This document shows positions 1-64,000 of a stretch of DNA of 64,000 bases, one piece after another (position 1 is the stretch's first letter; each line of letters begins with the position of its first letter). The stretch is from an uncultured Candidatus Saccharibacteria bacterium (GTDB lineage Bacteria > Patescibacteriota > Minisyncoccia > Phycocordibacterales > UBA5272). Both the position numbers and the translations under genes were made by a program. The stretch is from positions 44,335-108,334 of the forward strand of contig CAYWEW010000002.1 in NCBI GenBank assembly GCA_964457775.1, read 5' to 3'. The notes beneath the pieces are model-generated. The model ran no database searches. It was not told where the DNA came from and was given only the letters and a program-made list of their open reading frames with translations.

Positions 1-1189
1 TATCCTTCATCTTTAATACAATTTCACCAAGGTCAAATCTAAGGATTTCTGGTTTTTGAAAAGCGTCCCTACTTTCAAAATCACTTTTGCTAATAAGACG
101 ATAACATTTTCCAGGAGATGTTCTTCCTGCACGACCCATTCTTTGATTTAGATTCGCTTGAGATGCCTTAGAAAGAGTTAGTGCATCAATTCCTGTATCG
201 GGGTTATATTCTTTTTGTTTTAAAAGACCAGCATCGATAACATGTTTCACTCCATCAATTGTCACTGATGTTTCAGCAATATTTGTTGATACTATTACTT
301 TTCTTTTTCCATTTTTTGCAAAAATTCTATCTTGATCTTGTGGATTCATTGCACCAAATAATGGCAAGACATTTACAGTTTCTGATGAAATTAATGAATT
401 AATAGAATCTACAGTTTTATTTATTTCTTCCTCCCCTGGCATGAATACCAAAATATCTCCTTCTTCATTGTTATTAATTATTTCCTTAACAATTAATCCC
501 GCCTTTACTGTATAATCATCTCCGTCTGGAACTCCTCTGTATTCCAAATCAACAGGAAAAAGTCTTCCCTCTACTTTTGCAACCGGAGAACTTTCAAAAT
601 AATCAGCGAATTTTTGTTCTTCTATAGTCGCAGAGGCTACTACTATTTTAAGTTCACTTTTACCCTTTTCTTTTCTTAATCTTTGAGCTTGTTTAAGTAA
701 ACCGAGACCTAAATCAATATTTAAACTTCTTTCATGTGCTTCATCAACCATCACAATATCCAAATCAAGAAGCATTGGATCTTTACGCAACATATTAAGC
801 AGAATTCCGTCTGTCATAAAAGTAACTCTTGTATCTTCTCCAACTTCTCTTTTCTCTCTTGTAATAAGACCAATTTCACCACCAACTAGACCACCTTTCT
901 GTTGAGCAACATATCTAGAAACACTTCTAGCTGGTAATACTCTTGGTGAAGTTACTGCAATTTTTTTATCTGGATATTGCTCCATTAAATAAATAGGTGT
1001 CCTTGTTGTTTTACCAGAACCAGTTTCACCAACAACAATAACTGTTTTATTATTATCAATCATCTCCATTACGGAGTCTCGTGACCTATCCATTGGTAAA
1101 ACATTGTCCAAAATAACTGGTTGTGTTTCTGCGACAACTGAAGGACTTATCTGCTCTTTATTATTTGCTGGTGGTTGATTAAACTTCAT
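1..1189 (-). CDS. DEAH-box ATP-dependent helicase (HrpA/HrpB-like), N-terminal part; 3' end lies beyond the window edge
   Basis: Reverse-complement translation from ATG at 1189 reads MKFNQPPANNKEQISPSVVAETQPVILDNVLPMDRS... and contains helicase motif I GETGSGKTT. The frame stays open to position 1. Not in the ORF track because it is partial. Confidence 0.7.
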   Translation of the reverse strand, partial: MKFNQPPANNKEQISPSVVAETQPVILDNVLPMDRSRDSVMEMIDNNKTVIVVGETGSGKTTRTPIYLMEQYPDKKIAVTSPRVLPARSVSRYVAQQKGGLVGGEIGLITREKREVGEDTRVTFMTDGILLNMLRKDPMLLDLDIVMVDEAHERSLNIDLGLGLLKQAQRLRKEKGKSELKIVVASATIEEQKFADYFESSPVAKVEGRLFPVDLEYRGVPDGDDYTVKAGLIVKEIINNNEEGDILVFMPGEEEINKTVDSINSLISSETVNVLPLFGAMNPQDQDRIFAKNGKRKVIVSTNIAETSVTIDGVKHVIDAGLLKQKEYNPDTGIDALTLSKASQANLNQRMGRAGRTSPGKCYRLISKSDFESRDAFQKPEILRFDLGEIVLKMKD

Positions 1190-1598
1190 AGGATTTATTT
1201 AATGAACAAATAAATTCTGAAATTAAAGTAATGTCATTATTTAATTCGATACTTTTATTCTTCATTTCATAAGGTTCAATAACTTCTTCACTGAACTTAT
1301 CAGAAACAATATAATAACCCCCTTTTCCTTCTATAGATATTTTATTAATAACATTAAAAAGAGAATCGAGGAATTGTTTAATTTCCTCCACATTATAAAA
1401 ATCTTTCTTTAAAAAAATATTCCTACCTTGGAAACCAGAAGAACTTTTATTTTTTAAATAAAAAATTATGTCCTTGTTGTCTATATATAAATATTCTTCT
1501 ACTTTTAACATGTGATAAGTATAACTTTTTCTATTGGGTTTTAAAAATAATAAGCGTGACCTTCGGTTGCGCTTATTATTCTGCACGAAAACATACAA
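1179..1598 (-). CDS. hypothetical protein (139 aa)
   Basis: ORF track only. The first ~30 codons overlap a terminator-like hairpin (1548-1578), so the true start may be the internal Met near 1511 (MLKVEEYLY...). No recognisable domain. Confidence 0.35.
   Translation of the reverse strand: MYVFVQNNKRNRRSRLLFLKPNRKSYTYHMLKVEEYLYIDNKDIIFYLKNKSSSGFQGRNIFLKKDFYNVEEIKQFLDSLFNVINKISIEGKGGYYIVSDKFSEEVIEPYEMKNKSIELNNDITLISEFICSLNKSYEV
1540..1578 (-). terminator. intrinsic terminator downstream of gap and its 3'UTR element
   Basis: On the minus strand: stem AATAAGCG / CGCTTATT with loop CAACCGAAGGTCA, followed by ATTTTTAAAA. Confidence 0.5.
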
Positions 1599-1627
1599 AC
1601 TCTACAAAAAATTCAGAAATTGTTTTA

Positions 1628-1715
1628 GATACTGGGAGTATATAAATTTTTTAATGAGACATAGTAGACCTACGGCGAATTAAAAATTTCGTAATGACAA
1701 CGTAGATGAAATAAT
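1628..1715 (-). repeat. 3'UTR palindromic element, copy 1 (same family as 19873-19973 and 22983-23109)
   Basis: Starts directly after the gap stop codon (1716-1718). Aligns with the other two copies: ...tacggcgaattaaaaatttcgtaatgacaacgtagatgaa vs ...ttgcggaagcaaaaatctgtagcaacaaagcagatggg. Its inner stem aaattttttaat/attaaaaattt replaces cagatttttgc/gcaaaaatctg of copy A with both strands changed. Confidence 0.55.
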
Positions 1716-2777
1716 TTATGACTTTATTGTTTTCCCAACTCTTGAAACATGTTCTACGAGAGTATGAGTATACCCCATTTCATTGTCATACCAAGCAAGA
1801 ATCTTAACGAGATTACCTCCAACAACGCGAGTCATTTTAAGGTCTGCAATCGAAGCAAATGGAAGACCAAGAATATCACTAGACACTAATTCTTCTTCTG
1901 TTACTGCAAAAATATCCCTCCATTGGTCAGTTCTAGAAGCGTCCGTTAGAGCCTTATTAATTTCTTCTACTGTGGTAGGACGCTTTGAAATAAATGTGAT
2001 GTCTGCAATAGATCCTGCTGGTGTAGGGACGCGAATAGACACCCCATCAAAAAGCCCCTCAAGGCTCGGAAATGCCTTTGTAACAGCAATTGCTGCCCCA
2101 GTCGACGAAGGTACGATATTCTGTGCAGCAGCACGTCCTTCACGAAAATCTTTCTTATTAGGACCATCTACAATACCTTGTGATGCTGTATATGAGTGAA
2201 CGGTGTTTAATATAGCTTTTTCGATTCCAACAACTTTGTCCAAAATAGCAATTACAGGTGATGAAGCATTTGTTGTACAAGAAGCATTCGATGTAACTTG
2301 AGTAGTTCCGAACTTCTCTTCATTTACACCAAGAAGAATTGTCTCTCCGGGAACGGAAGTATCCTCACCTTTCTTTGCTGGTGCAGAAATAACAACTGCC
2401 TTTGCACCACCTTTTATGTGAGCTGAGGCTTTATCATATGCTACGAATAGCCCAGTAGACTCAACAACCACATCAACTTCATTTGCTCCCCAAGGAATAA
2501 GTGCAGGGTCTCTTTCTTGAATAACCTTTACTCTCATATCTTTTTCTCCTTCAACGACAAGATATTGTTCTTTTATATCATCATGAACTTCTGCATGTAC
2601 ATCAAAATGTGACACGCGGTACACTGTGTCATACTGAAGAAGATATGCAAGATTGTGTACATCTCCTAAATCATTAATAGCAACTACTTCCATATCATCT
2701 CGCTCGAGTGCAACTTTAAAGAAAGCACGTCCGATGCGACCGAAACCATTTATTCCAACTCGTATTTTTTTATCCAT
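1716..2777 (-). CDS. gap: glyceraldehyde-3-phosphate dehydrogenase
   Basis: MDKKIRVGINGFGRIGR Rossmann N-terminus and the catalytic SNASCTTNA motif. Length 353 aa. Confidence 0.95.
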   Translation of the reverse strand: MDKKIRVGINGFGRIGRAFFKVALERDDMEVVAINDLGDVHNLAYLLQYDTVYRVSHFDVHAEVHDDIKEQYLVVEGEKDMRVKVIQERDPALIPWGANEVDVVVESTGLFVAYDKASAHIKGGAKAVVISAPAKKGEDTSVPGETILLGVNEEKFGTTQVTSNASCTTNASSPVIAILDKVVGIEKAILNTVHSYTASQGIVDGPNKKDFREGRAAAQNIVPSSTGAAIAVTKAFPSLEGLFDGVSIRVPTPAGSIADITFISKRPTTVEEINKALTDASRTDQWRDIFAVTEEELVSSDILGLPFASIADLKMTRVVGGNLVKILAWYDNEMGYTHTLVEHVSRVGKTIKS

Positions 2778-2979
2778 ATCAATCTAGTATACAGGGACTA
2801 ATAGCTTGGGACTAGTTGATAACCATTAAGATTGCCGTAAAAACACAAAACCCCTTACAATCAAGTAAGAGGTATTACACAAGTTGGCGAACGCAAGGCG
2901 TTTTTATCAAGCCTAACTTTATGTATGTGATGATGCTGTATATGTCTTTATACAACCAAGACACCTGATGCGATACTAC

Positions 2980-3177
2980 TTAGTTCTCGTAACTGATGCT
3001 TCCTTCCTGTTCATCGAGCGTTGGCTTTCTTGCTGACGAAAGAACAATTGGATCACAACATTCTATGATATGACGGATATAATTCATCCTGTTATAATCA
3101 TAAAAAGCAGGATCTTCTTGATACGAAGGTAGATTTAATTGATACTCGGCGGTAAAGTCATTTGTCTCATTTCTCAT
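2980..3177 (-). CDS. hypothetical small protein (65 aa)
   Basis: ORF track only. Intergenic position downstream of the nrd/nif operon. Confidence 0.25.
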   Translation of the reverse strand: MRNETNDFTAEYQLNLPSYQEDPAFYDYNRMNYIRHIIECCDPIVLSSARKPTLDEQEGSISYEN

Positions 3178-3264
3178 CTTTTGTTTCCCTTTCTTTTAAA
3201 GTGCAACATCATAAGCACCATGCCTATGACATTGTAATACTATCATAATCCCTCTAAAAAACAA

Positions 3265-3966
3265 CTAAAAAATGGCTTCTGTGTAAATTGTTTCTTCTTT
3301 TACACCACCTTCTTTTAGTCCTTTCCAAAAGTCACGAACAAACGGGATAGAGCCACATATAAGAAATTCTTTATTTTCTATATTTTTTGTTTCTTCTAGA
3401 ATATCAAAGACTTTTATTCTTTCATTTTTTATCCCCTCTTCATTAACATCCTGCTGAGTAATATAATTTTTAAATTTAAAAAAACCATTCTCTTGTTGTA
3501 CTTTTTTTAATTCATCTCCAAAAACAATATCACTAACATTCTTATTACTATTAAATAGAAACATTTCTCGTTTTTTGTTTTTTGCAACGGAGTCCATAAT
3601 TATACTTCGAAACGGTGCAATCCCCATCCCTCCTGCAATCATAACGAGTGTCGTATTTTCTTCTTCACTATAAAAATATCCATACGGAAGTGACGCTTCT
3701 ACTTTATCTCCCGTATTCATAGCACATAATTTATTTGAAAATTGCCCAACACCTTTTACAGTAATATTAAGGGTTTGTTCATGTGGCGCACTTGATATGG
3801 TATATGCCTTACCTTCAGCGTTTCCAGCATCATCAAAGTAAACTGTAATGAATTGTCCGGCATAATACTTTGGAACACCAGCATCACATGACAATCTCAA
3901 AGTAAAAACATTTTTGGTTTCTTGTATTTTTTCTTTGACAGTATATTTTATTCTATTTTCTTTCAT
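3265..3966 (-). CDS. FAD/NAD(P)-binding oxidoreductase of the ferredoxin-NADP reductase / PyrK-like family, without a C-terminal Fe-S domain
   Basis: NAD-binding GGMGIAPF motif, an FAD-binding beta-barrel N-terminus (FTLRL...GQFITV) and an AY/TISS flavin motif. Its stop overlaps the start of the NifU-like gene (3953-3966). Confidence 0.65.
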   Translation of the reverse strand: MKENRIKYTVKEKIQETKNVFTLRLSCDAGVPKYYAGQFITVYFDDAGNAEGKAYTISSAPHEQTLNITVKGVGQFSNKLCAMNTGDKVEASLPYGYFYSEEENTTLVMIAGGMGIAPFRSIIMDSVAKNKKREMFLFNSNKNVSDIVFGDELKKVQQENGFFKFKNYITQQDVNEEGIKNERIKVFDILEETKNIENKEFLICGSIPFVRDFWKGLKEGGVKEETIYTEAIF

Positions 3967-4381
3967 ACTCTTCTATTGCTTCACGTAATGCGAGATGCGA
4001 CAACACCGAACAATGGTATTTTCTATCTGGAAGTCCTCCTAATCTATCAATAATTGCTTCTGGTGTTAATCTTTTTGCTTTACTCAGTTCCATTCCTCCT
4101 TTTTCTGTCACCATAACTGACATCATTGATGTTGAAGCAATAGCAGACGCACAACCAAATGTCCTCCACTTACATTCTGTAATAACTTTTTTATCCTTAT
4201 CTACTTTTACCCAAACCGCCATCATGTCACCACAAAGTGGGCTACCTGTTACCCCAAGCCCGTCAGCGACATAGTCCTTATCATCAACTAAAATATTTTG
4301 TGGACGAAAAAAATGCTCTTTTACAGCATCACTATATAGCCAGTTTTCTCCATCACATTTATTATATTCATTTATTGTCAT
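3953..4381 (-). CDS. iscU: Fe-S cluster assembly scaffold, NifU/IscU family
   Basis: Conserved Cys scaffold residues (GSPLCGDMM ... FGCASAIASTS ... HCSVLS), 142 aa. Overlaps the upstream cysteine desulfurase by 4 nt. Confidence 0.85.
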   Translation of the reverse strand: MTINEYNKCDGENWLYSDAVKEHFFRPQNILVDDKDYVADGLGVTGSPLCGDMMAVWVKVDKDKKVITECKWRTFGCASAIASTSMMSVMVTEKGGMELSKAKRLTPEAIIDRLGGLPDRKYHCSVLSHLALREAIEEYERK

Positions 4382-5604
4382 AGATTTATAGTTAATGATG
4401 ACATACTTTTTAGTCTTTTTACAATACCCGATAATTCATTTACGAAGTAATCCAAATCCTCTTTTGTCGTATCCTTTCCTAAAGAAATACGAATACTGCC
4501 GTGCACAAGATTAGATTTAGAATCAGCAGATTCTCGACTGTGCTGTAAATTAATTGCATGTAATACATGTGAAACCTCCAAATCATGCGATGAGCAAGCT
4601 GAGCCGGTAGACACTTGTATTCCAATTTCATCCAACATAAGAACAATTGATTCACCTTCTATAGATGGAATAGAGATGTGCACATTGTTTGGCAAACGAT
4701 TAATTGGGTGCCCGTTTAAAACTATATCATTAATATATTCTCTTAAAATTTTTATCAAATAATCACGAAGTGCAGTTAGCCTTTCGAACTCTTTCACTCT
4801 TTTTTCTTCAACCATTCTAAGTGATTCACACATTCCAACAATAAGTGGAACACTTTCAGTTCCGCTACGTAGACCCTGCTCTTGTCCACCACCAAAAATA
4901 ATTGGTTCAATATTTATATTTTCTTTTTTATATAGTACCCCTATACCTTTGGGACCGTATATTTTGGACGCATTGATTGTCATTAAATCGACTCCGAGAG
5001 TTTGTACATTTATTGGTAATTGTCCTGCTGCTTGGCATGCATCGGTGTGGAAGTATGGACAACCATTAGCTATTGGCATTTGGCTTTTTGTTTTATTAAT
5101 TCTATTTCCTAGTTCTACTATTGGTTGTATAGTCCCTATTTCATTATTCGCATACATCACAGAAACTAGAATCGTTTTATCCGTTATCATTTTCATAACT
5201 TCATCCACATTAACTATTCCATATTCATCTACTGGAATATATTCCAAGACAAAACCCTCTTTTTCTAATTGCTTCGCTGAATCTAATACTGCCTTGTGCT
5301 CAATTGATGAAATAAGAATATGGTTCCCGTGTTTTTTATTATCTCTAGCAATACCTAAAATTGCCAAGTTATCCGACTCTGTTCCCGAACCAGTAAAAAT
5401 AATTTCAGAAGATTTAGCTCCAATGATTTCGGCAACACCCTGCCTTGCACGCTCTATAATATGCTTTGATTTTCTCCCAATTTCGTAGACGGACGACGGA
5501 TTACCATATTCACCACCAAAATATGGCAACATTTTTTCTAGCACCCGCATATCAATAGGTGTAGTTGCAGCATTATCTAAATAAATTAGACGTTTCATTT
5601 CCAT
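4378..5604 (-). CDS. iscS: cysteine desulfurase (NifS/IscS class V aminotransferase)
   Basis: PLP-fold hallmarks including SSIEHKAVLD and the active-site SxGSAC (STGSACSS). Confidence 0.88.
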   Translation of the reverse strand: MEMKRLIYLDNAATTPIDMRVLEKMLPYFGGEYGNPSSVYEIGRKSKHIIERARQGVAEIIGAKSSEIIFTGSGTESDNLAILGIARDNKKHGNHILISSIEHKAVLDSAKQLEKEGFVLEYIPVDEYGIVNVDEVMKMITDKTILVSVMYANNEIGTIQPIVELGNRINKTKSQMPIANGCPYFHTDACQAAGQLPINVQTLGVDLMTINASKIYGPKGIGVLYKKENINIEPIIFGGGQEQGLRSGTESVPLIVGMCESLRMVEEKRVKEFERLTALRDYLIKILREYINDIVLNGHPINRLPNNVHISIPSIEGESIVLMLDEIGIQVSTGSACSSHDLEVSHVLHAINLQHSRESADSKSNLVHGSIRISLGKDTTKEDLDYFVNELSGIVKRLKSMSSLTINL

Positions 5605-5624
5605 ATTTTATAGCATGACATATT

Positions 5625-6314
5625 TTATCGAACTCCACAAAACTGAACATACTTGGTGAGGTTTTTTTGAAATTCAGCAAATTCTTCATCATTATATGTG
5701 GTTTTTTTGATAAATTGAGGGTTAAGAATTTTAGACGGGATAAATTTTTGTAAATAATATTTTTTAGCTCCTTTGATTTCTTTTGCAATTTCTTCGATGT
5801 CTTCCGGCGATAACATCACTTTCAAAACAGTTGTACGGAACTCATACTCCACATCTGAATTCATAATAAGAGATATACTTTTCTTAATTGATTCTATATC
5901 GACAGGACGAGAAACTGTCTGACTATATTTTGCAAGTGGAGACTTTACATCCATTGCTATATAGTCCACTAATTTTTTATCAATAGCTTGTTTCAAAAAA
6001 TCTGGATTGGTGCCATTTGAATCTAACTTAACAAGGAAACCTCTATCTTTAACTTCCTTCATGAAGGAGAGAAGTTTGTCCCCATGTATAGTTGGCTCTC
6101 CCCCTGTTATAACTACACCATCTAGCATTTTCTTTCTACTCTCAATAAATTCCAAAATTTCTTTTTCAGAAAATCTATGTGTCACTGTTTCATCAACTAA
6201 TTCTGGATTGTGGCAATATGGACACCTAAAATTACATCCAACTGTATAGACCATACAAGCTATCTTTCCTGGATAGTCTATAAGTGTACATTTTTCAAAT
6301 CCTCCGAATTCCAT
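5625..6314 (-). CDS. nrdG: anaerobic ribonucleoside-triphosphate reductase activating protein (radical SAM)
   Basis: CNFRCPYCHN radical-SAM CxxxCxxC motif in a ~230-aa protein directly downstream of nrdD. Confidence 0.88.
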   Translation of the reverse strand: MEFGGFEKCTLIDYPGKIACMVYTVGCNFRCPYCHNPELVDETVTHRFSEKEILEFIESRKKMLDGVVITGGEPTIHGDKLLSFMKEVKDRGFLVKLDSNGTNPDFLKQAIDKKLVDYIAMDVKSPLAKYSQTVSRPVDIESIKKSISLIMNSDVEYEFRTTVLKVMLSPEDIEEIAKEIKGAKKYYLQKFIPSKILNPQFIKKTTYNDEEFAEFQKNLTKYVQFCGVR

Positions 6315-6315
6315 T

Positions 6316-8493
6316 TTATTTTATCTTAACCGAAACAGTGACGGGTTCTTCAACGCATACTGGGGATACTTCTCCTGGAATATACATTTCACGAATATCA
6401 TACTCTGCTTTTTTCGCATCATTCCATTGACTAACAGGACGCAAGTAACCAACAACACGTGAATATACTTCGCATGTACTTGTACAAGTTGGGCAAGAAA
6501 AATGTTCGCCTGAAATATAACCATGTGTACCACAAACACTGAAAGTTGGTGTGATTGTAAAATATGGCAATCTATAATTCTCACAAATCTTCTTCACTAA
6601 ATTCGGCACAGCCTTGTAATCAGTCATACGTTCACCTATGAAAAGATGTATAACTGTTCCACCGGTATACTTCGTCTGTAGACCATCTTGGATATCAAGT
6701 GTCTCAATAATGTCTTGTGTATAGTTAACTGGAAGATGTGATGAGTTAGTATAAAATGGCTGAGCCCCCAACTTAACTTCTGGTTCGTTTGCAACAATAA
6801 TATCTGGATACATCTTCTTGTCACGAGCAGCGAATCTGTATGTTACCCCTTCTGCTGGAGTTGCTTCCAAGTTATATAAGTTACCTGTTTCTTGCTGATA
6901 TGAAATCAGTCGATGACGCATGTGATCTAGAACTTCACCAGCCAATACTCTACCATCTTCTGTACCAATATCTTCACCTATAAGATTAAGAGCTACTTCA
7001 TTCATACCAATGAGTCCAATTGTAGAGAAATGGTTTTTCCAATATTCACCAAAACCTTTTTTGATATTTCTTAAATAGAACTTTGTATATGGGTACAGAT
7101 TAGCCTCTGTTAATCTTTCAATAAGTTTTCGCTTAATTTCTAGACTTTCCTGTGCGATGTCCATTTGCTTATCAAGTTTTTCATAGAAGTCTGCTTTTGC
7201 TTTTACAAGATCATCTTTATTCTTACTCTTCGCAACATATGAAAGTCTAGGTAAGTTAATAGTCACTACTCCAACTGAGCCAGTTAGAGCGTTCGCACCG
7301 AATAGTCCACCTCCACGACGATCTAGTTCTTCTAGGTCAAGACGAAGACGGCAACACATTGATCGAGTATCTTCTGGTTTCATATCTGAATTAACAAAGT
7401 TACTGAAATATGGAATACCGTACTTTGCTGTGATTTCCCAAAGGCCCTTCAATTTTTCATTTTCCCAGTTAAAATCTTTTGTAATATTAACTGTCGGAAT
7501 TGGGAATGAAAATACTTTTCCGGTTGCGTCCCCTTCTGCCATAACTTCAAAAAAAGCTTCGTTCAACATATCCATTTCAGCTTGGAAATCTCCATACTTT
7601 TCCTTTTGTTGCTTGCCTCCAATAATTACAGGCATATCTTTGAAGTTTGGTGAAGGATTAAGATCAAGAGTAATGTTTGAGAATGGTGTTTGGAAACCAA
7701 CACGAGTTGGCACATTCATATTGAACACAAACTCTTGAATGGATTGTTTCACTTCCTTTTGTGTAAGATTGTCATAACGAATAAATGGCGCGAGTAATGT
7801 ATCGAAGTTAGAAAAAGCAATAGCTCCAGCTGCTTCACCTTGCATTGTGTACATAAAATTCACAATCTGACCAATAGCTGTACGAAAGTGCTTTGGTGGA
7901 GCTGATTCAATTTTATCGGTAACACCTTTAAATCCTTCAGTGAGAAGATCCATCAAATCCCAACCAACACAATAAATTGCAAGTGTGCCAAGGTCATGTA
8001 TATGAATATCTCCATTTTCATATGAGTCACGAATTTCCTTTGGATAAATTTTGTTCAACCAATATGTCTTACTAACTTCTGAGAATAGATAATTGTTCAG
8101 TCCTTGAAGAGAGTATCCCATATTACTATTCTCTTTTACCTGCCAGTCTAATTTATCAAGATAATTATCAACAAGACCGAGAGATGCCTTGGTTGCGAAC
8201 GCTCTCATCTCTGCGTGCTGTTCACGATAAACAATATATGCCTTAGCAGTTTGCTTATATCTAGAATGCATCAAAATCTGCTCAACAGCATCTTGTATTT
8301 GCTCAACATTAGGGAAATTACTGTATTCTTTATTTTCTATATATGCGACTATTTGCTCAGTTAAATCTCGGGCCTCATCATCTCTAAATTCTCCTGTTGC
8401 CTTACCAGCTTTTGCAACTGCGTGAACAATCTTTTCCTTGTCAAAAACTTCTGTTTTTCCGTCTCTTTTTGTGATTTTTGTGAGTTTAGCCAT
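6316..8493 (-). CDS. nrdD: anaerobic (class III) ribonucleoside-triphosphate reductase with N-terminal ATP-cone
   Basis: ATP-cone N-terminus (KRDGKTEVFDKEKI), a C-terminal Zn-ribbon (CPTCTSTC) and a glycyl-radical motif (RVVGY). 725 aa. Confidence 0.92.
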   Translation of the reverse strand: MAKLTKITKRDGKTEVFDKEKIVHAVAKAGKATGEFRDDEARDLTEQIVAYIENKEYSNFPNVEQIQDAVEQILMHSRYKQTAKAYIVYREQHAEMRAFATKASLGLVDNYLDKLDWQVKENSNMGYSLQGLNNYLFSEVSKTYWLNKIYPKEIRDSYENGDIHIHDLGTLAIYCVGWDLMDLLTEGFKGVTDKIESAPPKHFRTAIGQIVNFMYTMQGEAAGAIAFSNFDTLLAPFIRYDNLTQKEVKQSIQEFVFNMNVPTRVGFQTPFSNITLDLNPSPNFKDMPVIIGGKQQKEKYGDFQAEMDMLNEAFFEVMAEGDATGKVFSFPIPTVNITKDFNWENEKLKGLWEITAKYGIPYFSNFVNSDMKPEDTRSMCCRLRLDLEELDRRGGGLFGANALTGSVGVVTINLPRLSYVAKSKNKDDLVKAKADFYEKLDKQMDIAQESLEIKRKLIERLTEANLYPYTKFYLRNIKKGFGEYWKNHFSTIGLIGMNEVALNLIGEDIGTEDGRVLAGEVLDHMRHRLISYQQETGNLYNLEATPAEGVTYRFAARDKKMYPDIIVANEPEVKLGAQPFYTNSSHLPVNYTQDIIETLDIQDGLQTKYTGGTVIHLFIGERMTDYKAVPNLVKKICENYRLPYFTITPTFSVCGTHGYISGEHFSCPTCTSTCEVYSRVVGYLRPVSQWNDAKKAEYDIREMYIPGEVSPVCVEEPVTVSVKIK

Positions 8494-8861
8494 ATATAAA
8501 ACTTAAATAAATAATAAAGGTTATACTACTAATTATGCTTCGATTTTGATACTCTCGCAACCAAAAAAAGTGGATATAAATTTACCTTACAAGACAATAT
8601 TTTATTTAGAAAAAGTATTTACAAAATCAAAAATTGGTTTATTGAAAAGAGAGGGTTTTTAGGAAGTCACAAGGTACAGGTCACAAATCTGCCTCGCTTT
8701 GCTCGAAGCAGATTCGCGACCCCTAATCGATTCCTCACGCAAATGACGCAGGTCATTTCAGGAATCGGTCACCTCGTCTCGTTTTATGAGTACATAAAAC
8801 ATGAGACTCCTCGACCCCTATTCGATTCCTCACGCAAATGACGCAGGTCATTTGCTGTGGT

Positions 8862-8916
8862 CCCGCAAAATACAAAATCCTACAAATTTAATTTGTAGGA
8901 TTTTGTATTTTGCGGG
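8862..8916. terminator. 26-bp perfect palindrome adjacent to the 3' end of tRNA-Trp
   Basis: cccgcaaaatacaaaatcctacaaa-ttta-atttgtaggattttgtattttgcggg. Shares the TTTTGTATTT arm motif with the hairpin at 19762-19805. Confidence 0.6.
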
Positions 8917-8983
8917 CCCACGAGGAATCGAACCTCGACCAACGGATTTGGAGGCCGTTGTTCTGCCACTAAACTATAGGCCC
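8913..8983 (-). tRNA. trnW: tRNA-Trp (anticodon CCA); CCA 3' end not encoded
   Basis: Reverse complement GGGCCTATAGTTTAGTGGCAGAACAACGGCCTCCAAATCCGTTGGTCGAGGTTCGATTCCTCGTGGGCCC. Acceptor GGGCCTA/TGGGCCC has one G-U pair. D arm GTTT/GAAC. Anticodon loop CTCCAAA gives CCA. T arm CGAGG-TTCGATT-CCTCG. The 31-39 pair is a C/U mismatch. The discriminator is followed by CA, not CCA. Confidence 0.75.
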
Positions 8984-9038
8984 GTGTGCTCACTATTCTA
9001 ACATATAATTTGTAAATTATATCGAAAAGAAAAAGAAG

Positions 9039-9086
9039 TAAAATAAAAACCTGTGCAATGCACAGGTTTTTATTTTACTTCTTTGT
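9039..9086. terminator. 21-bp palindrome overlapping the rpmG stop; terminator for rpmG
   Basis: gaagtaaaataaaaacctgtgc-aat-gcacaggtttttattttacttc. Confidence 0.6.
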
Positions 9087-9236
9087 TTCCTTAAAAGTAA
9101 TATGCTTACGAAGTTTCTTTGAATACTTCTTAAGTTCAATTTTACGAGTTACAAGCTTCTTGTTCTTTGCAGTCCAATAAACTTCCCCTGTTTCCTTATT
9201 CTTTAACTGTATGAGACGGTCTTGTGCTTTTGACAT
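9075..9236 (-). CDS. rpmG: 50S ribosomal protein L33
   Basis: 53-aa ORF MSKAQDRLIQLKNKETGEVYWTAKNKKLVTRKIELKKYSKKLRKHITFKETKK. The C-terminus matches the L33 signature (LELKKY...RKH..FKETK). Below the ORF-track length cut-off. Confidence 0.8.
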   Translation of the reverse strand: MSKAQDRLIQLKNKETGEVYWTAKNKKLVTRKIELKKYSKKLRKHITFKETKK

Positions 9237-9263
9237 AGTTACAGGATTATACGCTTTTTTTGG

Positions 9264-10667
9264 CTAAATTGCAAGGTTTTCACTAAAATACTTTACTAAA
9301 TCAGCAATTGGAACACGCACTTGTTCCATAGTATCCCTATCACGCACAGTTACAGCATTATCAGTCAAAGTATCGAAATCTACAGTTACACAGTACGGTG
9401 TACCGATTTCGTCCTGTCTACGATATCTTTTACCGATTGATTGAGTATCATCATATTCTACAAAAAACTTTTTAGATAGTGTTTTCCAAATTTCTTTCGC
9501 AGGACCTGACAACTCTTCTTTCTTTGATAATGGCAACACTGCGACTTTAACTGGAGAAAGACGTTTATCGAATTTAAGAACTACACGAGTTTCGTCGTTT
9601 ACGATTTCTTCAGTATAAGCGTTATCAATAAAAGCTAGTGTCATACGTGCTACACCAACTGATGTTTCTACGATATGCGGCACAAATCTTTCTTTTGTCG
9701 CTTCATCAAAATATGACAAATCTGTTCCTGAGAATTTACTATGTTGAGTCAAATCAAAATCCCCCCTTGCATGTATTCCTTCCATTTCTTTAAATCCTCC
9801 CAACATCGCATAATTATATTCAATATCATATGCATCGGACGCATAATGTGCTAGCTTCTCATGTTTGAACCAATTTAATTTATTCTCTGGGATACCATAA
9901 TCAAGGTAAAAATTCCATCTATCCTTGTGCCATCCTTCAAAAATATCCCCTGTTTGTGATGGATGATGAAAGTATTGCATTTCCATTTGCTCGAACTCAC
10001 GGGTACGGAATACGAATTGCTTAGCTACAATTTCATTACGAAAAGCTTTACCAATTTGTGCAATACCAAATGGTAGCTTTGGGTGTAGCGAGTCGATGGT
10101 ATTTTTATATTCCAAATAAATACCACCACATGTTTCTGGTCTAAGATATACAACATTTTCTTCAGACAATGCGTCCGTTGGTGAGCCGAGATTAGACTTC
10201 ACCATAAGTGAGAAGACTTTCGCCTCTGTCACATCTGCACTAGAACAGTTTGGACAAGCAAGTTTTTTGTCGGCTCGCAATTTATCTAATTCTTGATTAA
10301 TAAATTCAAGTGGTTGTTTATCAGCATTAATACCGAAACCTTCAAGAAGATGATCTGCTCGAAAGCGACTCTTACATTTCTTGCAATCTATTTGTGGGTC
10401 ATTGAATCCATCGACGTGCCCGGACGCTTTCCAAGCCATTGGATGCATAAAAATAGCGCTGTCTAACAATACAACGTCCATACGTTCTTGTGCAATACTC
10501 TTTTGCCACGCATTTTTTACGTTATTAAGAAGAAGTGTCCCATAATGTCCATAATCATACACACCAGAGAACCCGCCGTAAATTTCAGATGATGCAAAAA
10601 TAAATCCCCTCCTTTTACAAAGAGAGACTATTGCTTCCATACGAGCTTGAGAGTCATTTGTATTCAT
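9264..10667 (-). CDS. glyQS: glycine--tRNA ligase (dimeric class II type)
   Basis: SSEIYGGFSGVYDYGHYG N-terminal motif, class II core (FRNEI, RTREFEQMEMQYF) and an anticodon-binding C-terminus. 467 aa. Confidence 0.9.
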   Translation of the reverse strand: MNTNDSQARMEAIVSLCKRRGFIFASSEIYGGFSGVYDYGHYGTLLLNNVKNAWQKSIAQERMDVVLLDSAIFMHPMAWKASGHVDGFNDPQIDCKKCKSRFRADHLLEGFGINADKQPLEFINQELDKLRADKKLACPNCSSADVTEAKVFSLMVKSNLGSPTDALSEENVVYLRPETCGGIYLEYKNTIDSLHPKLPFGIAQIGKAFRNEIVAKQFVFRTREFEQMEMQYFHHPSQTGDIFEGWHKDRWNFYLDYGIPENKLNWFKHEKLAHYASDAYDIEYNYAMLGGFKEMEGIHARGDFDLTQHSKFSGTDLSYFDEATKERFVPHIVETSVGVARMTLAFIDNAYTEEIVNDETRVVLKFDKRLSPVKVAVLPLSKKEELSGPAKEIWKTLSKKFFVEYDDTQSIGKRYRRQDEIGTPYCVTVDFDTLTDNAVTVRDRDTMEQVRVPIADLVKYFSENLAI

Positions 10668-10746
10668 ATTTTATAATACTAACATGGATAGATGTTAGAT
10701 TCTAGATATTGTCTTTTTGATAAAATATAAATCTATTTTCTGAAAT

Positions 10747-11007
10747 CTAATTTGTCCCCAATTCTCCAAAAATACTACCGAATAAACTAAGAACACCACC
10801 AACTGAAAGAATTATAAAAAGTCCGACCATCCCCCACAATAAATGGTCTTTACCTGTATTCTTCTCTGCAGGATTTCTCATATCATAAATAAACTTTGCT
10901 ACACCATACAAAAAATAAATAAAAGTTATGGCTGCAACCAATTGATATAGTGGGCTGAAAATTTCAGTAACTATTTTTCCTAATATAACATCAGCATTTT
11001 TTTCCAT
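10747..11007 (-). CDS. small two-helix membrane protein, TrbC/VirB2-like (T4SS-pilin-like) topology
   Basis: Two hydrophobic helices separated by a charged loop (DMRNPAEKNTGKDH). 86 aa. Same layout as the neighbouring paralogs. Confidence 0.5.
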   Translation of the reverse strand: MEKNADVILGKIVTEIFSPLYQLVAAITFIYFLYGVAKFIYDMRNPAEKNTGKDHLLWGMVGLFIILSVGGVLSLFGSIFGELGTN

Positions 11008-11077
11008 ATAATTTTAGTATACCTTAATTGGTGGATAAGAGTTTTAATATGATCTACATAGGTTAGTCATATGTAAA

Positions 11078-11518
11078 CTATTTCATTTTTGGCATTTCAA
11101 GAGCTGGTATACTGCCGCCAACTCCTGTCCCTAAAATGTTGGCCATGAGTCCAATAATTCCCCAAACAGAAACCATAACGAATAGAGCTAGTATAGAATA
11201 ACCCATACCTTTCAACCCCTCTTCTCTTTTTCCTGGACTTTCATCCCCTTTCCAAATATATTGAACCAAATACCAAAAGAACGCTAACAGTCCGAGACCA
11301 ATCATAAGTACACCAAGTCTAGATACAGCTAATTGAGCTAAACCAATAAGTCCAAGAACAGGGCCATTGTTGAATCCTAACCCTTGTGAATTACTAACGC
11401 TGATGGAAAAAGGTTTACCCCCGACAGTGCCACCAACACTTCCTCCGATAACTTGTGCCTGTGCAAGAACAAGACTACTTAGAACTACAATGTACATGCT
11501 GATTATTATTTTTTTCAT
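11078..11518 (-). CDS. secreted TrbC/VirB2-like pilin-family membrane protein, paralog 1
   Basis: Signal peptide, Gly-rich segment, then TM1 - IWKGDESPGKREEG loop - TM2 (LLAFFWYLVQYIWKGDE...GYSILALFVMVSVWGIIGL). Confidence 0.6.
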   Translation of the reverse strand: MKKIIISMYIVVLSSLVLAQAQVIGGSVGGTVGGKPFSISVSNSQGLGFNNGPVLGLIGLAQLAVSRLGVLMIGLGLLAFFWYLVQYIWKGDESPGKREEGLKGMGYSILALFVMVSVWGIIGLMANILGTGVGGSIPALEMPKMK

Positions 11519-11647
11519 ATTTATTTAAGTATAACTTAGTTTTTAAAGAGTGTCTAAAATAATAATGTTAGTATCTAGTGTGTTGGTAGTTAGGAAGTGT
11601 ATAGACAAAAAACCCCACATCATGTGGAGTTTTTGTAATATATATAA

Positions 11648-12070
11648 TTATCGATTTGGAGTCGGAATTGCCGGAATTGGAACTGCTCCACCTTGACCGA
11701 TACCTAACATTCCACCTAAAGCTCCGATAATACCCCAAATTGAAACCATTACGAATATTGCAAGAATAGAATAACCCATTCCTTTAATACCGAGATTCTT
11801 TTCATCAGCACTATCTCCTCCTTTTACAATAAACTTAATAAGGAACCAGAAGAATGCAACTACTGCTACACCAACAGCAAAAATACCTAAACGAGAGACG
11901 ATGTCTTGTGCAAGCCCAAGAAGACTAAGTAGTGGTCCGCCATTTACTTGTCCCTGTACAGCGTTTTGTCCGATACTTAAAGTACCCCCATTTACACCAA
12001 TACTCACCTGAGCAGAAGCAATCATAATACTACCTGCAACTAACGAAATTAAAGATAAAGCTTTTTTCAT
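11648..12070 (-). CDS. secreted TrbC/VirB2-like pilin-family membrane protein, paralog 2
   Basis: Same architecture and near-identical core (VVAFFWFLIKFIVKGGDSADEKNLGIKGMGYSILAIFVMVSIWGIIGA). Start moved to the internal Met (MKKALSLISLVAG signal peptide). The ORF track extends to 12160. Confidence 0.6.
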   Translation of the reverse strand: MKKALSLISLVAGSIMIASAQVSIGVNGGTLSIGQNAVQGQVNGGPLLSLLGLAQDIVSRLGIFAVGVAVVAFFWFLIKFIVKGGDSADEKNLGIKGMGYSILAIFVMVSIWGIIGALGGMLGIGQGGAVPIPAIPTPNR

Positions 12071-12283
12071 ATATATATTATTATCCTTTAAGTATACCTT
12101 GACGTTTGGACTTTGCAAGGATAGATGGGGATAAGGGTAGCATGTAGAAATTATAGCCAAAGAAAAAAGAGAGGCATCCTTACTCGCAGCATCGCGATTA
12201 AGGCAATGTGCGAGAGGAAAACCTCTCTTGTTGTGTCATTTACGTATGACTACGGATTTGATATGGTTGTCTCCAGTTGTTTA

Positions 12284-12613
12284 CTACTTTTCTCCCCATT
12301 TTTTGATTTGATCAATAATCTTTTTGAGCAAAAATACAAGAAAAAAGCCGAGCGCAATAACCATTACTATGCTGAACAAAACTTGAAGACCTTTTTGGTT
12401 GAAATTCAAGATGCGAATATGAGCATTATGCAGAGCATTTCCTGCATTTTGTGCACCATTCCCGATTGCACCTATTACTCCACTCACACCATTCATTATC
12501 CAATCAACCAAAGTAGGAAGAATCATGAGAAATATTGCCAACAGAAGCACGTAACCGAGAGCGGTTCCGAGTTTTTGGGGAAATGTTTTCTCTGCTTTAT
12601 TTTCTCCTGCCAT
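12284..12613 (-). CDS. small membrane protein (109 aa), hypothetical
   Basis: Two or three predicted TM helices. Embedded in the pilin-like cluster. The antisense ORF 12125..12667 is rejected. Confidence 0.45.
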   Translation of the reverse strand: MAGENKAEKTFPQKLGTALGYVLLLAIFLMILPTLVDWIMNGVSGVIGAIGNGAQNAGNALHNAHIRILNFNQKGLQVLFSIVMVIALGFFLVFLLKKIIDQIKKWGEK

Positions 12614-12635
12614 GATGCGTTCTCCTTTCGAGAGA

Positions 12636-13451
12636 TTAGTTTATATTGGCGTAACCACCATTTTTGATGAGGACTAAAACTGGCTTACCTCTGTGCTTAT
12701 CAAGAAACTCGCGACAGAGTGAAACTGTTTCGGTGTTACCTCCAGTGTTACCACATTTGTAATATTTACCTGAGTAAACATCATTTCTGTAGTTGTTGCC
12801 TGAAATATCTTCGACCGCAACAAGGAGCTGATACTTTTCAGCATCAAACTTTTTTACCGCAGTTTCGATTTGGAACAAAGCACAACCAGAGGTTAAATGC
12901 AGGGACTGCCCGGCACCCAATTGCTGAATACTAGCATTTGCAATACCTGTATCCCTCTCTTCAGGTGTAGAACAATTGAACATTGACCCATACACAACTG
13001 TTTTTGAATCAGGTACACTTGCTGACTCATTTACATCTGAAGGTTTTGGCAATAATGAGTTCGTTACTGCTTTTATTACTTGAGGTTGCTCTTGCTTTGA
13101 CGAAAGATAATCAGCAACGAATTTTTGCGTGAACATAAAAACAACACACAAAACAAGAAACAAACCAATATACATAAAAATCTTGTATTCTTCTCTCGTG
13201 AAAAATGGTTCTTTGTCAGATGAGTCGGGCCCTTTACCGCCTCCACCACCTGGCCCACGTGAGCCACCTTTTCCACCACCGCCCGGGCCATCATCACCTG
13301 CTCTTGCAGAAGGTTTGGTTGAATCTGGCGTTTGAGGTGTTTGGGGAATAAAACTTGGAGGCATTTCTGGACTCGCGGCGGCTGCTCTTGTTTCGCTGAT
13401 TTGTTTCAAAAAAGCCTCTTCGTTTGGACTTCTTACGGATTTACCGGACAT
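12636..13451 (-). CDS. exported protein: Gly/Pro-rich low-complexity N-terminus, one TM helix, C-terminal globular domain (possible Cys-His peptidase or cell-wall hydrolase fold)
   Basis: GPGGGGKGGSRGPGGGGGKGPD tract, TM helix IFMYIGLFLVLCVVFMF, and a C-terminal domain with Cys-containing motifs (TSGCALFQ, KCGN, SLCREF). The hydrolase assignment is an inference, not a recognised family hit. Confidence 0.5.
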   Translation of the reverse strand: MSGKSVRSPNEEAFLKQISETRAAAASPEMPPSFIPQTPQTPDSTKPSARAGDDGPGGGGKGGSRGPGGGGGKGPDSSDKEPFFTREEYKIFMYIGLFLVLCVVFMFTQKFVADYLSSKQEQPQVIKAVTNSLLPKPSDVNESASVPDSKTVVYGSMFNCSTPEERDTGIANASIQQLGAGQSLHLTSGCALFQIETAVKKFDAEKYQLLVAVEDISGNNYRNDVYSGKYYKCGNTGGNTETVSLCREFLDKHRGKPVLVLIKNGGYANIN

Positions 13452-13565
13452 TTAATTACTCCTTCAAAAAAGTTTTGGAATTTGTTCACATAAACATGTT
13501 AAACAACATCTAAACAAACGCTACACTATATTTATGTAATTGTCAATAAAAGTTTAGCTTTGTTA

Positions 13566-14312
13566 TTATTCTGAACAAACACCATCAGAACCCATAGCTC
13601 CACCTTTTATTTCACAATTACATGTTTCTACAGAACTTCCATTATCAACGCAAGTTTGAAGAGCTGATTTAGTTCCCTTTACTGAATTATTACTACCTGT
13701 GGAACAAGAATTGTCAGTAAGATTCCAAATACCTCCACTTGCTTCACAATTACATGTTTCTACAGAACTTCCATTATCAATACAAGTTTGAAGAGCTGAT
13801 TTAGTTACTCCACCAGTATTATTATTACCTGTAGAATTAGTTACACCTCCAGTATTATTATTACCAGCAGACTGTGCACCATTTTGAGCAGAAGGAACTG
13901 TCCCTGTTCTAAAATTGAAACTTGGTATATCAATAGTAGTTACATCTTTTCCTTGGAATAGAATACTTTGGCCCAGTTTTATTATTCCATAAACAGAGAA
14001 CATAACGAAAAGTGCGATAAGCCCCCATTTCATAAATTCACCACCAACTTGTACCCCTTTTCCATCACCTTGTCTCTTAGCCCAGATGTACTCGATAATG
14101 CCGTAGAAAAAGGCAAGTAAGGCTACTGAAAGAGCAAGTGTGCCTAAAGCTTTTACAACTGTTGAAGTAAATAATTGAATAAGTATCGCAGTTGCCCCTA
14201 TTCCTGTAATTGCGTCCTGCACGGTTACTGTACCTGTTACAGCAAAAGTGACTAGTGGTGTAAGAATTATACTAGTAAAAATGACAGCTTTTATTATAGG
14301 TGATTTTTTCAT
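13566..14312 (-). CDS. TrbC/VirB2-like pilin-family membrane protein with a Cys-rich C-terminal tandem-repeat extension, paralog 3
   Basis: Core LALSVALLAFFYGIIEYIWAKRQGDGKG...WGLIALFVMFSVYGIIKLGQSILFQGK is about 70% identical to paralog 4. The C-terminus carries two near-identical repeats (...GTKSALQTCVDNGSSVETCNC...). Start moved to the internal Met. The ORF track extends to 14354. Confidence 0.6.
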   Translation of the reverse strand: MKKSPIIKAVIFTSIILTPLVTFAVTGTVTVQDAITGIGATAILIQLFTSTVVKALGTLALSVALLAFFYGIIEYIWAKRQGDGKGVQVGGEFMKWGLIALFVMFSVYGIIKLGQSILFQGKDVTTIDIPSFNFRTGTVPSAQNGAQSAGNNNTGGVTNSTGNNNTGGVTKSALQTCIDNGSSVETCNCEASGGIWNLTDNSCSTGSNNSVKGTKSALQTCVDNGSSVETCNCEIKGGAMGSDGVCSE

Positions 14313-14358
14313 AAATATAATTAAAGTGTACACTATAAGGCTTTTAAAATGCAACGAA

Positions 14359-14748
14359 CTACTTTAGTTGAATGTTTGGAATATTAATTGTATTAACTTC
14401 TTTCCCTTGAAAAAGAATACTCTGGCCAAGATTTATAATTCCATAAACTGAGAACATAACAAACAGTGCAATGAGTCCCCAAACCATGAACTTATTCCCA
14501 TCTCCTAGAGCCTTTTCGTCTCCTTTTCTTCTTGCCCAAATATATTCAATAAGTCCATACAAAAATGCTAGCAAACCTAGCGCAAGAAAAAGGCCACTTA
14601 ATGCGCTTATTACACTATTTGTAAAAGTACTAACTAAAGATGCAAAAGTTTCTGAACCAGAACTTATCCCCGCGAAGGAAACTGTTGGGCAAATAATAAA
14701 TAATATAAAAATGATTGCTTGTTTGATGTTATTTTTTTTCATATACAT
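14359..14748 (-). CDS. TrbC/VirB2-like pilin-family membrane protein, paralog 4
   Basis: Signal peptide ending SFA^G, TM1 LFLALGLLAFLYGLIEY, loop IWARRKGDEKALGDGNKF, TM2 MVWGLIALFVMFSVYGIINLG. Confidence 0.6.
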   Translation of the reverse strand: MYMKKNNIKQAIIFILFIICPTVSFAGISSGSETFASLVSTFTNSVISALSGLFLALGLLAFLYGLIEYIWARRKGDEKALGDGNKFMVWGLIALFVMFSVYGIINLGQSILFQGKEVNTINIPNIQLK

Positions 14749-14753
14749 TATAT

Positions 14754-15890
14754 TTAAATTATTTTATTAATAAATTTAATATTTTCTTTAATTACTAACT
14801 CAGTTACTGGTATAACCATTGAGGTTGATGGAACTATTTTTTCTACTGACCCTCTAAGCGCAAGAAGGAATCCTTGTATAACAAAAACAACGAATGTTGA
14901 TATAACTGCCCACATAAGTAATTTATGTGTCTTCATTAACTTCTCAGGAGCTCCTTGTGCCAAAACATAATTAAACCCGGTCCACACCCATATAGCAATT
15001 AATGCAGGGTAAATAAAGAACTTTAAAACTAACTTAAGGCCATTCAAAATAAAATCGTACAAACTACAAACGCCGAGCGGGTTAGGTAGTCCAGCAGTAC
15101 CACATGATGTTGGCGTTGGTGCAGTGTTTGAGGTTGATGTTGATACAGGAGTTGGTGTTGGTGTTGGTGTTGGTGCAGGAGTTGGTGTTGGTTGAACTAC
15201 TGCAGGTAACTCTGGCAACAATTCTACGCAATAATTTGTATAACATGCCCCGTTTTTATTATCATCAGTTAAACAAGATCTACCCGTCCCTGCACTTCCA
15301 CCACAATTACCAATCGGGACTTGTGATCCGACAGTCATAATTTCTGAACATTGACTTGATCCAGTGCAAAAACCAGCTTTGTCATCATTAGTTATACAGG
15401 GATTACCTTGTGGCTTATTTGGGCAAGCATTTTTTGCTATTGGGGCTGCATATGCTCGAGTAATTGTCATTTCTGAAGAAATTGACTTTAGGAGTTCAAG
15501 AGGGAAGTCTTTGACACCTAAATACTTAAGCATGGCCATAAATATTCCACCGAATAATGCTACGACAATTATAAAGCCTAATATTGCTTGTGTAACTTTA
15601 CCTATAGCTTCTTTGTAAGCATTAGCATTCCCTTGTGCCAACTGATAATACGCAACAACGAATCTATACATAATAAAAATTACAAGAAGTGGAAGACCGA
15701 GTGCAATAATGGTACTAAAAATACCTTTGAATATTATTGCTAAATCCTTTACCCCACATTTTGTTGCTAAAGTAGAACCACACAAAGTATCTCCTGAAAT
15801 TGATGTTTGAGCATACGCGTCTATTCCATTAAAAGCAACAATAAAGAAAAATACAGTTAGGGTAAGTGTTAAAAAATGGTGACGCTTCAT
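14754..15890 (-). CDS. large membrane protein with two pilin-like two-helix modules flanking a Cys-rich extracellular domain and a Pro-Thr linker
   Basis: The N-terminal module has loop AQGNANAYKEA and the C-terminal module has loop AQGAPEK. Between them lie about 14 Cys (CPNKPQGNPC...CTGSSQC...CGGSAGTGRSC...CYTNYC) and PTPTPAPTPTPTPTPVSTSTS. Confidence 0.55.
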   Translation of the reverse strand: MKRHHFLTLTLTVFFFIVAFNGIDAYAQTSISGDTLCGSTLATKCGVKDLAIIFKGIFSTIIALGLPLLVIFIMYRFVVAYYQLAQGNANAYKEAIGKVTQAILGFIIVVALFGGIFMAMLKYLGVKDFPLELLKSISSEMTITRAYAAPIAKNACPNKPQGNPCITNDDKAGFCTGSSQCSEIMTVGSQVPIGNCGGSAGTGRSCLTDDNKNGACYTNYCVELLPELPAVVQPTPTPAPTPTPTPTPVSTSTSNTAPTPTSCGTAGLPNPLGVCSLYDFILNGLKLVLKFFIYPALIAIWVWTGFNYVLAQGAPEKLMKTHKLLMWAVISTFVVFVIQGFLLALRGSVEKIVPSTSMVIPVTELVIKENIKFINKII

Positions 15891-16002
15891 ATGAAAATAG
15901 TATAACAGGGATATTTGTTAGAAACTAGATTATTATTCGTTAGGACGTTCTTCGTTATTAGAATTTTAACTACTAACCCCTAACGACTAACTTCCTAACT
16001 TG

Positions 16003-17304
16003 TTACTTTATTGGAGTATACAGGTCTTGAAGACGAGCCACAAATGAGTTGGCGGCATCGGTTACTCCTTGTCTATTATTTAGAACATCAGAAATCATGA
16101 TTGAAATATAGTTAGTAGATTTATCAGAATAAGTATCATACCAACCACGAGCAACTAGCATACTACTAGCTATTACAGAACTTAACCCTGGAGTTGCAGC
16201 ATAGTTACGAAAAGCAGGTACTCCTCCGACAATTGCTGCAATAGTTGGAGATATACCCCCTCCTGCGAATTGCCCCTCAACAACAAAAGCTACACTTGGA
16301 TTCTTCGAGGTTTTTAAGGTTGCTATACCGTACATACGCATACCTGTAGCAAAAGTATTATTCCCTCTTGATTGAGGAAATCCTGTCATCTCAATCTCAG
16401 CTCTTGGGTTACGAGCGCGCAATGTTTCTAATTCTCCAGAATAACCAATATACATGGCGAGCTTTTCTGATACGAACATATCATCTGCCTTACCTTGAAA
16501 TTCATTCCATGAATAAGTACTTTGTGTTGGGTCAGCAAATTGTGTGAAGAATTGTGTTACTGATGTTAAAGGATAAATACTACTTTCTTCTGTAACAGGC
16601 TCATTCGCAATTACACTCATATACATTTCACCCATTTGATTATACTGAGGAAGTACTGGTATTTGCCCCAACTGACCAACAATTGCCATAATAATATCTT
16701 TAGCATATGGAGTATTCGGTGCACCGAGCGCTATACCTGACTCAGTGAACTGACCCTTGCTATTTTTTTGTGTAAGAACTGGAACCATTTTCACAACATC
16801 GTCCCAATCAGCTGGCGGATTAATAATTGAATGTTTTGAAAATAATGTACGATTATAAAAAAGCACCATTGGTTCAATCGACACAGGAAGAGCGAGCGCT
16901 CCATATGGCGTATAAAAAACAGAAGCGCCTCCTACATAACCATCCTTGAATTCCTTTTCACCTAGTGAAGCGACTGGAATTGGATAAATTCTTGAAGCCT
17001 GTGAAAGTATTGTTTGATATGGTGCCAAAATCAAATCAGGACCATTACCATTGGCAAGAGCCTCTAATAATTTCTGATTAAATACTTCTTCACGAACCTC
17101 CCGATAAACAACACGGTACGTTTTAGCTTGAGGATTGAACTCTTGAACTATTGCATTCATTGGACCTTCTGGTAGTGTTCCCCAAATAAGCACTTCACCT
17201 TGTGGTGTGTCTTTTTTATTTCCAATATCAATTTTACCTGAAAAAATAAGCATCGCGAAAACTGCCGCAAAAATACCAACACCAAGTAAAATTTTGGATA
17301 CCAT
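16003..17304 (-). CDS. ABC transporter extracellular solute-binding protein (family 1, sugar-type)
   Basis: Signal/anchor MVSKILLGVGIFAAVFAML followed by a ~410-aa periplasmic-binding-protein fold. The ORF track start (17328) adds 8 codons. Confidence 0.65.
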   Translation of the reverse strand: MVSKILLGVGIFAAVFAMLIFSGKIDIGNKKDTPQGEVLIWGTLPEGPMNAIVQEFNPQAKTYRVVYREVREEVFNQKLLEALANGNGPDLILAPYQTILSQASRIYPIPVASLGEKEFKDGYVGGASVFYTPYGALALPVSIEPMVLFYNRTLFSKHSIINPPADWDDVVKMVPVLTQKNSKGQFTESGIALGAPNTPYAKDIIMAIVGQLGQIPVLPQYNQMGEMYMSVIANEPVTEESSIYPLTSVTQFFTQFADPTQSTYSWNEFQGKADDMFVSEKLAMYIGYSGELETLRARNPRAEIEMTGFPQSRGNNTFATGMRMYGIATLKTSKNPSVAFVVEGQFAGGGISPTIAAIVGGVPAFRNYAATPGLSSVIASSMLVARGWYDTYSDKSTNYISIMISDVLNNRQGVTDAANSFVARLQDLYTPIK

Positions 17305-17342
17305 ATAAAGATAGTATACAGTACACAATCAAAAGTTTTTAA

Positions 17343-17456
17343 AGTCTAAAGTCAAAAGTGGGGACAAAATACAATGCAAGCACTTCGTGGTTGCATTGTA
17401 TTTACTTTATGGACTTTATAAACTTTACACTTTATGGACTTTTGACTAACTAATCG
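17343..17456. repeat. MITE-like palindromic element R1 (GTCAAAAGT...TTATGGACTTTTGAC family)
   Basis: Arms gtcaaaagtgggg ... ctttatggacttttgactaactaatcgc. The right arm ends at the stop codon of the upstream gene. It shares the arms and the flank gacta(a/t)ctaatc(c)gc with R2. Confidence 0.5.
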
Positions 17457-17967
17457 CTATAAATGCATAATGATAACTTCCCGCTTGTAATCTTTTTAGT
17501 ATTCTAAAATTATTATCTACAACCAGCTTTTCTGCATACAACTCATCAATTATATGATCTCTGTGTGGACCAAGACCTCCGTGACTATCGCTCCATTCTA
17601 CAATTAGTAACTGCCCTTCTGGTTTTAAAATTTTTGAAATATGTAAAAGTAGCGAATTAATGTTACCTAATTGAAAAAGTACATTAGACACCACAACCGC
17701 ATCCAAACTATATCCATCAATTGGAATATGTTGCTCAACATCAGCCCAAAGCATATCAACATTTTGTATACCTCTCTTCTCAAGAGTTCCTGCAAGTGTA
17801 TGCAATGCTTCACGGTGTACATCAACCGCATAAACATGACCCATTTCTCCAACTTCTTGTGCAAGAGCAATGGTGTATACACCAGTTCCACAACCAATAT
17901 CTGCGACTCTATCACCTGGTTTCAAATATAATTCACGAATAAGATGTTCTGGAGTTAGGAATGACAT
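17446..17967 (-). CDS. class I SAM-dependent methyltransferase
   Basis: Motif I VADIGCGTGVYTIALA and an acidic-loop motif. 173 aa. Confidence 0.8.
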   Translation of the reverse strand: MSFLTPEHLIRELYLKPGDRVADIGCGTGVYTIALAQEVGEMGHVYAVDVHREALHTLAGTLEKRGIQNVDMLWADVEQHIPIDGYSLDAVVVSNVLFQLGNINSLLLHISKILKPEGQLLIVEWSDSHGGLGPHRDHIIDELYAEKLVVDNNFRILKRLQAGSYHYAFIAIS

Positions 17968-18017
17968 ATTAACAGTATATAGTTACTGGTTACTAGTTAC
18001 TAGTGGATACAAGACAA

Positions 18018-18365
18018 TTAGTGTAAATTTTCGCTAGTATTTTTTTCTAAATCCTCTAACGCTTGTTTAGTTAAAACTCTTTTTTCTATTTCTGCTATAA
18101 AGCCAGCATAAGTTTTTACATCCCTGTCAGAGAATAAACCTTTATGTTCCTCCATAGCATCCCTTAATGCCCTTAAATTTTCAGCGGTATATTCTGGAGT
18201 GAATTCAATATTACTTCCTGGTATTTTACCTGGGCTTATTAAACTTTTTGCCTCTTCAACTGTCATAGTTCCAACACCTGGTACAATTATTTTTTCAACT
18301 CCACCATTGTTGCCAACATTATCACTATTTGTAAAATCCAAACTTCTATTTTGTTCCATATTCAT
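18018..18365 (-). CDS. hypothetical protein (115 aa)
   Basis: ORF track only. No recognised motif. Confidence 0.4.
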   Translation of the reverse strand: MNMEQNRSLDFTNSDNVGNNGGVEKIIVPGVGTMTVEEAKSLISPGKIPGSNIEFTPEYTAENLRALRDAMEEHKGLFSDRDVKTYAGFIAEIEKRVLTKQALEDLEKNTSENLH

Positions 18366-18503
18366 ATATTAATAGTATACATTAAAACAAAAGAGTAATC
18401 ATTTCGTTATAACTCTAAATTACACACATTTGCAGAATACATTAAAAAAATATAGTATGCATTTGGAGGGAATTTTCCCAGAATCCATAAGGAGGAAGTT
18501 GCT

Positions 18504-19292
18504 ATGAGTAACACAGATCCAAAGTGGCCAAAAAGTATTACCCTGATACGTCACGGTGAATCAGCGTATAACATCTTGCGTCACAAGAAAGAAAATGATG
18601 CTTTGTACCGCGCGTTCAAAAAGGCATTTGAAAAAGACCACACCTCAAAAGAAACGAGGACTCTTGCTGAAAAAGTTCGCATCAAATTCGCTCTAAATGT
18701 TAGCGACTATGATACGCCACTTACTGATGAAGGGTTGCGTCAATCAATAGAAACTGGAAAAGGTATTAGTGAAATTATACCGATACCTGATGTAGTTATT
18801 TGTTCACCATATCTGCGTACAAAACGCACGTTGGATGGAATTAACCTTGGTAGTTATTGGCGAATTGATCCAAAAATAGTAATTATGGATGACCGTGTTC
18901 GCGAACAAGAACATGGCCTATCACTTCTTTACAATGATAAGCGAGTTTTTTACACATTTCACCCCGAGCAAAAAGAGTTGATGGAATTGCTTGGTCCGTA
19001 TTGGTATCAGTATCCACAAGGAGAATCAGTCGCAGAAGTAAGGGACAGAATACGTCTAATGACAGATACAATCATACGCGAATACTCAGGTTTACACGTT
19101 CTCATAATCACACATCATCTGACCATTCTCTCGATACGGGCAAATTTCGAAAGAATGTCTCCAGAACAATTTCTTGAAATCGATGAAAAAGAAAAGCCAA
19201 TCAATTGCGGGGTTACTATGTATAAATGTAATCCAAATAAAGGAAAGAAAGGAAGGCTTGAACTTGAATTCTATAACAAACGTTTTTATTGA
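18504..19292 (+). CDS. histidine phosphatase family protein (phosphoglycerate-mutase-like)
   Basis: Catalytic RHGES motif (ITLIRHGESAYN) near the N-terminus. 262 aa. Confidence 0.8.
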   Translation: MSNTDPKWPKSITLIRHGESAYNILRHKKENDALYRAFKKAFEKDHTSKETRTLAEKVRIKFALNVSDYDTPLTDEGLRQSIETGKGISEIIPIPDVVICSPYLRTKRTLDGINLGSYWRIDPKIVIMDDRVREQEHGLSLLYNDKRVFYTFHPEQKELMELLGPYWYQYPQGESVAEVRDRIRLMTDTIIREYSGLHVLIITHHLTILSIRANFERMSPEQFLEIDEKEKPINCGVTMYKCNPNKGKKGRLELEFYNKRFY

Positions 19293-19309
19293 GATCATCT
19301 TGATTCATT

Positions 19310-19341
19310 ATCGCTACCAAATAGGTAGCGATTTCTTTTTG
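19310..19341 (+). terminator. intrinsic terminator of the histidine phosphatase gene
   Basis: atcgctacc-aaat-aggtagcgat followed by ttctttttg. Confidence 0.6.
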
Positions 19342-19383
19342 TTGCAATGTTTATTTTTAAAATCTCTAATTTTTAATTACTAG

Positions 19384-19440
19384 AAATAAAAAAGCCACCA
19401 AGAAAATCATGTTCTCTGGTGGCAAACTTTACGTTTTATT
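19384..19440 (-). terminator. intrinsic terminator of the 75-aa Cys-rich gene
   Basis: Minus strand: gccaccagagaacatgattttcttggtggc followed by ttttttatttc. Confidence 0.5.
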
Positions 19441-19448
19441 AAAATTAT

Positions 19449-19676
19449 CTAAACCCTAGAAGGCAAATTACGGTGGACATTTCCCTTATTCCACCCAAGC
19501 ACAAAAGTTTTGTCAGAATCTACTGGTAAAACACCTCCTCGATAACCGACAGCATAACCAGAGTCAAACAAGTTCCGTTTTGTTTTTTCTTCATTACCAT
19601 CAGGTCTGGTTGGGCAACTTATATCATGCCCGGTGGGTAACCCACAATAATAACAAACATTGCGGTGCATCTTCAT
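19449..19676 (-). CDS. small Cys-rich (zinc-ribbon-like) protein, 75 aa
   Basis: CYYC...C...C arrangement near the N-terminus. Bracketed by terminators on both sides. Confidence 0.45.
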   Translation of the reverse strand: MKMHRNVCYYCGLPTGHDISCPTRPDGNEEKTKRNLFDSGYAVGYRGGVLPVDSDKTFVLGWNKGNVHRNLPSRV

Positions 19677-19761
19677 CTCCTAAGTTTGATTGTATAGTAC
19701 CACTCAAAAAATACACTACCATGTTTATATAAGATAGTCAATGAAGCGTTGATAAGCAACC

Positions 19762-19805
19762 CAAATACAAAAGCGCGTCTTACGACGCGCTTTTGTATTT
19801 GTATT
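19762..19805 (-). terminator. terminator hairpin downstream of gyrA and its 3'UTR element
   Basis: caaatacaaaagcgcgtc-ttac-gacgcgcttttgtatttg, an 18-bp stem with the same arm motif as 8862-8916. Confidence 0.55.
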
Positions 19806-19872
19806 AAGTTTTCGTATTTTCATTTTTACCACCAACCTCTGAACTTGAGAGTTAGAAAGTCAGAAATTATTC

Positions 19873-19973
19873 CAGATGCGAGGCGTTACAGATTTTTGCG
19901 ACCAAGATGTACGAAAAGTACATTGCGGAAGCAAAAATCTGTAGCAACAAAGCAGATGGGATGATTTATGACT
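19873..19973 (-). repeat. 3'UTR palindromic element, copy A
   Basis: Ends at the gyrA stop (19974-19976). Nested stems: acagatttttgc ... gcaaaaatctgt (12 bp) around atgtac-gaaaa-gtacat, plus imperfect outer inverted repeats aagtcagaaattattcc / ggatgatttatgacttt. Confidence 0.6.
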
Positions 19974-22457
19974 TTATAACAAATTGAAGGAAGCGAGTGT
20001 ATCCCCTTCACGAAGTTTCATAATACGTACACCTTGTGTATCACGTCCTAAAGTTGGAATAGAAGTTAATTCTGTACGAATCACTTGTGAATCCTTTGAG
20101 ACTGCGAGTAATTCCTCATTCTCTCCGGTAACTACACGCGCAATCATGAGTTTTCCAGTCTTTTCTGTTACCTTAACTGTCTTGATACCACTACCACCAC
20201 GCTTTTGTATCTTGTATTCAGAAAGTTTTGTCTTCTTTCCATAACCATTACCTGTCATAATCAAAAGCTCCGCGCCTTTTGTTCCACCAGGAATTTTGTC
20301 AGACGCAACGATCACATCACCTTTATCTAATTTCATTCCGATAACCCCTGCTGCTGTACGCCCCATTTCGCGAACATCAGTATGACTGAAGCGAATTGAC
20401 TGACCATTTTGTGTGGTAAGAATAACACTGTCTTCATCTTGAACGAAAAGTGTTGCGAGTAATTCATCTCCTTCTTCTAATTTGATTGCAATTAATCCGT
20501 TACGACGAACGTCCTTGAATGACTCTGCTGATGATTTCTTCACTGTGCCATTCTTTGTAATCATCATTAACGAAACCTTGTCATCACTCTTACTGTTCTT
20601 CATTTCTTTTTCCATCGGTAAGATCGATGTAACCTTTTCTCCGTCAGACAATTGAAGGAAATTCATAATACTCTTTCCACGTGTCGCACGCTTCCCTTCT
20701 GGTAAATCGTACATCTTAATCTGATACGCCTTTCCTTTATCAGTAAAGAAAAGTAAATCACTGTGAGTTGAAGTCGTAAGTGACATTGTTACAAAATCCT
20801 CTTCTTTGGTGTTCATATCAACAACACCAACACCACCACGTTTCTGTGTACGGAATTCATCTGGGTCAGTACGCTTAACATATCCACCAGATGTATATAC
20901 GAGTACTTCATCACGGTCAGCAATCAAATCCTCTGGATTAAATTCCTTGGCTTTATGCTTCACTATCTTTGTGCGACGTTCATCACCATACTTTGCTTTT
21001 ATATCTGTAAGCTCGTCTTTGATAATACTCATCATCTTCTTAACAGACGCAAGTATTGCTTGCAATTCTGCAATCAACTTTTGAACCGCTTTCAAATCAT
21101 CTTCAATCTTCTTTCTTTCAAGTCCAGCTAAACGTTGCAATTTCATTTCAAGAATCGCTGTTGCTTGTATATCTGAGAATTTAAATTTCTTCACGAGTTG
21201 GACGTGAGCATCCGGTGTGTCTTTTGAGGCACGAATAGTTTTGATGATTTCATCAATATGATCAAGTGCTTTTTTAAGTCCGAGCAAAATATGTTCCTTT
21301 TCAAGAGCGCGCTTGAGATCAAACTCTGTACGACGACGAACGACTTCCTTTCTGTGTCCGATAAATGATTCGAGAGCACCTTTAAGAGCAAGAGTTTGTG
21401 GTACACCATCAACAAGAGCGACCACATTGTAGTGGAACATACTCTCTAGTTCAGTGTGCTTATATAAATAGTTGAGAATTTTTTGTGGGTGACTTCCTGA
21501 TTTCAAATCAATCACAACACGAATATCTTTTGTAGATTCATCACGAAGACCTTTTATACCTTCAATCTTTTTCTCTCTCACTAGGTCAGCAATATTTTCA
21601 ATCAAATTACTCTTAAGAACTCTAAAAGGAATTGAAGTAATAATAATTTGGAACTGTCCGTTCTTTGTTTCAAAAATTTCTGCCTCCCCTCTTACTGTTA
21701 CTCCACCGCGACCTGTTGCATACGCTGCACGTATATCTGATTGGCCAAATGCGATACCTCCAAGTGGAAAGTCTGGTCCTTTTACGAATTCACAAAGGTC
21801 CTCAGTTGTTGCTTGAGGATTATCAATCAAGTGAGTTGTCGCATCAATAACTTCTGTTAGATTGTGTGGTGGGATGTTAGTCGCCATACCTACCGCAATA
21901 CCAAGAGTTCCATTTAGTAGTAGGTTAGGAACAGCGGTTGGAAGAACGCGAGGTTCTTTTTTACTTCCATCATAATTCGGCTCCATTTGAACAGTATCCT
22001 TTTCAATATCACGAAGCATTTCCATAGACACCTTAGACATCTTGGCTTCTGTATAACGATATGCCGCTGCACCGTCACCATCGATTGAACCAAAGTTTCC
22101 TTGACCCATTACAAGTGGATATCGATATGAAAAGTCTTGAGCAGACTTCACCATCGCATCATACACTGATGCATCACCATGTGGGTGATAGTTACCGAGC
22201 ACATCTCCAACAATAGTCGCCGACTTTCGGAACTTAGCTCCAGGAGTAAGTCCCATATTATTCATCGCAAAAAGTATACGACGATGCACTGGCTTAAGAC
22301 CATCACGCGCATCAGGTAGAGCGCGGGATGTAATAACTGACATCGCATAATCAAGATATGCTTCACGCATTTCTTGTGCAATATTAACTGGATGAAGTCC
22401 TACGTGAATTGGTTTCGGTGCGATTGGTTCTTCAGGTGTTGTTGTCTTTTTTGCCAT
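19974..22457 (-). CDS. gyrA: DNA gyrase subunit A
   Basis: [10 protein letters not shown]...; active-site region [40 protein letters not shown]. 827 aa with C-terminal beta-pinwheel repeats. Confidence 0.95.
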
Positions 22458-22515
22458 AAATTAACGAGTTTTAAGTTGTATTAGTATAGCATTAAACGCA
22501 TCCTTTAGCCAGTAG

Positions 22516-22854
22516 CTATTGGTTGTCATTTGTGTATGTTTCTTCCCCTTTTAACAATTCTTTTCTAGAAGTATTAATATTGTTTAATTGAACTTTGGCT
22601 TCACCTATAAACCTTGAAAACATCTCACTTGGGGATTCTGGAGTTGCTGTAGCTGTAGTGCTAATAATCAATTCTTCACTCATATATTTTTCATGCCAAA
22701 ATCCATAATCAACGTATAGAATAACAGCTGCAATCATTGTCGTAATGATTCCGGCAATGATAGCAGAATACACACGTTGCATATGATTTGACTGACGTCG
22801 AAGAAATAACAGCCAATGATGTGGGTGAAGATATTTTTTTAGAATCTTTTTCAT
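22516..22854 (-). CDS. membrane-anchored hypothetical protein (112 aa)
   Basis: Single TM helix (IIAGIITTMIAAVILYV). ORF track only. Confidence 0.4.
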   Translation of the reverse strand: MKKILKKYLHPHHWLLFLRRQSNHMQRVYSAIIAGIITTMIAAVILYVDYGFWHEKYMSEELIISTTATATPESPSEMFSRFIGEAKVQLNNINTSRKELLKGEETYTNDNQ

Positions 22855-22982
22855 AAAGATTATTATACAGCTAATAGCTTATAGTCGATAGCTGATGGCA
22901 AAATACATACGGATGCAAAGTATTCAGTTATTTGTATGTATTCGCATCTCTGTTGTTCAGAGATTATCCATTAGCTTACCAC

Positions 22983-23109
22983 TCTAAACAAAAAATTTGC
23001 TTTAGATACGAGGCGTGGCTGATTTTTGAGACCAAAATGTACGAGTAGTACTTTGCGGAAGCAAAAATCTGCCACAACAAAGTAGATGAAGCAAATTTTT
23101 TGTTTAGAG
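22983..23109 (-). repeat. 3'UTR palindromic element, copy B
   Basis: Perfect 19-bp outer inverted repeat ctctaaacaaaaaatttgc ... gcaaattttttgtttagag that includes the stop codon (23104-23106) of the MBL-fold gene. The core is about 80% identical to copy A (gatacgaggcgtggctgatttttgagaccaaaatgtacgagtagtactttgcggaagcaaaaatctgccacaacaaagtagatg). Confidence 0.6.
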
Positions 23110-23739
23110 TTCGTGGAAGAGGACCACCTCGCCTAACTTCCCGTCGATATCTTTCTTCTTAATCGTAAGCTTCTCCACCGGCTCTATCTTCTCTGCCCCT
23201 GCTTCCTTCAAAAATACTGGAAGTGATTGCTCATCATAATCCATCGGAATAACTAGCTTCGGCTCAAGTGATACGGCGAGCTTATGTGCGTCGTATGGAT
23301 TAAGTAAGAAACCATCTTTTCCAACTGGAATAAACAGTACATCTGTTTCATCAATAATTTCTTTATGCTCTGGAGAAAGTGCTGTTGCGAGCGCTCCCAA
23401 AAATGTAATACGAATATTATCTACAGTTAGAACATAACTTGTATTTTGATATTCTTTTTCTTTCTTTCCTTCTGATAATTTTGTTACAGTTCCGAATCCT
23501 TTTATAAAAATATCTTTCACTTCATATTCACCTGGACCACGAACAACGAAAGGAACTTTTTCTCCATGTTCAGTTTGCTCAGCTCCATTATAGTCTGAAT
23601 GATTCGCTGTAATAAGGGTTATATCTGCACCATATTTTGCAACTTTTCCTTTTCCTTCTTTTGAAACTGGATTAACTGCGATAGTTAAATCCCCTACTTG
23701 TAATTTAAAATGTTGACGTCCAAAGTGAGTAATAATCAT
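23104..23739 (-). CDS. MBL-fold metallo-hydrolase
   Basis: N-terminus MIITHFGRQHFKLQVGDLTIAVNP (typical of MBL-fold hydrolases) and a His/Asp-rich metal-binding region (ITANHSDY). Start chosen at the internal Met. The ORF track starts at 23787. Confidence 0.6.
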   Translation of the reverse strand: MIITHFGRQHFKLQVGDLTIAVNPVSKEGKGKVAKYGADITLITANHSDYNGAEQTEHGEKVPFVVRGPGEYEVKDIFIKGFGTVTKLSEGKKEKEYQNTSYVLTVDNIRITFLGALATALSPEHKEIIDETDVLFIPVGKDGFLLNPYDAHKLAVSLEPKLVIPMDYDEQSLPVFLKEAGAEKIEPVEKLTIKKKDIDGKLGEVVLFHEL

Positions 23740-23790
23740 AATAGTATGTATATTAACATGAGGGCGTGCTTTTTTAAAAATATACAAAAC

Positions 23791-23815
23791 AAAAAGGCGA
23801 CCAACGGTCGCCTTT
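23791..23815 (-). terminator. terminator downstream of the 141-aa gene
   Basis: aaaaggcgacc-aac-ggtcgcctttt, with flanking A/T runs on both strands. Confidence 0.55.
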
Positions 23816-23831
23816 TAGAACTTGAACCAAA

Positions 23832-24257
23832 TTAACACGTCAGTCCACCATCTTCTTTATCTTTAGGTGCGAGGTTTAATCTGATTTTTCGAAATACACC
23901 CTTAACAGCACAATCAATGTTATTTTCTGCAGAAATTCCGACATAATCCAAATTCTCTGGTTGAAATGACACACCCCAAGATGCGTACTTAACACCATTC
24001 ATTTTCAGAGCTTGTCCAACATACGGAATGAAATCAACATACTTGTCACCCTCTGTTCTACCGAAACAAGTGATCATTACCACCGCTCGCGAACCATTTG
24101 GATGTTCAATAACCAAGTCAAGATGCTCACCCTCACATGTTTCACCATGAAGACCAGGACGGTGAAGAGATACTTTCATTCCATTTTTGAGCGTAAAACC
24201 AACTTCCTGATATTTAGGACCATTTTCAGAATTAGACATAATTATTGATACCTCCAA
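23832..24257 (-). CDS. hypothetical protein (141 aa)
   Basis: ORF track only. Cys-containing, no recognised family. Confidence 0.4.
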   Translation of the reverse strand: MEVSIIMSNSENGPKYQEVGFTLKNGMKVSLHRPGLHGETCEGEHLDLVIEHPNGSRAVVMITCFGRTEGDKYVDFIPYVGQALKMNGVKYASWGVSFQPENLDYVGISAENNIDCAVKGVFRKIRLNLAPKDKEDGGLTC

Positions 24258-24376
24258 ATATTAAAATGCAAAGATTTTCAAGAAAATTTGTTTTCTTGAA
24301 CCCAACGTAACACTACTCTTTGATGTCAAAAATGTCAATAATCCCCTTTATTTACAATATTATTTACAAAAATACT

Positions 24377-24405
24377 TGACAAAAGTTCCAAATAGTGTAT
24401 AATGT
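24377..24405 (+). promoter_or_regulatory. consensus sigma70-type promoter (TTGACA-16-TATAAT)
   Basis: ttgacaaaagttccaaatagtgtataat, followed about 35 nt later by AAGGAGG and an ATG (24455). Confidence 0.55.
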
Positions 24406-24454
24406 ACTTAATAGTTCTATAAGTTAAATCGAATTTACCAAGGAGGAAATACAG

Positions 24455-24961
24455 ATGTGCGTTCTCATCGTTGAAGGTCGTCCCGTTCTCGTCGCCTACA
24501 CCGGCGGAGAGTTCGATGGATACACCCACACCCCCTTTTCTGCTCCCAGCCCCAAAAAGACAAAGGATCAAGAAAAGGTAACAACGGCGGTCAATATTCA
24601 AAAAGTTTTGAAAAAGGCCGTGAAAGACCTCGACATCATCCCGATGAACGGATCGGTAAAGCGTTCCAAAACCGCCATCAACGAAGATCAGAAGTTTGAC
24701 AGAAGGGAAAGGAATCGTGCCCGACGCAAGATCGTAATCGGTAAACGCACTGCATGCCAGGTTACGAAATACAACCTGGAAAAAGGCGCAGTGGTGACAA
24801 CTACCGAAATGCTTCCAGATGATTCTTATCTGGTTACAGTCAGCCACAGGTCGGCCGGTCTTCACGGGGGCAAGCCTCGCTACAAGGACCACCGGCTCGA
24901 CGCCATCGGCAAAGCTGGTGAACTGCGAGCAAAGCACAAGCGCCCCGTAATCCACCTCTGA
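24455..24961 (+). CDS. basic 168-aa protein of unknown function inside a GC-rich (about 52%) island
   Basis: Perfect SD AAGGAGG 8 nt upstream of the ATG. GC3-rich codons (GGC, CGC, CTC, GTC, ACC) unlike every other gene in the window. Lys/Arg-rich (RRERNRARRKIVIGKR). Preferred over the antisense 212-aa ORF (24335..24973) because of the promoter, SD and downstream terminator. Confidence 0.5.
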   Translation: MCVLIVEGRPVLVAYTGGEFDGYTHTPFSAPSPKKTKDQEKVTTAVNIQKVLKKAVKDLDIIPMNGSVKRSKTAINEDQKFDRRERNRARRKIVIGKRTACQVTKYNLEKGAVVTTTEMLPDDSYLVTVSHRSAGLHGGKPRYKDHRLDAIGKAGELRAKHKRPVIHL

Positions 24962-25130
24962 ACTCAACTTCACAACAACCCCGGCCTCGTTAAGGAGACG
25001 ACATGACTTGGTATCGAATTATCTGCCGGACATACAATCCGGCACAAGGGTAGCGGTCTAGGCAACCGACGCGATTAGAGCTCTTGTCCGCCCATTAATG
25101 GGACAGGTCAAAAAAAGACCAATCTAATCA

Positions 25131-25174
25131 CACCACCAGAACGATGGGAATCGTACTGGTGGTTTTTGTTTTAT
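25131..25174 (+). terminator. intrinsic terminator closing the GC-rich island
   Basis: caccaccag-aacgatgggaatcgta-ctggtggt followed by ttttgttttatt. Confidence 0.6.
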
Positions 25175-25328
25175 TATCCTTGCTTATTGATTATTTTTAT
25201 TGTAGTATTACAACTATTCTATTAAGAGAAAACCGTTCTAGCGTAATCCCCGATTTATGTGAAGCAATCAATAAAACGGAGCCTAGACCGACGTGGAATT
25301 CCCACTTCGTGTGGGAAATTTATATTTT

Positions 25329-26417
25329 ATGACAACAATTACAGAAAAGGGAGAACAAATAATTGCACCATACGCAGTAGATGCAGTATTTTTTAAAGAA
25401 GAAGACATCGTAGAAGGTGTTGTAATCGCAATCGAAAAGGCAGCATTATATGTTGACCTAGGCATCGCAGGAACAGGTATCATTTATGGTATCGAGTTCA
25501 TGAATGCTCGCGATGTTATTAAGCGTATTAATATTGGAGATGCTATTTCTGCAAAAATAGTACTTCGTGAAAACAAAGAAGGTTATGTAGAACTTTCACT
25601 TAAGGAGGCTCGTCAGGCTCTTATGTGGAATGATGCGGAACAAGCTATTAAAGAAAAGCGTGTTATGGATCTCGTTGTTAAGGACGCCAACAAAGGTGGT
25701 CTTATCATCGAATGGCAAGGTATGGCTGGTTTCCTTCCTGCATCACAATTGAAGGAAGAAAACTATCCTCGTATTGAAGATGGAGACAAGGATAAGATTC
25801 TACGCGAACTTAAGAAACTTATCGGTAAGCGTATTTCATTGAGTATTATTTCTGCAATTCCAAAGGAAGGAAAACTTATTTTCTCTGAAAAAGATGGTGG
25901 AACAAAGGAATCAAAAGAAATAGCTTCAGGTAATCATTTAGTTGGTGACGAAGTTGAAGGTACTGTTACAGGTGTAGTTGAATTCGGTATCTTTATCAAA
26001 CTAGAAGACGGCGTTGAAGGTCTAGTTCACAAGAGTGAAATTGACTGGGGACTAGTAGAAGACACAAAGGCATATGCTCGTGTCGGAGAAAAAGTTCGTG
26101 CGAAGATTATTGAAATCAAGGATGGGAAGATTTCACTTTCACTTAAGGCACTTAAGGCTAATCCATGGAAGGAAGCTTCAAAGAAGTATAAGAAAGGAGA
26201 TGAAGTAGAAGGTGTTGTGATTAAATTCAACAAGCACGGAGCACTCGTATCTATCGAGGAAGGTGTTGCGGGACTCGTTCATGTATCTGATTTCGGAGAT
26301 GAATTAAAGCTGAGAACAGCCCTTTCACTTGGAAAGAGCTACAAGTTCACTATCACACTATTTGATGCAAATGATGAAAGAATGACACTTGCATATGGGG
26401 ATATGGCGAAAGCATAA
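25329..26417 (+). CDS. rpsA: 30S ribosomal protein S1 (four S1 domains)
   Basis: Repeated S1 domains (GxV.G.V.....G.F). Start at MTTITEKGEQ; the ORF track begins 36 nt earlier at an upstream in-frame ATG. Confidence 0.85.
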   Translation: MTTITEKGEQIIAPYAVDAVFFKEEDIVEGVVIAIEKAALYVDLGIAGTGIIYGIEFMNARDVIKRINIGDAISAKIVLRENKEGYVELSLKEARQALMWNDAEQAIKEKRVMDLVVKDANKGGLIIEWQGMAGFLPASQLKEENYPRIEDGDKDKILRELKKLIGKRISLSIISAIPKEGKLIFSEKDGGTKESKEIASGNHLVGDEVEGTVTGVVEFGIFIKLEDGVEGLVHKSEIDWGLVEDTKAYARVGEKVRAKIIEIKDGKISLSLKALKANPWKEASKKYKKGDEVEGVVIKFNKHGALVSIEEGVAGLVHVSDFGDELKLRTALSLGKSYKFTITLFDANDERMTLAYGDMAKA

Positions 26418-26448
26418 TTACTACTATTAGCTGGTAGAAATATATATA

Positions 26449-26488
26449 AAGAAAAGCGACACCATTGGTGTCGCTTTTCTTTGTTATG
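26449..26488 (+). terminator. rpsA terminator
   Basis: aaagaaaagcgacacc-attg-gtgtcgcttttctttg. Confidence 0.6.
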
Positions 26489-26513
26489 TAAACACGTTAC
26501 AATTAAATTATAT

Positions 26514-26975
26514 ATGATTTTCAATCACGAACTAGAAACAGGAGAAATTACTCAAGCAATGGAAAATGAAGGTTATAGCAGTCTTGAACCCGCAATTTCT
26601 CCAGAAAAATTAAAAAATCTTTGTGAAAATGACCCTATCTTAATTCAGTGCTATGAAAGTATGATTTCATATTGTAATCGATATGCTCATGATGTTTTCA
26701 ATATGATGTATGAACAAAAAATCATTGAGGAAATGAATAAAAATAAAGAAGATACAACGGAAGCATACGAAGAATTAAAAGTCATTGACAGAAATCGCCA
26801 TAACTTACACGAGGCACTTATGGACTCTATAAATTTACTTTCACGTGAACTTGCTAAAAGAGAAATAGATAATACGTGGATGCATGAAGTGGTGTCTGGA
26901 GGACGGGCAACTTACGGAATATTTGCATTATTGACATTCTACAAGCTGTATGGTAAAGTGGATAAATCTTCATAA
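26514..26975 (+). CDS. hypothetical protein (about 153 aa)
   Basis: ORF track 26481..26975, trimmed to the first ATG after the rpsA terminator (MIFNHELETG...). No recognised domain. Confidence 0.4.
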   Translation: MIFNHELETGEITQAMENEGYSSLEPAISPEKLKNLCENDPILIQCYESMISYCNRYAHDVFNMMYEQKIIEEMNKNKEDTTEAYEELKVIDRNRHNLHEALMDSINLLSRELAKREIDNTWMHEVVSGGRATYGIFALLTFYKLYGKVDKSS

Positions 26976-26993
26976 CTTTTATAATTAATCATC

Positions 26994-27167
26994 ATGAAAC
27001 AAATGGAGAACAAAGATCTGCTCATTCTGGAGTATGCGAAGCTTGCAACTCAAAAAGATAGCCATGAAACCATAAGCCGTATGTCGGAAATTATCGACAA
27101 ATTGCAGATGACTGACGCAAGAATTATGGAAGAAGCGACCCGCCTTGCGGTTGCAACTTTCAAATAA
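26994..27167 (+). CDS. small hypothetical protein (57 aa)
   Basis: MKQMENKDLLILEYAKLATQKDSHETISRMSEIIDKLQMTDARIMEEATRLAVATFK, followed directly by a strong terminator. Preferred over the antisense 64-aa track ORF 26985..27179. Confidence 0.4.
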   Translation: MKQMENKDLLILEYAKLATQKDSHETISRMSEIIDKLQMTDARIMEEATRLAVATFK

Positions 27168-27212
27168 CCTCACGACCAAACGTATAGATATACGTGGTCG
27201 TGAGGATTTTTT
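27168..27212. terminator. bidirectional intrinsic terminator
   Basis: cctcacgacc-aaacgtatagatatacgt-ggtcgtgagg followed by attttttattttat. It lies 3' of both the small plus-strand gene and the minus-strand 361-aa gene. Confidence 0.65.
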
Positions 27213-27223
27213 ATTTTATATAA

Positions 27224-28309
27224 CTATTTTAAATCAAAAGACTTTTGCAGGGTATTCATAAAATCTTGTAATTGCCTTTTTGCTTCTCTGTCTTGATTAC
27301 ATGTCTGTATAGCTCTCTTCATTCTCATTTGATATTGATCACTGGAAAATGTTTCTTCCCAAGCCTTGCACGCTGCTCGATATGAAGCAAAGAAAAGATT
27401 AGTTCCTAACCCTCTTAATCGAGAACTATTGGCTACTTTCTCTACATAATCATTAAGCATAACGACTGAGAGTGGAACTTCTGCCTGTAATATTGAAGCC
27501 AATATATCCACCGCCTTATTATGTAGAACTTCATCATTACTTGTTGAAAATACTTTATTTATAAATAATGTATCAATACTTGCTACAATTTGTGGACCAC
27601 TTGCTACGAAATGTGGCAGATCTGGATTATCTCCATGTTTTGGGTTCTTGTAATATTTTAGTAACATTAACTCTTCTGCTCTTCTAAATTTTGATTCTGA
27701 AAATCTATTACGTTCTCTTGTGAGACCCCCACTCTGTAACCATGCAGAAAGTTCAACTGCTTCATTATCAGATAAATTAGCAAGAAGGTTGATGTGTTTT
27801 TTTACTCGATCTAGTTTCTTTTCAAAACCAACTTTATCATTTTCTGTAGTTTTAAAATATTCATTACTATTAGTGTGTATATTTTTTTGATTAATCGTAA
27901 CATCCACCGCCGAAATAATTGGATCACGAACTTGTTGGGCTCTACTTTCTATTATCAAATCAGCACCATGATAATAATCATCATACAAACTTGTCCCACG
28001 TGCTGTAATATTATTACCTAATGCCCCTTTCTCAATACAAGTAAAAACAAGAGCTTCTGCATCAAAACCAAGACCTTCTTTACCACCATCTTTATTTTCA
28101 TAAGTTTGATGAAGGGCCTTAACTCGTTCCATATCTTTCACATACTCTGAATACAACCCGCTAAATGATTCATCAGCAACTATGCGATTTCGTTCGTAAT
28201 TTTCTCGCACTACTTCTGGGGTGTAATGACTCATTCCTTCAAGTTGTGATTGTTGTGGTTGTTTTTCTTGCATGAATTTAAAATATTTATAGTATACCCA
28301 ACTCTCCAC
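27224..28309 (-). CDS. hypothetical protein (361 aa)
   Basis: ORF track only. Soluble, no recognised motif. Confidence 0.45.
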   Translation of the reverse strand: MESWVYYKYFKFMQEKQPQQSQLEGMSHYTPEVVRENYERNRIVADESFSGLYSEYVKDMERVKALHQTYENKDGGKEGLGFDAEALVFTCIEKGALGNNITARGTSLYDDYYHGADLIIESRAQQVRDPIISAVDVTINQKNIHTNSNEYFKTTENDKVGFEKKLDRVKKHINLLANLSDNEAVELSAWLQSGGLTRERNRFSESKFRRAEELMLLKYYKNPKHGDNPDLPHFVASGPQIVASIDTLFINKVFSTSNDEVLHNKAVDILASILQAEVPLSVVMLNDYVEKVANSSRLRGLGTNLFFASYRAACKAWEETFSSDQYQMRMKRAIQTCNQDREAKRQLQDFMNTLQKSFDLK

Positions 28310-28340
28310 CTTTTGTCTTTTGACTAATGAATGATGGCTA

Positions 28341-28871
28341 TCAATTATACCTCTCCATCGCTTTCTGATACCCCTCTTCTGTAATTGTTTTTATTGCACC
28401 AAGAACTTGTGATGCAATACTTCGCAATATCTCTTCTTCCTCTTCTGTAACTTGACCCATTACATACCCTTGTACTTCTTCACCATGGATTGCTTTAATT
28501 TCCTTGCCATCAGTATCTTTGTGAGCTATGCCAATACGTATACGAATAAATTCTTTTGTCCCAAGACTTTCAATAACACTTTTCACGCCATTATGCCCTC
28601 CGTCTCCCCTGTCATGTGAAATACGAAACTTTCCATAAGCCAAATCTTTGTCATCATAAATAATTACAAGCTCTCTACCTTCGTGATATCGAAAGTATTC
28701 TAATATTGCGCGACCAGATTCATTCATAAACAATTCAGAAACAAAAATTTCACAGTTATCAATTTTCCCAACCTCATCTTTTATCATATCAAGCAGAATG
28801 CGCCCTACATTATGACGAGTGTTGGTATATTTACTTCCTGGATTACCTAGTGGTACAAGTGTGTATATCAT
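28341..28871 (-). CDS. pth: peptidyl-tRNA hydrolase
   Basis: MIYTLVPLGNPGSKYTNTRHNVGRILLD matches the Pth N-terminus and catalytic His (compare E. coli [24 protein letters not shown]). The ORF track extends 19 codons upstream to 28928. Confidence 0.85.
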   Translation of the reverse strand: MIYTLVPLGNPGSKYTNTRHNVGRILLDMIKDEVGKIDNCEIFVSELFMNESGRAILEYFRYHEGRELVIIYDDKDLAYGKFRISHDRGDGGHNGVKSVIESLGTKEFIRIRIGIAHKDTDGKEIKAIHGEEVQGYVMGQVTEEEEEILRSIASQVLGAIKTITEEGYQKAMERYN

Positions 28872-28975
28872 TGGAATATAGTGTACCATAGTTGTAATTC
28901 TAGTATATTTATAAGGTTTTTTATTCAAAAAATAATAATTATAAATTTTAAATTTTAAATCAATTTTAAATTAAT

Positions 28976-29005
28976 TAATAATTGAAAATTGAAAATTGAA
29001 AATTA
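28976..29005. repeat. short tandem repeat (TTGAAAA)n in the pth/lepB intergenic region
   Basis: attgaaaattgaaaattgaaaatt. Confidence 0.4.
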
Positions 29006-29053
29006 ATACAAAAAGTTGCATGATACATTTCAAATCTATATACTGAGCTCACA

Positions 29054-29779
29054 ATGTTTTCTTCTATCACGAACGTAATTCTTTCTTCACTGTCTGATGT
29101 ATCTCAAAATCCAGTTTCGATTGCTATTTTTAGTATTCTTTTTGTTTTTATTATTGCACTGATTCTCGCAACTTTTTTTACTTCATGGAGAGACAGACTT
29201 ATCACTGTAAAACTTCTTGAAGAAGATGAAGAACCTTCTTCTTTATTATTTTGGATTATCGGTATTATTATTATCGTAAAATTAGTACAAGGATTTATAA
29301 TTCAACCTTTTATCGTAGATGGTGGTTCAATGTTACCAACATATCACAATGGAGAATTTCTTTTAGTTGATAAATTTTCATATTTATTCCAAAAACCACA
29401 TAGAGGAGATATTATGATTTTCAAACTTTATGAAAACAATAACAATCCATATGAAGGTAAGCATTTAATTAAGCGTGTTATTGGTTTACCCGGTGATCAC
29501 GTTGTTGTAAGAGATGGTATTACTACAATTTTTAATACTAACAACCCACAAGGATTCGTATTAGATGAGTCATTTGTAAGTTACAAGGATTTACATAAGA
29601 ACACAGACATAACATTAGATGAAAATCATTACTTTATGATGGGCGACAACCGAGCACAAAGTTATGATAGTCGTGACTGGGGTCCACTTGATAAAGATAA
29701 TATCAAAGGACAAGTGCTTTTTAGAATATACCCTTTTAATAAAGCTGGGTATGAGCCAGGGCGATATACATATCCATAA
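29054..29779 (+). CDS. lepB: signal peptidase I
   Basis: Catalytic Ser box GGSMLPTY, Lys box KRVIGLPGD, and the GDNRAQSYDSRDWG box. Confidence 0.9.
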   Translation: MFSSITNVILSSLSDVSQNPVSIAIFSILFVFIIALILATFFTSWRDRLITVKLLEEDEEPSSLLFWIIGIIIIVKLVQGFIIQPFIVDGGSMLPTYHNGEFLLVDKFSYLFQKPHRGDIMIFKLYENNNNPYEGKHLIKRVIGLPGDHVVVRDGITTIFNTNNPQGFVLDESFVSYKDLHKNTDITLDENHYFMMGDNRAQSYDSRDWGPLDKDNIKGQVLFRIYPFNKAGYEPGRYTYP

Positions 29780-29815
29780 TAAATAGTTATACTTTAATTA
29801 CAACTTACATAATAT

Positions 29816-31126
29816 ATGAGTGAAATTCCACAAAAAAAAGAAAAGAAAGAAACACCACAATCCTTAAAGGGTATGTATGACATTTTGGATGAACAATATT
29901 ATGTTTATCAAGGACTATTCGAAAAGGCTCAGGAAGTTGCGCTATATTATGGTTTCAAGCCTATAGAAACCCCTGTTCTTGAACGTGAAGATGTATTCTT
30001 GTCTGCATTAGGTGAAGGAACAGACGTAGTTGATAAAGAAATGTATTCCTTCCGCTCAAAAGGTGGTGAACGTTTATCACTTCGCCCTGAGTACACTGCC
30101 TCTGTTATGCGTGCCTATCTTGAACATGGAATGCAAACACTTCCTCAACCGGTAATGCTTTATTCATATGGACCAGTGTTCAGACATGAGAATCCTCAAA
30201 AAGGACGTCTTCGTCAATTTAGACAGTTCAATCTTGAAATTTTGGGTACATCAAAGTCAATTGCTGATGCTCTTATTATTCGTACCCTTACGACAATACT
30301 TGAAGAATACGGTTTCAAAGATTTGATTGTTGATATTAACTCAATGGGTGATAAAGAAACTCGTCCGCAATTTATAAAAGAACTGACTAATTATTACAAA
30401 AAGCATTTGGATGTATTGTGTAAAGATTGCCATGAGAGAATCAAGACAAACCCGCTTCGCCTTTTGGATTGCAAACAAGCCGTTTGCCAACCATTCAAAG
30501 AAAGCGCTCCTTCTTCCCTTTCATTCCTTTCAAATGACGCACGTAGTCATTTCAAAGAAGTACTTCAATACTTGGAAGAAATGGGTATACAATATCGTAT
30601 TAACAATTCTCTTGTTCGAGGACTAGACTATTACAGTCGCACAGTGTTCGAAATAATAAAAGTTGATGTTGATGAAAATGGAAAAGAAAAAGAAATCACT
30701 ATTACAGGTGGTGGTCGTTATGATTACTTGGCAAAAATGATGGGAAGTAAAAAAGATATACCTTCGGTTGGTACCGGACTTGGCATAGAACGCATTATGA
30801 TGTTCCCAGAATGTAAAAAGTTGCTCCCTCGTATTATAAAACCACCGAAGGTATATTTCATACAACTTGGCTTCGAGGCGAAGCTAAAGAGTCTCTGTAT
30901 TATGGAGACATTACGTAAGAATAAAATTCCTGTATACCAAACACTTTCGAAAGATTCACTCTCTGCACAATTAGCTCAAGCTGAAAAAATGGAAATTCCA
31001 TATTGTATTATTTTCGGACAAAAAGAAGCTATGGATAATACAGTTATTGTTCGTAATATGTCTGTTCATTCACAAGATACTGTTAAGATTGATGCGCTAA
31101 GTGATTATATTAAACACCTGAAGTAG
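29816..31126 (+). CDS. hisS: histidine--tRNA ligase
   Basis: Class II motifs (RPEYTASVMRAY, FRHENPQKGRLRQF), GGRYDYL, and an anticodon-binding C-terminus. 436 aa. Confidence 0.9.
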   Translation: MSEIPQKKEKKETPQSLKGMYDILDEQYYVYQGLFEKAQEVALYYGFKPIETPVLEREDVFLSALGEGTDVVDKEMYSFRSKGGERLSLRPEYTASVMRAYLEHGMQTLPQPVMLYSYGPVFRHENPQKGRLRQFRQFNLEILGTSKSIADALIIRTLTTILEEYGFKDLIVDINSMGDKETRPQFIKELTNYYKKHLDVLCKDCHERIKTNPLRLLDCKQAVCQPFKESAPSSLSFLSNDARSHFKEVLQYLEEMGIQYRINNSLVRGLDYYSRTVFEIIKVDVDENGKEKEITITGGGRYDYLAKMMGSKKDIPSVGTGLGIERIMMFPECKKLLPRIIKPPKVYFIQLGFEAKLKSLCIMETLRKNKIPVYQTLSKDSLSAQLAQAEKMEIPYCIIFGQKEAMDNTVIVRNMSVHSQDTVKIDALSDYIKHLK

Positions 31127-31147
31127 CTAAGGTAAAATAAACATATT

Positions 31148-31765
31148 ATGAGAAAGAAGAGGGTTGGAATTGATTTTGATGATGTATTATTTTATTGTAA
31201 CGAAAACTTGATCCCTTTTCATAACAATCGATATGGTACGAATCATGTCAAAGATAATGATGGGACATATTTTCTTCATGATTTATGGAAATGCACAAGA
31301 GATGAAGCTTATGAACGTATCTTGGAATTTTATAATTCAGAAGAACACGAGGCAATGAAACCAATCGAAGGAGCGGTGGAAGCAATTCATCAACTTTCCA
31401 AAAAATATGATCTATTTATTATCACAGCGCGACCACCGGAAGCAGAGGAAGTAACCAAAAAATTACTTAAACATTTTCAAACAGATGAAATTGATTCTTT
31501 GGATAAGATTTTCAAAAAACTTCATTTTACAGGAACAGTAACCGGTAATAACCATAAAATTACAAAAGCTGAAGTCTGTAAAAATGAAAGTATTGATATT
31601 TTTATAGATGATCATATAAGTAATATTATAAGTGTTGCATTAACTGGTGTTCCTTCTATACTACTTGACCAACCTTGGAACAAAGATGAGGTTATTCCAA
31701 ACAATGTAAAAAGGTTATATTCTTGGGAAGAAATCGTTGAGGAGGTAGATAAAAGACTTTCATAA
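31148..31765 (+). CDS. HAD-superfamily 5'(3')-deoxyribonucleotidase-like protein
   Basis: DxDxV/T motif (GIDFDDVLF) at the N-terminus and HAD motif IV (FIDDH). About 205 aa. Confidence 0.6.
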   Translation: MRKKRVGIDFDDVLFYCNENLIPFHNNRYGTNHVKDNDGTYFLHDLWKCTRDEAYERILEFYNSEEHEAMKPIEGAVEAIHQLSKKYDLFIITARPPEAEEVTKKLLKHFQTDEIDSLDKIFKKLHFTGTVTGNNHKITKAEVCKNESIDIFIDDHISNIISVALTGVPSILLDQPWNKDEVIPNNVKRLYSWEEIVEEVDKRLS

Positions 31766-31808
31766 GCCCTTTGTTTTTTTAATAATTTGTGTTAGAATTG
31801 TCCCACAT

Positions 31809-32060
31809 ATGTCAAATACAAACGTAGAAGTAAAAAAGAACGCAAACGAGAATGCTCTTTCTCTTGTTCGTCGCTTCCAAAAGCGTGTTCAAGAATCTGG
31901 TGTTCTTCCACGAGTTCGTGGTATTCGTTACAATATTCGCCCACTTTCAGAGCTTAAATCAAAGCGTGCAAAGTTAAAGAAGCTTGGCAATCTAGCAAAG
32001 TATGAACTAGCGAAGAAGATGGGGAAGGTAATTGAACGCAAAAAGGGAGGAAGACGCTAA
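31809..32060 (+). CDS. rpsU: 30S ribosomal protein S21
   Basis: ALSLVRRFQKRVQESGVLPRV matches the S21 core (ALRRFKRSCEKAGVL). Basic C-terminal tail. 83 aa. Confidence 0.65.
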   Translation: MSNTNVEVKKNANENALSLVRRFQKRVQESGVLPRVRGIRYNIRPLSELKSKRAKLKKLGNLAKYELAKKMGKVIERKKGGRR

Positions 32061-32062
32061 TC

Positions 32063-32200
32063 GCGAGTCAAAAGTCTTAAAGTCCATAATGTCCAAAGTA
32101 GTACGAGTATGTATTCACTTTAAGACCTTATGGACTTTTGACTATCTAATCCGCATTCACTTTAAAGACTTTCGACTTTATGGACTTTATAGACTAAACT
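32063..32200. repeat. MITE-like palindromic element R2 (possibly composite)
   Basis: gtcaaaagtcttaaagtccataatg ... ccttatggacttttgactatctaatccgc ... cgactttatggactttatagac. Sits in the rpsU-ybeY intergenic region. Confidence 0.5.
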
Positions 32201-32206
32201 AAAGCA

Positions 32207-32605
32207 ATGACTCTCGTTGAACATAAAAATTTAACCGTAATAAGAAAGAAGGGTGTTATTCCAAATCTCCCCTACCTGTCTATTAAGGAAAAAATACTTG
32301 GAAAAAGCTACGACCTAACTATTGTTTTTTGTACGCCAAAAGAATCAAAAGAAAGAAATGGCACTTATCGTGATAAAGATTACCCCACCAATATTCTTTC
32401 CTTCCCTCTTTCGAAAGATGAAGGTGAAATATACATATCTCTTTCAATCGTACGTCGTGATGCGAAAAAGCATGACATGTCATATCAAAAATTCCTCCAT
32501 CTCCTTGTTATCCATGGAATACTTCATTTGAAAGGATTCGATCATGGTAGTACAATGGAGAAGTTAGAGGATAAATATCTACAACAGCACTACTGTGGCG
32601 CGTAA
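32207..32605 (+). CDS. ybeY: rRNA maturation endoribonuclease YbeY
   Basis: Zn-binding HxxxHxxxxxH motif (HGILHLKGFDH). Confidence 0.85.
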   Translation: MTLVEHKNLTVIRKKGVIPNLPYLSIKEKILGKSYDLTIVFCTPKESKERNGTYRDKDYPTNILSFPLSKDEGEIYISLSIVRRDAKKHDMSYQKFLHLLVIHGILHLKGFDHGSTMEKLEDKYLQQHYCGA

Positions 32606-32615
32606 CACAAAAAAC

Positions 32616-33764
32616 ATGATAGTGGGAATAGATATCGGAAGCGGAAGCTTGCGAGCTATTGGTGCTATTCGGGATACAGATGTTCGCCACCCTGTAGTTA
32701 TAGCAACGTACAAAAAAGCAATCGATGGTATTGAAAGAGGTAATATCGTTAATGACGCTGAAGTCACAAAAGCAATTATGGATGCGATTGACGCTCTTGA
32801 AATTGAATCTGGTCACGACACATTGCATACACTCATATCATTAGGAGCAATAGGACTTTCGTCCAATCACGTTAATGGTCAAACACAAGTATCCCGTGGT
32901 GATGCATCAGTCACGGATTTAGATATTGAAAAGGCAATACAAGAAGCTCATAAAGGAGTACCAGATATTAGAAACAAGGCTGTTATTCATACTATCCCAA
33001 TGAAATATAGATTAGATGGTCACGATGTTCAAGGAAATATTATTGGTGTTCGTGGAAATAAATTAGAAGTCAAAACTCTTTTTATTACTTACCCTCTTCA
33101 ATGCATGAATGTGTTGAAGAAATCACTTGAAAATGCCAAGATTAGAATCACAGATATTGTAGCTGGTCCAATCGCAGAAAGTATCCCACTTCTTACAAAG
33201 AAACAAAAAATTGCGGGGGTCGCTCTCATTAACATCGGGGCGGAAGTTACATCAATACTTGTTTATGAAAACAACACCCCTCTTCTTGTTTCAACAATAA
33301 GTGTTGGAGGTAACGACATAACAAAAGATATTGCACTTGGAATGAAGGTTACACTTGAAGACGCTGAAGAAATAAAATGTGGTCGTTCAACATTACCTCA
33401 CTCAAAGAGAAGATTGGAAGAAATAGTAGATGCTAGACTTGAGGATATGTGTGTGAAAATCACTAAAGAATTTTCGAGAATACAAAGACAAGAACTTCTT
33501 CCTGCTGGTATTGTAGTATGTGGTTCATCATCACTTACACCTCGACTTGAATATGTGTTTCGTGGAGAGTTGAAACTTCCAATAAAAATTGCATCAAATG
33601 AAATTGCTAAGCTGACTCATGATGCATTACGCGACAGCGGTTGGGCCAGATGTTATGGTCTTACATTCCTTGCTCCACAAGATACAGAAAACGATGTTCT
33701 TAAAGAGCTTTTAACATCATTATTTATTCGTGTCAAGAAAATGATTGTACAGTTTTTACCTTAA
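32616..33764 (+). CDS. ftsA: cell division protein FtsA
   Basis: Actin-fold N-terminus MIVGIDIGSGSLRA. About 380 aa, directly upstream of ftsZ. The ORF track starts at 32595, overlapping ybeY. Confidence 0.85.
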   Translation: MIVGIDIGSGSLRAIGAIRDTDVRHPVVIATYKKAIDGIERGNIVNDAEVTKAIMDAIDALEIESGHDTLHTLISLGAIGLSSNHVNGQTQVSRGDASVTDLDIEKAIQEAHKGVPDIRNKAVIHTIPMKYRLDGHDVQGNIIGVRGNKLEVKTLFITYPLQCMNVLKKSLENAKIRITDIVAGPIAESIPLLTKKQKIAGVALINIGAEVTSILVYENNTPLLVSTISVGGNDITKDIALGMKVTLEDAEEIKCGRSTLPHSKRRLEEIVDARLEDMCVKITKEFSRIQRQELLPAGIVVCGSSSLTPRLEYVFRGELKLPIKIASNEIAKLTHDALRDSGWARCYGLTFLAPQDTENDVLKELLTSLFIRVKKMIVQFLP

Positions 33765-33868
33765 TTTATAATACTTTTTAAGAAAATTAGAAAAAATATT
33801 CACCTTTGCAAAATATCTATCAAATTGGTATAGTTACTACATAATAATCTAACCAAATATACAACAAT

Positions 33869-35122
33869 ATGGCAAAAGTAAATCCGGAAATTGAAAGCTT
33901 CGCACGTATCAAAGTAATTGGTATAGGTGGTTCTGGAAAAGGTGCTCTCAATCACATGATTAACTCCAAATTACAAGGAGTAGAATTCATTGCGATGAAC
34001 ACTGATGTACAAGATTTGCACCATTCACTTGCTGAGAAAAAAATTCACATCGGTAAAAATTTAACCAAGGGTCTTGGAGCTGGTATGGACCCAGAAATTG
34101 GAAAACGTTCTGCTGAAGAAACTCGTGAAGAAGTTCAAGATGTTATCAAAGGTGCTGATATGGTATTCATCGCTGGTGGTATGGGTGGAGGAACAGGAAC
34201 AGGTGCAGCCCCTGTTGTTGCTGCAATTGCAAAAAATGAAGGCATACTTACTATTGGAGTTTTCACAAAACCATTTTTCTTTGAAGGCTCATCACGTATG
34301 AAGTTAGCAGACCGAGGACTTGAAGAATTAGAAAAAGAAGTCGATGCACTTATTGTTATCCCTAACGATAGATTACTTTCTGTTATTGATAAGAACACTT
34401 CAGTTAAGCAGGCGTTCGAGATGTGTGATGAAGTTCTTAAACAAGCAGTTGAGAGCATTTCAAATATTATTCGTACAGCTGGAACAATTAACCTAGACTT
34501 CGCTGATATCAAGAGAATTCTTAAGGATTCAGGAACAGCACTTATGGGTGTTGGACATGGTACAGGTGAGAATCGTGCTCGTGAAGCTGCCTCTGCTGCG
34601 GTTAATTCTCCACTACTAGATGTTTCAATACATGGTGCTAAAGGTGTTCTCTTTGCAATTTATGGAGCTGAAGATTTAGGAATGTTAGAAGTTCAAGAAG
34701 CTGCTAAGATTATTACAGAATCAGTAGATAAGGATGCAAAGATTATTTTTGGTATTGCAACTGACCCAACCCTTAAAAAAGATGAAATCAAGGTGACTGT
34801 GATTGCAACTGGTTTCCCTAGCGCATTTTCTACACGTGTAGATTCTTCAACTGTTTCTGGAATTGAAGCTAAATACGAGAGTGAAGTTCTAAAACCAGAA
34901 CATCACCTACCAAAAACAGAAACTGTAGCTACGGCAATTGATGAAGTAGATAGACGTGAAGATAAGCGCATCGATCACAAAATAGATGATGGTGAAGCAA
35001 AAATTGTTGAAGAAGATGATGGGAAGAAATCAGCACCAAAGAAAACTGTTTTCAAATTCGATGATGAAGATGAAGAAGATGATTGGGAGGCGTTGCCACC
35101 ATTCCTACGCCGAAAGAAATAA
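33869..35122 (+). CDS. ftsZ: cell division protein FtsZ
   Basis: Tubulin signature GGGTGTGAAPVVA and N-terminal IKVIGIGGSG. Acidic C-terminal tail. Confidence 0.95.
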   Translation: MAKVNPEIESFARIKVIGIGGSGKGALNHMINSKLQGVEFIAMNTDVQDLHHSLAEKKIHIGKNLTKGLGAGMDPEIGKRSAEETREEVQDVIKGADMVFIAGGMGGGTGTGAAPVVAAIAKNEGILTIGVFTKPFFFEGSSRMKLADRGLEELEKEVDALIVIPNDRLLSVIDKNTSVKQAFEMCDEVLKQAVESISNIIRTAGTINLDFADIKRILKDSGTALMGVGHGTGENRAREAASAAVNSPLLDVSIHGAKGVLFAIYGAEDLGMLEVQEAAKIITESVDKDAKIIFGIATDPTLKKDEIKVTVIATGFPSAFSTRVDSSTVSGIEAKYESEVLKPEHHLPKTETVATAIDEVDRREDKRIDHKIDDGEAKIVEEDDGKKSAPKKTVFKFDDEDEEDDWEALPPFLRRKK

Positions 35123-35125
35123 ATT

Positions 35126-35155
35126 AAAAAGGATGTCCAAACGGACATCCTTTTT
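35126..35155 (+). terminator. ftsZ terminator
   Basis: aaaaaggatgtcc-aaac-ggacatccttttt. Confidence 0.65.
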
Positions 35156-35195
35156 AATTTATTTTTTCCTTCTTCATCATTAAAATTTATCAAAG

Positions 35196-35232
35196 AAAAA
35201 TCCGCAAAAACAATCAAGTGCTTGCGGATAAT
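35196..35232 (-). terminator. terminator of the sigma4-alphaCTD gene
   Basis: Minus strand: atccgcaa-gcacttgattgttt-ttgcggat followed by ttttctttg. Confidence 0.45.
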
Positions 35233-35243
35233 TTAAATTAATT

Positions 35244-35846
35244 TCAACGAAGACAAAGCCCTCTTAGGGCAAGTAGCTCCCTAATTTCATTTACGCCTTT
35301 ACGGCCTAGATTCGGAATACCGAGAAGGTCCTCACCACTCTTCTTCAGTAAATCACCAATAGTAAAAATACTTTCTGCTTTAAGACAGTTGGAAGTACGA
35401 ACAGTCAAATCCAAGCGGTCAACAGGTTCACTATTTTCTTTTGGTTGTGTAATCAGATTTAACCTTAAAACTTCAGCTATTAACCTAGAAATTTCTGCTT
35501 CACAAGAGTTAACTCGCTTACGAAGAGCTTGAAATTGGGGATCTTTCTTTGACCAAAACAGATCTTCCAACATCATGTTTATGGGTTGAGCACGCACATG
35601 ATATTTAAGTTGACGAATCGATTTATTGCGAATCTGAGAGATTCGTTGACTAGATAGATTAAAATCAATACCAAGCTGTACTAAAGTTTTATCTACACAA
35701 TCAAGACCGTAATATGTCAAAACTATCTCTGCGCTTCTTGGTGTTAGAGAATCCTTAATCCACGGTACGATAGCCTTCTCAATATCTTCCGACAAACCAG
35801 GAATAACAAGACCAATCTTCACAAAAAACGCCTCTTTCTTATTCAT
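35244..35846 (-). CDS. fusion protein: sigma-70 region 4 (HTH) + RNA polymerase alpha-subunit C-terminal domain
   Basis: [43 protein letters not shown] matches sigma region 4.2 (REREVLRLRFGL..TLEEVG..FGVTRERIRQIEAKALRKL). [53 protein letters not shown] matches alpha-CTD ([53 protein letters not shown]). Confidence 0.65.
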
Positions 35847-36157
35847 TTCTTAATCTCCTGTTAAAGGACAATAGTAACTAATCACGATACTACAATATTT
35901 AGTTCAATATGTAAATAATATCTAGTAATATCTAAAAATAAAAAAACCGCCACAAACTCGTGACGGCCTTCATCATCTGACTAGAACTTTTTAATTAGAT
36001 ACATAACTTACGTTAGAACTCTTCTCTTTGTGATATACACAATTTTCACAATTATATATTAATAAAATGTGAAATGCGTAATATATAGAAGAATCTTCTA
36101 ACATCAAATATGTATCCGATCATTTCCAGTAAGACGACAAATTATTTATTACTACAA

Positions 36158-37003
36158 TTACCTCGAACTTCTTATTATTAACTTGTCGCAATAATCATCT
36201 ATCGCGATAGCTTGAAAACGATGAATCAAAAGTGTAATACTCCAACTGTTGCACGTATCCCTAAGTGTAACTATGACATCTCCAGAAAGAGTATGCCCAA
36301 GGGATTTGATGAGTACGAAATTGTCCATAAATGCTGCATTTGGAACATAAGACGACACCCACACTTCTCTCTTTATGTTATAAAACCTTATCCACTGTGG
36401 AGTTCCGAGATTGTCGATGTAGTGCAAATGCTGCCCATCATTCCATAGCTGAATTGCCATCCATGGAGTTTTTACAGGTGATAGTTTCCGTTTCTGAACC
36501 TGAAAAAGGAACTTTGGATAGAGGAGAGCTGATGCTGTTAATCTAGGTTTTGGGGCCTCGATTTTTTTAGCTTCAACGCACATCTTTATATCCATCTTTC
36601 CGTTGTCTTTCTTAACCGTACGAACACGAGTTCCTACTTTTTCCAATCTGAAGCTTGTACCATCTCTCCAGACTTCACACATATAACCATCTTGAATCTG
36701 GAATGTGAATGGCGGGTAATCAAGCAATTCATAACGTATTGTTACGGTCAAAGTTAGTACCCCGTTAACAGTAATTCTTTCAGCTGAAAGCAGAAGTTGC
36801 TCACGCCCGAAAAATGGACACCCGCCGGCTACACGTTGAATTGGCTTATATCTTTCATTCACATCTGCAAAAAGACGTTTGATTCTGTGCCACCCTGATC
36901 TCCTGAAATGATCATATAAGTTCCCGTCGACATTACAAAGTTTCCATCCCCTTTTGGGTTGAACATCTTGGGTCGCCGTAGGACTTGCCGTTATTTCACT
37001 CAT
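36158..37003 (-). CDS. hypothetical protein (281 aa, Trp-rich)
   Basis: ORF track only. No recognised motif. Flanked by long AT-rich intergenic regions. Confidence 0.4.
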   Translation of the reverse strand: MSEITASPTATQDVQPKRGWKLCNVDGNLYDHFRRSGWHRIKRLFADVNERYKPIQRVAGGCPFFGREQLLLSAERITVNGVLTLTVTIRYELLDYPPFTFQIQDGYMCEVWRDGTSFRLEKVGTRVRTVKKDNGKMDIKMCVEAKKIEAPKPRLTASALLYPKFLFQVQKRKLSPVKTPWMAIQLWNDGQHLHYIDNLGTPQWIRFYNIKREVWVSSYVPNAAFMDNFVLIKSLGHTLSGDVIVTLRDTCNSWSITLLIHRFQAIAIDDYCDKLIIRSSR

Positions 37004-37155
37004 TACCGTTTCCTTTCAAAGAGCTCTTCCCACCCAATGCGGAAAGTAATATATTATATCATATTTTATCGACTATGTCAATGTTATAAAAATCAATGTT
37101 ACTGTTATACTAAAATTTATATTTATAAACTATTAAACAGTAACTACTAACTATT

Positions 37156-38070
37156 ATGTACGATTTAATTATCATCGGTGGAGGACCAGCAGGAAGTGCA
37201 GCAGCAGTGTATGCAGCACGTAAACAATTAAAAACACTTCTTATTGTAAAAGAATGGGGTGGTCAATCAATTGTTTCCGATGATATACAAAACTGGATAG
37301 GAACTCCACATATATCTGGCTCAAACCTCGCAGAATCACTCAAGAGTCATGTCATGGAATACAAGGGTGATATTCTTACAGTGAAAGAAGGTTCTGGTGC
37401 AAGTGCTGTCACAGGAACAGATGGAAACTTCGCAGTGAAACTTGAAAATAATGAAACATTTAATGGTAAAACTGTTCTGATTTCTACTGGTTCATCTCGT
37501 CGTAAGTTAGATATAGACGGTGCTGTAGAATTCGAAAATAAAGGCATAACTTATTGTGCTTCATGTGATGGCCCCCTATTCACTGGAATGGATGTTGTTG
37601 TAATTGGTGGGGGTAATGCCGGATTCGAATCAGCCGCTCAATTACTAGCTTATTGTAAAAGTGTAACCCTTCTTTCTCGTAGTGAACCGAGAGCAGATGC
37701 TATTACTGTCGAGAAGTTGCAGAAGAAAGAACATTTCAAACTTATAATAAACGCAATTCCAAAAAATATAAAAGGTAGTACATTCGCAGAATCCATAACT
37801 TATGTAGATGGAAGTGGTAATGATGTGGAACTTCCAACTTCGGCTGTGTTCGTAGAAATCGGCCAAGTCCCTGCCACATCTTTCGTAGAAGGTGTTGTTG
37901 ATTTAACCTCAACAAAAAATATAATTATCGATCCACGCACTCAAGCAACATCTGTCAAAGGTATATGGTCAGCTGGTGATTGTACAGATGTGCTTTATCA
38001 TCAAAATAATATTGCAGCGGGAGACGCGGTACGTGCGCTAGAAGATATTTATCTCCACCTTCACGCCTAA
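37156..38070 (+). CDS. trxB: thioredoxin-disulfide reductase
   Basis: FAD motif IIGGGPAGSAAAVYAAR, redox-active CASCDGP (CxxC), NADPH motif VIGGGNAGFESA. Confidence 0.9.
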   Translation: MYDLIIIGGGPAGSAAAVYAARKQLKTLLIVKEWGGQSIVSDDIQNWIGTPHISGSNLAESLKSHVMEYKGDILTVKEGSGASAVTGTDGNFAVKLENNETFNGKTVLISTGSSRRKLDIDGAVEFENKGITYCASCDGPLFTGMDVVVIGGGNAGFESAAQLLAYCKSVTLLSRSEPRADAITVEKLQKKEHFKLIINAIPKNIKGSTFAESITYVDGSGNDVELPTSAVFVEIGQVPATSFVEGVVDLTSTKNIIIDPRTQATSVKGIWSAGDCTDVLYHQNNIAAGDAVRALEDIYLHLHA

Positions 38071-38092
38071 AATAATTTTTATTGAAGAAAAC

Positions 38093-38121
38093 AAAAAACC
38101 GAGCACGTATGCTCGGTTTTG
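38093..38121 (+). terminator. trxB terminator
   Basis: aaaaaaccgagc-acgtat-gctcggtttt. Confidence 0.65.
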
Positions 38122-38305
38122 ACTGATACTTACTATCTAGCGTCACCTAGATAGAGGGTTAATGTCCCTAGATAGAGTGTTTAACCTGGCTTCTTTTACA
38201 TCATCCAAAGCAAACTCATTTGCTTAGCCCGTATACATTATATCATGTACAACATCACAAAACAAGACTTACAAAATTTGTAAAGGTCTGCTATGCTAAG
38301 ACAAC

Positions 38306-40051
38306 ATGCAAAAATATCTTTCACTTACTATTCGTCTTTGGAAATTATTAAAACCCTTCCACAAGGACTTCTATATACAACTAACTTCAACAATTATTCA
38401 ACAAGGAATAACTATATATAGTATTTATTTGATGGCAAAAATACTTGACTCAATTATTCATAAGAATTTTGAAGTTGCAATGAATCTCGTTTTTATTAAC
38501 TTAGGTATGGTGCTTATAAAAGTTGGTATTAGTTATTTTGCGGAAATTCACGCACAGAATAAAATTACTTTTGCAATACAACAGTACTTAGAAGAATACT
38601 CATTCAAAAAGATATTTAAATTAAATATCTCTCAATATACAGAAGACCATTCAGCTGTAAAAGAGCAGGTTATTAATCGTGGTGAAAGTGCCGTAGAAAA
38701 TATTATCTCTACTCTTGTTCTTAATCTTCTACCAACAGTTACTCAAATATTATTTGCAGTAATAGCAATGTCTTTCTACTCTAAATTAATTGCAGTTTGG
38801 ACACTTATAACGCTCACAATAGTTATACTTTGGAGTAATTATTTTTCAAAATACCATAGACCATTTATAAAGGGTGATATTGATAACTGGGATAAACAAA
38901 AGAAAATTAGAACTGAATCATTTCAGCATCTAAGTCTTATACGAACACTTGGTGCTGAAAGTTTTTACCTAGATAAATACCTAAACAACAGACAAGGGTT
39001 TTTGGATTATAAAAAGTTTGTTTGGAATAAGGCTGTAGTTCATGGACACAAAAGATGGGGATTTTTATATATTTCAAGAGCCATAAGTTCTTCAATAATT
39101 ATATACTTAGCATATATCGGTACTGTTACTATTGGTTCAATATATGCAATTTGGTCATACACTAATGAAGCAGGTGCACAGATTTTTACTATTATTCAAG
39201 CTATTAGACAAATGCCACTTCGTTTTTCTGAACTTGAAAAATATCTAAACATTATTGATAAAAATGCTATTTTTAATGAAGAAGGAGAGAAAGCAAGTAT
39301 TTCTGGTAATATTGTTTTTGATAAATTAACATTCAAATACCCACATGGTAACGTGGAGCTATTCAATAATTTATCTCTAGTTATTCCTTATGGTAAAAAG
39401 GTTGCTTTTGTTGGTTCTTCAGGTTCTGGTAAATCAACAATTGTTAAACTTCTTCTCCGTATATTTAATTATGAACAGGGTTCGATAAAAATTGGTGATG
39501 TGGAGTTAAAAGATATTAATGCAATACACCTTCGTGAAAATATTGGTTATGTGGAACAACACGTTGACCTGTTCGACGAAACAATAAAAGAAAATATTTT
39601 GATTGGAATAAAAAATAAAGACAAAAAAGAAGCAGAAAATAGATTAGAGGAAGTTGCTAAACATTCTCGGATTACTGAGTTCTATCATAGACTAGGTGAT
39701 ACTAAGTTCGATACTTTTATTGGTGAGCGTGGCGTGAAATTATCTGGCGGTGAACGTCAACGTATAGGTATTGCACGTGCTATCATCAAGAATCCAGACA
39801 TACTCATTTTCGATGAAGCTACCGCATCACTTGATACCGAGAATGAGGCAAAGGTTATGGAAGCAATCAATGATGTGTCTCAGGGAAAGACTACAATTAT
39901 CATTGCTCATCGCCTATCAACAGTACGTGATGCTGATAAAATTATTGTCATGGATAAAGGTGTTGTCGTAGGAGAAGGAACGCATGATGAACTTATGCAA
40001 TCAAACGGTGTTTACCAAAATCTTGTCGCACACCAACTATCTAGTAAGTAG
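38306..40051 (+). CDS. ABC exporter, fused permease/ATPase (MsbA/lipid-A-export type)
   Basis: Six-TM N-terminal half, Walker A GSSGSGKST, ABC signature LSGGERQRIGIARA, Walker B ILIFDEAT. Confidence 0.85.
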   Translation: MQKYLSLTIRLWKLLKPFHKDFYIQLTSTIIQQGITIYSIYLMAKILDSIIHKNFEVAMNLVFINLGMVLIKVGISYFAEIHAQNKITFAIQQYLEEYSFKKIFKLNISQYTEDHSAVKEQVINRGESAVENIISTLVLNLLPTVTQILFAVIAMSFYSKLIAVWTLITLTIVILWSNYFSKYHRPFIKGDIDNWDKQKKIRTESFQHLSLIRTLGAESFYLDKYLNNRQGFLDYKKFVWNKAVVHGHKRWGFLYISRAISSSIIIYLAYIGTVTIGSIYAIWSYTNEAGAQIFTIIQAIRQMPLRFSELEKYLNIIDKNAIFNEEGEKASISGNIVFDKLTFKYPHGNVELFNNLSLVIPYGKKVAFVGSSGSGKSTIVKLLLRIFNYEQGSIKIGDVELKDINAIHLRENIGYVEQHVDLFDETIKENILIGIKNKDKKEAENRLEEVAKHSRITEFYHRLGDTKFDTFIGERGVKLSGGERQRIGIARAIIKNPDILIFDEATASLDTENEAKVMEAINDVSQGKTTIIIAHRLSTVRDADKIIVMDKGVVVGEGTHDELMQSNGVYQNLVAHQLSSK

Positions 40052-40054
40052 TTA

Positions 40055-40408
40055 TTACCTTACCAGTTTTTTCTTTTTTGGTTTTGGTGGTTTAGTAACA
40101 GACAAAGCCATATTAAACCAATCGGATAATAATTCTCTATTTTCATACACTTCGGCTGGCACAGAAAAATAATAAAGATATGTTTCTTCCCCTTTTCTCA
40201 TATATGAAAATTGTTTTGATCCTCTTTCGGCATACCATCCTAAAATTTCATCAGCTCCTTTAAAATATAATTCATCTTTTTCTATGATTGCAAATGCTCT
40301 ACCTTCATAATACAAAATATAAGCACCCATCATAGCTCTAAATGTTACAGGTATAGCTTCTCCAAAAACATCATAAACTATATATTCAAGAAATGGAGTT
40401 GTTTTCAT
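40055..40408 (-). CDS. TfoX/Sxy N-terminal-domain protein (stand-alone)
   Basis: MMGAYILYYEGRAFAIIEKDELYFKGAD pattern of the TfoX N-domain. Lys-rich C-terminus. 117 aa. Confidence 0.5.
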   Translation of the reverse strand: MKTTPFLEYIVYDVFGEAIPVTFRAMMGAYILYYEGRAFAIIEKDELYFKGADEILGWYAERGSKQFSYMRKGEETYLYYFSVPAEVYENRELLSDWFNMALSVTKPPKPKKKKLVR

Positions 40409-40424
40409 ATAAAATAGTTTATAA

Positions 40425-40496
40425 GGTCAAAAGTCCATAAAGTCTGTAAAGTAATTACAGAATTAATAACACTTTGGACTTTATGGACTTTTGACT
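40425..40496. repeat. MITE-like palindromic element R3
   Basis: ggtcaaaagtccataaagtctg ... ctttatggacttttgac. The right arm ends 2 nt before the mntH stop codon (40497-40499). Confidence 0.5.
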
Positions 40497-41768
40497 TTAG
40501 ACTAAATACCATATTGTAGAGACACTGGCTACAGTCATGATTCCTGTAATCAACCAACCCAAAAATGACTGCAATCTTGTGTTCTTCCACTTACCCATGA
40601 TGCTTTGTCTACTAGCAAGATAGACTATAACCATAAGCAATAATGGGGCAATAATGCCGTTTAAAATAGCGGAATAAAGTAGTGCTTTCATTGGATGAAT
40701 ACCTATAAATGTAATCAACAGCCCAATAATCATAGAAACAATTATCACACCATAAAAAGCCTTTGCTTCACTGTACTTATTATAAAGACCTTCTTTAAAA
40801 CGAAATGTTTCTGCGATTGCATAAGCACTTGATCCGGCTAATACTGGAACAGCAAGTAATCCTGTCCCAACTATACCTAGTGTAAATAAGAGGTATGCTT
40901 TTTCCCCAGCAAAAGGTAATAGTGCTTCTGCTGCCTGAGAAGCTGTTTGTATATCGAAAACTCCGTTGGGGAATAACACTGCCCCACAAACAGCGATAAT
41001 AAAAAACATTGTAAGGTTAGAAAAGAACATTCCAGTCCATACATCAAAACGCATATCACTTATTGCGTGCTTACTATCATTTTCACTTATTTCTGTTCCA
41101 ACAAATTGCTTGTCATTTTTACGAGCTCTTTTTTCTTCCACTTCTTGTGAGGTTTGCCAAAAGAAAAGATAAGGACTAATACTTGTTCCAAGTATTGCGC
41201 AAATAAGAAGAACTGATTCTTTATTAAAACTAAAATGAGGTATGACTGTCGAATATAATGCATCTTTCCATGCTAAATCAATAGAAAGTCCTGCAACAAT
41301 ATATGCGATTAGAACAAAGGAGAGATATTTAAGATATCTCGCATATTCCTGATATGGTATAAGCACCTGAAGAGCCAAACTAAACAAAGTAAAACCAATA
41401 ACTATAACGACAACTGGAATACTTGGTATCATTAATTGAACAGCTTCCCCTACCGCACTTATATCTGCTCCAATATTAAATGTATTCGCAATAATCAAAC
41501 AAAAAGTTGCAACATAAAGGATATAAGGGTGACAATAAAGTCTAATTGTCCCAGCAAGACCCCTTCCTGTTACGATTCCTATTCTTGCACACATCTCTTG
41601 AACCACAGCCATAAAAGGGAATGTGAAAAGTGCTGTCCAAAGAAATGCGAAACCGTATTGTGCTCCTGCCTGAGAATATGTCGCAATACCTGAAGGATCA
41701 TCATCCGCCGCCCCTGTTACAATTCCTGGGCCAATTTTATTCCAATATTCTTTAAATTTTGTGAACAT
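40497..41768 (-). CDS. mntH: NRAMP-family divalent metal (Mn2+/Fe2+) transporter
   Basis: GPGIVTGAADDDPSGIATYSQAGAQYGF NRAMP signature and about 11 TM helices. 423 aa. Confidence 0.85.
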   Translation of the reverse strand: MFTKFKEYWNKIGPGIVTGAADDDPSGIATYSQAGAQYGFAFLWTALFTFPFMAVVQEMCARIGIVTGRGLAGTIRLYCHPYILYVATFCLIIANTFNIGADISAVGEAVQLMIPSIPVVVIVIGFTLFSLALQVLIPYQEYARYLKYLSFVLIAYIVAGLSIDLAWKDALYSTVIPHFSFNKESVLLICAILGTSISPYLFFWQTSQEVEEKRARKNDKQFVGTEISENDSKHAISDMRFDVWTGMFFSNLTMFFIIAVCGAVLFPNGVFDIQTASQAAEALLPFAGEKAYLLFTLGIVGTGLLAVPVLAGSSAYAIAETFRFKEGLYNKYSEAKAFYGVIIVSMIIGLLITFIGIHPMKALLYSAILNGIIAPLLLMVIVYLASRQSIMGKWKNTRLQSFLGWLITGIMTVASVSTIWYLV

Positions 41769-41854
41769 ATATATTAATAAGTATACCTTAAAAAAATAAA
41801 TTACTTATTTACAACCCACCTTGACAGATTAGCATTAATATTTTATAATTATAA

Positions 41855-42448
41855 ATGAGCACCATTGCTCTAACCATAAGTAAAGCGAGATGTTTTACTT
41901 TAACGTGGCGAGATGCCACAAGGAGATCTTTCATGTTTGTTCCTTATGTTTCTCAAATGAGTCAGGGTAAAGTTGAGTCGTTCAGGCCACAGTTTCCATG
42001 GTTGTTTGACTATATTCCCCCCACGAAATGTTGGGAGGTGGCGGTTAAAAGAGTTGGGATCGACACCCTTCGTACATGGGTTGATGTCGGAACTTGGTTC
42101 CACAATGAATACGACGAAGTATTTTTACTAGACGCAAATGGTGCCTGCATTGGCGCTGTCGGCTGTTCAGTAAAAAGGATTAACTCCCGCACGGACAAAA
42201 CTGGAACACTTCATATTCAGAAACCGAAATACAAAGCGCGTAAACACTTCATTGTTAATGAGCGAACAATCGAAGAAAAGCTTTGCAAACTCACTAAAGA
42301 GGAAGCAGAGAAAGTAGTCACAGTTCTTTGGATTTCTCACAAAGGACAGATGCATTCAGATTTTTTCTGTCGATATGAATTCTATACCTCGGTGACAATC
42401 TATAAGTCTCCAAAAGACAAAAGTATCTTTGCTTGCTTACCAGCATAA
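41855..42448 (+). CDS. hypothetical protein (197 aa)
   Basis: ORF track only. The real start may be the internal MFVPYVSQ. Confidence 0.4.
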   Translation: MSTIALTISKARCFTLTWRDATRRSFMFVPYVSQMSQGKVESFRPQFPWLFDYIPPTKCWEVAVKRVGIDTLRTWVDVGTWFHNEYDEVFLLDANGACIGAVGCSVKRINSRTDKTGTLHIQKPKYKARKHFIVNERTIEEKLCKLTKEEAEKVVTVLWISHKGQMHSDFFCRYEFYTSVTIYKSPKDKSIFACLPA

Positions 42449-42466
42449 GCAAAATTTATAAAATCA

Positions 42467-42500
42467 ACAGCTAGACACAGAAAAACGTCTAGCTGTTTTA
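42467..42500 (+). terminator. intrinsic terminator
   Basis: acagctagac-acagaaaaac-gtctagctgt followed by tttatatttta. Confidence 0.6.
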
Positions 42501-42701
42501 TATTTTATGTATATATAATAATTGGCATTAAATTTTGTGAACATAATAATATAAGTATACCTTAAAAAAATAGAAAAAATAAAACAAAGATACTAATATG
42601 AAGATATATAAAATTATTGCTTAGTTCAAGAATTAACAGAGCAATAGTAACTGAAGCTAATATTAATTATGTTTGAAGTATTACCATAGATTAAACTGTA
42701 C

Positions 42702-43553
42702 TTATATCTCTCCATTAATATTTTCCGGCGATAAATATTGAAGTATATTTTTAATTAGATAACGAGCTGGTGAAGAAAAATATCGAGTTCTCCTAATAAA
42801 ATCCTCTTCATTATCATCTTTTATTTCTAACCTAATTGATTCCTCGAGAAAAGTAATCAGATTTAGAAGTTTTTCAAGGGACTCCCTATTTCCTATTTTA
42901 TACTTTTCATATGAAATATGAATTACATTAGCCAATACAAGAATGTTTGCAAGAATACGGTCGTAGTAGCCGTCTTCATTTTCTTCTGATACTAACAAAT
43001 CTACATCCACTAGATATATATCCTTTGATGTTTCGTTTGGTCTACTGCCGTAAACATATTGTTCCAATCGAATAATGTCTATTAAAACTGTTTTATGTTT
43101 ACGTGTCATCATATCTAAATAATCAATCAAATTAACATGTAATGCCTCTAATTTTAAAACAAAATCATCCTTGACCTCTTTATCAAGAATTTCATTACCT
43201 TTATCTAAAGTTATCCCTGTTATGGTGTCTGTTATTGCGTATACAACACGATCTCCTTTTTCATTTTTACCTAGAACGAAATTTACTGGAACATTTATGG
43301 AGAAACTATCTTGAATATCTCGAAAACACTTAACGTTATTAAGGTACTTATTTTCTATGTCCCGCGCCTCTTTATCTAATTCATCAAGTCTATCCGAATA
43401 AGTTCCTCTTGTCGTATCATTTACAGAATAAAGACCTGCCCGAACAACATAATCAGAATTATCACCAACCTGTTCAAAAAGTCCTCTGTCTACATCGACC
43501 ACTGAATGGTCTTTTAATGGATCCTTAAACGGTGTTCCTTCAAAATTCTTCAT
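42702..43553 (-). CDS. hypothetical protein (about 283 aa)
   Basis: ORF track 42702..43700, trimmed to MKNFEGTPFKD. The track's N-terminal extension reads through a duplicated mntH promoter/start fragment in another frame. Confidence 0.45.
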   Translation of the reverse strand: MKNFEGTPFKDPLKDHSVVDVDRGLFEQVGDNSDYVVRAGLYSVNDTTRGTYSDRLDELDKEARDIENKYLNNVKCFRDIQDSFSINVPVNFVLGKNEKGDRVVYAITDTITGITLDKGNEILDKEVKDDFVLKLEALHVNLIDYLDMMTRKHKTVLIDIIRLEQYVYGSRPNETSKDIYLVDVDLLVSEENEDGYYDRILANILVLANVIHISYEKYKIGNRESLEKLLNLITFLEESIRLEIKDDNEEDFIRRTRYFSSPARYLIKNILQYLSPENINGEI

Positions 43554-43656
43554 AAATATTTTTATTTCTTTTTTTAGTAACCCCAAAAAGCTACACAATT
43601 TTCCTCCAATATTCTTTAAATTTTGTGAACATAATATATTACAAAACAGTATACTA

Positions 43657-44073
43657 TTATTTCCAAACATTAAGCCATACGCCAAGATAGTGAACGACAA
43701 CGTATAGAAAAAAAATATAACCCAAAGTACCAGTTATAACTAATAGTATTAACTTGTTAAGAATTTCATTTCTTCTTTTTTTCACTTCATCTAATGTACA
43801 TACTCCACTTCGACGTAGATAAAATACGAAAGCAATAATTAGTGCTACGAAACCAGCAAATCTGAATAACCATTTATATTTTCCATAAAAAACATCAGCT
43901 AATTCAGTTGCAAAACTTAAACTAACAACACCTAGCGATAATAAAATTATTGGTGAAAGGCAACACAAAGAAGCAATAAAGACTGGAATACTAGAAACTT
44001 TAAATAAATCTACCCATTTTGTTTCCATTGGTTTAGCTTTAATAATATTATATTTTGGTTTTTGATTTTCCAC
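43657..44073 (-). CDS. small polytopic membrane protein with a CC motif (138 aa)
   Basis: Four predicted TM helices and SLCCLSPI in TM1. Directly downstream of msrAB. Confidence 0.45.
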   Translation of the reverse strand: MENQKPKYNIIKAKPMETKWVDLFKVSSIPVFIASLCCLSPIILLSLGVVSLSFATELADVFYGKYKWLFRFAGFVALIIAFVFYLRRSGVCTLDEVKKRRNEILNKLILLVITGTLGYIFFLYVVVHYLGVWLNVWK

Positions 44074-44074
44074 T

Positions 44075-45283
44075 TTATTTAATTAAATTATTAATAAATT
44101 CTCCATAACCTTCAGCTTCCATTTTTTCTTTTGGAATAAAGCGGAGGGAAGCACTGTTCATACAATATCTTTTTCCCCCTCTATCTACTGGTCCATCTGG
44201 AAAAACATGTCCTAAATGAGAATCAGCAATTTTACTTCTAACTTCTGTTCGAGTAGAAAATATCCCTTTATCTATATGTAGAGTAATATATGAATCATCT
44301 ATTGGACTTACGAAACTCGGCCAACCAGTTCCAGAATCATATTTATCTTTTGAATAAAACAACGGTTCACCACTTACAATATCGACATAAATTCCAACCT
44401 CTTTACTATCATGATACTCATTATAGAATGATTTTTCTGTGCCATTTTTTTGAGTAACCGCATATTGTATGGGTGTTAATTTTTTTAATTGACCCTCTTT
44501 TATACTGTTTGTAAAATTCTTCCAAATTCTATTATCGTTTGTATTATTATTCATATTATTATTTGTATTTCCAAATATTTCATTTATAAATGAACTATTT
44601 TCTGACCAATTATTTCTAATAAAAATATTCCTTCCACTTCCCTCTCGATATACATTATATCTAATCTGATTCTTGTCCTTATAGTCTTGATGATATTCCT
44701 CGGCTGGATAAAAATTATTATAAGGGAGAACTTCAACAGAAACTGATTTAGGGAACTTCTTAATTGTGTTTATTTTATTAATAATACTATTTGCTTCTGT
44801 TTTCTGCTCTTCTTCTGTGTAATATATTGCAGGAGAATAAGAGTATCCTCTGTCGGCAAATTGTCCTTTATCATCGGTTGGATCTATGTGCTTAAAATAT
44901 ATTTCCATAATTTTACTGATTGAAATAACTTTTTCATCATATATTACTTGAACAGCCTCTCTTGCAATCACTTCCCCACTACTTACTTTATTGTAACTTG
45001 GACCATTATCATCTGAATATGTTTCTTTAACATCAGCATAGCCAGAAATAGCAGATATTACTCCATCAACATGACTGTATTCAGCTTCAGTACACCAAAA
45101 ACACCCACCAGCTAATACTATTTTTTTATAAGTTTTGTCCTCCACTTTTGAAAGTAGACTTGCATCTATAGTTGAGGGCTTTGATGTTGCTCTTTGATAC
45201 GCATTATACGAAACGAAAACAAAACTAAAAACTATGAAAAATATCGCCCCTAATTTAGTTTTATTTATTGAAGATATTTTCAT
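44075..45283 (-). CDS. msrAB: membrane-anchored bifunctional peptide methionine sulfoxide reductase MsrA/MsrB
   Basis: N-terminal TM anchor, MsrA active site [11 protein letters not shown], MsrB C-terminal region with [11 protein letters not shown] and [10 protein letters not shown]. Confidence 0.88.
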
Positions 45284-45532
45284 TATATGATTCTTTTGCC
45301 TATATATTATAAGTATATATTAAAGTATAATAATATCTTAATATTAATAATGCTCGACATTTTATGTGCAGAAAGGGAGTGATTTGGTCACATGGTCTAT
45401 TTTTCGTAAACTCAAAATATAGACCATCCGACCCGTATTCAAATATCCACGAAAGCCTTATGCCTCACGGCACGATTTACTAATCGGCAGTTGGCTTTCT
45501 CCCTTTTCATAATTTTCACTATGTTCAAATTG

Positions 45533-45619
45533 CGGAAAGGGAGAGATTTGAACTCTCGAACGGGTTGCCCCATTGCCTGGTTTCGAATCAGGTGCCTTCA
45601 ACCACTCAGCCACCTTTCC
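45533..45619 (-). tRNA. trnS: tRNA-Ser (anticodon CGA), class II with long variable arm; CCA not encoded
   Basis: Reverse complement GGAAAGGTGGCTGAGTGGTTGAAGGCACCTGATTCGAAACCAGGCAATGGGGCAACCCGTTCGAGAGTTCAAATCTCTCCCTTTCC. Perfect acceptor GGAAAGG/CCTTTCC, T arm GAGAG-TTCAAAT-CTCTC, anticodon loop TTCGAAA. The 31-39 pair is an A/C mismatch. Confidence 0.8.
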
Positions 45620-45764
45620 AAATATAAGCACTTCGCTCTGCTTCGTGCTATTTGTAATCCTTCGGACCGGCGCCTTCGTGTTTGCCGGATTTCGTATGAA
45701 GGTTACTTCATACTTATCGTTAAACGTAAAGCAGTTTACGTTTAACCCACTCAGCCACCTTTCC
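45620..45764 (-). ncRNA. tRNA-Ser 5'-half duplicate plus a ~125-nt hairpin-rich GC-rich insert (candidate structured RNA or degenerate tRNA)
   Basis: GGAAAGGTGGCTGAGTGGG (45746-45764, minus strand) repeats the first 18 nt of the adjacent tRNA-Ser. Next come perfect hairpins ttaaacgtaaa-ctgc-tttacgtttaa and tatgaag-taac-cttcata, plus ccggc...gccgg and gcac...gtgc. No matching 3' acceptor strand is present. Confidence 0.35.
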
Positions 45765-45853
45765 AAATAAATTTAGTAAATTATACCATAACAAACTACT
45801 AATTTATTGCGGTTTTGCTTTAACATATCATACTGTTGTGCTATCTTTAGAAG

Positions 45854-46423
45854 ATGATCAGTAAGAAGTTGTTAGTTAATACCCTATGTGAATTTGGGCC
45901 CATAATAGGTTTTATAATTGCTTTTGAAATTAAAGATTTTATGACCGGTGTTGTTGTGATGATGATAGCCACTATTATTTCTCTGATAGCATTAAGAACG
46001 TTAGAAAAAAATACTCCTATTTTTGCACTTATTTCATCTGCTTCAGTACTATTTTTTGGTGGTATTTCGTTATTTATTAATATTCCTAGTATGTTTATAC
46101 TGAGAGATACTTTATTTGATGCAATTTTTGGATTAGTACTTATTATTTCTGTTTTGAAAAATAAACCTCTTTTTAAATATATTTTTAAAGGGGTGTTTTC
46201 AATCACTGACAAAGGTTGGAGTATTTTGAGTATGCGTTGGGGTATTTTCTTTATTATACTTGCCTTGATTAATGAATGGGTAAGACAAACTCTTTCACCT
46301 GAAGATTGGGTCACTGCAAAAATTATGATAATAATTGCCTCAGTAGTCTTTGGTACTTATCAGCTTAAATTGACCAAAAAAGAGCGACTACCTAGCGCAA
46401 CGGCGTGGGGAATAGTTAAATAA
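45854..46423 (+). CDS. intracellular septation protein A-like (YciB/IspZ family) inner-membrane protein
   Basis: Five-TM, 189-aa protein with YciB-like features (LFFGGISLF, WGIFFIILALINEWV). Preferred over the antisense ORF 45847..46314. Confidence 0.55.
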   Translation: MISKKLLVNTLCEFGPIIGFIIAFEIKDFMTGVVVMMIATIISLIALRTLEKNTPIFALISSASVLFFGGISLFINIPSMFILRDTLFDAIFGLVLIISVLKNKPLFKYIFKGVFSITDKGWSILSMRWGIFFIILALINEWVRQTLSPEDWVTAKIMIIIASVVFGTYQLKLTKKERLPSATAWGIVK

Positions 46424-46518
46424 TTCAAACTATTCTGATTTTTTGAACATATTTACATGTTTTACCTGTGAATATTAATTACTAGACAATATATCACATA
46501 TGATATACTCATTATAAT

Positions 46519-48033
46519 ATGCCTCCAAATGATCAAGAGAAAATTGGACTTTTCGTAAAAAAACTTCGTGAAGAGCGTGGAATGACACAAGGAGATTTTG
46601 CAAAATCACTCAAAACTTCTCAATCGGCTGTTGCTCGCATTGAGTCGGGAAATCAGAATGTAACTATTGACCAACTCATGAAAATGGGTGAAGTTCTTAA
46701 ACATAATATTGTAACCCTTCAAGATACTATTGATTTTGAAGTTGACGGTGGTCGTAAATTATCTGGAAGCATAGAAACTAACACTTCAAAAAATGGTGCG
46801 ATTAATATGATGGTGGCAGCACTTGTTAATTCTGGTACCACAACTTTAAGAGACATACCGCACATAGAGGAGGTGCACAGGTACAAAGAATTACTTGAAA
46901 GTGTCGGTGTGAAAATACGTTGGGTTCATAATGATACAGCTCTAGAAATCAAACCGCCGAAGAAACTTTTATTTTCGAAAATGGATAAAGACGTCGCTGT
47001 GCGTATAAGATCATTTACTTTTGCTGGGGCGTTTATTCATTATACAAACTCATTCAACCTCCCTCACTCAGGTGGGTGTAAAATGGGCGAAAGAACTGTC
47101 GCTTCACACAAATATGCTTTGGAGTATTTGGGGGTACACATAGACACCAAGCAAAACTACTACACTATTTCTCATAAAAACTTACACTCTGGCACCATTC
47201 CCTTGTATGAATCATCAGACACAGGTGCTATTACTGCAATTATTGCAGCTTCAAGAATAGAAGGCGCTACTACCATAAAATTTGCTCCGCCGAATTATCA
47301 AGTTCAAGATGTGTGTTTCTTACTTGAAAGGTTTGGTATTAAAATTGATGGAATTGGTTCTACAACCCTTGTTGTCCATGGTAAAAAAGACATAAATGTT
47401 GATGCTGAACACTATAATAGTGAAGATCCAATTGAGAGTATGTTTTTTATTTCGGCCGGAATAGTAACAAAATCAAAGCTTACCATTACACGTTGCCCAA
47501 AAGAATTTCTAACTCTTGAACTGGAAAAATTGAAGCGTATGGGGCTTATGTTTAAATTATCAAAAGAATATCTTGCTAAAAATGGAAGAACTGTATTGTT
47601 TGATATTACTATTTCCCCTTCTAAGTTAATTGCACCTCATGAAAAAATCCACACTCAACCTTTCCCTGGAATCAACAACGACAATCTTCCGTTCTTTGTG
47701 CCAATCTGTTGCTTTGCAGAAGGTCAGACACTTATCCATGATTGGACATGGGAGAATCGCGCTATTTATTTTACAGAATTAAACCGTCTTGGTGCAGATA
47801 TAAAGCTTCTAGACCCACACCGAGCATTAGTCACTGGTGTAAAGAAATTAAGAGGCTCACAAATTGTCTCCCCTCCAGCACTTCGCCCTACGGCAATTAT
47901 TTTAATCACAATGCTTGCATGTGAAGGAAAATCACTTCTTCGCAATGTATATTCTATTAAGCGTGGATATGCAGATATTGCGGAGCGCCTCAATTCAATA
48001 GGGGCAAAAATTACTGTTATTAGAGGAGTGTAG
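46519..48033 (+). CDS. murA: XRE-family HTH domain fused to a UDP-N-acetylglucosamine 1-carboxyvinyltransferase (MurA) homolog
   Basis: N-terminal ~60 aa LREERGMTQGDFAKSLKTSQSAVARIESGNQNVTIDQL (XRE HTH). The rest aligns with MurA: LSGSIETNTSKNGAINMMVAALV vs [24 protein letters not shown], active-site GGCKMGERTV vs GGCTIGARPV, WENRAIYFTELNRLGA vs FENRFMHVPELSRMGA, IKRGYADIAERLNSIGAKI vs IDRGYERIEDKLRALGANI. Confidence 0.7.
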   Translation: MPPNDQEKIGLFVKKLREERGMTQGDFAKSLKTSQSAVARIESGNQNVTIDQLMKMGEVLKHNIVTLQDTIDFEVDGGRKLSGSIETNTSKNGAINMMVAALVNSGTTTLRDIPHIEEVHRYKELLESVGVKIRWVHNDTALEIKPPKKLLFSKMDKDVAVRIRSFTFAGAFIHYTNSFNLPHSGGCKMGERTVASHKYALEYLGVHIDTKQNYYTISHKNLHSGTIPLYESSDTGAITAIIAASRIEGATTIKFAPPNYQVQDVCFLLERFGIKIDGIGSTTLVVHGKKDINVDAEHYNSEDPIESMFFISAGIVTKSKLTITRCPKEFLTLELEKLKRMGLMFKLSKEYLAKNGRTVLFDITISPSKLIAPHEKIHTQPFPGINNDNLPFFVPICCFAEGQTLIHDWTWENRAIYFTELNRLGADIKLLDPHRALVTGVKKLRGSQIVSPPALRPTAIILITMLACEGKSLLRNVYSIKRGYADIAERLNSIGAKITVIRGV

Positions 48034-48050
48034 ACTAATCATTAGTGGAA

Positions 48051-48617
48051 CTAGTAATCTCCACTTGCCCCACCACCACCAAAGTCACCATCACCTGGGG
48101 AAAGAGAGGTTTCACCTTGTACTAGGGTATCTTCTTGTGTAGGCACTACTTCATTAACTGGAGATTCATCAGAATTTATTAATGAAGCAGCAACAAGTGA
48201 AGCAGCTCCAATAGCAAGGAGGTCAACGCTATCACTTTCACTTCCTTCCCCCATTCTTATAGAAGCTTCTTCGTGTTTCCGTTTTTTTGACCCCTCATGT
48301 TTATGTAAAGCTTGGTTATAAATTATTGGAAATTCGTACCAAAGAAAATTAGCCAAAGCCGCTTCATTAACACTTCTTAATTTTGATATAAATACATATA
48401 AGTCACCAACACTTTTAATAAATTTTGCCTTTGCATCGGTATAACTTTTCTCAGCTACTTTCAATTTTTTATCAAATATAAAACTACTAAACTTATCCCT
48501 TTCTAGTGTAAAATCATCGAGAGTTTTGCTAAGATTTTTAGCTAATTCTAACTTTTCATTAAATGAAGGTTCTTGCTCTTGGCTATTTTTTGATACATTT
48601 TCTTGTATTGTTTCCAT
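48051..48617 (-). CDS. hypothetical protein (188 aa)
   Basis: ORF track only. Acidic C-terminus with Gly-rich tail. Confidence 0.4.
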   Translation of the reverse strand: METIQENVSKNSQEQEPSFNEKLELAKNLSKTLDDFTLERDKFSSFIFDKKLKVAEKSYTDAKAKFIKSVGDLYVFISKLRSVNEAALANFLWYEFPIIYNQALHKHEGSKKRKHEEASIRMGEGSESDSVDLLAIGAASLVAASLINSDESPVNEVVPTQEDTLVQGETSLSPGDGDFGGGGASGDY

Positions 48618-48670
48618 ATCATTTTATTGTACCATTTTTGGTTACGTAATTTATGTTCAACAGACAAACA

Positions 48671-49468
48671 CTAGTCCAGTGCTGTTTTTCCTTCTTTTCT
48701 TGGCATTCCATGTTTTGGAAATGAAACATAAAAAGTTGTACCAACATCTTTTGTAGATATAAACCAAATACCCCCTCCGAACTTACCTACAATCTCATTA
48801 GTGATATATAAGTTAAGTCCTGCCCCTTTTGATTCTTCATTATTAGCTACATTACCTGCCTTAAAAAGTTTCCCAAAGATTTTATCTTTATCTTCTTCTG
48901 GTATTCCAATACCATTATCAGATACAGAAAAAACAAGAGCATCGTCTTTTATGTTTTTATTACCACACTCTTCTCCTTGTTTATATTCTTTAATGTTTAT
49001 ATTTATTACACCTTCTTCTTTTGAGAATATAATTGCATTGGAGATGAGATTACGCATCAGCACCAAACATATCTGTTTATCAACAGATATGTTTGGAATC
49101 ATGCCAGGAATAGCACTTTCATACATTTCCTGAATATATAATTTTTTACCTTCAATACTATTCTTATACTCTGTAACTACTTGTTTCACTAGGAACCTAA
49201 GGTCAGTATCCGTTGGGTTGATACTAAAAGTACCCAGGTCTAACCTGGATACGTTTAGTAATGACTTAATGAGGTCAATAGCTCTTTGGTTACTTGTTTG
49301 TATGGTCTTTAGATATTTGACTTGATCAACATTAAGCTCTCCACAGTCACCATCCAACAACATCTCTGTATACCATTTTACAACAGACAGTGGTGTTCTT
49401 AGTTCATGTGATGCAAGTGATAATAAATTATCACTTTCTTTATGTTGTCCATCATTTTCCTGAACCAT
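48671..49468 (-). CDS. cytoplasmic sensor histidine kinase (HisKA + HATPase_c, no TM or sensor domain)
   Basis: H-box SHELRTPLSVVKWYTEML, N-box (LMRNLISNAIIFS), and G1/G2 boxes (DNGIGIP, GAGLNLYI). Confidence 0.85.
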   Translation of the reverse strand: MVQENDGQHKESDNLLSLASHELRTPLSVVKWYTEMLLDGDCGELNVDQVKYLKTIQTSNQRAIDLIKSLLNVSRLDLGTFSINPTDTDLRFLVKQVVTEYKNSIEGKKLYIQEMYESAIPGMIPNISVDKQICLVLMRNLISNAIIFSKEEGVININIKEYKQGEECGNKNIKDDALVFSVSDNGIGIPEEDKDKIFGKLFKAGNVANNEESKGAGLNLYITNEIVGKFGGGIWFISTKDVGTTFYVSFPKHGMPRKEGKTALD

Positions 49469-49479
49469 AATTGTAATTG

Positions 49480-49935
49480 CTACCTTGTTACAGTAATTAC
49501 CGCACCTTGTTCTGGATATTGAGCTACAACTGTAATGCGCCCACTTCCATTTTGACTAATCATATAACCAGCACCGTCTGCGTTCACCTTCTGAGGTTCA
49601 GAAGGAATACCTACTAGATATTTACCGTTAAGAGTAAGAACTGACAAATCAATATAACCAACACAAGATGCAGCTCCAGAAGCACAGACCTCTGTTGAGG
49701 TACCTGTAATCCCTGCTGGAAGTACACCATTGTTATCAATTGAGTACTGATATGCTGCGTTAAGAATAGTAGCAACATCTGAACGACGTTGTGCGTTACG
49801 AGTATCACCCAATTGCTTTCCTGGGTTAATAGCTACGATAACGATACCAGCCAAGATGGCGATTGCTGCAACTACCAAAAGGATTTCAATAAGTGTAAAC
49901 CCTTTTTGACTTCGAAGTAGTTTTTTCATAAACAA
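49480..49935 (-). CDS. pilA: type IV pilin (major pilin candidate A)
   Basis: Class III signal peptide ...LRSQKG^FTLIEILLVVAAIAILAGIVIVAINP (Glu+5), and a C-terminal disulfide pair. Confidence 0.85.
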   Translation of the reverse strand: MFMKKLLRSQKGFTLIEILLVVAAIAILAGIVIVAINPGKQLGDTRNAQRRSDVATILNAAYQYSIDNNGVLPAGITGTSTEVCASGAASCVGYIDLSVLTLNGKYLVGIPSEPQKVNADGAGYMISQNGSGRITVVAQYPEQGAVITVTR

Positions 49936-49942
49936 GAAAAAT

Positions 49943-50392
49943 TTATCTTGTTACAGAAATAACCTTACTTTGTTCAGCTAATGGTGCTGCAACGGTAATA
50001 CGTCCATTTGCATCTCTTGCAATTGTGTAACCAGCTCCGTTTGCTGTAACCTTCTGTGGATCTGATGGAATACCTACTAGGTATTTACCATTAAGAGCAA
50101 GTATTGATAGATCTATAACACTTGTACAGTTTGCTGCACCTTGAGCACAAATCTCAGTTGAAGTTGCTGTAATTCCTGCTGGAAGTACACCATTGTTATC
50201 AATTGAGTATTGATATGCTGCGTTAAGAATAGTTGTAACATCTGATTGACGTTGTGCGTTACGAGTATCACCCAATTGCTTTCCTGGGTTAATAGCTACG
50301 ATAACGATACCAGCCAAGATGGCGATTGCTGCAACTACCAAAAGGATTTCAATAAGTGTAAACCCTTTTTGACTGCGAAGTAAATTTTTCAT
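49943..50392 (-). CDS. pilA: type IV pilin (major pilin candidate B, paralog of 49480..49935)
   Basis: N-terminal ~60 aa identical to the adjacent pilin. Variable C-terminal domain. Confidence 0.85.
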   Translation of the reverse strand: MKNLLRSQKGFTLIEILLVVAAIAILAGIVIVAINPGKQLGDTRNAQRQSDVTTILNAAYQYSIDNNGVLPAGITATSTEICAQGAANCTSVIDLSILALNGKYLVGIPSDPQKVTANGAGYTIARDANGRITVAAPLAEQSKVISVTR

Positions 50393-50585
50393 AAAATGAA
50401 ATGATTTTTTGTATTAAAACAAATTAAACTTTTAATAATTGACCCTGTAGCAAATAACTTGCACAGATTCGAACTTTTTATATGTATATAAAACACATAT
50501 TAAAACGAGCGAAATTTGTAAGTTATTTTAACAGTGCCAGAGCACAAATAACCTACCATAATTAGTATATCAAATAAAAAGGCCT

Positions 50586-51011
50586 TTAAAAGTCCCCAAC
50601 CTCCTGCCATGAGGATAAGATTATTGCTGGGGTTGTTGTGGATACAACTATTTTTACCTTACTTGATAAGGTTCCTGTGATTCCTGTTGCATTAATCGTT
50701 ATATTTTGGCCATTTTGACTAGTTATTACATAAGAACAAGTGCCTGAGCCAATTATTAAATTTGCAGTACTAGACGTTGTGCCAGTTTCTAGTATTTTTT
50801 GTAGGGCCTCTTCTCCACATGAAGAAGCTAGCACTTTCGCACTTCCAGATTGCTGTACAGCAAAGTCAGTTTTTGAAGTACTTATACCAATCAACATAAT
50901 AGAAAGCATCACTGCAGTACCTATCGCACCAACCACAATAACCGAAAGTAATGCAATATACCCCCTGTTTACTTCTTTTTTATTTTTAGTGATATATAAA
51001 ATGATAGACAT
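50586..51011 (-). CDS. pilin-like protein (non-canonical leader)
   Basis: Hydrophobic N-terminus RGYIALLSVIVVGAIGTAV followed by a Ser/Thr-rich domain with two Cys. Within the pilus operon. Confidence 0.5.
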   Translation of the reverse strand: MSIILYITKNKKEVNRGYIALLSVIVVGAIGTAVMLSIMLIGISTSKTDFAVQQSGSAKVLASSCGEEALQKILETGTTSSTANLIIGSGTCSYVITSQNGQNITINATGITGTLSSKVKIVVSTTTPAIILSSWQEVGDF

Positions 51012-51013
51012 AT

Positions 51014-51547
51014 CTATTGACGTAGCGTAGCACTTCCTGTGAACGATTTTGAGAAAGAGTTTTCATTTCGTCCATTTGCATTATTATGGTCAATATTAAA
51101 AGACACTCTTACAATTCTATCTGTAGAACTTGCTGAGGAAATATTCTGAAAGACAAAAGATGAAACAGTGATGTGAGAATTTGTAATTGGTATTGCTGCA
51201 TTTGACCCCTCTTTAACTCTAACTACACCATTTACAATATCAAAAACCGTTGGACTAAGAAGAGGGTCGGACATAGTAATAGATAAGGATGTGCTCGTTG
51301 CGCCAATTATCGGATTATCTATACTTCTAGCATTTCTAACAGATTGAGTTATTAATTGCATAACCTGTAACCCTTGTTGATTGACGTCTAATATTGATTG
51401 ATTTTTTACTCTTTGACCTAAAATAAATGATAAAAATAAAGACAAAGACAATAATATTACTGAGGAAATAACAACATAAAGAAGCATTTCTACTAGAGAT
51501 AGACCTCTTACTGATTTGGAGAGTATTTTCATAATTAAAATTGCCAA
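51014..51547 (-). CDS. pseudopilin / minor pilin
   Basis: Prepilin motif SVRG^LSLVEMLLYVVISSVILL. Confidence 0.7.
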   Translation of the reverse strand: MAILIMKILSKSVRGLSLVEMLLYVVISSVILLSLSLFLSFILGQRVKNQSILDVNQQGLQVMQLITQSVRNARSIDNPIIGATSTSLSITMSDPLLSPTVFDIVNGVVRVKEGSNAAIPITNSHITVSSFVFQNISSASSTDRIVRVSFNIDHNNANGRNENSFSKSFTGSATLRQ

Positions 51548-53862
51548 AATGCGAATGAGAAAGGAGATGAGATAACTTGCGGTAATGTTGTTTCAAGTGC
51601 TCCGGCATCTGAGTTAGTCCAAGTAAGTGTAGATGTTCCTGTTAAGCTTAACCTTTTAGCAAACAAATCACTAGAACTATCCGAAGTAACATACATCAAT
51701 TGACTCCTGTCCACTGGATCCATATATATATCCATATATCCACGTGATGTAGCCATCGATGGACTTACTGCAAAATCTGGCTGACGAGTGAACACCCCAA
51801 GATTCCCAGTGTGCCAATTAATGTTACCTGAATTAATATCTGAATACACAACAACTGAACGAGTAGTTGACCCAACTGTAACCCATCCTGTTGTAACAAG
51901 CTTAGAGGCAGTGTAAGGGACGGTACAAGTTGTGTCCACATTCGCTGTGTTAGTCCAAGCTGAACCACTCCAGTAACCAAGTTGAAGATCACCACCTGCA
52001 TTTCCAATAGAAGCAAAGACCATTTCATTTGTATTTGGATTCGCTGAAATATCAAGTGAGGTGGCATCGTCTAAAAATGTTGGCGGGGTGGTGACTGCCC
52101 CCCATGTACAATTAGCTATTCCACCAGTACAAACTCTATATCTAGCTCCGTTTGTCCCATTATTACCATTCGCATTTCCCCATACAAGCATAAGATCACC
52201 AGATAGTGACTCATATTCTATATCCATGTTTTCAATGTCATGTGATGCAGAAATTCTTTCAACATTACTATCAGTTACTGATCCAGGCTCATTTACCCAT
52301 GCTGACCCGTCCCAAATTTTAGCAGATATATCTTCACTGGTATCAACCCATGTAACAGCAAGCAGATTTGACCCCGCCCGTCTATCTTGAGCAAGTTTTA
52401 CATACATAATATCATTCGATGTGCGAAGGGGGTCAAGTAATGTTTCACCTGACCAATTACCAGAACCGCATCCAGTATTTCCTGGCTTTGTACGATAACC
52501 AAGCTGTCCAGGATTATGTGTTCCTTTACTATAAATAACCATTGCATCCCCTGTTGTTTTTTCAAAATTTATATCATTTCTATGTCTGTTACCTACACCC
52601 CCTGAGGCTGCTATAAATTCTTGAGTCCACGCTGTTCCGTTAAAACACATAACAATAAGTGATCCTGTTGAATCGTAGTAACCTGCAATAGCGGTATGAT
52701 TAACTGGGGATGTTTTAATTATCCATGTAGGGCCTACTGTTGCAGTGAAAGTTGAAGTTTCTGCACTAAATGTATTATCGTTATTGTTATATGTCCTAAA
52801 CTTTGGAATATTTGTACCATCACCATAAATAATAAGGCCAGATAACGATGTACTTCCTCCTGGTCCACCAGGTAACTGTATTTCTTCATTAGTTAACATA
52901 CAAGTTTTAGAGTCTCCAGAAATAAGTGAGATTGTTCCATCTGTAAAACACTGACCACTGAAAGTTAAATTATATTGTGAGCTAGTTGCATTAGAAAGAA
53001 TATACGTCCCTGAATCAACTGTTGTTGTTGCCCCGATTGTTATAGTGGTAGAACCGATTTTATATGGAGCAAAATCTGCTACTGTTTTGTTTCCACCATG
53101 ATTAATCACTGTACCAGTAGCATACACATATGAAAGTTTTTCCTCATTTGTAATCGTACATAACTTAGAGGATGACGCGAGCAACGTAACTTGACCACTT
53201 GCATTACAATCACCACTGAATGTTTGTATATAATTTGAGTTAACTGTTTCTGAAACTATATAAGTACCTGCCCCAAATTTAGTTGATGTTCCTAATTGTA
53301 CTGTTGTGGTCCCAACTTTATATGGAGCAAATGCTGCGGAAGTATTATTTAAACCATGATTGATTACGACTTTATTCACCATCAACCCCTGTCCTAGATT
53401 AAGTACGGTCTTCCAATTAGTTAACCTACCAACAGTTGAAACACTTCCATCTCTACCATGAGCTTGTTGCCAGGTCACATTTGTTGTAACACTTTTCCTA
53501 TTTGCATCGATTGTAGAAATTGTTACCTTTCTAGTAAAAATACCTGATACGTCCTGATTCCCTGATAATGTCCAGGCGTTGTTTGAATAAACAAGCCCAT
53601 ATGTTCCATCAGTAATATTGGCAAAGTTAACATTCTTCATACTACGGACAGCTTCCTGGCCTTCTTCTGCGAGCATAACAGCTTGTGACCTATTTCCAGC
53701 TAAAAGTGAAGATTCCATTCCGTAATAAAAAACTCCAGTAAATGCAGTCAAGAAAATTATAAAGAGCGAACTCGATAATAATATTTCTACTAACAAAAAC
53801 CCTCTTGAGTTCTTAGTAGTCAACCATTCCTTTTTGATTAATTGTGACATTTCTTGTTTCAT
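51535..53862 (-). CDS. large prepilin-leader protein (about 775 aa): putative pilus-associated adhesin / minor pilin
   Basis: NSRG^FLLVEILLSSSLFIIFLTAF prepilin N-terminus, then a ~740-aa Ser/Thr/Gly/Asn-rich domain with internal repeats (INHGGNKTVADFAPYKIGSTT / INHGLNNTSAAFAPYKVGTTT). The start is uncertain; the ORF track extends to 53931. Confidence 0.65.
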   Translation of the reverse strand: MKQEMSQLIKKEWLTTKNSRGFLLVEILLSSSLFIIFLTAFTGVFYYGMESSLLAGNRSQAVMLAEEGQEAVRSMKNVNFANITDGTYGLVYSNNAWTLSGNQDVSGIFTRKVTISTIDANRKSVTTNVTWQQAHGRDGSVSTVGRLTNWKTVLNLGQGLMVNKVVINHGLNNTSAAFAPYKVGTTTVQLGTSTKFGAGTYIVSETVNSNYIQTFSGDCNASGQVTLLASSSKLCTITNEEKLSYVYATGTVINHGGNKTVADFAPYKIGSTTITIGATTTVDSGTYILSNATSSQYNLTFSGQCFTDGTISLISGDSKTCMLTNEEIQLPGGPGGSTSLSGLIIYGDGTNIPKFRTYNNNDNTFSAETSTFTATVGPTWIIKTSPVNHTAIAGYYDSTGSLIVMCFNGTAWTQEFIAASGGVGNRHRNDINFEKTTGDAMVIYSKGTHNPGQLGYRTKPGNTGCGSGNWSGETLLDPLRTSNDIMYVKLAQDRRAGSNLLAVTWVDTSEDISAKIWDGSAWVNEPGSVTDSNVERISASHDIENMDIEYESLSGDLMLVWGNANGNNGTNGARYRVCTGGIANCTWGAVTTPPTFLDDATSLDISANPNTNEMVFASIGNAGGDLQLGYWSGSAWTNTANVDTTCTVPYTASKLVTTGWVTVGSTTRSVVVYSDINSGNINWHTGNLGVFTRQPDFAVSPSMATSRGYMDIYMDPVDRSQLMYVTSDSSSDLFAKRLSLTGTSTLTWTNSDAGALETTLPQVISSPFSFAFWQF

Positions 53863-54367
53863 TGGTAACTGACGTAAATGTTGTTGTTCCTGTACTTTGC
53901 GGCAAACCAGCCTGTTTTGAAAAATAAACATCGTTTAATCCTGAAATAATAATACTTCCAGATATTTCAGTTATTTCATCAAATGTTTGATCTCTTAAAA
54001 CAAAACTTTGCCCTTTGTATATAAGTATACTCCCTGTTGCCACATGTACCCCCCATGAACTATCCCCATCTGTAATTTGAGAAAGCATTTGCGCTCTTCT
54101 GTAATCTTGCACTAATGTAACTACAGCTATATCCATATCATTCCTAACATTAAAAGTTCTGTATAATGGCATCGTCATTCCAAATATCATTGCGAGTATG
54201 GAAAGTGAAAGTGCGACTTCTGCCATTGTAAAACCTTTGACAGAAAGTATCGAGTAGCGTGTAGTATGTAGCTGGGAGGAATTCACTTCGTGAAGTTCTC
54301 CTGCTATTTGTTTCTTAATTCTTAATTCTTCCTTCATAATTAATTTAGACTGCATTAAGGCCTCCAA
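53813..54367 (-). CDS. pseudopilin / minor pilin
   Basis: Prepilin motif VKG^FTMAEVALSLSILAMIF. Overlaps the pilC stop by 23 nt. Confidence 0.7.
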   Translation of the reverse strand: MEALMQSKLIMKEELRIKKQIAGELHEVNSSQLHTTRYSILSVKGFTMAEVALSLSILAMIFGMTMPLYRTFNVRNDMDIAVVTLVQDYRRAQMLSQITDGDSSWGVHVATGSILIYKGQSFVLRDQTFDEITEISGSIIISGLNDVYFSKQAGLPQSTGTTTFTSVTNETRNVTINQKGMVDY

Positions 54368-55730
54368 CCAAACTATAAATAGGCAAAATAACAGCGAAAG
54401 CTACGGCAACCACACCCGCCCACACAATCACAAGCAATATTGGCTCCATGATAATTGTAAGATTCTTTGTAGTTGTGTCCGATTTTTCCTCAAGTACCTG
54501 ACCAATTTTAAGAAGGGTTTTATTAAGATTACCTGATTGTTCACCAGAAAAAACTAGCTGTTGCATCGGCTGAAGAATAAGCTTATCCATCTTAGGGTAT
54601 GCCGCAAAACTTTTTTGAAATGAATTTCCCATTTCTATTGACTCCCGAAGATACACATAAAATTTCTTATATCTAACAGAATCTGATGCTCCAATCAATG
54701 AATCAATCGCTCGAGTAATAGGAAGGCCTGCCTCTAAAAGAGTACCTAGCAAATAACCAAAACGTGCAACCTCCACCTCCATCATTAGAGTATTGATACC
54801 TGGGATAGAATATAGAAATGATTCTCCTAAAAATTTTGTCTTTTCATTTATAAAAACAACATAAATAATAATACTTACAATTAAAAATGTGAGTGGAACA
54901 AACCAAATCCCATTTTTTTGTAAGAAAAGACCGAAACCAATAAGTATTTTTGTTATAAGAGGTAGAGTAAGTTTAAGGTCCGCAAAAATCTTGGCAAGTT
55001 TAGGGAGAATAGACCATGAAATACCAAGACCAATAACTACAACAAGAATAAGCACAAACGCTGGATACATAAGTGCTGATTTAACTTTTGATTTCAAATT
55101 TCTTTCTTTCTCTTGCTGTTCTGAAACTACCTTCAAATTTTCTGCAAATTTACCCGACTCTTCACCTATACGAATAAGTGATATCGTATAACCTTTAAAA
55201 AGATTTGTTCTGTCGAACGACTTCCAAAGTGGGTACCCTGCATCTAGTTCAGCAGAAATACTTTCCAATATTTTCTTCATTTGAGCATTTTTTGTATCTC
55301 TTGTGATTGCGGAAAGTGCTCCCATAATAGGCATACCAGACAGAACAAGCATACTTAAATTTTCTACGAAATGATCACGTTCTTTTGTAAGTCCGAATGT
55401 ATCAAAATACCCTAATTTCTTTTCGCTTATTTTAATAACTCTTGGTGTAGCTGTAACTGGGGCTGATGGTGCATCAGATTCCAAACTTTTAGTTTTCTTT
55501 GATGAAGAATTATCTTCAGGATTTTTTTCTTCCTTTACACTTTTATTATCTTTAACAGCTTCTATTTTTAAAGTATTAACGTTTTCTGTATTATTATCCT
55601 TGATTTCTTCTTTCTTTTTCTTTACAGGTAGTTCAGATTTTTTATTTAATATATTTTTCGAATCAGAAGACGATTCAGCAGAATCGTGTCTGGACATGCG
55701 ACCTCCTTTTAAATTATTCGTTTTCGCCAT
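54345..55730 (-). CDS. pilC: type IV pilus platform protein PilC (GspF family) with a ~120-aa Lys/Ser-rich N-terminal extension
   Basis: Two GspF-type repeats with three TM segments. The N-terminus is low complexity (SSDSKNILNKKSELPVKKKKEEIKDNN...). Confidence 0.85.
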   Translation of the reverse strand: MAKTNNLKGGRMSRHDSAESSSDSKNILNKKSELPVKKKKEEIKDNNTENVNTLKIEAVKDNKSVKEEKNPEDNSSSKKTKSLESDAPSAPVTATPRVIKISEKKLGYFDTFGLTKERDHFVENLSMLVLSGMPIMGALSAITRDTKNAQMKKILESISAELDAGYPLWKSFDRTNLFKGYTISLIRIGEESGKFAENLKVVSEQQEKERNLKSKVKSALMYPAFVLILVVVIGLGISWSILPKLAKIFADLKLTLPLITKILIGFGLFLQKNGIWFVPLTFLIVSIIIYVVFINEKTKFLGESFLYSIPGINTLMMEVEVARFGYLLGTLLEAGLPITRAIDSLIGASDSVRYKKFYVYLRESIEMGNSFQKSFAAYPKMDKLILQPMQQLVFSGEQSGNLNKTLLKIGQVLEEKSDTTTKNLTIIMEPILLVIVWAGVVAVAFAVILPIYSLVGGLNAV

Positions 55731-55733
55731 ATA

Positions 55734-57458
55734 TTATTTCTTTTTTGAAACCTTTTTACTTTGTTTCATTTCTTTAGTATCAGTTTTTGTATTTTCCTGT
55801 AATAGCATGTCAGGTGGTGGAGCAATACGAACAAGCTCCTCAACAGTAGTTAACCCGCTCTTTACTTTATCAACCCCATCTTCAAATACAGAACGTGAAC
55901 CCTCCTTTCGTGCTAGTATCCAAATTTCCTGAGCTGAAGGTCTTTTAACAAGAAGTTCTTGAAGATTAGGTGTAATTTTAATTACTTCATAAATAGATGT
56001 ACGGCCTTTATACCCTGTGAATCCGCAAGCTTCACATTTCTTACCTTCATAAAGAGTTATACTTTTACCATTATTAAAATACTTTGCCACACCTTTTAAC
56101 TGTGGAGTATCAAAATCGGCAGAAGTTTTTACTACACTGTGTTTACAATGATCACAAATCTTACGAACAAGACGCTGAGCAATAATCAAATTCATTGTCG
56201 AAGAAAGTAAGAATGGCTCAATACCCATATCAAGTAAACGTGGAACTGCAGTTGCTGCATCATTCGCGTGGAACGTTGAAAGTAGCATATGACCAGTAAG
56301 AGCAGCATTCACTGAAATTTCTGCAGTTTCAAGGTCACGAATTTCTCCAACTAGAATAATATCTGGGTCCTGGCGCACAATAGCACGAAGACCTCGGGCA
56401 AAAGTAAGTCCAGTTATCATATTCACTTGTATCTGATTTAATCCCTGCACTTTATACTCTACTGGATCTTCAATGGTTGTGATATTTGTATCTGGAGTAT
56501 TCAACATTTTAAGCAAAGAATATAGAGTAGTAGTTTTACCGGAACCTGTTGGACCTACTACGAGTATCATACCGAATGGCTTATCTGCAGCTTCACGTAG
56601 AAGTTCTTGGTTCTTTTGAGTAAGACCAAGGTCATTAAAAGTAAGACCTTGTACATAAGAACCAAGAACTCGAAGTACTACCTTTTCCCCTTCCACAATA
56701 GGAATAACCGAAGTACGCATGTCGACTGCAACCCCTTTGTGTTCATAATGAAGCGAACCATCTTGAGCTGCATAATGCTCATCAATACGAAGTGCACTCT
56801 TTACCTTTATTCTATTTAGAACATTTTCATAATATTCTTTTGGTAATCTTCCCGCTTCATGAAGCACACCATCCACACGAAAACGAATCACAACAGTGAC
56901 AGCTTGCGGCTCAAAGTGAATGTCAGATGCTTTGTAGGTAATTGCATCATCAAATATTTCTTCGAGAATCTCTGGGGCAACCCTCTCGCTTTCTTCAATA
57001 ATTTTTGAGAAGCGCGTATCAAGTGGCTTTTCATAATTAATAAACATACTTTCGATGTCTTCTGCCAGTGAGTATGTAATATTTATTTTTTTACCGGTAA
57101 AAAGAGTTTTCATCTCCTTTTCCAAACCTTCAGTTGTTGGATTATCAGTTGTTACTGTAATTTCTTTCTCTCCATCAATAAAAAGAACTACTCGTAACTT
57201 CTTGGCTGTTTCTTCTGGAATTTTTCTAACTTGGTCAGCGGTAATTGCGGCGGAGTTAAGATCAGAATATGGAACTTTATAGGATTCTGCTATAGCTTGT
57301 CCAACGATGTCATTATTAACTACCCCATCACGCAAAAGCGCATCGACAAAAGTTACTCCACCTGCTTTCACAAGTGCGTCTGCTTTTTTTACATCTTCAT
57401 CGCTAATATAACTTCCAGCAACGAGAATTTCCTTAATATTTTTATTATCAATCTTCAT
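55734..57458 (-). CDS. pilB: type IV pilus assembly ATPase PilB (GspE family)
   Basis: Walker A GPTGSGKTTTLYS, Asp box, Walker B (IILVGEIRD), His box, and a tetracysteine motif (C...C...C..C). Confidence 0.92.
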   Translation of the reverse strand: MKIDNKNIKEILVAGSYISDEDVKKADALVKAGGVTFVDALLRDGVVNNDIVGQAIAESYKVPYSDLNSAAITADQVRKIPEETAKKLRVVLFIDGEKEITVTTDNPTTEGLEKEMKTLFTGKKINITYSLAEDIESMFINYEKPLDTRFSKIIEESERVAPEILEEIFDDAITYKASDIHFEPQAVTVVIRFRVDGVLHEAGRLPKEYYENVLNRIKVKSALRIDEHYAAQDGSLHYEHKGVAVDMRTSVIPIVEGEKVVLRVLGSYVQGLTFNDLGLTQKNQELLREAADKPFGMILVVGPTGSGKTTTLYSLLKMLNTPDTNITTIEDPVEYKVQGLNQIQVNMITGLTFARGLRAIVRQDPDIILVGEIRDLETAEISVNAALTGHMLLSTFHANDAATAVPRLLDMGIEPFLLSSTMNLIIAQRLVRKICDHCKHSVVKTSADFDTPQLKGVAKYFNNGKSITLYEGKKCEACGFTGYKGRTSIYEVIKITPNLQELLVKRPSAQEIWILARKEGSRSVFEDGVDKVKSGLTTVEELVRIAPPPDMLLQENTKTDTKEMKQSKKVSKKK

Positions 57459-57519
57459 GCTTATATACCATGAAGTATATCATTACATGGTGATTAATTT
57501 ATTTACTTATTCACTTTCT

Positions 57520-57891
57520 TTATATCTTCTTCTTCACTCCTTCTACGATTTCTGAGAGTGTGCTGTTTGATTTCACAAAAAAATCTACTGCACCTAAATC
57601 AAATGCTCTTTTCTTGTCTTCCTCTTGATTAAGATTGGTCATTACAATAACAGGAACTTTTATTTTTTTATTTTTTACAGCCTCAAGTAGACCAAATCCA
57701 TCCATGCCAGGCATAATCAAATCCGATAGTACGAGATCAAACTTTTCTTTTTCTAAAATCGAAATACCTAATTCGCCGTTGTCAGTGGTAACAACTTCAA
57801 AGCCTTCATGAGTTAACTTGAGCTCAAGAGCGTGTGCAAGTGGCTTTTCATCTTCTAGTATTAAAATTTTCTTTTTTGTCGTTTCTTTCAT
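57520..57891 (-). CDS. stand-alone response regulator receiver (CheY-like)
   Basis: ILILEDE ... phospho-acceptor DLVLSDLIMPGMDG ... conserved K. 123 aa. Confidence 0.85.
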   Translation of the reverse strand: MKETTKKKILILEDEKPLAHALELKLTHEGFEVVTTDNGELGISILEKEKFDLVLSDLIMPGMDGFGLLEAVKNKKIKVPVIVMTNLNQEEDKKRAFDLGAVDFFVKSNSTLSEIVEGVKKKI

Positions 57892-57990
57892 GTATAATAC
57901 CCTCGATTAATCCATGTTATGAGTGTACAACAAACTGACCAAAAAGACTATATACATTAAGGAAAATCGGCTATTTAAACAAAATATTTC

Positions 57991-58425
57991 TTATGAAACA
58001 AGAAATATAACTGCTGACATAATCCCCATTACACAAATATAATAACCAGAATTAACAAGAAACTTTAACTGGGGTTTCATGCTGAAATGATTTTCTTTTA
58101 ATGAATACACCATTTCTATAAAACTAGTCGTAACAACAAACCCAAAAGATAATAATACACCAAGACTAATAGCGACTTTAAGTGAACTAATTTGTAATAA
58201 ATCAAACATAATAGCCAATACTGACGCGATAGAACCATGAGCAATCAAGGAGTACAGATTGATTTGCGCCATATATAACTTAGAACGTTTAGGTAAATCA
58301 TTTTTTGAAAGACCTTGTCCCTTTAACCACGCGTTAACAAAAAGAAATGGAGAATACCAGACTGCACCGAACATAAATCCAATAATTGAAGCTAAAACAA
58401 TTGTTGTTGATGTTAAATATTCCAT
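57991..58425 (-). CDS. hypothetical polytopic membrane protein
   Basis: Four predicted TM helices. Start chosen at MEYLTSTTIV. The ORF track extends to 58494. Confidence 0.4.
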   Translation of the reverse strand: MEYLTSTTIVLASIIGFMFGAVWYSPFLFVNAWLKGQGLSKNDLPKRSKLYMAQINLYSLIAHGSIASVLAIMFDLLQISSLKVAISLGVLLSFGFVVTTSFIEMVYSLKENHFSMKPQLKFLVNSGYYICVMGIMSAVIFLVS

Positions 58426-58546
58426 ATAATTAAGTATATCAGAACGTGTGTGGTAGGTGGTAGAAATTATAAAGCAGAAGAATTTGCTTCGCAAATTCTT
58501 CTGCTTTACCTAACGAATAATACTCTAACTTCCTAACTGTTATTTA

Positions 58547-59062
58547 TTACTTATTAATGAATGCAACCAATTCATCAACATTAAATCCTTCTAACTTGTT
58601 CTTTGTTCTCCCTCCAAAATTAATAGTTGAAACAGTTTCAATCCCTACGAATCCAAGTATGGTTTTCTCTGCAAGATAATGAATTGCCTTCAACTGATCA
58701 ACATAATACTCATTTGGGTGTCCTGATGTAGTTATTATTTTTGCTTTTTTCCCTGTAAGTAGTGCCTTAGGCATTCCTTCTGTAGTGTATTCATATGCAT
58801 AACCATAAGTAAGAACACTATCTACTGTTTTCTTGAAAATATTTGGATACGACCCCCACTGTACTGGGTAAGTAAAATATACAAAATCTGCCTTCTTTAA
58901 TTCATCTTGGTAATTTTTTATATCCACCTCTCCAAACTTTGCATCAACCCCTGATAATATAAAAATATTATCACCCTTTGTTGTATGCTCTTTTTTAATA
59001 GTATCCACTATTAAATTATTATTAGAACCTTCTTCCCCATTTGCCCAGATAAATATATTCAT
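58547..59062 (-). CDS. flavodoxin-like fold NAD(P)H-dependent oxidoreductase
   Basis: Resembles NAD(P)H dehydrogenase (quinone) / FMN-reductase fold proteins (IFIWANGEEGS...FVYFTYPVQWGSYP). 171 aa. Confidence 0.55.
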   Translation of the reverse strand: MNIFIWANGEEGSNNNLIVDTIKKEHTTKGDNIFILSGVDAKFGEVDIKNYQDELKKADFVYFTYPVQWGSYPNIFKKTVDSVLTYGYAYEYTTEGMPKALLTGKKAKIITTSGHPNEYYVDQLKAIHYLAEKTILGFVGIETVSTINFGGRTKNKLEGFNVDELVAFINK

Positions 59063-59275
59063 GATGTTTTATACTTTATATTAGGACTTACTCACTTAGA
59101 TGAGATTCGCGGAGAAACTAATATTTTATAGAAGGTGTACTTAGTAGTACAGCGACGATAAAATATGGAGTTTCGACAAAGAAGATCGCTAAGTGTGTAG
59201 TCCTAATTTACTTTACTAATAAGAGTAGTATATTCTAAATACTTTACTTTGTAAAGTAGATAAAAATCATTAAAT

Positions 59276-59602
59276 ATGCTACATTTTATGTATAGAAATA
59301 TGACACCTCACACTGTACAAGAAAATATCCCAAGAGAATGCCCAATACAGCACCTTGTTCGTATTTTGTCTGATGCGTGGACCATTCTCATACTTCGAGA
59401 CTTACTCATTGAGCCTAGACGTTTCTGTGAACTAGAAAGATCTCTAGAAGGAATAAGTACTAGGACCCTTACTCTAAAATTACAAAAATTAACAGAAGAA
59501 GGTGTTGTGGAGCATAACGACCATTACTATTCCCTTACCAAACAAGGCAAAAAGTTACAGCCAATTATTAATGAGATTGAAAAAGTTGGGAAGAAATTCT
59601 AA
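59276..59602 (+). CDS. HxlR-family winged-helix transcriptional regulator
   Basis: CPIQHLVRILSDAWTILILRDLL...RFCELERSLEGISTRTLTLKLQKLTEEGVV, typical of HxlR/MarR-like proteins. Confidence 0.75.
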   Translation: MLHFMYRNMTPHTVQENIPRECPIQHLVRILSDAWTILILRDLLIEPRRFCELERSLEGISTRTLTLKLQKLTEEGVVEHNDHYYSLTKQGKKLQPIINEIEKVGKKF

Positions 59603-59639
59603 AGTATTCTAACCTACCCTTCTGTGGTAGTGTTATGGT

Positions 59640-60182
59640 ATGACTTACGATGAGGAATTCTTAAAAAATACAATAAAAGGATATACAAAAGTGCTTTATA
59701 ACTTCATTAGACGTTTTGGGTTTAATAATGAAGAAGCAGAGGATATTCTACAAGATGTCTTTATAAAAGTTTGGAAATATGAGGGCACTTTTGATGGGAC
59801 AAAATCATCGATAAAAACTTGGCTTTATAGAATTGCAAGAAACACAATTTATGATGCACTACGCAAGAAAAAAGTTGCAATAAATATTATAAGTATTGAT
59901 GAACAAAATAGTAATGGAAATAAAAGTGATGTAGAAGATATTTCTCAAGACATTATAACTGTACTTGAAAATCTCCAAACAAAAAGTGATATTATTGATG
60001 CGATTAATACTCTTTCTGTTGAAGAAAAAAGTATCCTACTTCTCCATGTTGAAGAAAGTATGACTTTTAATGAAATTGGTGTCATTTTTGATTTACAAAT
60101 GAATACTGTAAAAAGTAAATATAGACGTTCTTTACTCAAATTACATAGTGTTTTGGAAAATATGCACCAAAATAAAATTTAA
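59640..60182 (+). CDS. ECF-type RNA polymerase sigma factor (sigma-70 regions 2 and 4)
   Basis: Region 2 (EDILQDVFIKVWKY, TWLYRIARNTIYDALR) and region 4 (LSVEEKSILLLHVEESMTFNEIGVIFDLQMNTVKSKYRRSLLKL). Confidence 0.85.
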   Translation: MTYDEEFLKNTIKGYTKVLYNFIRRFGFNNEEAEDILQDVFIKVWKYEGTFDGTKSSIKTWLYRIARNTIYDALRKKKVAINIISIDEQNSNGNKSDVEDISQDIITVLENLQTKSDIIDAINTLSVEEKSILLLHVEESMTFNEIGVIFDLQMNTVKSKYRRSLLKLHSVLENMHQNKI

Positions 60183-60197
60183 TACGTATACAACTAT

Positions 60198-60605
60198 ATG
60201 CAAACTAAATTGCAAAAATTATTAAATGAATCACGATTTACTCCTCATACTGATTTAGAAAATACCCTTTTTGTAAATGTACAAAAAAAGATACGTATAA
60301 TCATGAGAATAAAGCTTGCTTCCTATTTCACAATAGGAATACTTTCTAGCATTTCTCTTGTTTTTTATCTAAATGCTCTTTATGTTGATTTGAGTAATTC
60401 TGGTGCATATAATTATCTCCATTTAATTGTAGGAGAAGACGTAAATACTCTTTTACTAATATCAAAAGAAATGCTCTATGCCATTTTAGAATCAATACCT
60501 ATGATGAGTATTACATTATCTCTTGGGCTATTATTTATGGTTATGATTTCAATTAATGGTGTACTCGTATCGTTGCAACGTAAGTTTATCTACAACAAAT
60601 ATTAA
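60198..60605 (+). CDS. putative membrane anti-sigma factor (135 aa)
   Basis: Directly downstream of the ECF sigma gene. Two TM helices. Assigned by position and topology only. Confidence 0.4.
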   Translation: MQTKLQKLLNESRFTPHTDLENTLFVNVQKKIRIIMRIKLASYFTIGILSSISLVFYLNALYVDLSNSGAYNYLHLIVGEDVNTLLLISKEMLYAILESIPMMSITLSLGLLFMVMISINGVLVSLQRKFIYNKY

Positions 60606-60624
60606 CTATTTAAATATATTATTT

Positions 60625-61125
60625 ATGAAAGAAAAAATTAAAGTGCTTTATGCGCACAAAGGATTACGTTTGTGGATTTATATTATTGGTGGACTTTTTG
60701 TTCTCTGTGTAACATTTCAATTGGGTGTCTTAACTGGGTATCATAAAGCATCCTATGCTCGCGACTGGGGAGACCATTATGGAAATAATTTTGGCATGGA
60801 AAGACCAGAATCATTTAGGGGGATGATGCGTGGTGGTCTACCTATTGGGCACGGCGCAACAGGAAAGGTCCTCACAGTAACTCTTCCAACATTTATTATC
60901 GAAGATAGGGATGGAACTGAAAAAACAATCATAGTTAGCTCTACAACAATTATAAAATCTGCCATGCAAATTACTTCATCTACATCAATTACACCTAATG
61001 CTCTAGTGGTTGTTATTGGTCAACCAAATAAAGATGGTCAAATAGAAGCTAAACTTATTCGTCTCATGCCCACATCTTTTGGAACATCAACCAATTCTAT
61101 GATGCGAGGAATGATGCGACGATAA
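60625..61125 (+). CDS. membrane-anchored hypothetical protein
   Basis: MKEKIKVLYAHKGLRLWIYIIGGLFVLCV TM anchor followed by a Thr/Ser-rich exported domain. The ORF track starts at 60556, overlapping the previous gene. Confidence 0.45.
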   Translation: MKEKIKVLYAHKGLRLWIYIIGGLFVLCVTFQLGVLTGYHKASYARDWGDHYGNNFGMERPESFRGMMRGGLPIGHGATGKVLTVTLPTFIIEDRDGTEKTIIVSSTTIIKSAMQITSSTSITPNALVVVIGQPNKDGQIEAKLIRLMPTSFGTSTNSMMRGMMRR

Positions 61126-62949
61126 TTGATTATTATGAAAGACACATTAATCAACTTCTTGAAAAAAATATATGAGAAGTCTAAAGAACACAAAATAATT
61201 TCAACAGTTGTTATAGTAATTCTTTTAGGAGGGGGGTATTATTATTACTCCAAACAAGGAACAGCAACAGTGAGTTATCAATATACAACAGTAAAAAGAG
61301 GTTCTCTTACCTCTATAGTTTCTAGTACTGGCCAAGTTATTTCAAACAGTCAAGTTGATTTGAAACCAAAAGTAAACGCTAACGTTACAGGAGTTTATGT
61401 TAGAGCTGGAGATAGAGTAAAAGTTGGCCAAGTACTATTTAGACTTGATGCAACGAATGCCTATAAACAAGTTCGTGATGCAAAAACATCACTAGAGGCG
61501 GCAAATATTGCACTTGAAAAATTACGAAACCCAAAAGCCGTTGATGTAATGGCATTAGAAAATTCTATCAAACAAGAAGAAGACTCAAAGAAAACACAAG
61601 ATACAAAAGTAGTAACAGCATACAAAAACTTGCTTAGTTCAGGATTACAATTAATTCCAGACAGTTCTTACACAACCGAAACAGCTCCGACAATATCTGG
61701 TAGTTATATAAAAACTGATGAGGGTCAAATAAAATTAAATGTATATCAAGGTGGAGTAAGCGGTTACACATTTAGTGCTAATGGATTAATAACTGGCGGT
61801 GGTCAAGCAAATACCCTTGTTGCTCAACCGCTCGGTGATACGGGTTTATATATTAAATGGAATAGTGATGCCCCACAAACAAATTGGATACTAAACATTC
61901 CAAACAAACAATCAACAAGTTATTCATCGAATTATGACGCTTGGCAAAATGCGATAACAAATAGAGACATAGCAAACTCAGCATCTGATAGAAACATTGA
62001 TAGTTATAAACAAAAATTATCTGACCTAAGACCAAGTGATGACAACGTTGATGTAAGAAGTGCGAAGCTTACTGTAGAGCAAAGACAAAATGCACTATAT
62101 GATGCACAACAATCACTTTCTGATTATGTTATAACCGCCCCTTTTAATGGTGTAATGGCAAATGTTTCGGTTGATATTGGAGCTTCTGCTGTAATGGCGT
62201 CCGCAAATAGTAGCTCTGCATTAGGCACAATTGTTACTGACAAAAAATTAGCACAAGTAACTTTAAATGAAACAGATATTGTAAAAGTTAAATTAGGACA
62301 AAAAGCAACAATGACTTTTGACGCAATAGATGGACTTGAAGTAGAGGGTGATGTTGTAGAAATAAATACATTAGGTACAGTTACCTCTGGTGTTGTTACA
62401 TATAAAGCAAAACTTGCTTTCAATACTGATGATCCAAGAATACTTCCGAATATGAGTGTGTCTGTTGATATTACAACTGACAGTAAGGATAACATTCTTT
62501 ATGTACCTATTCAGTCAGTTAAACATGATAGTAATGGTTACTATGCAGAAAAGGATGACTCGACTTCGTCCCCCACTGCGTCATCATCTAGGCGATTTGC
62601 AAATGCATCATCGACAGGAATGTATACGAGGTCTGCAACAAGTACAAACTATGCATCAGGAACACGTAAGAAAATGGGTAATGGTTCATCATCTTACCAA
62701 AGAAATGGGACTACAAATAACACAACATCAGTAACAACAAATACAACAGTTACGCGTATACCAGTAACAATCGGAACTCAAAACGACACTCAAATAGAAA
62801 TAACAGGTGGGTTACTAGAGGGTGAAAAAATAATTCTTAAAAAAGTAACGGCTTCGCTATCAACCACTTCAGCAGGAGCACCATCAATTACTTCACTCTT
62901 TAGAGCACAAGGAGGAAATAGAACAAGTGGTGGATTAAGACCACAATAA
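61126..62949 (+). CDS. efflux transporter periplasmic adaptor (membrane fusion protein, HlyD/MacA family) with Ser/Thr-rich insert
   Basis: N-terminal TM helix, biotin-lipoyl-like hairpin (VKVGQVLFRLD), coiled coil, and beta-barrel (EVEGDVVEIN...VTYKAKLAF). Confidence 0.75.
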   Translation: MIIMKDTLINFLKKIYEKSKEHKIISTVVIVILLGGGYYYYSKQGTATVSYQYTTVKRGSLTSIVSSTGQVISNSQVDLKPKVNANVTGVYVRAGDRVKVGQVLFRLDATNAYKQVRDAKTSLEAANIALEKLRNPKAVDVMALENSIKQEEDSKKTQDTKVVTAYKNLLSSGLQLIPDSSYTTETAPTISGSYIKTDEGQIKLNVYQGGVSGYTFSANGLITGGGQANTLVAQPLGDTGLYIKWNSDAPQTNWILNIPNKQSTSYSSNYDAWQNAITNRDIANSASDRNIDSYKQKLSDLRPSDDNVDVRSAKLTVEQRQNALYDAQQSLSDYVITAPFNGVMANVSVDIGASAVMASANSSSALGTIVTDKKLAQVTLNETDIVKVKLGQKATMTFDAIDGLEVEGDVVEINTLGTVTSGVVTYKAKLAFNTDDPRILPNMSVSVDITTDSKDNILYVPIQSVKHDSNGYYAEKDDSTSSPTASSSRRFANASSTGMYTRSATSTNYASGTRKKMGNGSSSYQRNGTTNNTTSVTTNTTVTRIPVTIGTQNDTQIEITGGLLEGEKIILKKVTASLSTTSAGAPSITSLFRAQGGNRTSGGLRPQ

Positions 62950-62953
62950 TATT

Positions 62954-63619
62954 ATGATTGAATGCAAAGGACTTACAAAAGATTATATAGATGGAGATAA
63001 TATAACTAATGTATTGAAAGGCGTATCCTTTCATATCAAGAAAGGTGAGTTTGTTGCGATTATGGGTCCTTCTGGTTCAGGCAAATCTACAATCATGAAT
63101 ATACTAGGACTTCTTGATGTCCCAACAAAAGGAATATATTTACTAGATGATAAAGATGTCTCTAAGCTATCTGACGACGAACAAGCATCCATTCGTGCAC
63201 GTAAAATTGGTTTTGTATTCCAATCATTCAATCTACTTCCTCGTGCAACAGTACTTCGTAATGTTATGCTTCCCCTTACCTATTTAGATATGCCTATTAA
63301 AGATAGAGAAGAGAAAGCTAAGCAAGCTCTTACCTCTGCTGGTTTCCCTGAGGAGAGATGGCACAACTTATCCAATCAATTGTCCGGTGGCCAAATACAG
63401 CGTGTGGCGATTGCTCGTGCTCTTGTGAATGACCCGAGTATTATTCTTGCTGATGAACCAACTGGAAACCTAGATACGAAGACTGGTGAAATTGTATTAA
63501 ACACTTTCAAAAAATTAAACAAGGAAGAAGGTCGAACTATCATTCTTATCACCCATGAACCAGATGTAGCTAAGCACGCTGATAGAACTATTCATGTGAG
63601 AGATGGAAATATAATCTAA
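62954..63619 (+). CDS. ABC transporter ATP-binding protein (MacB/LolD family)
   Basis: Walker A GPSGSGKST, Q-loop, signature LSGGQIQRVAIARA, Walker B ILADEPTGNLD. Confidence 0.9.
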   Translation: MIECKGLTKDYIDGDNITNVLKGVSFHIKKGEFVAIMGPSGSGKSTIMNILGLLDVPTKGIYLLDDKDVSKLSDDEQASIRARKIGFVFQSFNLLPRATVLRNVMLPLTYLDMPIKDREEKAKQALTSAGFPEERWHNLSNQLSGGQIQRVAIARALVNDPSIILADEPTGNLDTKTGEIVLNTFKKLNKEEGRTIILITHEPDVAKHADRTIHVRDGNII

Positions 63620-63623
63620 ATAT

Positions 63624-64000
63624 ATGACAATCAAAGACTTACTCGAAGAGACAAGAACGTCGATAACCTCGAATCGTGCGAGAACGGGTCTTACTGTTCT
63701 TGGAATTGTGATTGGTATTGCTTCTGTTATAGTTATGCTTGCTATAGGAAATGGGGCTCAGAGTTCTATTGCCTCATCAATCAATGCACTTGGCTCCAAT
63801 ATCTTAACTATTTCTGGTGGTGGTAATAATAGAACAAGTGGTGTGAGTCAAGGAAGATCTAATCAACAAACACTTACTTTGCTTGATGCTAATGCGATTA
63901 AGGATAAAATTTCTCTAGTCAAAGATGTTTCCCCGGAATTAAACTCTCGTTCACAATTAGTAGCCGAAGGAAATAACACCAATACTTCTATTATTGGAGC
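63624..64000 (+). CDS. ABC transporter permease (FtsX/MacB-like), N-terminal part; continues beyond the window
   Basis: MTIKDLLEETRTSITSNRARTGLTVLGIVIGIASVIVMLAIG N-terminal TM helix typical of MacB-type permeases. Forms an operon with the preceding ATPase. Confidence 0.7.
   Translation, partial: MTIKDLLEETRTSITSNRARTGLTVLGIVIGIASVIVMLAIGNGAQSSIASSINALGSNILTISGGGNNRTSGVSQGRSNQQTLTLLDANAIKDKISLVKDVSPELNSRSQLVAEGNNTNTSIIG

Follow-up and report, generated by a model that had tools for sequence, protein, structure and literature searches.

What are the roughly 100-nt imperfect palindromes that follow the stop codons of three minus-strand genes, gap, gyrA and an MBL-fold gene, in the window (the whole stretch of 64,000 nucleotides of DNA analyzed here, from an uncultured bacterium of the Paceibacteria, within the candidate phyla radiation, CPR)? 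The first-pass annotation saw in them a family of repeats with a selected RNA structure, either 3'-UTR stability or processing elements or a REP/MITE-like mobile palindrome with a preference for stop codons. The repeat family is real: copies B and C, adjacent to gyrA and the MBL-fold gene, respectively, show 85% identity across 85 nt (19874–19958 versus 23004–23088), have in common the 19-mer TTGCGGAAGCAAAAATCTG (2 occurrences versus 0.05 expected), and form hairpins of about 130 nt each with z-scores of −13.7 and −12.0 against shuffled sequences. All the nested stems initially described are present, namely, the outer repeat, the middle stem cagatttttgc/gcaaaaatctg and the inner hairpin atgtac-N5-gtacat. 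The three reported copies were recovered, and a divergent fourth one, D, had been overlooked, so that the covariance-model search yields a total of 4 copies in the window:

Copy A, ~1606–1730, plus strand: decayed member; the gap reading frame terminates within its right arm.
Copy B, 19851–19980, plus strand: 130-nt imperfect palindrome, full hairpin; outer stem formed by 19851–19879 and 19952–19980.
Apical module of copy B, 19900–19931, plus strand: GACCAAGATGTAC-GAAAA-GTACATTGCGGAAG; invariant columns.
Copy C, hairpin 22981–23110, plus strand: 130-nt imperfect palindrome; 141.4 bits under the covariance model.
Apical module of copy C, 23030–23061, plus strand: same module as in copy B; invariant columns.
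Copy D, about 59080–59207 (59073–59212), plus strand: divergent subfamily with the same architecture.

Copy B scores 138.3 bits with the covariance model in the window and folds at −62 kcal/mol on the plus strand versus −44.1 on the minus strand, the well-folding strand being antisense to gyrA; its apical module consists of two asymmetric 2x2 loops, a CC/GG mini-helix and a 7-bp helix capped by the pentaloop. Copy A, the similarity of which to copy B extends beyond the stop codon into the coding ends, folds no better than shuffled sequences (z-score −1.3) and scores 44.6 bits in one covariance-model search and 64.8 bits in another; because this copy is degenerate, the replacement of its middle stem with pairing preserved is, on its own, weak evidence of selection. 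Copy D (58 bits in one search and 90 bits in another; −51.4 versus −38.8 kcal/mol on the opposite strand) is located in the gap between divergently oriented genes, with the start codon of the minus-strand ORF 58547–59062 about 20 nt away, rather than after a stop codon, and its nearest relative is the element at 7105–7243 of locus L017.

The stop codons of the three genes are located where the first-pass annotation had put them, and the placement of copies A and B between the stop codon and the terminator stands as well, for copy A with a terminator that was read by eye:

gap stop codon TAA, 1716–1718, minus strand: within the right arm of copy A.
gyrA stop codon TAA, 19974–19976, minus strand: paired at the base of the copy B stem.
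MBL-fold gene stop codon TAA, 23104–23106, minus strand: within the right arm of copy C.
Bidirectional intrinsic terminator, 19762–19801, both strands: serves gyrA (minus) and the convergent ORF 18504–19292 (plus); separate from the element.
Hairpin followed by a T-run, likely the gap terminator, ~1540–1574, minus strand: absent from the terminator-scan list; separate from the element.

Given that the terminator at 19762–19801 lies beyond copy B, this copy is inside the gyrA transcript and is shielded from plus-strand read-through. The elements themselves do not qualify as intrinsic terminators, which have a GC-rich stem with a U-tract directly after it, the separate hairpin 19762–19801 being the only one listed by the terminator scan, and no plus-strand promoter was found upstream of B or C.

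With a covariance model, 22 copies were gathered from Paceibacteria/Yonathbacteria genomes and metagenomes. Among these copies, 92.5% of the cells are paired, compared to 69.2% in shuffles (0 of 500 reached as high a value) and 36–50% in slid controls, and 38 of the 45 pairs show changes on both sides. The family fold is thus strongly supported and is maintained through compensatory change, with selection-like covariation on the nested hairpin. The element-derived core of about 105 nt is topped by the invariant apical module GACCAAR-AUGUAC-pentaloop-GUACWUY-GCGGAAG, underneath which lie a freely covarying middle stem, an asymmetric purine loop (CGAGGCR opposite AACRAAG), a 3-bp helix, a tandem G·A (AGAU/AGAU) and an A/T-rich closing stem; conservation increases toward the apex, and the outer 5–14 bp vary by site and match the local flank. 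The tandem G·A is directly flanked by Watson-Crick pairs on both sides, with no 3-nt bulge, unlike in a kink-turn or a box C/D-like RNA, and the ACCA and GGAAGCA strings shared with the bacterial small SRP RNA (RF00169), the domain IV loops of which are closed by a GNRA tetraloop, occur in another secondary-structure context, with no Rfam match at E ≤ 10. More generally, Rfam 15 produced no match to the elements at the gathering threshold across the window, none at E ≤ 10 over 19700–23300 besides a 16-bit chance match to rliD, and none to the elements in eight related loci. No published description of the repeat family was found, and it is undescribed. The copy number appears low, 0–4 per 20–64 kb.

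Eighteen of the 22 copies lie directly against, or extend over, the stop codon of a housekeeping gene (rpsG in eight lineages, tuf, fusA, gyrA, gap, ssb, mreB, a KH-domain gene and the MBL-fold gene), with the insertions falling 0–13 nt downstream of the stop. The proposed preference for stop codons is, therefore, a strong bias but not a universal rule: two copies (D and L017) are located 16–20 nt upstream of a start codon, and one (L004, 5295–5434) lies within a 523-nt insertion in 23S rRNA, in a helix loop at LSU model position ~1766, the copy being closed by an 18-nt complementary flank. The rpsG copies are located inside the str operon, and the rpsG-fusA site is filled in 8 of the 9 sampled lineages. 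For some BIMEs, a role has been suggested as a feature of double-stranded DNA that lies past highly transcribed genes, be it a binding site for a nucleoid protein or gyrase or a cruciform. Such a feature would fit the location of the elements downstream of highly expressed genes, and the invariant bases of the apex might constitute a motif in dsDNA; however, this reading, which we deem very improbable, leaves unexplained the 38 covarying pairs as well as the strand-specific wobble excess and the fixed orientation to the gene described below.

We denote the maintained, better-folding strand E+ and its complement, which is the sense strand of the adjacent gene, E−. In all 22 copies, E+ folds better, by 11.2 kcal/mol on average, a difference that holds with DNA parameters too, and in all 22 it is antisense to (that is, the template strand of) the adjacent gene; the RNAalifold consensus energies are −47.3 for E+ and −32.9 for E−, the latter still being a long stable hairpin (−30 to −67 kcal/mol in individual copies). 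The distinctive features of E+ are the tandem G·A, GNRNA-type loops, purine-rich internal loops (77% of the unpaired internal bases are purines) and wobble pairs. There are 49 G·U pairs versus 13 A·C on E+, or 30 versus 13 without the two majority-G·U columns, although the excess is partly inherited, with 19 of the 49 contributed by these two columns, and the copies do not count as independent observations. In L023, two new T·G pairs are seen on E+ relative to the orthologous rpsG site of L022. The GC skew of the window makes the plus strand C-rich, so that background mutation bias would predict the opposite asymmetry.

The invariable antisense orientation of the better-folding strand argues against a simple 3'-UTR RNA element, and the original proposal that the conserved structure is that of the 3'-UTR RNA fails on the same point, given that the strand that bears the wobble pairs, tandem G·A and GNRNA loops is antisense to the mRNA in all 22 copies. 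In a rival reading, E−, positioned immediately behind the stop codon, is a host cis-acting mRNA element selected as a 3'-end stabilizer, an RNase III processing site or a regulator coupled to translation termination, modeled on the E. coli REP inside operons. Several observations favor this scenario: the elements are always co-transcribed with the upstream gene, ahead of real terminators; several are placed between cistrons of conserved operons (rpsG-fusA in 8 lineages, tuf-rpsJ, KH gene-trmD); the host genes are all highly expressed housekeeping genes; and E− remains a very stable hairpin. Furthermore, compensatory changes have occurred in place at the rpsG site (L003 versus L011; L022 versus L023). 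Nevertheless, we consider this scenario unlikely, considering that E− is the worse-folding strand throughout and the 49 G·U pairs are on the other strand (versus 13), that, on E−, pyrimidines predominate in the conserved loops and a U·C/C·U mismatch takes the place of the tandem G·A, that some copies are located at start codons or within an rRNA insertion, and that sites are empty in close relatives and element similarity is incongruent with the host phylogeny. Alternatively, E+ itself could be transcribed, as a multi-copy structured antisense ncRNA the 3' end of which overlaps the stop region of the convergent gene and which binds a dedicated protein. E+ possesses the hallmarks of a functional RNA, namely, G·U pairs, tandem sheared G·A, A-rich asymmetric loops, invariant loop bases and GNRNA-type pentaloops (GAAAA, GAGUA, GAAUA, GAACA), and the two strands differ by about 100 bits under the covariance model. 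However, there is neither a conserved or detectable promoter upstream nor a terminator downstream, copy B is boxed in by the bidirectional terminator, the copies in the str operon and in the 23S rRNA gene are found where antisense transcription is unlikely, and the copies show presence/absence polymorphism, so that this possibility appears quite unlikely.

Comparison of orthologous sites shows gain and loss. The copy B site is empty in five relatives (L016–L020, with GyrA 89–95% identical), the copy C site is filled in the window and L020 only, and the tuf site is filled in L022 but empty in L021 and L023; the empty sites in close relatives, without direct target duplication, indicate that the element was gained and lost. 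Judged against the empty site in L019, the inserted DNA of copy C spans 22978–23102; the junction (...CTCTAAA[insert]AAGCTAAT...) is clean, without a direct repeat, and instead includes an inverted copy of the flank, such that the left end of the copy (ACTCTAAA) repeats, in inverted orientation, the native end of the coding sequence together with its stop (TTTAGAGT on the plus strand). The tuf site comparison (L022/L023) is likewise clean. The elements in L003 and L005 are 98% identical, whereas S7 is just 78% identical and the flanks are unalignable. In L020, the apical loops have been turned into a perfect palindrome, a DNA-level palindrome conversion. Among the genes that were annotated, which make up part of the window and of the loci, no transposase, reverse transcriptase or recombinase was found adjoining any copy, and no autonomous parent element was seen.

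Several known classes of repeats share some but not all of these features. The REP/BIME and REPIN elements of proteobacteria are mobilized by RAYT, a Y1/HUH transposase; a REP unit spans 20–40 nt and carries a conserved GTAG on its 5' side, and two such units, often inverted, make up a REPIN. REPs less than 15 nt from stop codons have been reported to influence translation. Similarly to REP/BIME, the present elements are imperfect palindromes scattered over extragenic sites; they are co-transcribed, either at the 3' ends of genes or between cistrons, form mRNA hairpins, persist for a long time at orthologous sites, carry strand-specific imperfections and lack classical target-site duplications. 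They differ in comprising a single 105–130-nt hairpin with a conserved apex, in their apparently low copy number and in their occurrence in a CPR taxon. A REP/REPIN unit could not be discerned: the halves are not palindromic, and GYAGAUG is found a single time, in the right arm, where it belongs to the tandem G·A; no RAYT/Y1 transposase was detected among the Pfam-annotated neighbors on partial contigs.

ERIC/IRU, Correia (NEMIS), BOX/RUP and bcr1 are structured MITE-like repeats of about 100–155 bp; these families have conserved terminal inverted repeats and are flanked by short direct duplications of the target (TA, TTTAT), and bcr1 has been reported to show compensatory changes along with strand-specific G·U pairs. 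The size, long imperfect hairpins, transcribed intergenic insertion and orientation-dependent RNA folding or processing are shared with the ERIC, Correia, BOX and bcr1 repeats, but here the ends are site-specific, there is no direct duplication, and the orientation relative to the host gene is antisense throughout. Of the properties of a classical MITE, presence/absence polymorphism (at the B, C and tuf sites) and multiple copies per genome (4 in the window) were observed; conserved terminal inverted repeats were not, with the outer 5–14 bp differing between sites, nor was a direct target-site duplication at C (versus L019) or at the tuf site (L022/L023). The suggestion of a REP/MITE-like mobile palindrome is supported by the presence/absence polymorphism, which is typical of such palindromes, but the family does not belong to the classical MITE or REP classes.

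The 23S rRNA intervening sequences, which are excised by RNase III, may be compared with the L004 copy, which is located inside a helix-loop insertion and is closed by complementary flanks, and the family shares with them a sporadic distribution among relatives, but most copies here are in mRNA 3' regions, and the structured strand is antisense to rRNA. IS200/IS605 palindrome-associated elements have two small hairpins in subterminal positions, insert at a fixed target of four or five nucleotides, and move by single-stranded DNA "peel and paste"; the active strand is the lagging-strand template, which is the sense strand for co-oriented genes. Elements derived from IS200/IS605 share with this family strand-specific hairpins, clean insertion without target-site duplication and a strong orientation bias, but the strand is the opposite one here, and no tnpA or tnpB gene was seen.

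An integron attC-type ssDNA recombination site, that is, a bottom-strand hairpin following a cassette ORF and recognized by a tyrosine recombinase, matches in several respects: an imperfect palindrome of ~60–140 nt beginning at the stop codon or inside it, a functional structured strand that is antisense to the ORF, structure prevailing over sequence and no target duplication. However, the host genes are core genes in conserved synteny rather than cassettes, the apex is conserved as opposed to the base in attC, and R and L boxes are lacking. The ends are unlike RYYYAAC...GTTRRRY: in the gene sense, copy B has GTTATAA...TTCTAAC, in reversed order, and copy C has CTCTAAAC...GTTTAGAG, neither of which fits the R''/R' core sites. 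No integrase gene was detected among the Pfam-annotated neighbors except for an unrelated rve gene; the locus that contains it, L016, lacks the element. This reading is scarcely tenable and is largely refuted here.

The explanation we favor, tentatively, with a probability of about 0.45, is that this is a family of non-autonomous mobile hairpin elements of Paceibacteria (Parcubacteria, CPR), in which the active strand is recognized by a trans factor whereas the complement is a passive passenger of host mRNAs, where it forms a 3' hairpin. E+ would be the active single strand in propagation, either as ssDNA or as an RNA/cDNA copy, and its invariant asymmetric loops would be recognized by a putative trans-acting protein. 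In compact genomes, only the insertions with a transcribed complement, E−, would survive, and the position right after the stop codon might be the one spot that spares terminators, promoters and start regions. The stem runs on for 5–14 bp into the site-specific flank because the far side holds an inverted copy of the native stop-codon region; such an extension could arise by intrastrand template switching (palindrome growth), with only the non-coding side being free to change. E− would then reside in the host mRNA upstream of the true terminator or the next cistron, where we infer that it probably acts as a 3'-exonuclease barrier or an RNase III site; its presence as an mRNA 3' hairpin may explain the long retention at rpsG-fusA.

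Some observations fit poorly with mobile hairpins. A conserved apex with variable ends is the opposite of known MITEs; the occupancy of rpsG-fusA, together with compensation in place, looks more host-selected than selfish; and, if the genes are co-oriented with replication, E+ is on the leading-strand template, the wrong strand for IS200/IS605-type ssDNA transposition.

A bolder and rather doubtful proposal is that E+ is the functional molecule of an element of a new kind: a folded single strand, either RNA or cDNA/ssDNA, which, together with a protein partner of its own, would home to the edges of translated regions in highly expressed genes, directly after in-frame stops or at the 5' edge of start regions; such homing would require translation or transcript information, not DNA sequence alone. 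If this is the case, the family would represent a mobile element guided by transcripts or ribosomes, or else an antisense regulator anchored at stop codons, and would be specific to CPR bacteria.

The window has a G+C content of about 35% and encodes a GyrA that is 87–96% identical to proteins labelled Candidatus Pacebacteria, so that the genome can be assigned to Paceibacteria/Parcubacteria within the candidate phyla radiation. The three palindromic elements that the first-pass annotation described downstream of minus-strand genes are present, and a covariance model of the family adds a fourth:

1606–1730, copy A, abutting gap (minus strand; stop codon 1716–1718)
19851–19980, copy B, abutting gyrA (minus strand; stop codon 19974–19976)
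22981–23110, copy C (hairpin), abutting an MBL-fold protein gene (minus strand; stop codon 23104–23106)
59073–59212, copy D, identified by the covariance model

The right arms of A, B and C contain their respective stop codons or border on them. Copies B and C are 85% identical over 85 nt, with a common 19-mer for which 0.05 occurrences are expected by chance, and form hairpins of about 130 nt (z scores of −13.7 and −12.0, respectively, against shuffled controls). Copy A is decayed (fold z −1.3; covariance-model score 44.6 bits). The claim that two copies precede the terminators of their genes holds as well: B lies between the gyrA stop codon and a bidirectional terminator (19762–19801), and A between the gap stop codon and a hairpin with a T-run (~1540–1574).

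Homologues were detected with a degenerate 34-nt pattern in one genome each of Ca. Yonathbacteria and Ca. Paceibacterota, and the apical pattern GACCAANATGTAC-N3-8-GTACNNNGCGGAAG matched 11 metagenome loci; a pattern match in Bacteroides (L002), without a covariance-model match, was dismissed as chance. The covariance model, made from 13 copies, additionally identified a second copy in one locus (L009). Loci syntenic with the window were retrieved via GyrA homologues and rpsG loci via homologues of the rpsG product, S7. Together, these searches produced 22 distinct copies, at a density of 0–4 per 20–64 kb, and a broader model, R2, found no additional copies in 344 kb. Rfam covariance scans at the gathering and permissive thresholds gave no matches to the element, and no published description was found in the literature. 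Two pattern scans of viral contigs also yielded no matches, hence no sign of phage origin.

RNAalifold predicts a single long hairpin, with compensatory changes at 29 of the 45 pairs, and the compensatory pairing proposed by the first-pass annotation is borne out across the family. In the 17-sequence model alignment, 92.5% of the cells are paired, compared to 69.2% in shuffles and 36–50% in slid-alignment controls, and both sides have changed in 38 of the 45 pairs, with none of 500 shuffles attaining either value. From base to tip, the hairpin consists of:

closing stem, at the base, A/T-rich
tandem G·A (AGAU/AGAU), above the closing stem
3-bp helix, above the tandem G·A, alternating between UAC/GUA and UGC/GCA
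asymmetric loop CGAGGCR opposite AACRAAG, above the 3-bp helix, nearly universal
middle stem, above the asymmetric loop, covarying fast
apical module, almost invariant, a CC/GG mini-helix between two 2x2 loops
7-bp helix, at the tip, with a pentaloop cap, often of the GNRNA type

The GC-rich rpsG variants carry 5-bp helices of differing sequence in place of the CC/GG mini-helix, a further case of covariation. Between two rpsG loci with 94% identical S7 (L003 and L011), there are two double substitutions, both fully compensatory. In the copy C orthologue (L020, 9274–9403), the usually asymmetric apical loops are now a perfect palindrome, CCACAATGTAC/GTACATTGTGG, which is evidence that one arm has been converted by the other at the level of DNA. 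In L022, the rpsG element is succeeded by a second, partial copy of its distal arm (GGCGCGCCTCGTATCACATCCCAAATAATTAG...; 10560–10650). Motif strings similar to those of the kink-turn, the hammerhead and hairpin ribozymes and SRP domain IV are present, but the architecture of the element does not fit any of these.

The positional bias toward 3' ends of genes extends to the family, with a stop codon abutted or overlapped in 18 of the 22 copies, as follows (L numbers denote the comparison loci; L009a and L009b are the two copies in L009):

rpsG, between rpsG and fusA: L003, L005, L007, L008, L011, L021, L022, L023
tuf: L022
fusA: L006
KH-domain gene upstream of trmD: L009b, L012
ssb: L013
mreB: L015
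MBL-fold gene: window copy C, L020
gyrA: window copy B
gap: window copy A

Copy D and the L017 copy each precede the start codon of a gene on the opposite strand by 16–20 nt, L009a is intergenic, and the L004 copy lies within a 523-nt insertion in the loop of a 23S rRNA helix. This insertion (5290–5813, in a 23S rRNA gene at 2808–6008) falls at position ~1766 of the 23S rRNA model; beyond the element, it includes ~350 nt with inverted repeats (5524–5558/5725–5759 and 5483–5510), and an 18-nt segment (5431–5448) duplicates the 3' strand of the rRNA helix (5805–5822). In L017, the D-type copy is followed by a GC-rich, structured-looking segment (7245–7330; GGTCTGGGCTCCGGTTCAG...CCTGAGCCGGGGATTACGCCAGAAC) with no Rfam matches at the gathering threshold.

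In the closing stem, the copies have the inner ~10 nt in common but not the outer 5–14 bp, which are specific to each site. The conserved CAUCU motif is 7 to 24 nt away from the stop codon. The element-derived core accordingly begins 0–13 nt past the stop codon, and the stem runs on through local sequence, taking in as many as 12 nt of coding sequence in fusA (L006) and ssb (L013). The idea that the element provides the stop codon or a new C-terminus was rejected, given that the native C-termini are intact (S7 ...FAHFAW-stop, SSB ...DDIPF-stop); GyrA ends in ...SFNLL-stop as in relatives, and the MBL-fold protein in ...HEL-stop as in L019, where the site is empty.

All five relatives with 89–95% identical GyrA lack an element at the gyrA site. 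At the MBL site, only the window and L020 carry one; at the tuf site, L022 does but L021 and L023 do not. The closest empty MBL allele (L019) reads ...CAC GAA CTC TAA A/AAGCTAAT, with the slash at the junction, and the filled allele in the window ...CTC TAA A[125 nt]AAGCTAAT; this comparison reveals no direct duplication, and the sequence at the far insert end, TTTAGAGT, reproduces the native ACTCTAAA in inverted form. Direct target site duplications (TA, TTA, YTAR) are absent at the defined junctions (MBL, tuf). Neither the B site nor the C site, where empty, supports insertion into the loop of a pre-existing hairpin, although the rRNA case in L004 fits. The empty site of L019 contains tandem CAGCCAT heptamers downstream of the MBL-fold gene (9418–9475). 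Function of the element as a double-stranded DNA site is very improbable, the specific tests having failed.

At rpsG, the elements of L003 and L005 are 98% identical, although S7 identity is just 78% and the spacer next to the elements does not align. The rpsG-fusA site is filled in 8 of the 9 sampled lineages, and S7 identity ranges from 67% to 94% among the five rpsG lineages compared; a Nomurabacteria genome has no element there. The 8-of-9 occupancy counts against a purely selfish picture. Such long retention, together with the operon positions, would fit a cis-element of the host, but this explanation is rather unlikely because it does not fit the strand polarity of the family.

The purine-rich strand of the element (E+) folds into a more stable structure than its complement (E−) in 22 of 22 copies, with a mean gain of 11.2 kcal/mol under RNA parameters (consensus energy, −47.3 vs −32.9), and DNA parameters likewise favour E+. 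The paired columns contain 49 G·U cells on E+ vs 13 A·C cells, that is, G·U on the other strand (30 vs 13 once two majority-G·U columns are omitted), and purines comprise 77% of the unpaired internal bases on E+. In all 22 copies, which are related and hence do not amount to 22 independent trials, E+ is antisense to the adjoining gene. The distant D-type and GC-rich subfamilies have the same polarity, and the orthologous copies of L022 and L023 differ by new T·G pairs on E+. Outside the elements, the plus strand of the window is C-rich; by the usual deamination argument, we infer that background mutation pressure would give the opposite asymmetry. At ~24000–25300, by gyrA, the sign of the GC skew flips and the genes are divergently oriented. 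This switch may be a replication origin, in which case D would be opposite to A–C relative to replication and the same relative to the neighbouring gene.

No sigma-70-like promoter was seen on the plus strand upstream of B or C, and the flanks of 13 copies have no motif in common; an internal sigma-70 promoter for the plus strand (only 8/12 matches across the B apex) was rejected, being unconserved in the GC-rich variants. The bidirectional terminator separates B from the convergent gene, and several copies reside within operons or an rRNA gene. Thus, E− is the RNA certainly made in place, and it belongs to the host transcript, ahead of the genuine terminator or of the cistron that follows. 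An antisense non-coding RNA would account for the RNA-like anatomy of E+ but is improbable given the lack of promoters and the operon and rRNA locations. Coding and translational roles were rejected: in C, as in several other copies, the ATG-TAC frame of a potential small ORF runs for only 3 codons; the phase of a gene-sense open frame to the stop codon varies (7–24 nt), and pyrimidine richness accounts for this frame; and the downstream genes lack the SD with which a CCUC/GAGG loop could engage in anti-SD/SD pairing.

Other repeats are found in the same loci. Intergenic copies of the motif CTTTATGGACTTTTGACT and of GACTTT-rich repeats related to it (window 17424–17455, 32120–32151, 32165–32203 and 40468–40506; L021 16360–16440; L023 10620–10665) often lie just 5' of genes and are candidate promoter or regulator sites; CTTTATGGACTTTTGACT resembles the outer arm (ATTTATGACTTTAT) of copies A and B. 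A 42-nt direct repeat (window 8717–8758/8812–8853; 98% identical, 95 nt apart) lies near a tRNA gene (8913–8983, minus strand). Small paralogous genes in tandem (77% identical) and repeats internal to adjacent genes (window 49481–50243 and 13600–14609) are unrelated to the hairpin family.

The best reading of these observations, to which we tentatively assign a probability of about 0.45, is a mobile non-autonomous hairpin, for which we infer the propagation, protein partner and mRNA effects as follows. The propagating single strand would be E+, as ssDNA or an RNA/cDNA copy, and a putative protein would recognise its invariant asymmetric loops. The element would persist only at sites where its complement is transcribed by the host and no terminator, promoter or start region is disrupted; in compact genomes, the surviving spot would be directly after the stop codon. 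The extension of the stem from the flank would be most readily accounted for by intrastrand template switching, with the coding side constrained, and E− would act, or be tolerated, as an mRNA 3' hairpin.

Similarly to REP/BIME, ERIC, Correia and bcr1, the element is dispersed, co-transcribed, hairpin-forming and insertion-polymorphic. Unlike MITEs, it has neither conserved terminal repeats nor direct target duplication; it differs from REP/REPIN in failing the GTAG-unit test, and from attC and terminators in failing their defining tests. An attC-like site, which fails on end sequences and context, merits hardly any credence. No described repeat family accounts for either the uniform antisense polarity or the stop-codon adjacency.

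In bacteria of the candidate phyla radiation, whose genomes are tiny and compact, few mobile elements or regulatory RNAs have been recognised. A structured repeat across Paceibacteria, located within core operons (rpsG-fusA, tuf-rpsJ), reaching into stop codons and also found in an rRNA insertion, would give this group a new marker of genome dynamics. The traits worth following are the antisense fold polarity, the tight stop-codon association and the stems growing into the coding end, and the element may offer a way into the biology of mRNA 3' ends in unculturable organisms.

Follow-up and report, generated by a model that had tools for sequence, protein, structure and literature searches.

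Arrays of 2-11 VirB2-like pilin genes are known in Patescibacteria (Wang 2023; Quinonero-Coronel et al. 2025, PMC12102498), where 441 of them have been reported (Quinonero-Coronel et al. 2025, PMC12102498). VirB4 is encoded in 2417 of 3035 Patescibacteria assemblies (80%); only 1135 of 1948 assemblies have a pilin gene close to virB4. Relaxases are rare in these bacteria and no T4SS pilus has been observed in them so far. The six-gene pilin array within the T4SS cluster of S. epibionticum is essential, and two of its proteins match both PF18895 (T4SS_pilin) and PF04956 (TrbC/VirB2).

The locus described here occupies positions 10747-15890 on the minus strand of a 64-kb stretch of DNA (the window). 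Like the array of S. epibionticum ML1 (SEML1_0014-0019) and those of PMC12102498, it is a tandem series of divergent PF18895-type genes for small proteins with a signal peptide and two transmembrane (TM) helices, a kind of array that is sometimes interrupted by non-pilin genes. It also shares with them a chromosomal location, the lack of a relaxase and a low identity between members. All ORFs named in the original prediction are present on the minus strand, with likely true starts at 12070, 14312 and 14742 for the genes called g143, g247 and g129 below. The array consists of eight co-oriented genes, of which six encode pilin-type proteins with seven PF18895 modules between them and two encode non-pilin proteins. 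Judging from its GlyRS, which is 72% identical to those of Nomurabacteria and UBA5272 MAGs, the DNA is that of a Paceibacteria-like member of the Patescibacteria (CPR), in keeping with the original mention of CPR bacteria.

Profile comparisons place the six array proteins in the T4SS_pilin family (PF18895, gathering threshold 26.6 bits). This threshold was reached by g86 (29.6 bits) and g146 (26.7 bits), while g143 (24.8 bits), g378 (21.0 bits, in two stretches) and g129 (20.6 bits) fell just short of it and g247 (10.3 bits) fell far short. Yet a self-built pilin HMM matched g247 at an E-value of 1e-32 and all six proteins at 1e-22 to 1e-33, and positional orthologues in related loci reached 27-38 bits with PF18895. 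Searching with the pilin profile retrieved 8852 representative proteins (E ≤1e-3) and nothing among PDB sequences, and a Foldseek search of the PDB returned no match. The six proteins also matched each other strongly, in line with the original description of paralogous T4SS-pilin-type genes with high core identity. The closest pairs were g129 and g247, identical at 54 of 82 residues (66%, z=40), and g146 and g143 (57%, z=40). Cross-pairs shared 37-52% identity (z 8-19), and g86 shared 23-36% with the other members (z 6-15).

The kinship with TrbC/VirB2 that had been proposed stands as far as T4SS_pilin is concerned; PF04956 itself matched no protein of the window at E ≤1. Only orthologues in loci L007 and L120 matched PF04956, below its threshold (20-22 bits against 27.9; E 2e-4 to 5e-4), and alignment of pilin profile A4 to A. 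tumefaciens VirB2 with hhalign gave a probability of 0.5%. The Mbov_0395 pilin-like model NF045849 matched g86 with an E-value of 1.7e-5, at 24 bits against a curated threshold of 40, and a weak match to DUF4134 (E 0.078) was likewise below the curated threshold.

A Sec-type N-terminus was found in the proteins of 146, 140, 248, 127 and 378 aa. It has an n-region of the KK/KR type, then a hydrophobic core and a site resembling AxA (AQA, ASA, TFA, SFA or AYA); hydropathy plots show two hydrophobic helices after it. The architecture of signal peptide, TM1, charged loop and TM2 that was ascribed to all five small pilin genes thus applies to four of them, since g86 has two TM helices and no signal peptide. 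The loops are only weakly basic, with a net charge of 0 to +2.

The first gene of the array, g378 (14754..15890; class D), encodes a tandem double-pilin of 378 aa. Its order is signal peptide, Cys pair, hairpin 1, a beta-rich domain with eight Cys, PT linker, Cys pair and hairpin 2. The AF2 model contains helical hairpins at 47-85/91-123 and 277-310/315-352, and its central domain has a pLDDT of 87-93. The two modules around an extracellular Cys-rich domain and the (PT)n linker were correctly foreseen, but the protein has 12 Cys rather than 14: eight in the central domain, arranged as two 4-Cys repeats, and the pairs C37/C45 and C263/C275, one ahead of each module. We found 131 relatives, the best 120 of which all had E-values ≤2e-48; the middle region is variable.

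Two class A pilins follow. The 127-aa g129 (14359..14742) has a signal peptide, two TM helices and no tail, and is 61-82% identical to its orthologues. The core of the 248-aa g247 (13566..14312) aligns with class A and is extended by a C-terminal tail, composed of a Gly/Asn-rich linker and two copies of a 24-aa repeat with eight Cys in total (KSALQTC[IV]DNGSSVETCNCE), so that the duplicated Cys-containing repeat described earlier is present. Beyond the two non-pilin genes lie the class B pilins g143 (11648..12070; 140 aa), with a signal peptide, a Gly-rich N-terminal segment and two TM helices, and g146 (11078..11518; 146 aa). Their positional orthologues are 53-74% and 51-65% identical, respectively. 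The array ends with the class C pilin g86 (10747..11007; 86 aa), the most conserved member: its identity of 88% to its orthologue is comparable to that of GlyRS (89%).

The larger non-pilin gene (12636..13451) encodes a bitopic protein of 271 aa with a Gly-rich N-terminal region, an EPFFT motif, a single TM helix (87-116) and a C-terminal domain of ~150 aa with four conserved Cys. It evolves fast, being only 32% identical to its positional orthologue at a locus where GyrA is 96% identical. The Gly-rich tract had been noted correctly; a Cys-His hydrolase of the CHAP or NlpC/P60 type, suggested for the same protein, found no support, as neither family matched at E ≤1 and its only three database relatives share four invariant Cys and no conserved His. 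No Pfam or NCBIfam family matched the protein at E ≤1, and its AF2 model (pLDDT 48) was unusable for fold comparison. The smaller non-pilin gene (12284..12613) encodes a two-TM protein of 109 aa with no detectable similarity to the pilins (z ≤3.7). Its charged termini suggest that it is probably N-in/C-in, opposite to the pilin topology. It evolves very fast (24% identity to its positional orthologue), and loci L005 and L007 have comparable small two-TM genes in the same position.

Related arrays hold 3-7 genes, and gene order matches class by class in L005, L007, L089, L091, L093 and L175. In positional comparisons, g86 was 88% identical to its counterpart in L175 and 64% to that in L091, where g143 corresponds to L091_14715 and g146 to L091_15119. 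Since every paralog can be paired with a positional orthologue of its own in other species, the copies are, by this comparison, old and differentiated subunits in position-specific orthologue classes rather than a recent expansion. This does not support the original view of a paralog expansion for antigenic variation. Nor was the proposed diversification found in the loop, which lies within the conserved TM1-loop-TM2 core; the variation resides in the C-terminal tails and in the two non-pilin genes. Classes C and D are very conserved.

The array is flanked by the housekeeping genes gyrA, GlyRS, L33 and NrdD, whose order is maintained between species with copies that are 50-96% identical, and its base composition is the same as that of its surroundings. 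The array is a conserved and vertically inherited chromosomal locus. An integrated conjugative element that uses these genes for a DNA-transfer pilus, which the family names T4SS_pilin and Mbov_0395 ICE pilin-like would bring to mind, is highly improbable here: besides the fixed housekeeping flanks and uniform composition, relaxase, VirD4, integrase and VirB4 are all absent nearby, and relaxases are rare in the phylum. The absence of VirB4 and VirD4 from the 64-kb window was confirmed and extends to VirB6, and none of the three was found in the 10 kb beyond the window start or in ~50 related loci with 10-kb flanks.

The conserved order at the locus is gyrA, a SAM methyltransferase, a membrane-anchored orphan solute-binding protein (SBP) and the pilin array. 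The class I SAM-dependent methyltransferase (17446..17967, minus strand; 173 aa; Pfam Methyltransf_31/25/11) is the conserved first gene of this operon-like unit, and its nearest solved relative is a generic SAM methyltransferase, 3dh0. The SBP (16003..17304, minus strand; 433 aa) matches SBP_bac_1 and SBP_bac_8 (Pfam E 4e-15 and 5e-14) and has ABC binding proteins of the sugar type as distant relatives (4qrz, E 1.6e-4). It lies 112 nt from the first pilin-like gene here. In 45 of 46 metagenomic loci the SBP gene immediately preceded the first pilin-like gene; the median gap was 4.5 nt, and often there was a 1-nt gap or an overlap of stop and start codons. In the metagenomic loci the methyltransferase gene in turn lay immediately ahead of the SBP gene, giving 41 methyltransferase-SBP pairs, of which 40 were co-oriented and 16 overlapped by 4 nt. 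No BPD_transp permease occurs anywhere in the 64-kb window, and neither the window nor the syntenic loci encode an ABC permease or ATPase partner for the SBP.

This linkage, the lack of a nearby ABC partner or VirB4, and the strong conservation of classes C and D would all fit a fixed, T4SS-independent envelope complex. In such a complex the hairpins, the orphan SBP and possibly the methyltransferase would form an oligomeric membrane pore or platform that captures host-derived molecules and imports them, and "pilin" would denote ancestry only. We consider this unlikely. The locus lacks a linked energising component, the PF18895 family occurs within an essential T4SS cluster without an SBP in Saccharibacteria, and reduced genomes may keep gene order without common function.

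Fusions to the hairpins were found here and in relatives. They include two PG_binding_1 domains on a pilin hairpin protein (E 1e-25 to 1e-30), Cys-rich tails, and an 1858-aa protein that carries a pilin hairpin at its C-terminus. Passengers are placed N-terminal to, between or C-terminal to hairpins. The peptidoglycan-binding fusions could mean retention in the envelope and no long pilus, which runs counter to a filament. The varied placement of passengers, together with the fit of PG_binding_1 to cell-wall attachment, would agree with hairpins that do not polymerise and serve purely as membrane anchors, showing variable extracellular domains at the cell surface, among them Cys knots, peptidoglycan-binding repeats and giant adhesin-like regions. 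Against this, three of the six pilins (g129, g146 and g86) are bare hairpins, g143 has only its short Gly-rich N-terminal segment, and g86 has nothing to display and is still the most conserved member. A multi-subunit assembly fits better with 3-7 distinct hairpin genes kept in fixed order over deep divergence, and we regard pure anchoring as quite doubtful.

We lean towards the reading that the products of these VirB2-like T4SS pilin genes are subunits of a heteromeric filament or display scaffold on the cell surface, built by a T4SS whose genes lie elsewhere. Sec would export five of the six pilins, and signal peptidase I would cleave them to leave a helical hairpin of TM1, a short Gly/Asp/Lys loop and TM2, with the loop cytoplasmic and both ends facing outward; the 86-aa member would insert without a cleaved signal. 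The four old classes D, A, B and C would be non-interchangeable. Class D, the first gene, here has two hairpins fused in tandem with a disulfide-rich domain between them. Class A combines a conserved core with a C-terminal tail that is hypervariable and either rich in Cys or domain-bearing, class B has a Gly-rich N-terminal segment, and class C is minimal and highly conserved. We infer that a VirB4/VirB6-type machine from the MPF-FATA-like clade of Patescibacteria, with its genes at another place in the genome, would pull the subunits out of the membrane and join them into a heteromeric filament or a scaffold that spans the envelope. Hairpin cores would form the shaft and the N-terminal, inserted or C-terminal passengers would be displayed outside for host-cell contact, with the co-transcribed SBP and methyltransferase as possible accessory factors.

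Several points speak against this reading: VirB4, VirB6 and VirD4 were absent from the window and from the related loci with their flanks, the searches gave no direct sequence link to solved pilins, and no T4SS pilus has been seen in Patescibacteria. In addition, such tight coupling of pilins to an SBP is, to our knowledge, without precedent in T4SS biology. A bolder and rather improbable extension would unite methyltransferase, SBP and array in one apparatus, a T4SS-type pilus or envelope conduit whose subunits bear domains for host binding, such as peptidoglycan-binding repeats and Cys knots, and whose SBP captures a host-derived molecule at the base or tip. The methyltransferase might then modify the pilins or lipid bound to them. 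If true, this would be the device for nutrient uptake that has long been proposed for the essential yet unexplained T4SS of Patescibacteria.

Among other systems, the TrbC/VirB2 and TraA pilins of diderm T4SSs (PF04956; T-pilus 8cue/8exh) share the signal peptide, amphipathic N-terminal segment, TM1, short loop and TM2, and a length of ~70-100 residues after cleavage; positional orthologues match PF04956 weakly. In contrast, the window proteins have no significant match, the host is monoderm, no virB genes are adjacent, passengers are fused to hairpins and one member lacks a signal peptide. The Mbov_0395 family of Mycoplasma ICEs (NF045849) and Bacteroides DUF4134 are short two-TM hairpins of ~80 aa, like g86, but their genes are carried by mobile elements, with VirB4-like genes alongside. 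Bartonella and Anaplasma also have several tandem VirB2-type genes. Those copies are thought to be recent and variable, serving antigenic variation, whereas the copies here fall into the old position-specific classes. Compared with the ML1 array, which has no SBP, and the arrays of PMC12102498, whose main text has no mention of SBP, gyrA or methyltransferase, the present array lies outside a virB4 cluster, as the downstream part of a methyltransferase-SBP-array unit beside gyrA. It differs further in its tandem double-pilin fusion, its tail-bearing pilins and a maximum within-array identity of 66% against the reported 54%. The kind of array is already known, and what sets this one apart is the conserved SBP and methyltransferase gene upstream in place of a secretion ATPase.

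Eight genes, all on the minus strand, occupy positions 10747-15890. In transcription order they are g378 (14754-15890, 378 aa), g129 (14359-14742, 127 aa from the called start), g247 (13566-14312, 248 aa), g271 (12636-13451, 271 aa), g109 (12284-12613, 109 aa), g143 (11648-12070, 140 aa), g146 (11078-11518, 146 aa) and g86 (10747-11007, 86 aa). According to hydropathy plots and N-terminal motifs, g146, g143, g247, g129 and g378 possess a Sec-type signal peptide with an AxA-like site, followed by two hydrophobic helices, or four in g378. The g86 protein has two helices without a signal peptide. Two helices were also found in g109, whose basic termini suggest that it is oriented opposite to the pilins, and g271 has one centrally placed TM helix. 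Downstream of the array are the genes for glycyl-tRNA synthetase (GlyRS) and L33 and then a strong bidirectional terminator. This is a perfect palindrome with a 20-bp stem (9035-9081), located past the L33 gene and scoring as a terminator on both strands, which probably ends the transcription unit holding the array and GlyRS. A promoter and terminator scan found fewer promoter-like sites than expected from shuffles, and the base composition of the array is that of the remaining window.

We determined how the array proteins are related by scoring local alignments of their hairpin (TM1-loop-TM2) cores against 200 shuffles. The g129/g247 (66% identity) and g146/g143 (57%) pairs both reached z=40, other cross-pairs had 37-52% identity (z 8-19), and g86 was 23-36% identical to the other cores (z 6-15). 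In g378, the C-terminal module resembled g129 (33% identity, z=7), while the N-terminal one had no significant pairwise similarity. As a seventh pilin, g109 was rejected (z<=3.7, opposite charge topology). Below, we refer to the pilins as classes D (g378), A (g129, g247), B (g143, g146) and C (g86).

The T4SS_pilin family of Pfam (PF18895) was the top or sole match for five of the six pilin proteins; g247 matched it only marginally (E 0.8, 10.3 bits). The family threshold of 26.6 bits was reached by g86 (29.6) and g146 (26.7), and the remaining scores fell below it at 24.8, 21.0 (g378, over two stretches), 20.6 and 10.3 bits. Positional orthologues elsewhere scored 27-38 bits, and the NCBIfam 'Mbov_0395 pilin-like' model from Mycoplasma ICEs gave sub-threshold matches. 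Judged by these profile matches, the array pilins belong to PF18895. Two positional orthologues also matched TrbC/VirB2 (PF04956) below threshold (E 2e-4 and 5e-4), and two Southlakia epibionticum pilins likewise match both PF18895 and PF04956 (Wang et al. 2023, Table S2). No pilin was found when the PDB was searched with a class A profile, the g378 model had no Foldseek match in the PDB, and hhalign of the pilin profile to Agrobacterium tumefaciens VirB2 (the VirB2 sequence having been checked against PDB 8cue) was not significant (probability 0.5%). Since these links to solved pilins failed, kinship to canonical VirB2 is based on shared architecture and the bridging matches. This is a large family; at E<=1e-3, the class A profile retrieved 8852 representative proteins, of which 4686 had E<=1e-10.

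The class D protein, g378, contains two hairpins. Its AF2 model (68 homologues in the alignment, mean pLDDT 72.8) consists of a signal helix, a first hairpin (helices 47-85 and 91-123), a confidently modelled beta-rich domain (150-230, pLDDT 87-93), a disordered PT linker and a second hairpin (helices 277-310 and 315-352). There are 12 cysteines rather than the 14 counted originally. One pair precedes each hairpin (C37/C45 and C263/C275), of which C37/C45 is invariant across the family, and the central domain comprises two 4-Cys repeats. The family has 131 scored relatives, 238-645 aa long, and E was <=2e-48 for each of the 120 best. Strong conservation was seen in both hairpins, and the middle or C-terminal insert is variable. 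The first gene of more distant lineages encodes just one hairpin, which is related only to the C-terminal module of g378. This indicates that the tandem form is a derived fusion.

The same gene order was found in six related metagenomic loci (L005, L007, L089, L091, L093 and L175): gyrA, a SAM methyltransferase, an SBP_bac_1/8 solute-binding protein (SBP), class D, one or more class A pilins, bitopic proteins of ~270-300 aa and/or small two-TM proteins, one or more class B pilins, class C and GlyRS. Every paralog in the window has its own positional orthologue, and the array paralogs thus appear to be old and differentiated. Compared to L175, the closest relative, identity was 96% for GyrA, 89% for both GlyRS and the methyltransferase, 88% for g86, 82% for the SBP, 74% for g143, 68% for g378, 65% for g146, 62% for g129 and 61% for g247. 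Considering that g271 and g109 are only 32% and 24% identical, these two non-pilins evolve extremely fast, and they are the fastest-evolving genes in the array. Within the pilins, variation is concentrated in the C-terminal tails and the TM1-loop-TM2 core, including the loop in which diversifying selection was originally to be looked for, is conserved. Together, the positional orthologue classes and the conserved core argue against a recent expansion for antigenic variation, as had been suggested, and favour an assembly of multiple subunits. Across a large Paceibacteria-like lineage, these genes constitute a fixed set of three to seven differentiated subunits and not interchangeable variants. 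The close relatives L175 (16779-17159) and L093 (17970-18335) have an additional class B-like pilin gene past GlyRS, which the window lacks, L33 directly following GlyRS there.

For the bitopic protein g271, a possible Cys-His hydrolase domain had been suggested. This idea was not supported, as no Pfam or NCBIfam family matched at E<=1 and its three database relatives conserve four cysteines but no histidine. An AF2 model from three sequences was unusable (pLDDT 48). We conclude that g271 is a fast-evolving bitopic protein, of which the Gly-rich N-terminal region is probably cytoplasmic.

Several hairpins carry additional domains. Class A orthologues in L005 (5506-6579) and L007 (6315-7355) contain two PG_binding_1 repeats (E 1e-25 and 2.5e-30), and further class A proteins have hypervariable Gly/Pro/Thr linkers and small Cys knots. 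Pfam scans of the C-terminal regions of 36 long class A relatives revealed no known domain. In g247, a 24-aa repeat with three cysteines is duplicated. In a marine metagenome relative (L120, 4176-9752), a 1858-aa protein with 26 cysteines combines an anchor at its N-terminus with a T4SS_pilin hairpin at its C-terminus, and its gene lies between the SBP and the pilin array. If both ends of the hairpin lie outside, all passengers would be extracellular, in agreement with their cysteine content. The hairpin serves as a platform for putatively extracellular domains, some of them peptidoglycan-binding, which suits an epibiont that has to grip the wall of another cell. The passengers would also fit hairpins that act as display anchors and do not polymerise, but with orthologue classes pointing to a multi-subunit assembly we regard this as quite improbable. 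We favour, with moderate confidence, a heteromeric set of T4SS-type pilins. A T4SS with genes at another site would assemble its subunits, which would display host-contact domains.

Using the class D alignment, we searched metagenome contigs, and the resulting 80 loci were annotated by means of a self-built HMM and phmmer seeds. The arrays had three to seven genes, most frequently four or five. A membrane-anchored SBP, encoded at 16003..17304 (-) in the window, was directly upstream of the first pilin-like gene in 44 of the 46 loci with at least 1.5 kb of upstream sequence. The 45th, L140, also has it directly upstream, with an overlapping ORF call. In the 46th, L121, the array is immediately preceded by a 1857-aa ORF (4074-9647), equivalent in position to the giant protein of its sister L120, where the SBP lies upstream of that protein. 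The gap between the SBP and first pilin had a median of 4.5 nt, with many of -4, -1 or +1. The methyltransferase (17446..17967 (-) in the window) is directly upstream of the SBP and overlaps it (-4) in 16 loci. It is of a generic type judging by its nearest solved relative, and the nearest solved relative of the SBP is a sugar-type SBP (E 1.6e-4). This translational coupling of the array to an orphan SBP and a methyltransferase gives the 'uptake conduit' hypothesis a concrete lead that can be tested. If it merely reflects inherited gene order, the locus is another instance of a class already published. An SBP-linked envelope complex independent of any T4SS would accommodate the coupling, but we consider such a complex unlikely. 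No VirB4-sized ATPase was found in these metagenomic loci, where the odd large ORFs were UvrD, IF2, BipA and iPGM. Neither an ABC permease nor an ATPase that could partner the SBP was found in the window or syntenic loci.

The T4SS assumed by the favoured heteromeric pilin set would lie further away. As originally noted, the window lacks VirB4 and VirD4, and VirB6 was not found within the 64 kb either. None of the three occurred in the 10 kb beyond the window start, which contained housekeeping genes only. Synteny with housekeeping genes, together with a uniform GC content, led us to reject an integrated conjugative element. The window GlyRS shares 72% identity with that of Patescibacteria MAGs carrying the labels Nomurabacteria, Uhrbacteria and UBA5272. 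Array proteins also occur in Logan assemblies of SRR10036056-65 and on contigs of GCA_013565695.1, where the window sequence corresponds to two contigs (JACCDT010985200.1 and JACCDT010011666.1). The largest contig on record bearing array proteins is 109,365 bp. Elsewhere in the window, a type IV pilus cluster (50586-57458) encodes PilB (55734-57458), PilC (54345-55730), an N_methyl prepilin (51014-51547) and a 798-aa protein without a Pfam match (51535-53931). A TfoX_N-domain protein of the competence-regulator type (40055-40408) adjoins an Nramp transporter and fits the natural competence reported for Patescibacteria. Two unusual proteins combine Sigma70_r4 with an RNA polymerase alpha C-terminal domain (35244-35846, 200 aa) and an HTH_3 domain with an EPSP-synthase/MurA-type enzyme (46519-48033).

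The array of pilin-like paralogs in the original prediction was thus largely confirmed, and its interpretation was supported in part. Similar arrays are known. In S. epibionticum, a six-gene pilin array within the T4SS cluster is essential (Wang et al. 2023). This is the sole genetically tested Patescibacteria species, and the function of its essential T4SS and pilin array is described as completely unknown; a 2025 review treats a possible Gram-positive-type pilus as an open question. Quinonero-Coronel et al. 2025 (PMC12102498) surveyed 441 arrays of 2-11 VirB2-like pilins, with a mean within-array identity of 25% and a maximum of 54%. In that survey, 2417 of 3035 assemblies had VirB4, frequently near dnaA, and a pilin was a neighbour of virB4 in 1135 of 1948. 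Given these two studies, the window array is another representative of an already published kind. An SBP, gyrA and this methyltransferase go unmentioned in the main text of the survey. In the literature that was accessible, we found no description of the fixed methyltransferase-SBP-array operon at a distance from virB4, the division of the pilins into orthologue classes, the tandem double-pilin or the domain-bearing pilins. While the S. epibionticum array has no SBP, the window array is preceded by one, and this coupling offers a testable handle on the unexplained role of the Patescibacteria T4SS.

Follow-up and report, generated by a model that had tools for sequence, protein, structure and literature searches.

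A GC-rich native gene with a covariation-supported pseudoknot tail at one conserved locus of a narrow clade of CPR bacteria

In the 64,000-nt stretch of DNA analyzed here (the window), a GC-rich island lies upstream of rpsA, which starts at 25329 and encodes four S1 domains. The island has a GC content of 0.513 over 24455-25130, against 0.356 for the whole window and 0.35 to 0.38 in the flanks, and it contains the highest 500-nt GC value of the window (0.52; mean, 0.356; standard deviation [SD], 0.038), an excess for which chance cannot account. It carries a gene, here called gene X, between a consensus promoter and a structured 3' tail that ends in a terminator. The features of the island are as follows.

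24376-24403, forward strand: sigma-70 promoter TTGACA-16-TATAAT (-35 box at 24376-24381, 16-nt spacer, -10 box at 24398-24403), matching the consensus at 12 of 12 positions
24440-24446, forward strand: Shine-Dalgarno sequence AAGGAGG, 8 nt 5' of the ATG at 24455, as read from the sequence
24455-24961, forward strand: gene X, encoding a 168-aa basic orphan protein, with a dN/dS of 0.07 and codon-position differences of 4/4/25 against the related locus L001
24335-24973, reverse strand: antisense open reading frame (ORF) of 212 aa opposite gene X
25133-25167, forward strand: intrinsic terminator, a hairpin with 14-nt arms followed by a T5 run, whose apical stem is ACGAU-GGGA-AUCGU with a GNRA tetraloop

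An earlier sequence-only reading had described an island of ∼52% GC at 24455-25130, a consensus promoter, an AAGGAGG sequence 8 nt from the ATG, a basic 168-aa ORF with GC3-rich codons unlike those of its neighbors, long ORFs on both strands, and a hairpin-dense tail (24962-25130) ending in a terminator upstream of rpsA. Each of these descriptions was borne out by the values given here. The promoter is the sole 12/12 match within the 2.5 kb scanned. Its -35 box, part of the spacer (AAATAGTG), and its -10 box are kept across relatives, and the pattern CTTGACAAA...AAATAGTGTATA(A/C)T is also present in L001, L010, L014, L015, L016, and L018.

Gene X encodes a protein with 34 Lys and Arg residues versus 18 Asp and Glu residues and a pI of 10.0. 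Its GC3 is 0.586, compared to a mean of 0.248 (SD, 0.055) for ∼59 other long ORFs of the window, a deviation of +6.1 SD. Third-position C reaches 0.38, versus 0.09 in the neighboring gene, and G-ending codons are enriched too (G3 of 0.21). Within the conserved block shared with its nearest ortholog, L001, the differences fall 4/4/25 by codon position with a dN/dS of 0.07, the indels between relatives are in frame, and the sense frame is open in 14 of 14 homologs. This pattern of change marks the ORF as a real protein-coding gene and speaks against the suggestion of the first reading that it could be a mis-called structured RNA. The antisense frame was rejected as a real or overlapping gene, given its dN/dS of 2.4 and the one to four stops that break it in 6 of 14 family members (L010, L014, L015, L018, L021, and L022, mostly those with lower GC3); it is a by-product of the avoidance of TTA, CTA, and TCA codons in a GC3-rich sense frame.

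About 17 relatives of gene X were found among roughly 15 billion proteins. Every match lies at one syntenic locus in a low-GC relative and none in GC-rich taxa, phages, or plasmids, and the family is confined to Gracilibacteria-like (CPR) bacteria of a single narrow clade, which have low GC and use the standard code. The locus order in relatives is gyrA, small ORFs, a Lactamase_B_3 gene, gene X, and rpsA, and the location between Lactamase_B_3 and rpsA is kept in all of the at least 10 related contigs long enough to show it (L001, L005 to L008, L010, L014, L015, L018, and L019). Over 22278-26489, a span that covers both island junctions, the window and a separate Logan assembly (L006) are 100% identical, and related species keep the same arrangement, which tells against the assembly chimera or contaminant that had been considered from the sequence.

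Recent horizontal acquisition had also been proposed. The base composition and codon usage of the island are indeed atypical, as looked for in a recent island, but relatives have the gene at the same locus with the same GC3 enrichment, and searches of plasmid, phage, and viral-contig collections gave no match to the island. No convincing flanking repeats, insertion scars, or mobility genes were found near it; the neighbors are housekeeping or orphan genes, and no tRNA gene lies within 15 kb. A conserved ortholog at the same position makes gene X a native, if unusual, gene, and the island is a native, very fast-evolving gene forming a strongly promoted single transcription unit.

The speed of this evolution is seen in the comparison with the adjacent gene. 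Gene X proteins are 22 to 50% identical between loci whose Lactamase_B_3 proteins are 75 to 97% identical, which indicates that gene X evolves several times faster than its neighbors. The protein of L014 has only the last ∼35 aa in common with that of the window, and protein motifs persist at 22 to 38% identity. GC3 in family members ranges from 0.41 to 0.89 and exceeds that of neighboring genes in every relative, by +0.06 to +0.48, with C-ending codons above all enriched in every lineage. The nonhomologous N-terminal segment of L014 has a GC3 of 0.55, and segments of gene X that have been replaced and can no longer be aligned are likewise GC3 rich.

The conserved motifs of the protein are MC.LI..G.P..VA[FY]TG; R.KTAI..DQK..R.ERNRTRR, which includes an Arg-rich predicted helix (aa 77 to 87) followed by a long predicted β-hairpin (aa 88 to 130); and H[RD]S[AH]G.HG[GR]KPRYKD..G.[LF]RAK. 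An AF2 model built from a 15-sequence alignment contains only the helix and the long β-hairpin, with a pLDDT of 94 at residues 101 to 120, and is of moderate confidence overall (pLDDT of 64, pTM of 0.25); a 2-sequence alignment was uninformative (pLDDT of 38). The Arg-rich motif DQKFDRRERNRARRK is predicted to be helical, and pLDDT is below 60 over most of the remaining protein. The models therefore describe a small, basic, and largely disordered protein of which the Arg-rich helix and the β-hairpin are the only reliably predicted structure. The first reading had recognized no homolog, and sequence searches of Pfam, NCBIfam, PHROG, PADLOC, and the PDB, queried with single sequences as well as the 15-member alignment, gave no match or isolated ones far below cutoffs, and Foldseek with the AF2 model against the PDB returned nothing at an E value of ≤0.001, only noise. 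Literature searches turned up no account of either gene X or its tail RNA.

The coding sequence was also compared with synonymous-codon shuffles. For all 10 homologs tested, the native sequence folds more stably than its shuffles (z, -0.1 to -4.6), and for 6 of the 10 none of 40 shuffles was as stable, while three control genes of the window gave z values of +1.1, +0.6, and -1.9. As z-scores these are modest, with one homolog at only -0.1 and one control gene at -1.9.

Downstream of gene X, the segment 24962-25132 is 49% GC and hairpin dense, and the tail RNA spans about 24990-25167. It is present in about half of the lineages, including the window, with a length of roughly 140 to 180 nt, and reads in order as a strong Shine-Dalgarno sequence, a mini-ORF, hairpin H1, a pseudoknot (helices J and H3) with H2, H4, and H5 (A7 loop), and the GNRA-capped terminator hairpin. 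Its parts in the window are as follows.

24992-25053, forward strand: second Shine-Dalgarno sequence AAGGAGA (24992-24998) and mini-ORF from the ATG at 25003, from comparison with relatives
25024-25044, forward strand: hairpin H1, UGCCGGA-CAUACAA-UCCGGCA, in both the RNAfold minimum free energy and centroid structures
25045-25086, forward strand: pseudoknot helix J, 25045-25051 with 25080-25086, enclosing H2 and the 5' strand of H3 (25073-25079)
25053-25069, forward strand: hairpin H2, loop CUAGGCA, with two-sided changes in 4 of 6 pairs
25073-25129, forward strand: long-range helix H3, GAUUAGA (25073-25079) with UCUAAUC (25123-25129), enclosing the 3' strand of J, H4, and H5
25087-25105, forward strand: hairpin H4, variable, inside H3
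25106-25120, forward strand: hairpin H5, GGUC-A7-GACC, inside H3

Covariation supports this structure. Five of the seven pairs of helix J have changed on both sides, with 93% of cells paired, and H3 is 100% paired with two-sided changes in four of seven pairs. Over the whole tail alignment, which was built by hand and is thus fitted to the structure and which holds 9 rows from few lineages, the proportion of paired cells is 94%, and 14 of 24 pairs have changed on both sides; this was matched by none of 500 shuffles, and slid controls reached 29 to 47% paired cells and zero to two two-sided pairs. H3 is also predicted by RNAalifold on an unsupervised MAFFT alignment and by RNAfold from the single sequence, and H2 is likewise recovered apart from the hand-built alignment. 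At the position of H1, a sequence-variable hairpin occurs in seven of eight tails. The apical CGAC-GNRA-GUCG stem of the terminator is kept with covariation in L008, L012, L014, and L023; a simple terminator scan had missed the hairpin at 25133-25167 because an inner stem and loop lie inside its stem. Comparison across the tails thus identifies a conserved structured RNA, an H-type pseudoknot with three to four hairpins, so that the structured tail of the first reading was correct and understated.

The mini-ORF has three to five codons in relatives (MTWYR*, MTYYR*, MLRR*, MCRR*, MRCRS*, and MRL*), and the differences between them are mostly synonymous (ACC/ACU, UAC/UAU, AGA/CGA, CGA/CGU, and AGG/AGA). 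The mini-ORF of the window has lost its UGA stop, and its frame extends over 16 codons to a TAG at 25051-25053.

The Rfam search that had been recommended for the island gave no match to it or to the corresponding loci of six relatives. With Rfam 15, the only matches at the gathering threshold in the whole window were two tRNAs, and at an E value of ≤10 the region 24200-25400 returned scattered subthreshold noise; the six related loci had nothing at the gathering score and their tails nothing at an E value of ≤1, including OLE, ROOL, GOLLD, HEARO, and raiA. The families covered also took in tmRNA, 6S RNA, RNase P, and the riboswitch classes. In pattern scans of genomes and metagenomes, the tail RNA was found only beside the gene X family (one of one genome match and two of five metagenome matches). 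The metagenome matches L024, L025, and L027 do not belong to the family and were set aside; the pattern was expected to match about four times by chance. A 10-nt complementarity between H2 and the rpsA leader, not kept in L014, was rejected as chance.

The comparisons show that the locus holds a native, clade-specific gene with, in about half of the lineages, a structured tail. For these we propose roles in RNA binding and mRNA stability, and the account as a whole we consider somewhat more probable than not. The functional part of this proposal is possible rather than probable, and we advance it with low confidence: the protein would be an RNA binder of the arginine-rich-motif type, the need for a stably folded transcript would maintain the GC-rich composition, and the 3' pseudoknot would serve as a decay-resistant 3' module, either a stabilizer, a 3'-untranslated-region (3'-UTR)-derived small RNA, or both. 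A ribosome parked on the Shine-Dalgarno sequence and mini-ORF of the tail may guard the pseudoknot. The C-terminal G.[LF]RAK extension of the protein may bind the tail module and so exert feedback control. The extension is present in eight of eight tail-bearing members and absent from five of six tail-less ones, a co-occurrence that is confounded by phylogeny; the sixth tail-less member, P0006, has only a degenerate extension. Lactamase_B_3 identity places L015 and L018 within a group of tail-bearing relatives, yet in these two both the extension and the tail have been lost. The Arg-rich motif is also found in family members without the pseudoknot, and the tail therefore cannot be the sole target of the protein.

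Four other accounts of the composition or of the tail merit discussion. The GC3 excess could be a by-product of GC-biased gene conversion at a recombination hot spot, with hypervariability arising from the same cause and the mRNA structure being functionless. Extreme divergence and segment replacement within otherwise conserved flanks would fit such a hot spot, as would a GC content raised alike in the coding sequence and the noncoding tail. We nevertheless regard this as unlikely: the enrichment is mainly in C and so is asymmetric, the fold of the coding sequence is more stable than those of composition-matched synonymous shuffles, covarying helices explain the GC of the tail, and the promoter and terminator that directly abut the island are still AT rich and ∼95 to 98% identical.

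Next in likelihood, and also improbable, is an ancient horizontal import of a GC-rich gene and tail into the ancestor of the clade, followed by slow and uneven amelioration toward the host composition. The wide range of GC3 loosely tracks the GC3 of neighboring host genes, and outside the clade gene X lacks relatives that could establish it as ancestral. Against this, a homolog in a GC-rich organism, phage, or plasmid was sought among the ∼15 billion proteins and in DNA collections and was absent, there are no insertion scars, and, at 22 to 50% identity and with replaced segments still GC3 rich, neutral third positions should have equilibrated long ago. Atypical composition alone is, in such genomes, no evidence of horizontal transfer.

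In some low-GC bacteria, highly expressed genes have a bias toward C-ending codons. Translational selection in an exceptionally highly expressed gene, with the tail as an elaborate terminator region, would accommodate this resemblance as well as the consensus promoter and perfect Shine-Dalgarno sequence of gene X. We give it little weight, given that the adjacent rpsA, normally highly expressed, has a GC3 of only 0.28, that G-ending codons are also enriched, and that both the covarying pseudoknot and the conserved mini-ORF would be left unexplained.

The tail might instead be a cis-regulatory leader of rpsA, a leader-peptide attenuator or riboswitch with the terminator as its expression platform. 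A conserved structured RNA and short ORF do stand directly upstream of an intrinsic terminator, and the order Shine-Dalgarno sequence, mini-ORF ending in Arg codons, structured RNA, terminator, and rpsA is present in the window, L001, and L014. The downstream gene is inconsistent, however, since in L010 the tail is followed by small ORFs of no relation to rpsA and in L008 by a gap of 1.3 kb; rpsA is preceded by a conserved promoter-like sequence and leader of its own; the tail always accompanies gene X; the pseudoknot and terminator are adjacent and nonoverlapping; and inspection of the window tail by eye revealed no antiterminator pairing with the 5' arm of the terminator. We find this account quite improbable. 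Last, a wholly noncoding structured RNA with an incidental ORF, or an assembly chimera or contaminant, has next to no likelihood, for although ORFs are open on both strands and RNA genes often form GC-rich islands in AT-rich genomes, the codon periodicity, low dN/dS, in-frame indels, and protein motifs kept at about 30% identity, the failing antisense frame, the absence of an Rfam match, the identical independent assembly, and the syntenic orthologs all tell against it.

Some known systems were examined and rejected: an SmpB and tmRNA pair (no Pfam match to SmpB; no tmRNA by ARAGORN or Rfam), a toxin-antitoxin system (defining parts absent), and the target of a diversity-generating retroelement (no reverse transcriptase among the neighbors and no internal or nearby repeat pair). 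The coding strand of gene X is A rich, not A depleted.

The proposed native gene with a stabilizing structured tail shares features with several characterized systems. GC-rich structured-RNA islands in AT-rich bacterial genomes underlie the GC-IGR discovery pipelines, of which OLE, ROOL, and raiA RNAs are examples (PMC6429828, PMC11109978). The gene X island resembles these: it is sharply GC rich within a low-GC genome, its promoter and terminator are strong, and its 3' part is a covarying structured RNA. It differs in being mostly protein coding, and no Rfam family reaches an E value of 1 on any of the tails.

The N antiterminators of phages lambda and P22 are RNA-binding proteins of the arginine-rich-motif type. 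Gene X likewise encodes a small, basic, mostly disordered, and fast-evolving protein in which an RRERNRARRK-type motif is predicted to be helical, so that an arginine-rich motif in a small disordered protein, as in those antiterminators, is present at least as modeled; the gene also follows directly on a strong promoter, with a structured RNA and terminator on the same transcript. It differs in having no sequence or profile match to the N families of Pfam and no recognizable boxA/boxB pair and in being chromosomal and vertically inherited rather than phage borne.

The STAB-SD of Bacillus cryIIIA is a ribosome-binding mRNA stabilizer. The gene X tail appears analogous to it and to 3'-UTR-derived small RNAs, with a Shine-Dalgarno-like sequence without a real gene upstream of a stable structure and a terminator in common with the mRNA, whereas here the Shine-Dalgarno sequence leads into a conserved ORF of three to five codons and a pseudoknot. 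Minigenes of the lambda bar type consist of a Shine-Dalgarno sequence, AUG, one to a few codons, and a stop. The tail mini-ORF is similar in its strong Shine-Dalgarno sequence and its three to five codons, of which the last before UGA is in many cases a rare one for Arg (AGA, AGG, or CGA); it differs in being embedded in a conserved pseudoknotted RNA and in the apparent conservation of its peptide. In the Escherichia coli rpsO/S15 and alpha-operon/S4 leaders, mRNA pseudoknots mediate autoregulation by ribosomal proteins. As there, a basic, putative RNA-binding protein is paired with a pseudoknot on its own mRNA beside a Shine-Dalgarno sequence and start codon, but the gene X pseudoknot is at the 3' end and not at the translation start, and the protein is hypervariable and no recognizable ribosomal protein.

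Gene X represents a previously undescribed orphan family fixed at one locus of a CPR lineage, and its GC3, far from genomic equilibrium across lineages, offers a clean natural case in which biased gene conversion can be weighed against selection on the composition or structure of the mRNA. The tail adds a new pseudoknot RNA, supported by covariation, with a conserved minigene in front of it; to our knowledge, almost no regulatory RNAs of CPR bacteria have been characterized. Being small and well bounded and having a consensus promoter, such an RNA-protein pair could be tested directly in vitro and in heterologous hosts.

A bolder reading, which we consider rather unlikely, is that gene X and its tail form a new self-contained CPR ribonucleoprotein module, in which the hypervariable arginine-rich protein would bind the conserved 3' RNA of its own GC-rich transcript, a transcript that would thus have two functions, and the translated minigene (M-x-x-R-stop) would tie what becomes of that RNA, or its activity, to the status of ribosomes or charged tRNAs. 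If true, the pair would represent a new class of regulatory RNA and protein, beyond an orphan gene with an ornate terminator.

The island at 24455-25130 has a GC content of 51.3%, compared to 35.6% for the window and 35-38% for its flanks, and is the GC peak of all 64 kb (0.52 against a mean of 0.356, sd 0.038, in 500-nt windows). The sequence-only reading had described a GC-rich island upstream of rpsA with a consensus promoter, a perfect SD, a basic GC3-rich ORF unlike its neighbors, and a structured, terminated 3′ tail, and each of these features held up:

24376-24403: promoter TTGACA-16-TATAAT, a 12/12 match
24440-24446: SD AAGGAGG, 8 nt 5′ of the ATG at 24455
24455-24961 (+): ORF of gene X, 168 aa, pI of ∼10
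25329: start of rpsA, downstream of the island, with four S1 domains

The GC3 of gene X is 0.586, whereas other long ORFs average 0.248 ± 0.055 (+6.1 sd), and the excess lies chiefly in C-ending codons (C3 of 0.38 versus 0.09 in the adjacent Lactamase_B_3 gene). A tandem direct repeat, two copies of TTATTTACAA(T/A)A at 24348-24371, abuts the -35 box of the promoter on its 5′ side and could serve as an operator or a UP element. Relatives also keep the promoter spacer, AAATAGTG. Divergent to the island lies a 135/141-aa orphan protein (23832-24257, minus strand) without a Pfam match, which also adjoins gene X in the related contigs L001, L014, and L019.

Judged by its substitution pattern, gene X is a real gene. 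The closest ortholog is P0002, a 152-aa protein with 72% BLASTP identity, found on contigs L001-L004 in the same context, with Lactamase_B_3, the 135-aa ORF, the gene, and then rpsA; a conserved ortholog at this position was, along with uniform coverage and concordant read pairs, what the sequence-only reading had named as the sign of a native gene. Across the 99 codons of the conserved block that align without gaps, substitutions between the two genes number 4, 4, and 25 at codon positions 1, 2, and 3, with a dN/dS of 0.07, which disposes of the suggestion that the ORF was a mis-called structured RNA; Rfam returned no family match for the island. The N-terminal 20 codons carry 8 synonymous and 2 nonsynonymous changes, and the central third is divergent, with indels that total 48 nt, so that the frame is kept. 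The dS of ∼0.5 to 0.7 falls within the range of neighboring genes (0.37 to 0.69). Long ORFs are open on both strands, as had been noticed, with a 212-aa ORF opposite gene X. This is the codon-aligned frame, in which sense TTA, CTA, or TCA codons would be stops. We rejected it as a gene since its dN/dS is 2.4 and one to four stops interrupt it in 6 of 14 homologs, chiefly ones whose GC3 is lower; the open frame is therefore a by-product of codon bias.

The same locus also appears outside this assembly. The window matches NCBI contig JACCDT010985200.1, and L006, a Logan contig from a separate assembly, agrees with 22278-26489 at every position, spanning both island junctions, which argues against the assembly chimera or contaminant proposed earlier. 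When 1.84 billion cluster representatives were searched exhaustively with an HMM, and in two more profile searches, only a tiny family (P0001-P0004 and P0006-P0016) came up, and pattern scans added to it one member on contig L023. Gene X occupies the same locus wherever the contig is long enough, with Lactamase_B_3 upstream in L007/L008, L010, L014, L015, L018, and L019, and gyrA and rpsA are found at the relatives' loci wherever contigs extend that far. Plasmid, phage, and viral-contig collections gave no match to the island, and neither flanking repeats nor mobility genes surround it. Recent horizontal acquisition, the other origin suggested, does not fit these observations. Of the relatives that carry a name, the MAG "Candidatus Gracilibacteria bacterium Tobar13.5m-G72" is the closest. 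Candidatus Gracilibacteria are known for recoding UGA as glycine; despite this label, the window uses the standard code, with TGA stopping 6 of 60 long ORFs, no long ORF fragmented, and a tRNA-Trp with a CCA anticodon at 8912-8983.

Protein X is hypervariable, with 22 to 50% identity (80% for the closest pair) between loci whose Lactamase_B_3 proteins are 75 to 97% identical. L014 has almost the same gyrA and rpsA as the window, yet its protein X can be aligned only over the last ∼35 residues and the N-terminal ∼100 residues are unrelated. The GC3 of gene X nevertheless lies above that of neighboring genes at every locus (0.41 to 0.89, an excess of 0.06 to 0.48), and the nonhomologous L014 N-terminal segment has a GC3 of 0.55, compared to 0.57 for the variable segment of the window. 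By these comparisons, the GC anomaly characterizes the family as a whole, and its retention through rapid protein divergence argues for active maintenance of the composition. The coding sequence is also more stably folded than synonymous-codon shuffles in 10 of 10 homologs (z of -0.1 to -4.6), with 0 of 40 shuffles as stable as the real sequence in six of them, while three neighboring control genes in the window gave z values of +1.1, +0.6, and -1.9. This suggests, but does not prove, selection on mRNA structure. The main rivals for the GC trait are translational selection for C-ending codons, in which the excess chiefly lies, and GC-biased gene conversion at a recombination hot spot; the third, an ancient import undergoing slow, passive amelioration, is hard to square with fast protein divergence and retained GC3.

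The sequence-only reading had recognized no homolog, and we found no relative of protein X in Pfam, NCBIfam, PHROG, PADLOC, or PDB. The family conserves an N-terminal motif (MC.LI..G.P..VA[FY]TG), a central one (R.KTAI..DQK..R.ERNRTRR), and H[DR]S[HA]G.HG[RG]KPRYKD, and some members carry a C-terminal extension, G.[LF]RAK. An AF2 model built on a 15-sequence alignment (mean pLDDT of 64) is confident only for an Arg-rich helix (77-87) leading into a long, two-stranded β-hairpin (88-130), with a pLDDT of 94 at residues 101-120 and low confidence for most of the remainder; Foldseek returned nothing meaningful for this model. Since the protein is basic, mostly disordered, and predicted to hold an arginine-rich helix, the simplest reading makes it a nucleic-acid binder, with RNA as the probable ligand.

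Downstream of gene X, 24962-25132 is hairpin-dense and is closed by a long hairpin and U-run at 25133-25167. A homologous RNA lies between coding region and terminator in eight distinct family members (the window, L001, L014, L010, L011/L012, L023, L008, and L013). After a CA-rich linker, the tail in the window is organized as follows:

24992-24998: SD AAGGAGA
25003: ATG of a mini-ORF
25024-25044: hairpin H1
25045-25051: helix J, 5′ strand
25053-25069: hairpin H2, loop CUAGGCA
25073-25079: helix H3, 5′ strand
25080-25086: helix J, 3′ strand
25087-25105: hairpin H4, variable
25106-25120: hairpin H5, GGUC-A7-GACC
25123-25129: helix H3, 3′ strand
25133-25167: terminator, its apical stem capped by a GNRA tetraloop

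With J and H3 crossing, the fold is an H-type pseudoknot. In a hand-built structural alignment (gaps as N, H4 left out, each row checked as genuine contiguous sequence), standard pairs fill 94% of cells and 14 of 24 pairs show two-sided changes, both in H3 (GAUUAGA/UCUAAUC, GAUCAAG/CUUGAUC, and GUCAGG/CCUGAC) and in J (CAAGAGU/ACUCUUG, GAGGAC/GUUCUC, and UAAGAAC/GUUCUUA). None of 500 shuffles reached these values, and sliding the partner strand by 1 to 3 columns reduced pairing to 29 to 47% with 0 to 2 covarying pairs. Independently of this alignment, RNAalifold, run on sequences aligned by MAFFT without supervision, recovered the whole of H3, with compensatory changes in 4 of 7 pairs, along with some of H2, and single-sequence folding of the window tail predicted H1, H3, H4, H5, and the terminator (z = -2.8). 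These results bear out the structured tail, which is now recognized as a new pseudoknot motif. A degenerate pattern of the tail hit a single locus in 185,579 species genomes (L014, a family member), nothing in viral contigs, and five metagenome loci. Of these five, L023 and L026 belong to the family (L026 and L012 are one contig), and the others are unrelated to it, in keeping with the ∼4 matches that chance would give. As far as sampled, the tail occurs only alongside gene X. No Rfam family matches it, and both protein X and the tail are outside every described family.

In 7 of 8 tails, a strong SD is followed after 4 to 8 nt by a start codon, and the frame then stops after another 2 to 4 sense codons (MTWYR in L014, MTYYR in L023, MLRR in L001 and L010, MCRR in L012, MRCRS in L008, and MRL in L013). 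These mini-ORFs differ mainly by synonymous changes (ACC/ACU, UAC/UAU, AGA/CGA, CGA/CGU, and AGG/AGA), which suggests that they are translated. In the window, AGA UGA AUC has become CGA AUU AUC, and with the UGA lost the frame runs for 16 codons, across H1 into J, to a stop at 25051-25053.

The region after gene X varies among lineages. An extra small GC-rich ORF of 45 to 54 aa, absent from the window, lies between gene X and the tail in L008 (∼3290-3430), L013 (662-853), and L023 (∼760-895, reverse strand) and is present without the pseudoknot in L016/L017 (L017 1346-1498) and L019 (∼3445-3590). Its product is basic, ends in PKPWQR, PHWKR, or LPWQR, and is an undescribed small-protein family. 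In L015, L018, L021, and L022, nothing more than a short hairpin and/or A-run precedes the terminator. In L015 (5108-5165) and L018 (1823-1871), the order is gene X, short hairpin, A6-7 run, and terminator, which may reflect a remnant of H5 with its A7 loop or an A-tract pairing with the terminator U-tract. Given these differences, the pseudoknot is an accessory to the unit and varies by lineage. The G.[LF]RAK extension is present in 8 of 8 tail-bearing members and lacking in 5 of 6 tail-less ones, the sixth (P0006) having a degenerate form; L015 and L018, which Lactamase_B_3 identity places within a set of relatives that bear the tail, have lost both. This co-occurrence, in a small sample confounded by phylogeny, hints at a protein-RNA interaction.

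The region upstream of rpsA (25168-25328) is ∼98% identical between the window and L001, contains AACCGTTCTAGCGTAATCCCC, a motif seen again as AACGTTCCGGCGTAACCC in L016 and L019, both distant relatives, and ends with a hairpin (25299-25317) just 5′ of the SD-less rpsA start. It looks like a conserved S1 autoregulatory leader. A perfect 10-nt complementarity between H2 (25054-25063) and this leader (25281-25290) was set aside, as it is not kept in L014 and ∼1 chance match is expected in a region of this size. Upstream of what is presumed to be rpsA in L010, a long hairpin that is almost a perfect palindrome (3143-3215) gives rise to spurious miRNA-precursor Rfam matches on both strands.

For the unit as a whole, we tentatively favor an explanation with three parts taken jointly. 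Protein X would be an RNA-binding protein rich in arginine, and its mRNA would be strongly transcribed and efficiently translated; this mRNA would be kept GC-rich so that stable folding persists; and the 3′ pseudoknot would form a decay-resistant module, as a stabilizer and/or a 3′-UTR-derived sRNA, completed on its 5′ side by the ribosome-loading SD with the mini-ORF and on its 3′ side by the GNRA-capped terminator. The C-terminal tail of protein X may bind this module, providing feedback. For the tail, the main rival is that it would control rpsA as an attenuator or riboswitch. The locus offers a new, well-defined RNA-protein unit of narrow range and a clear example of a compositional anomaly maintained natively.

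A second, smaller GC bump (0.55) at 13200-13400 lies inside an ORF for a 271-aa protein (12636-13451, minus strand). A plus-strand ORF with high GC3 at 12125-12667 was dismissed as a shadow ORF, and the bump itself is due to a Gly-rich low-complexity run, GGGGKGGSRGPGGGGGKG, in the 271-aa protein.
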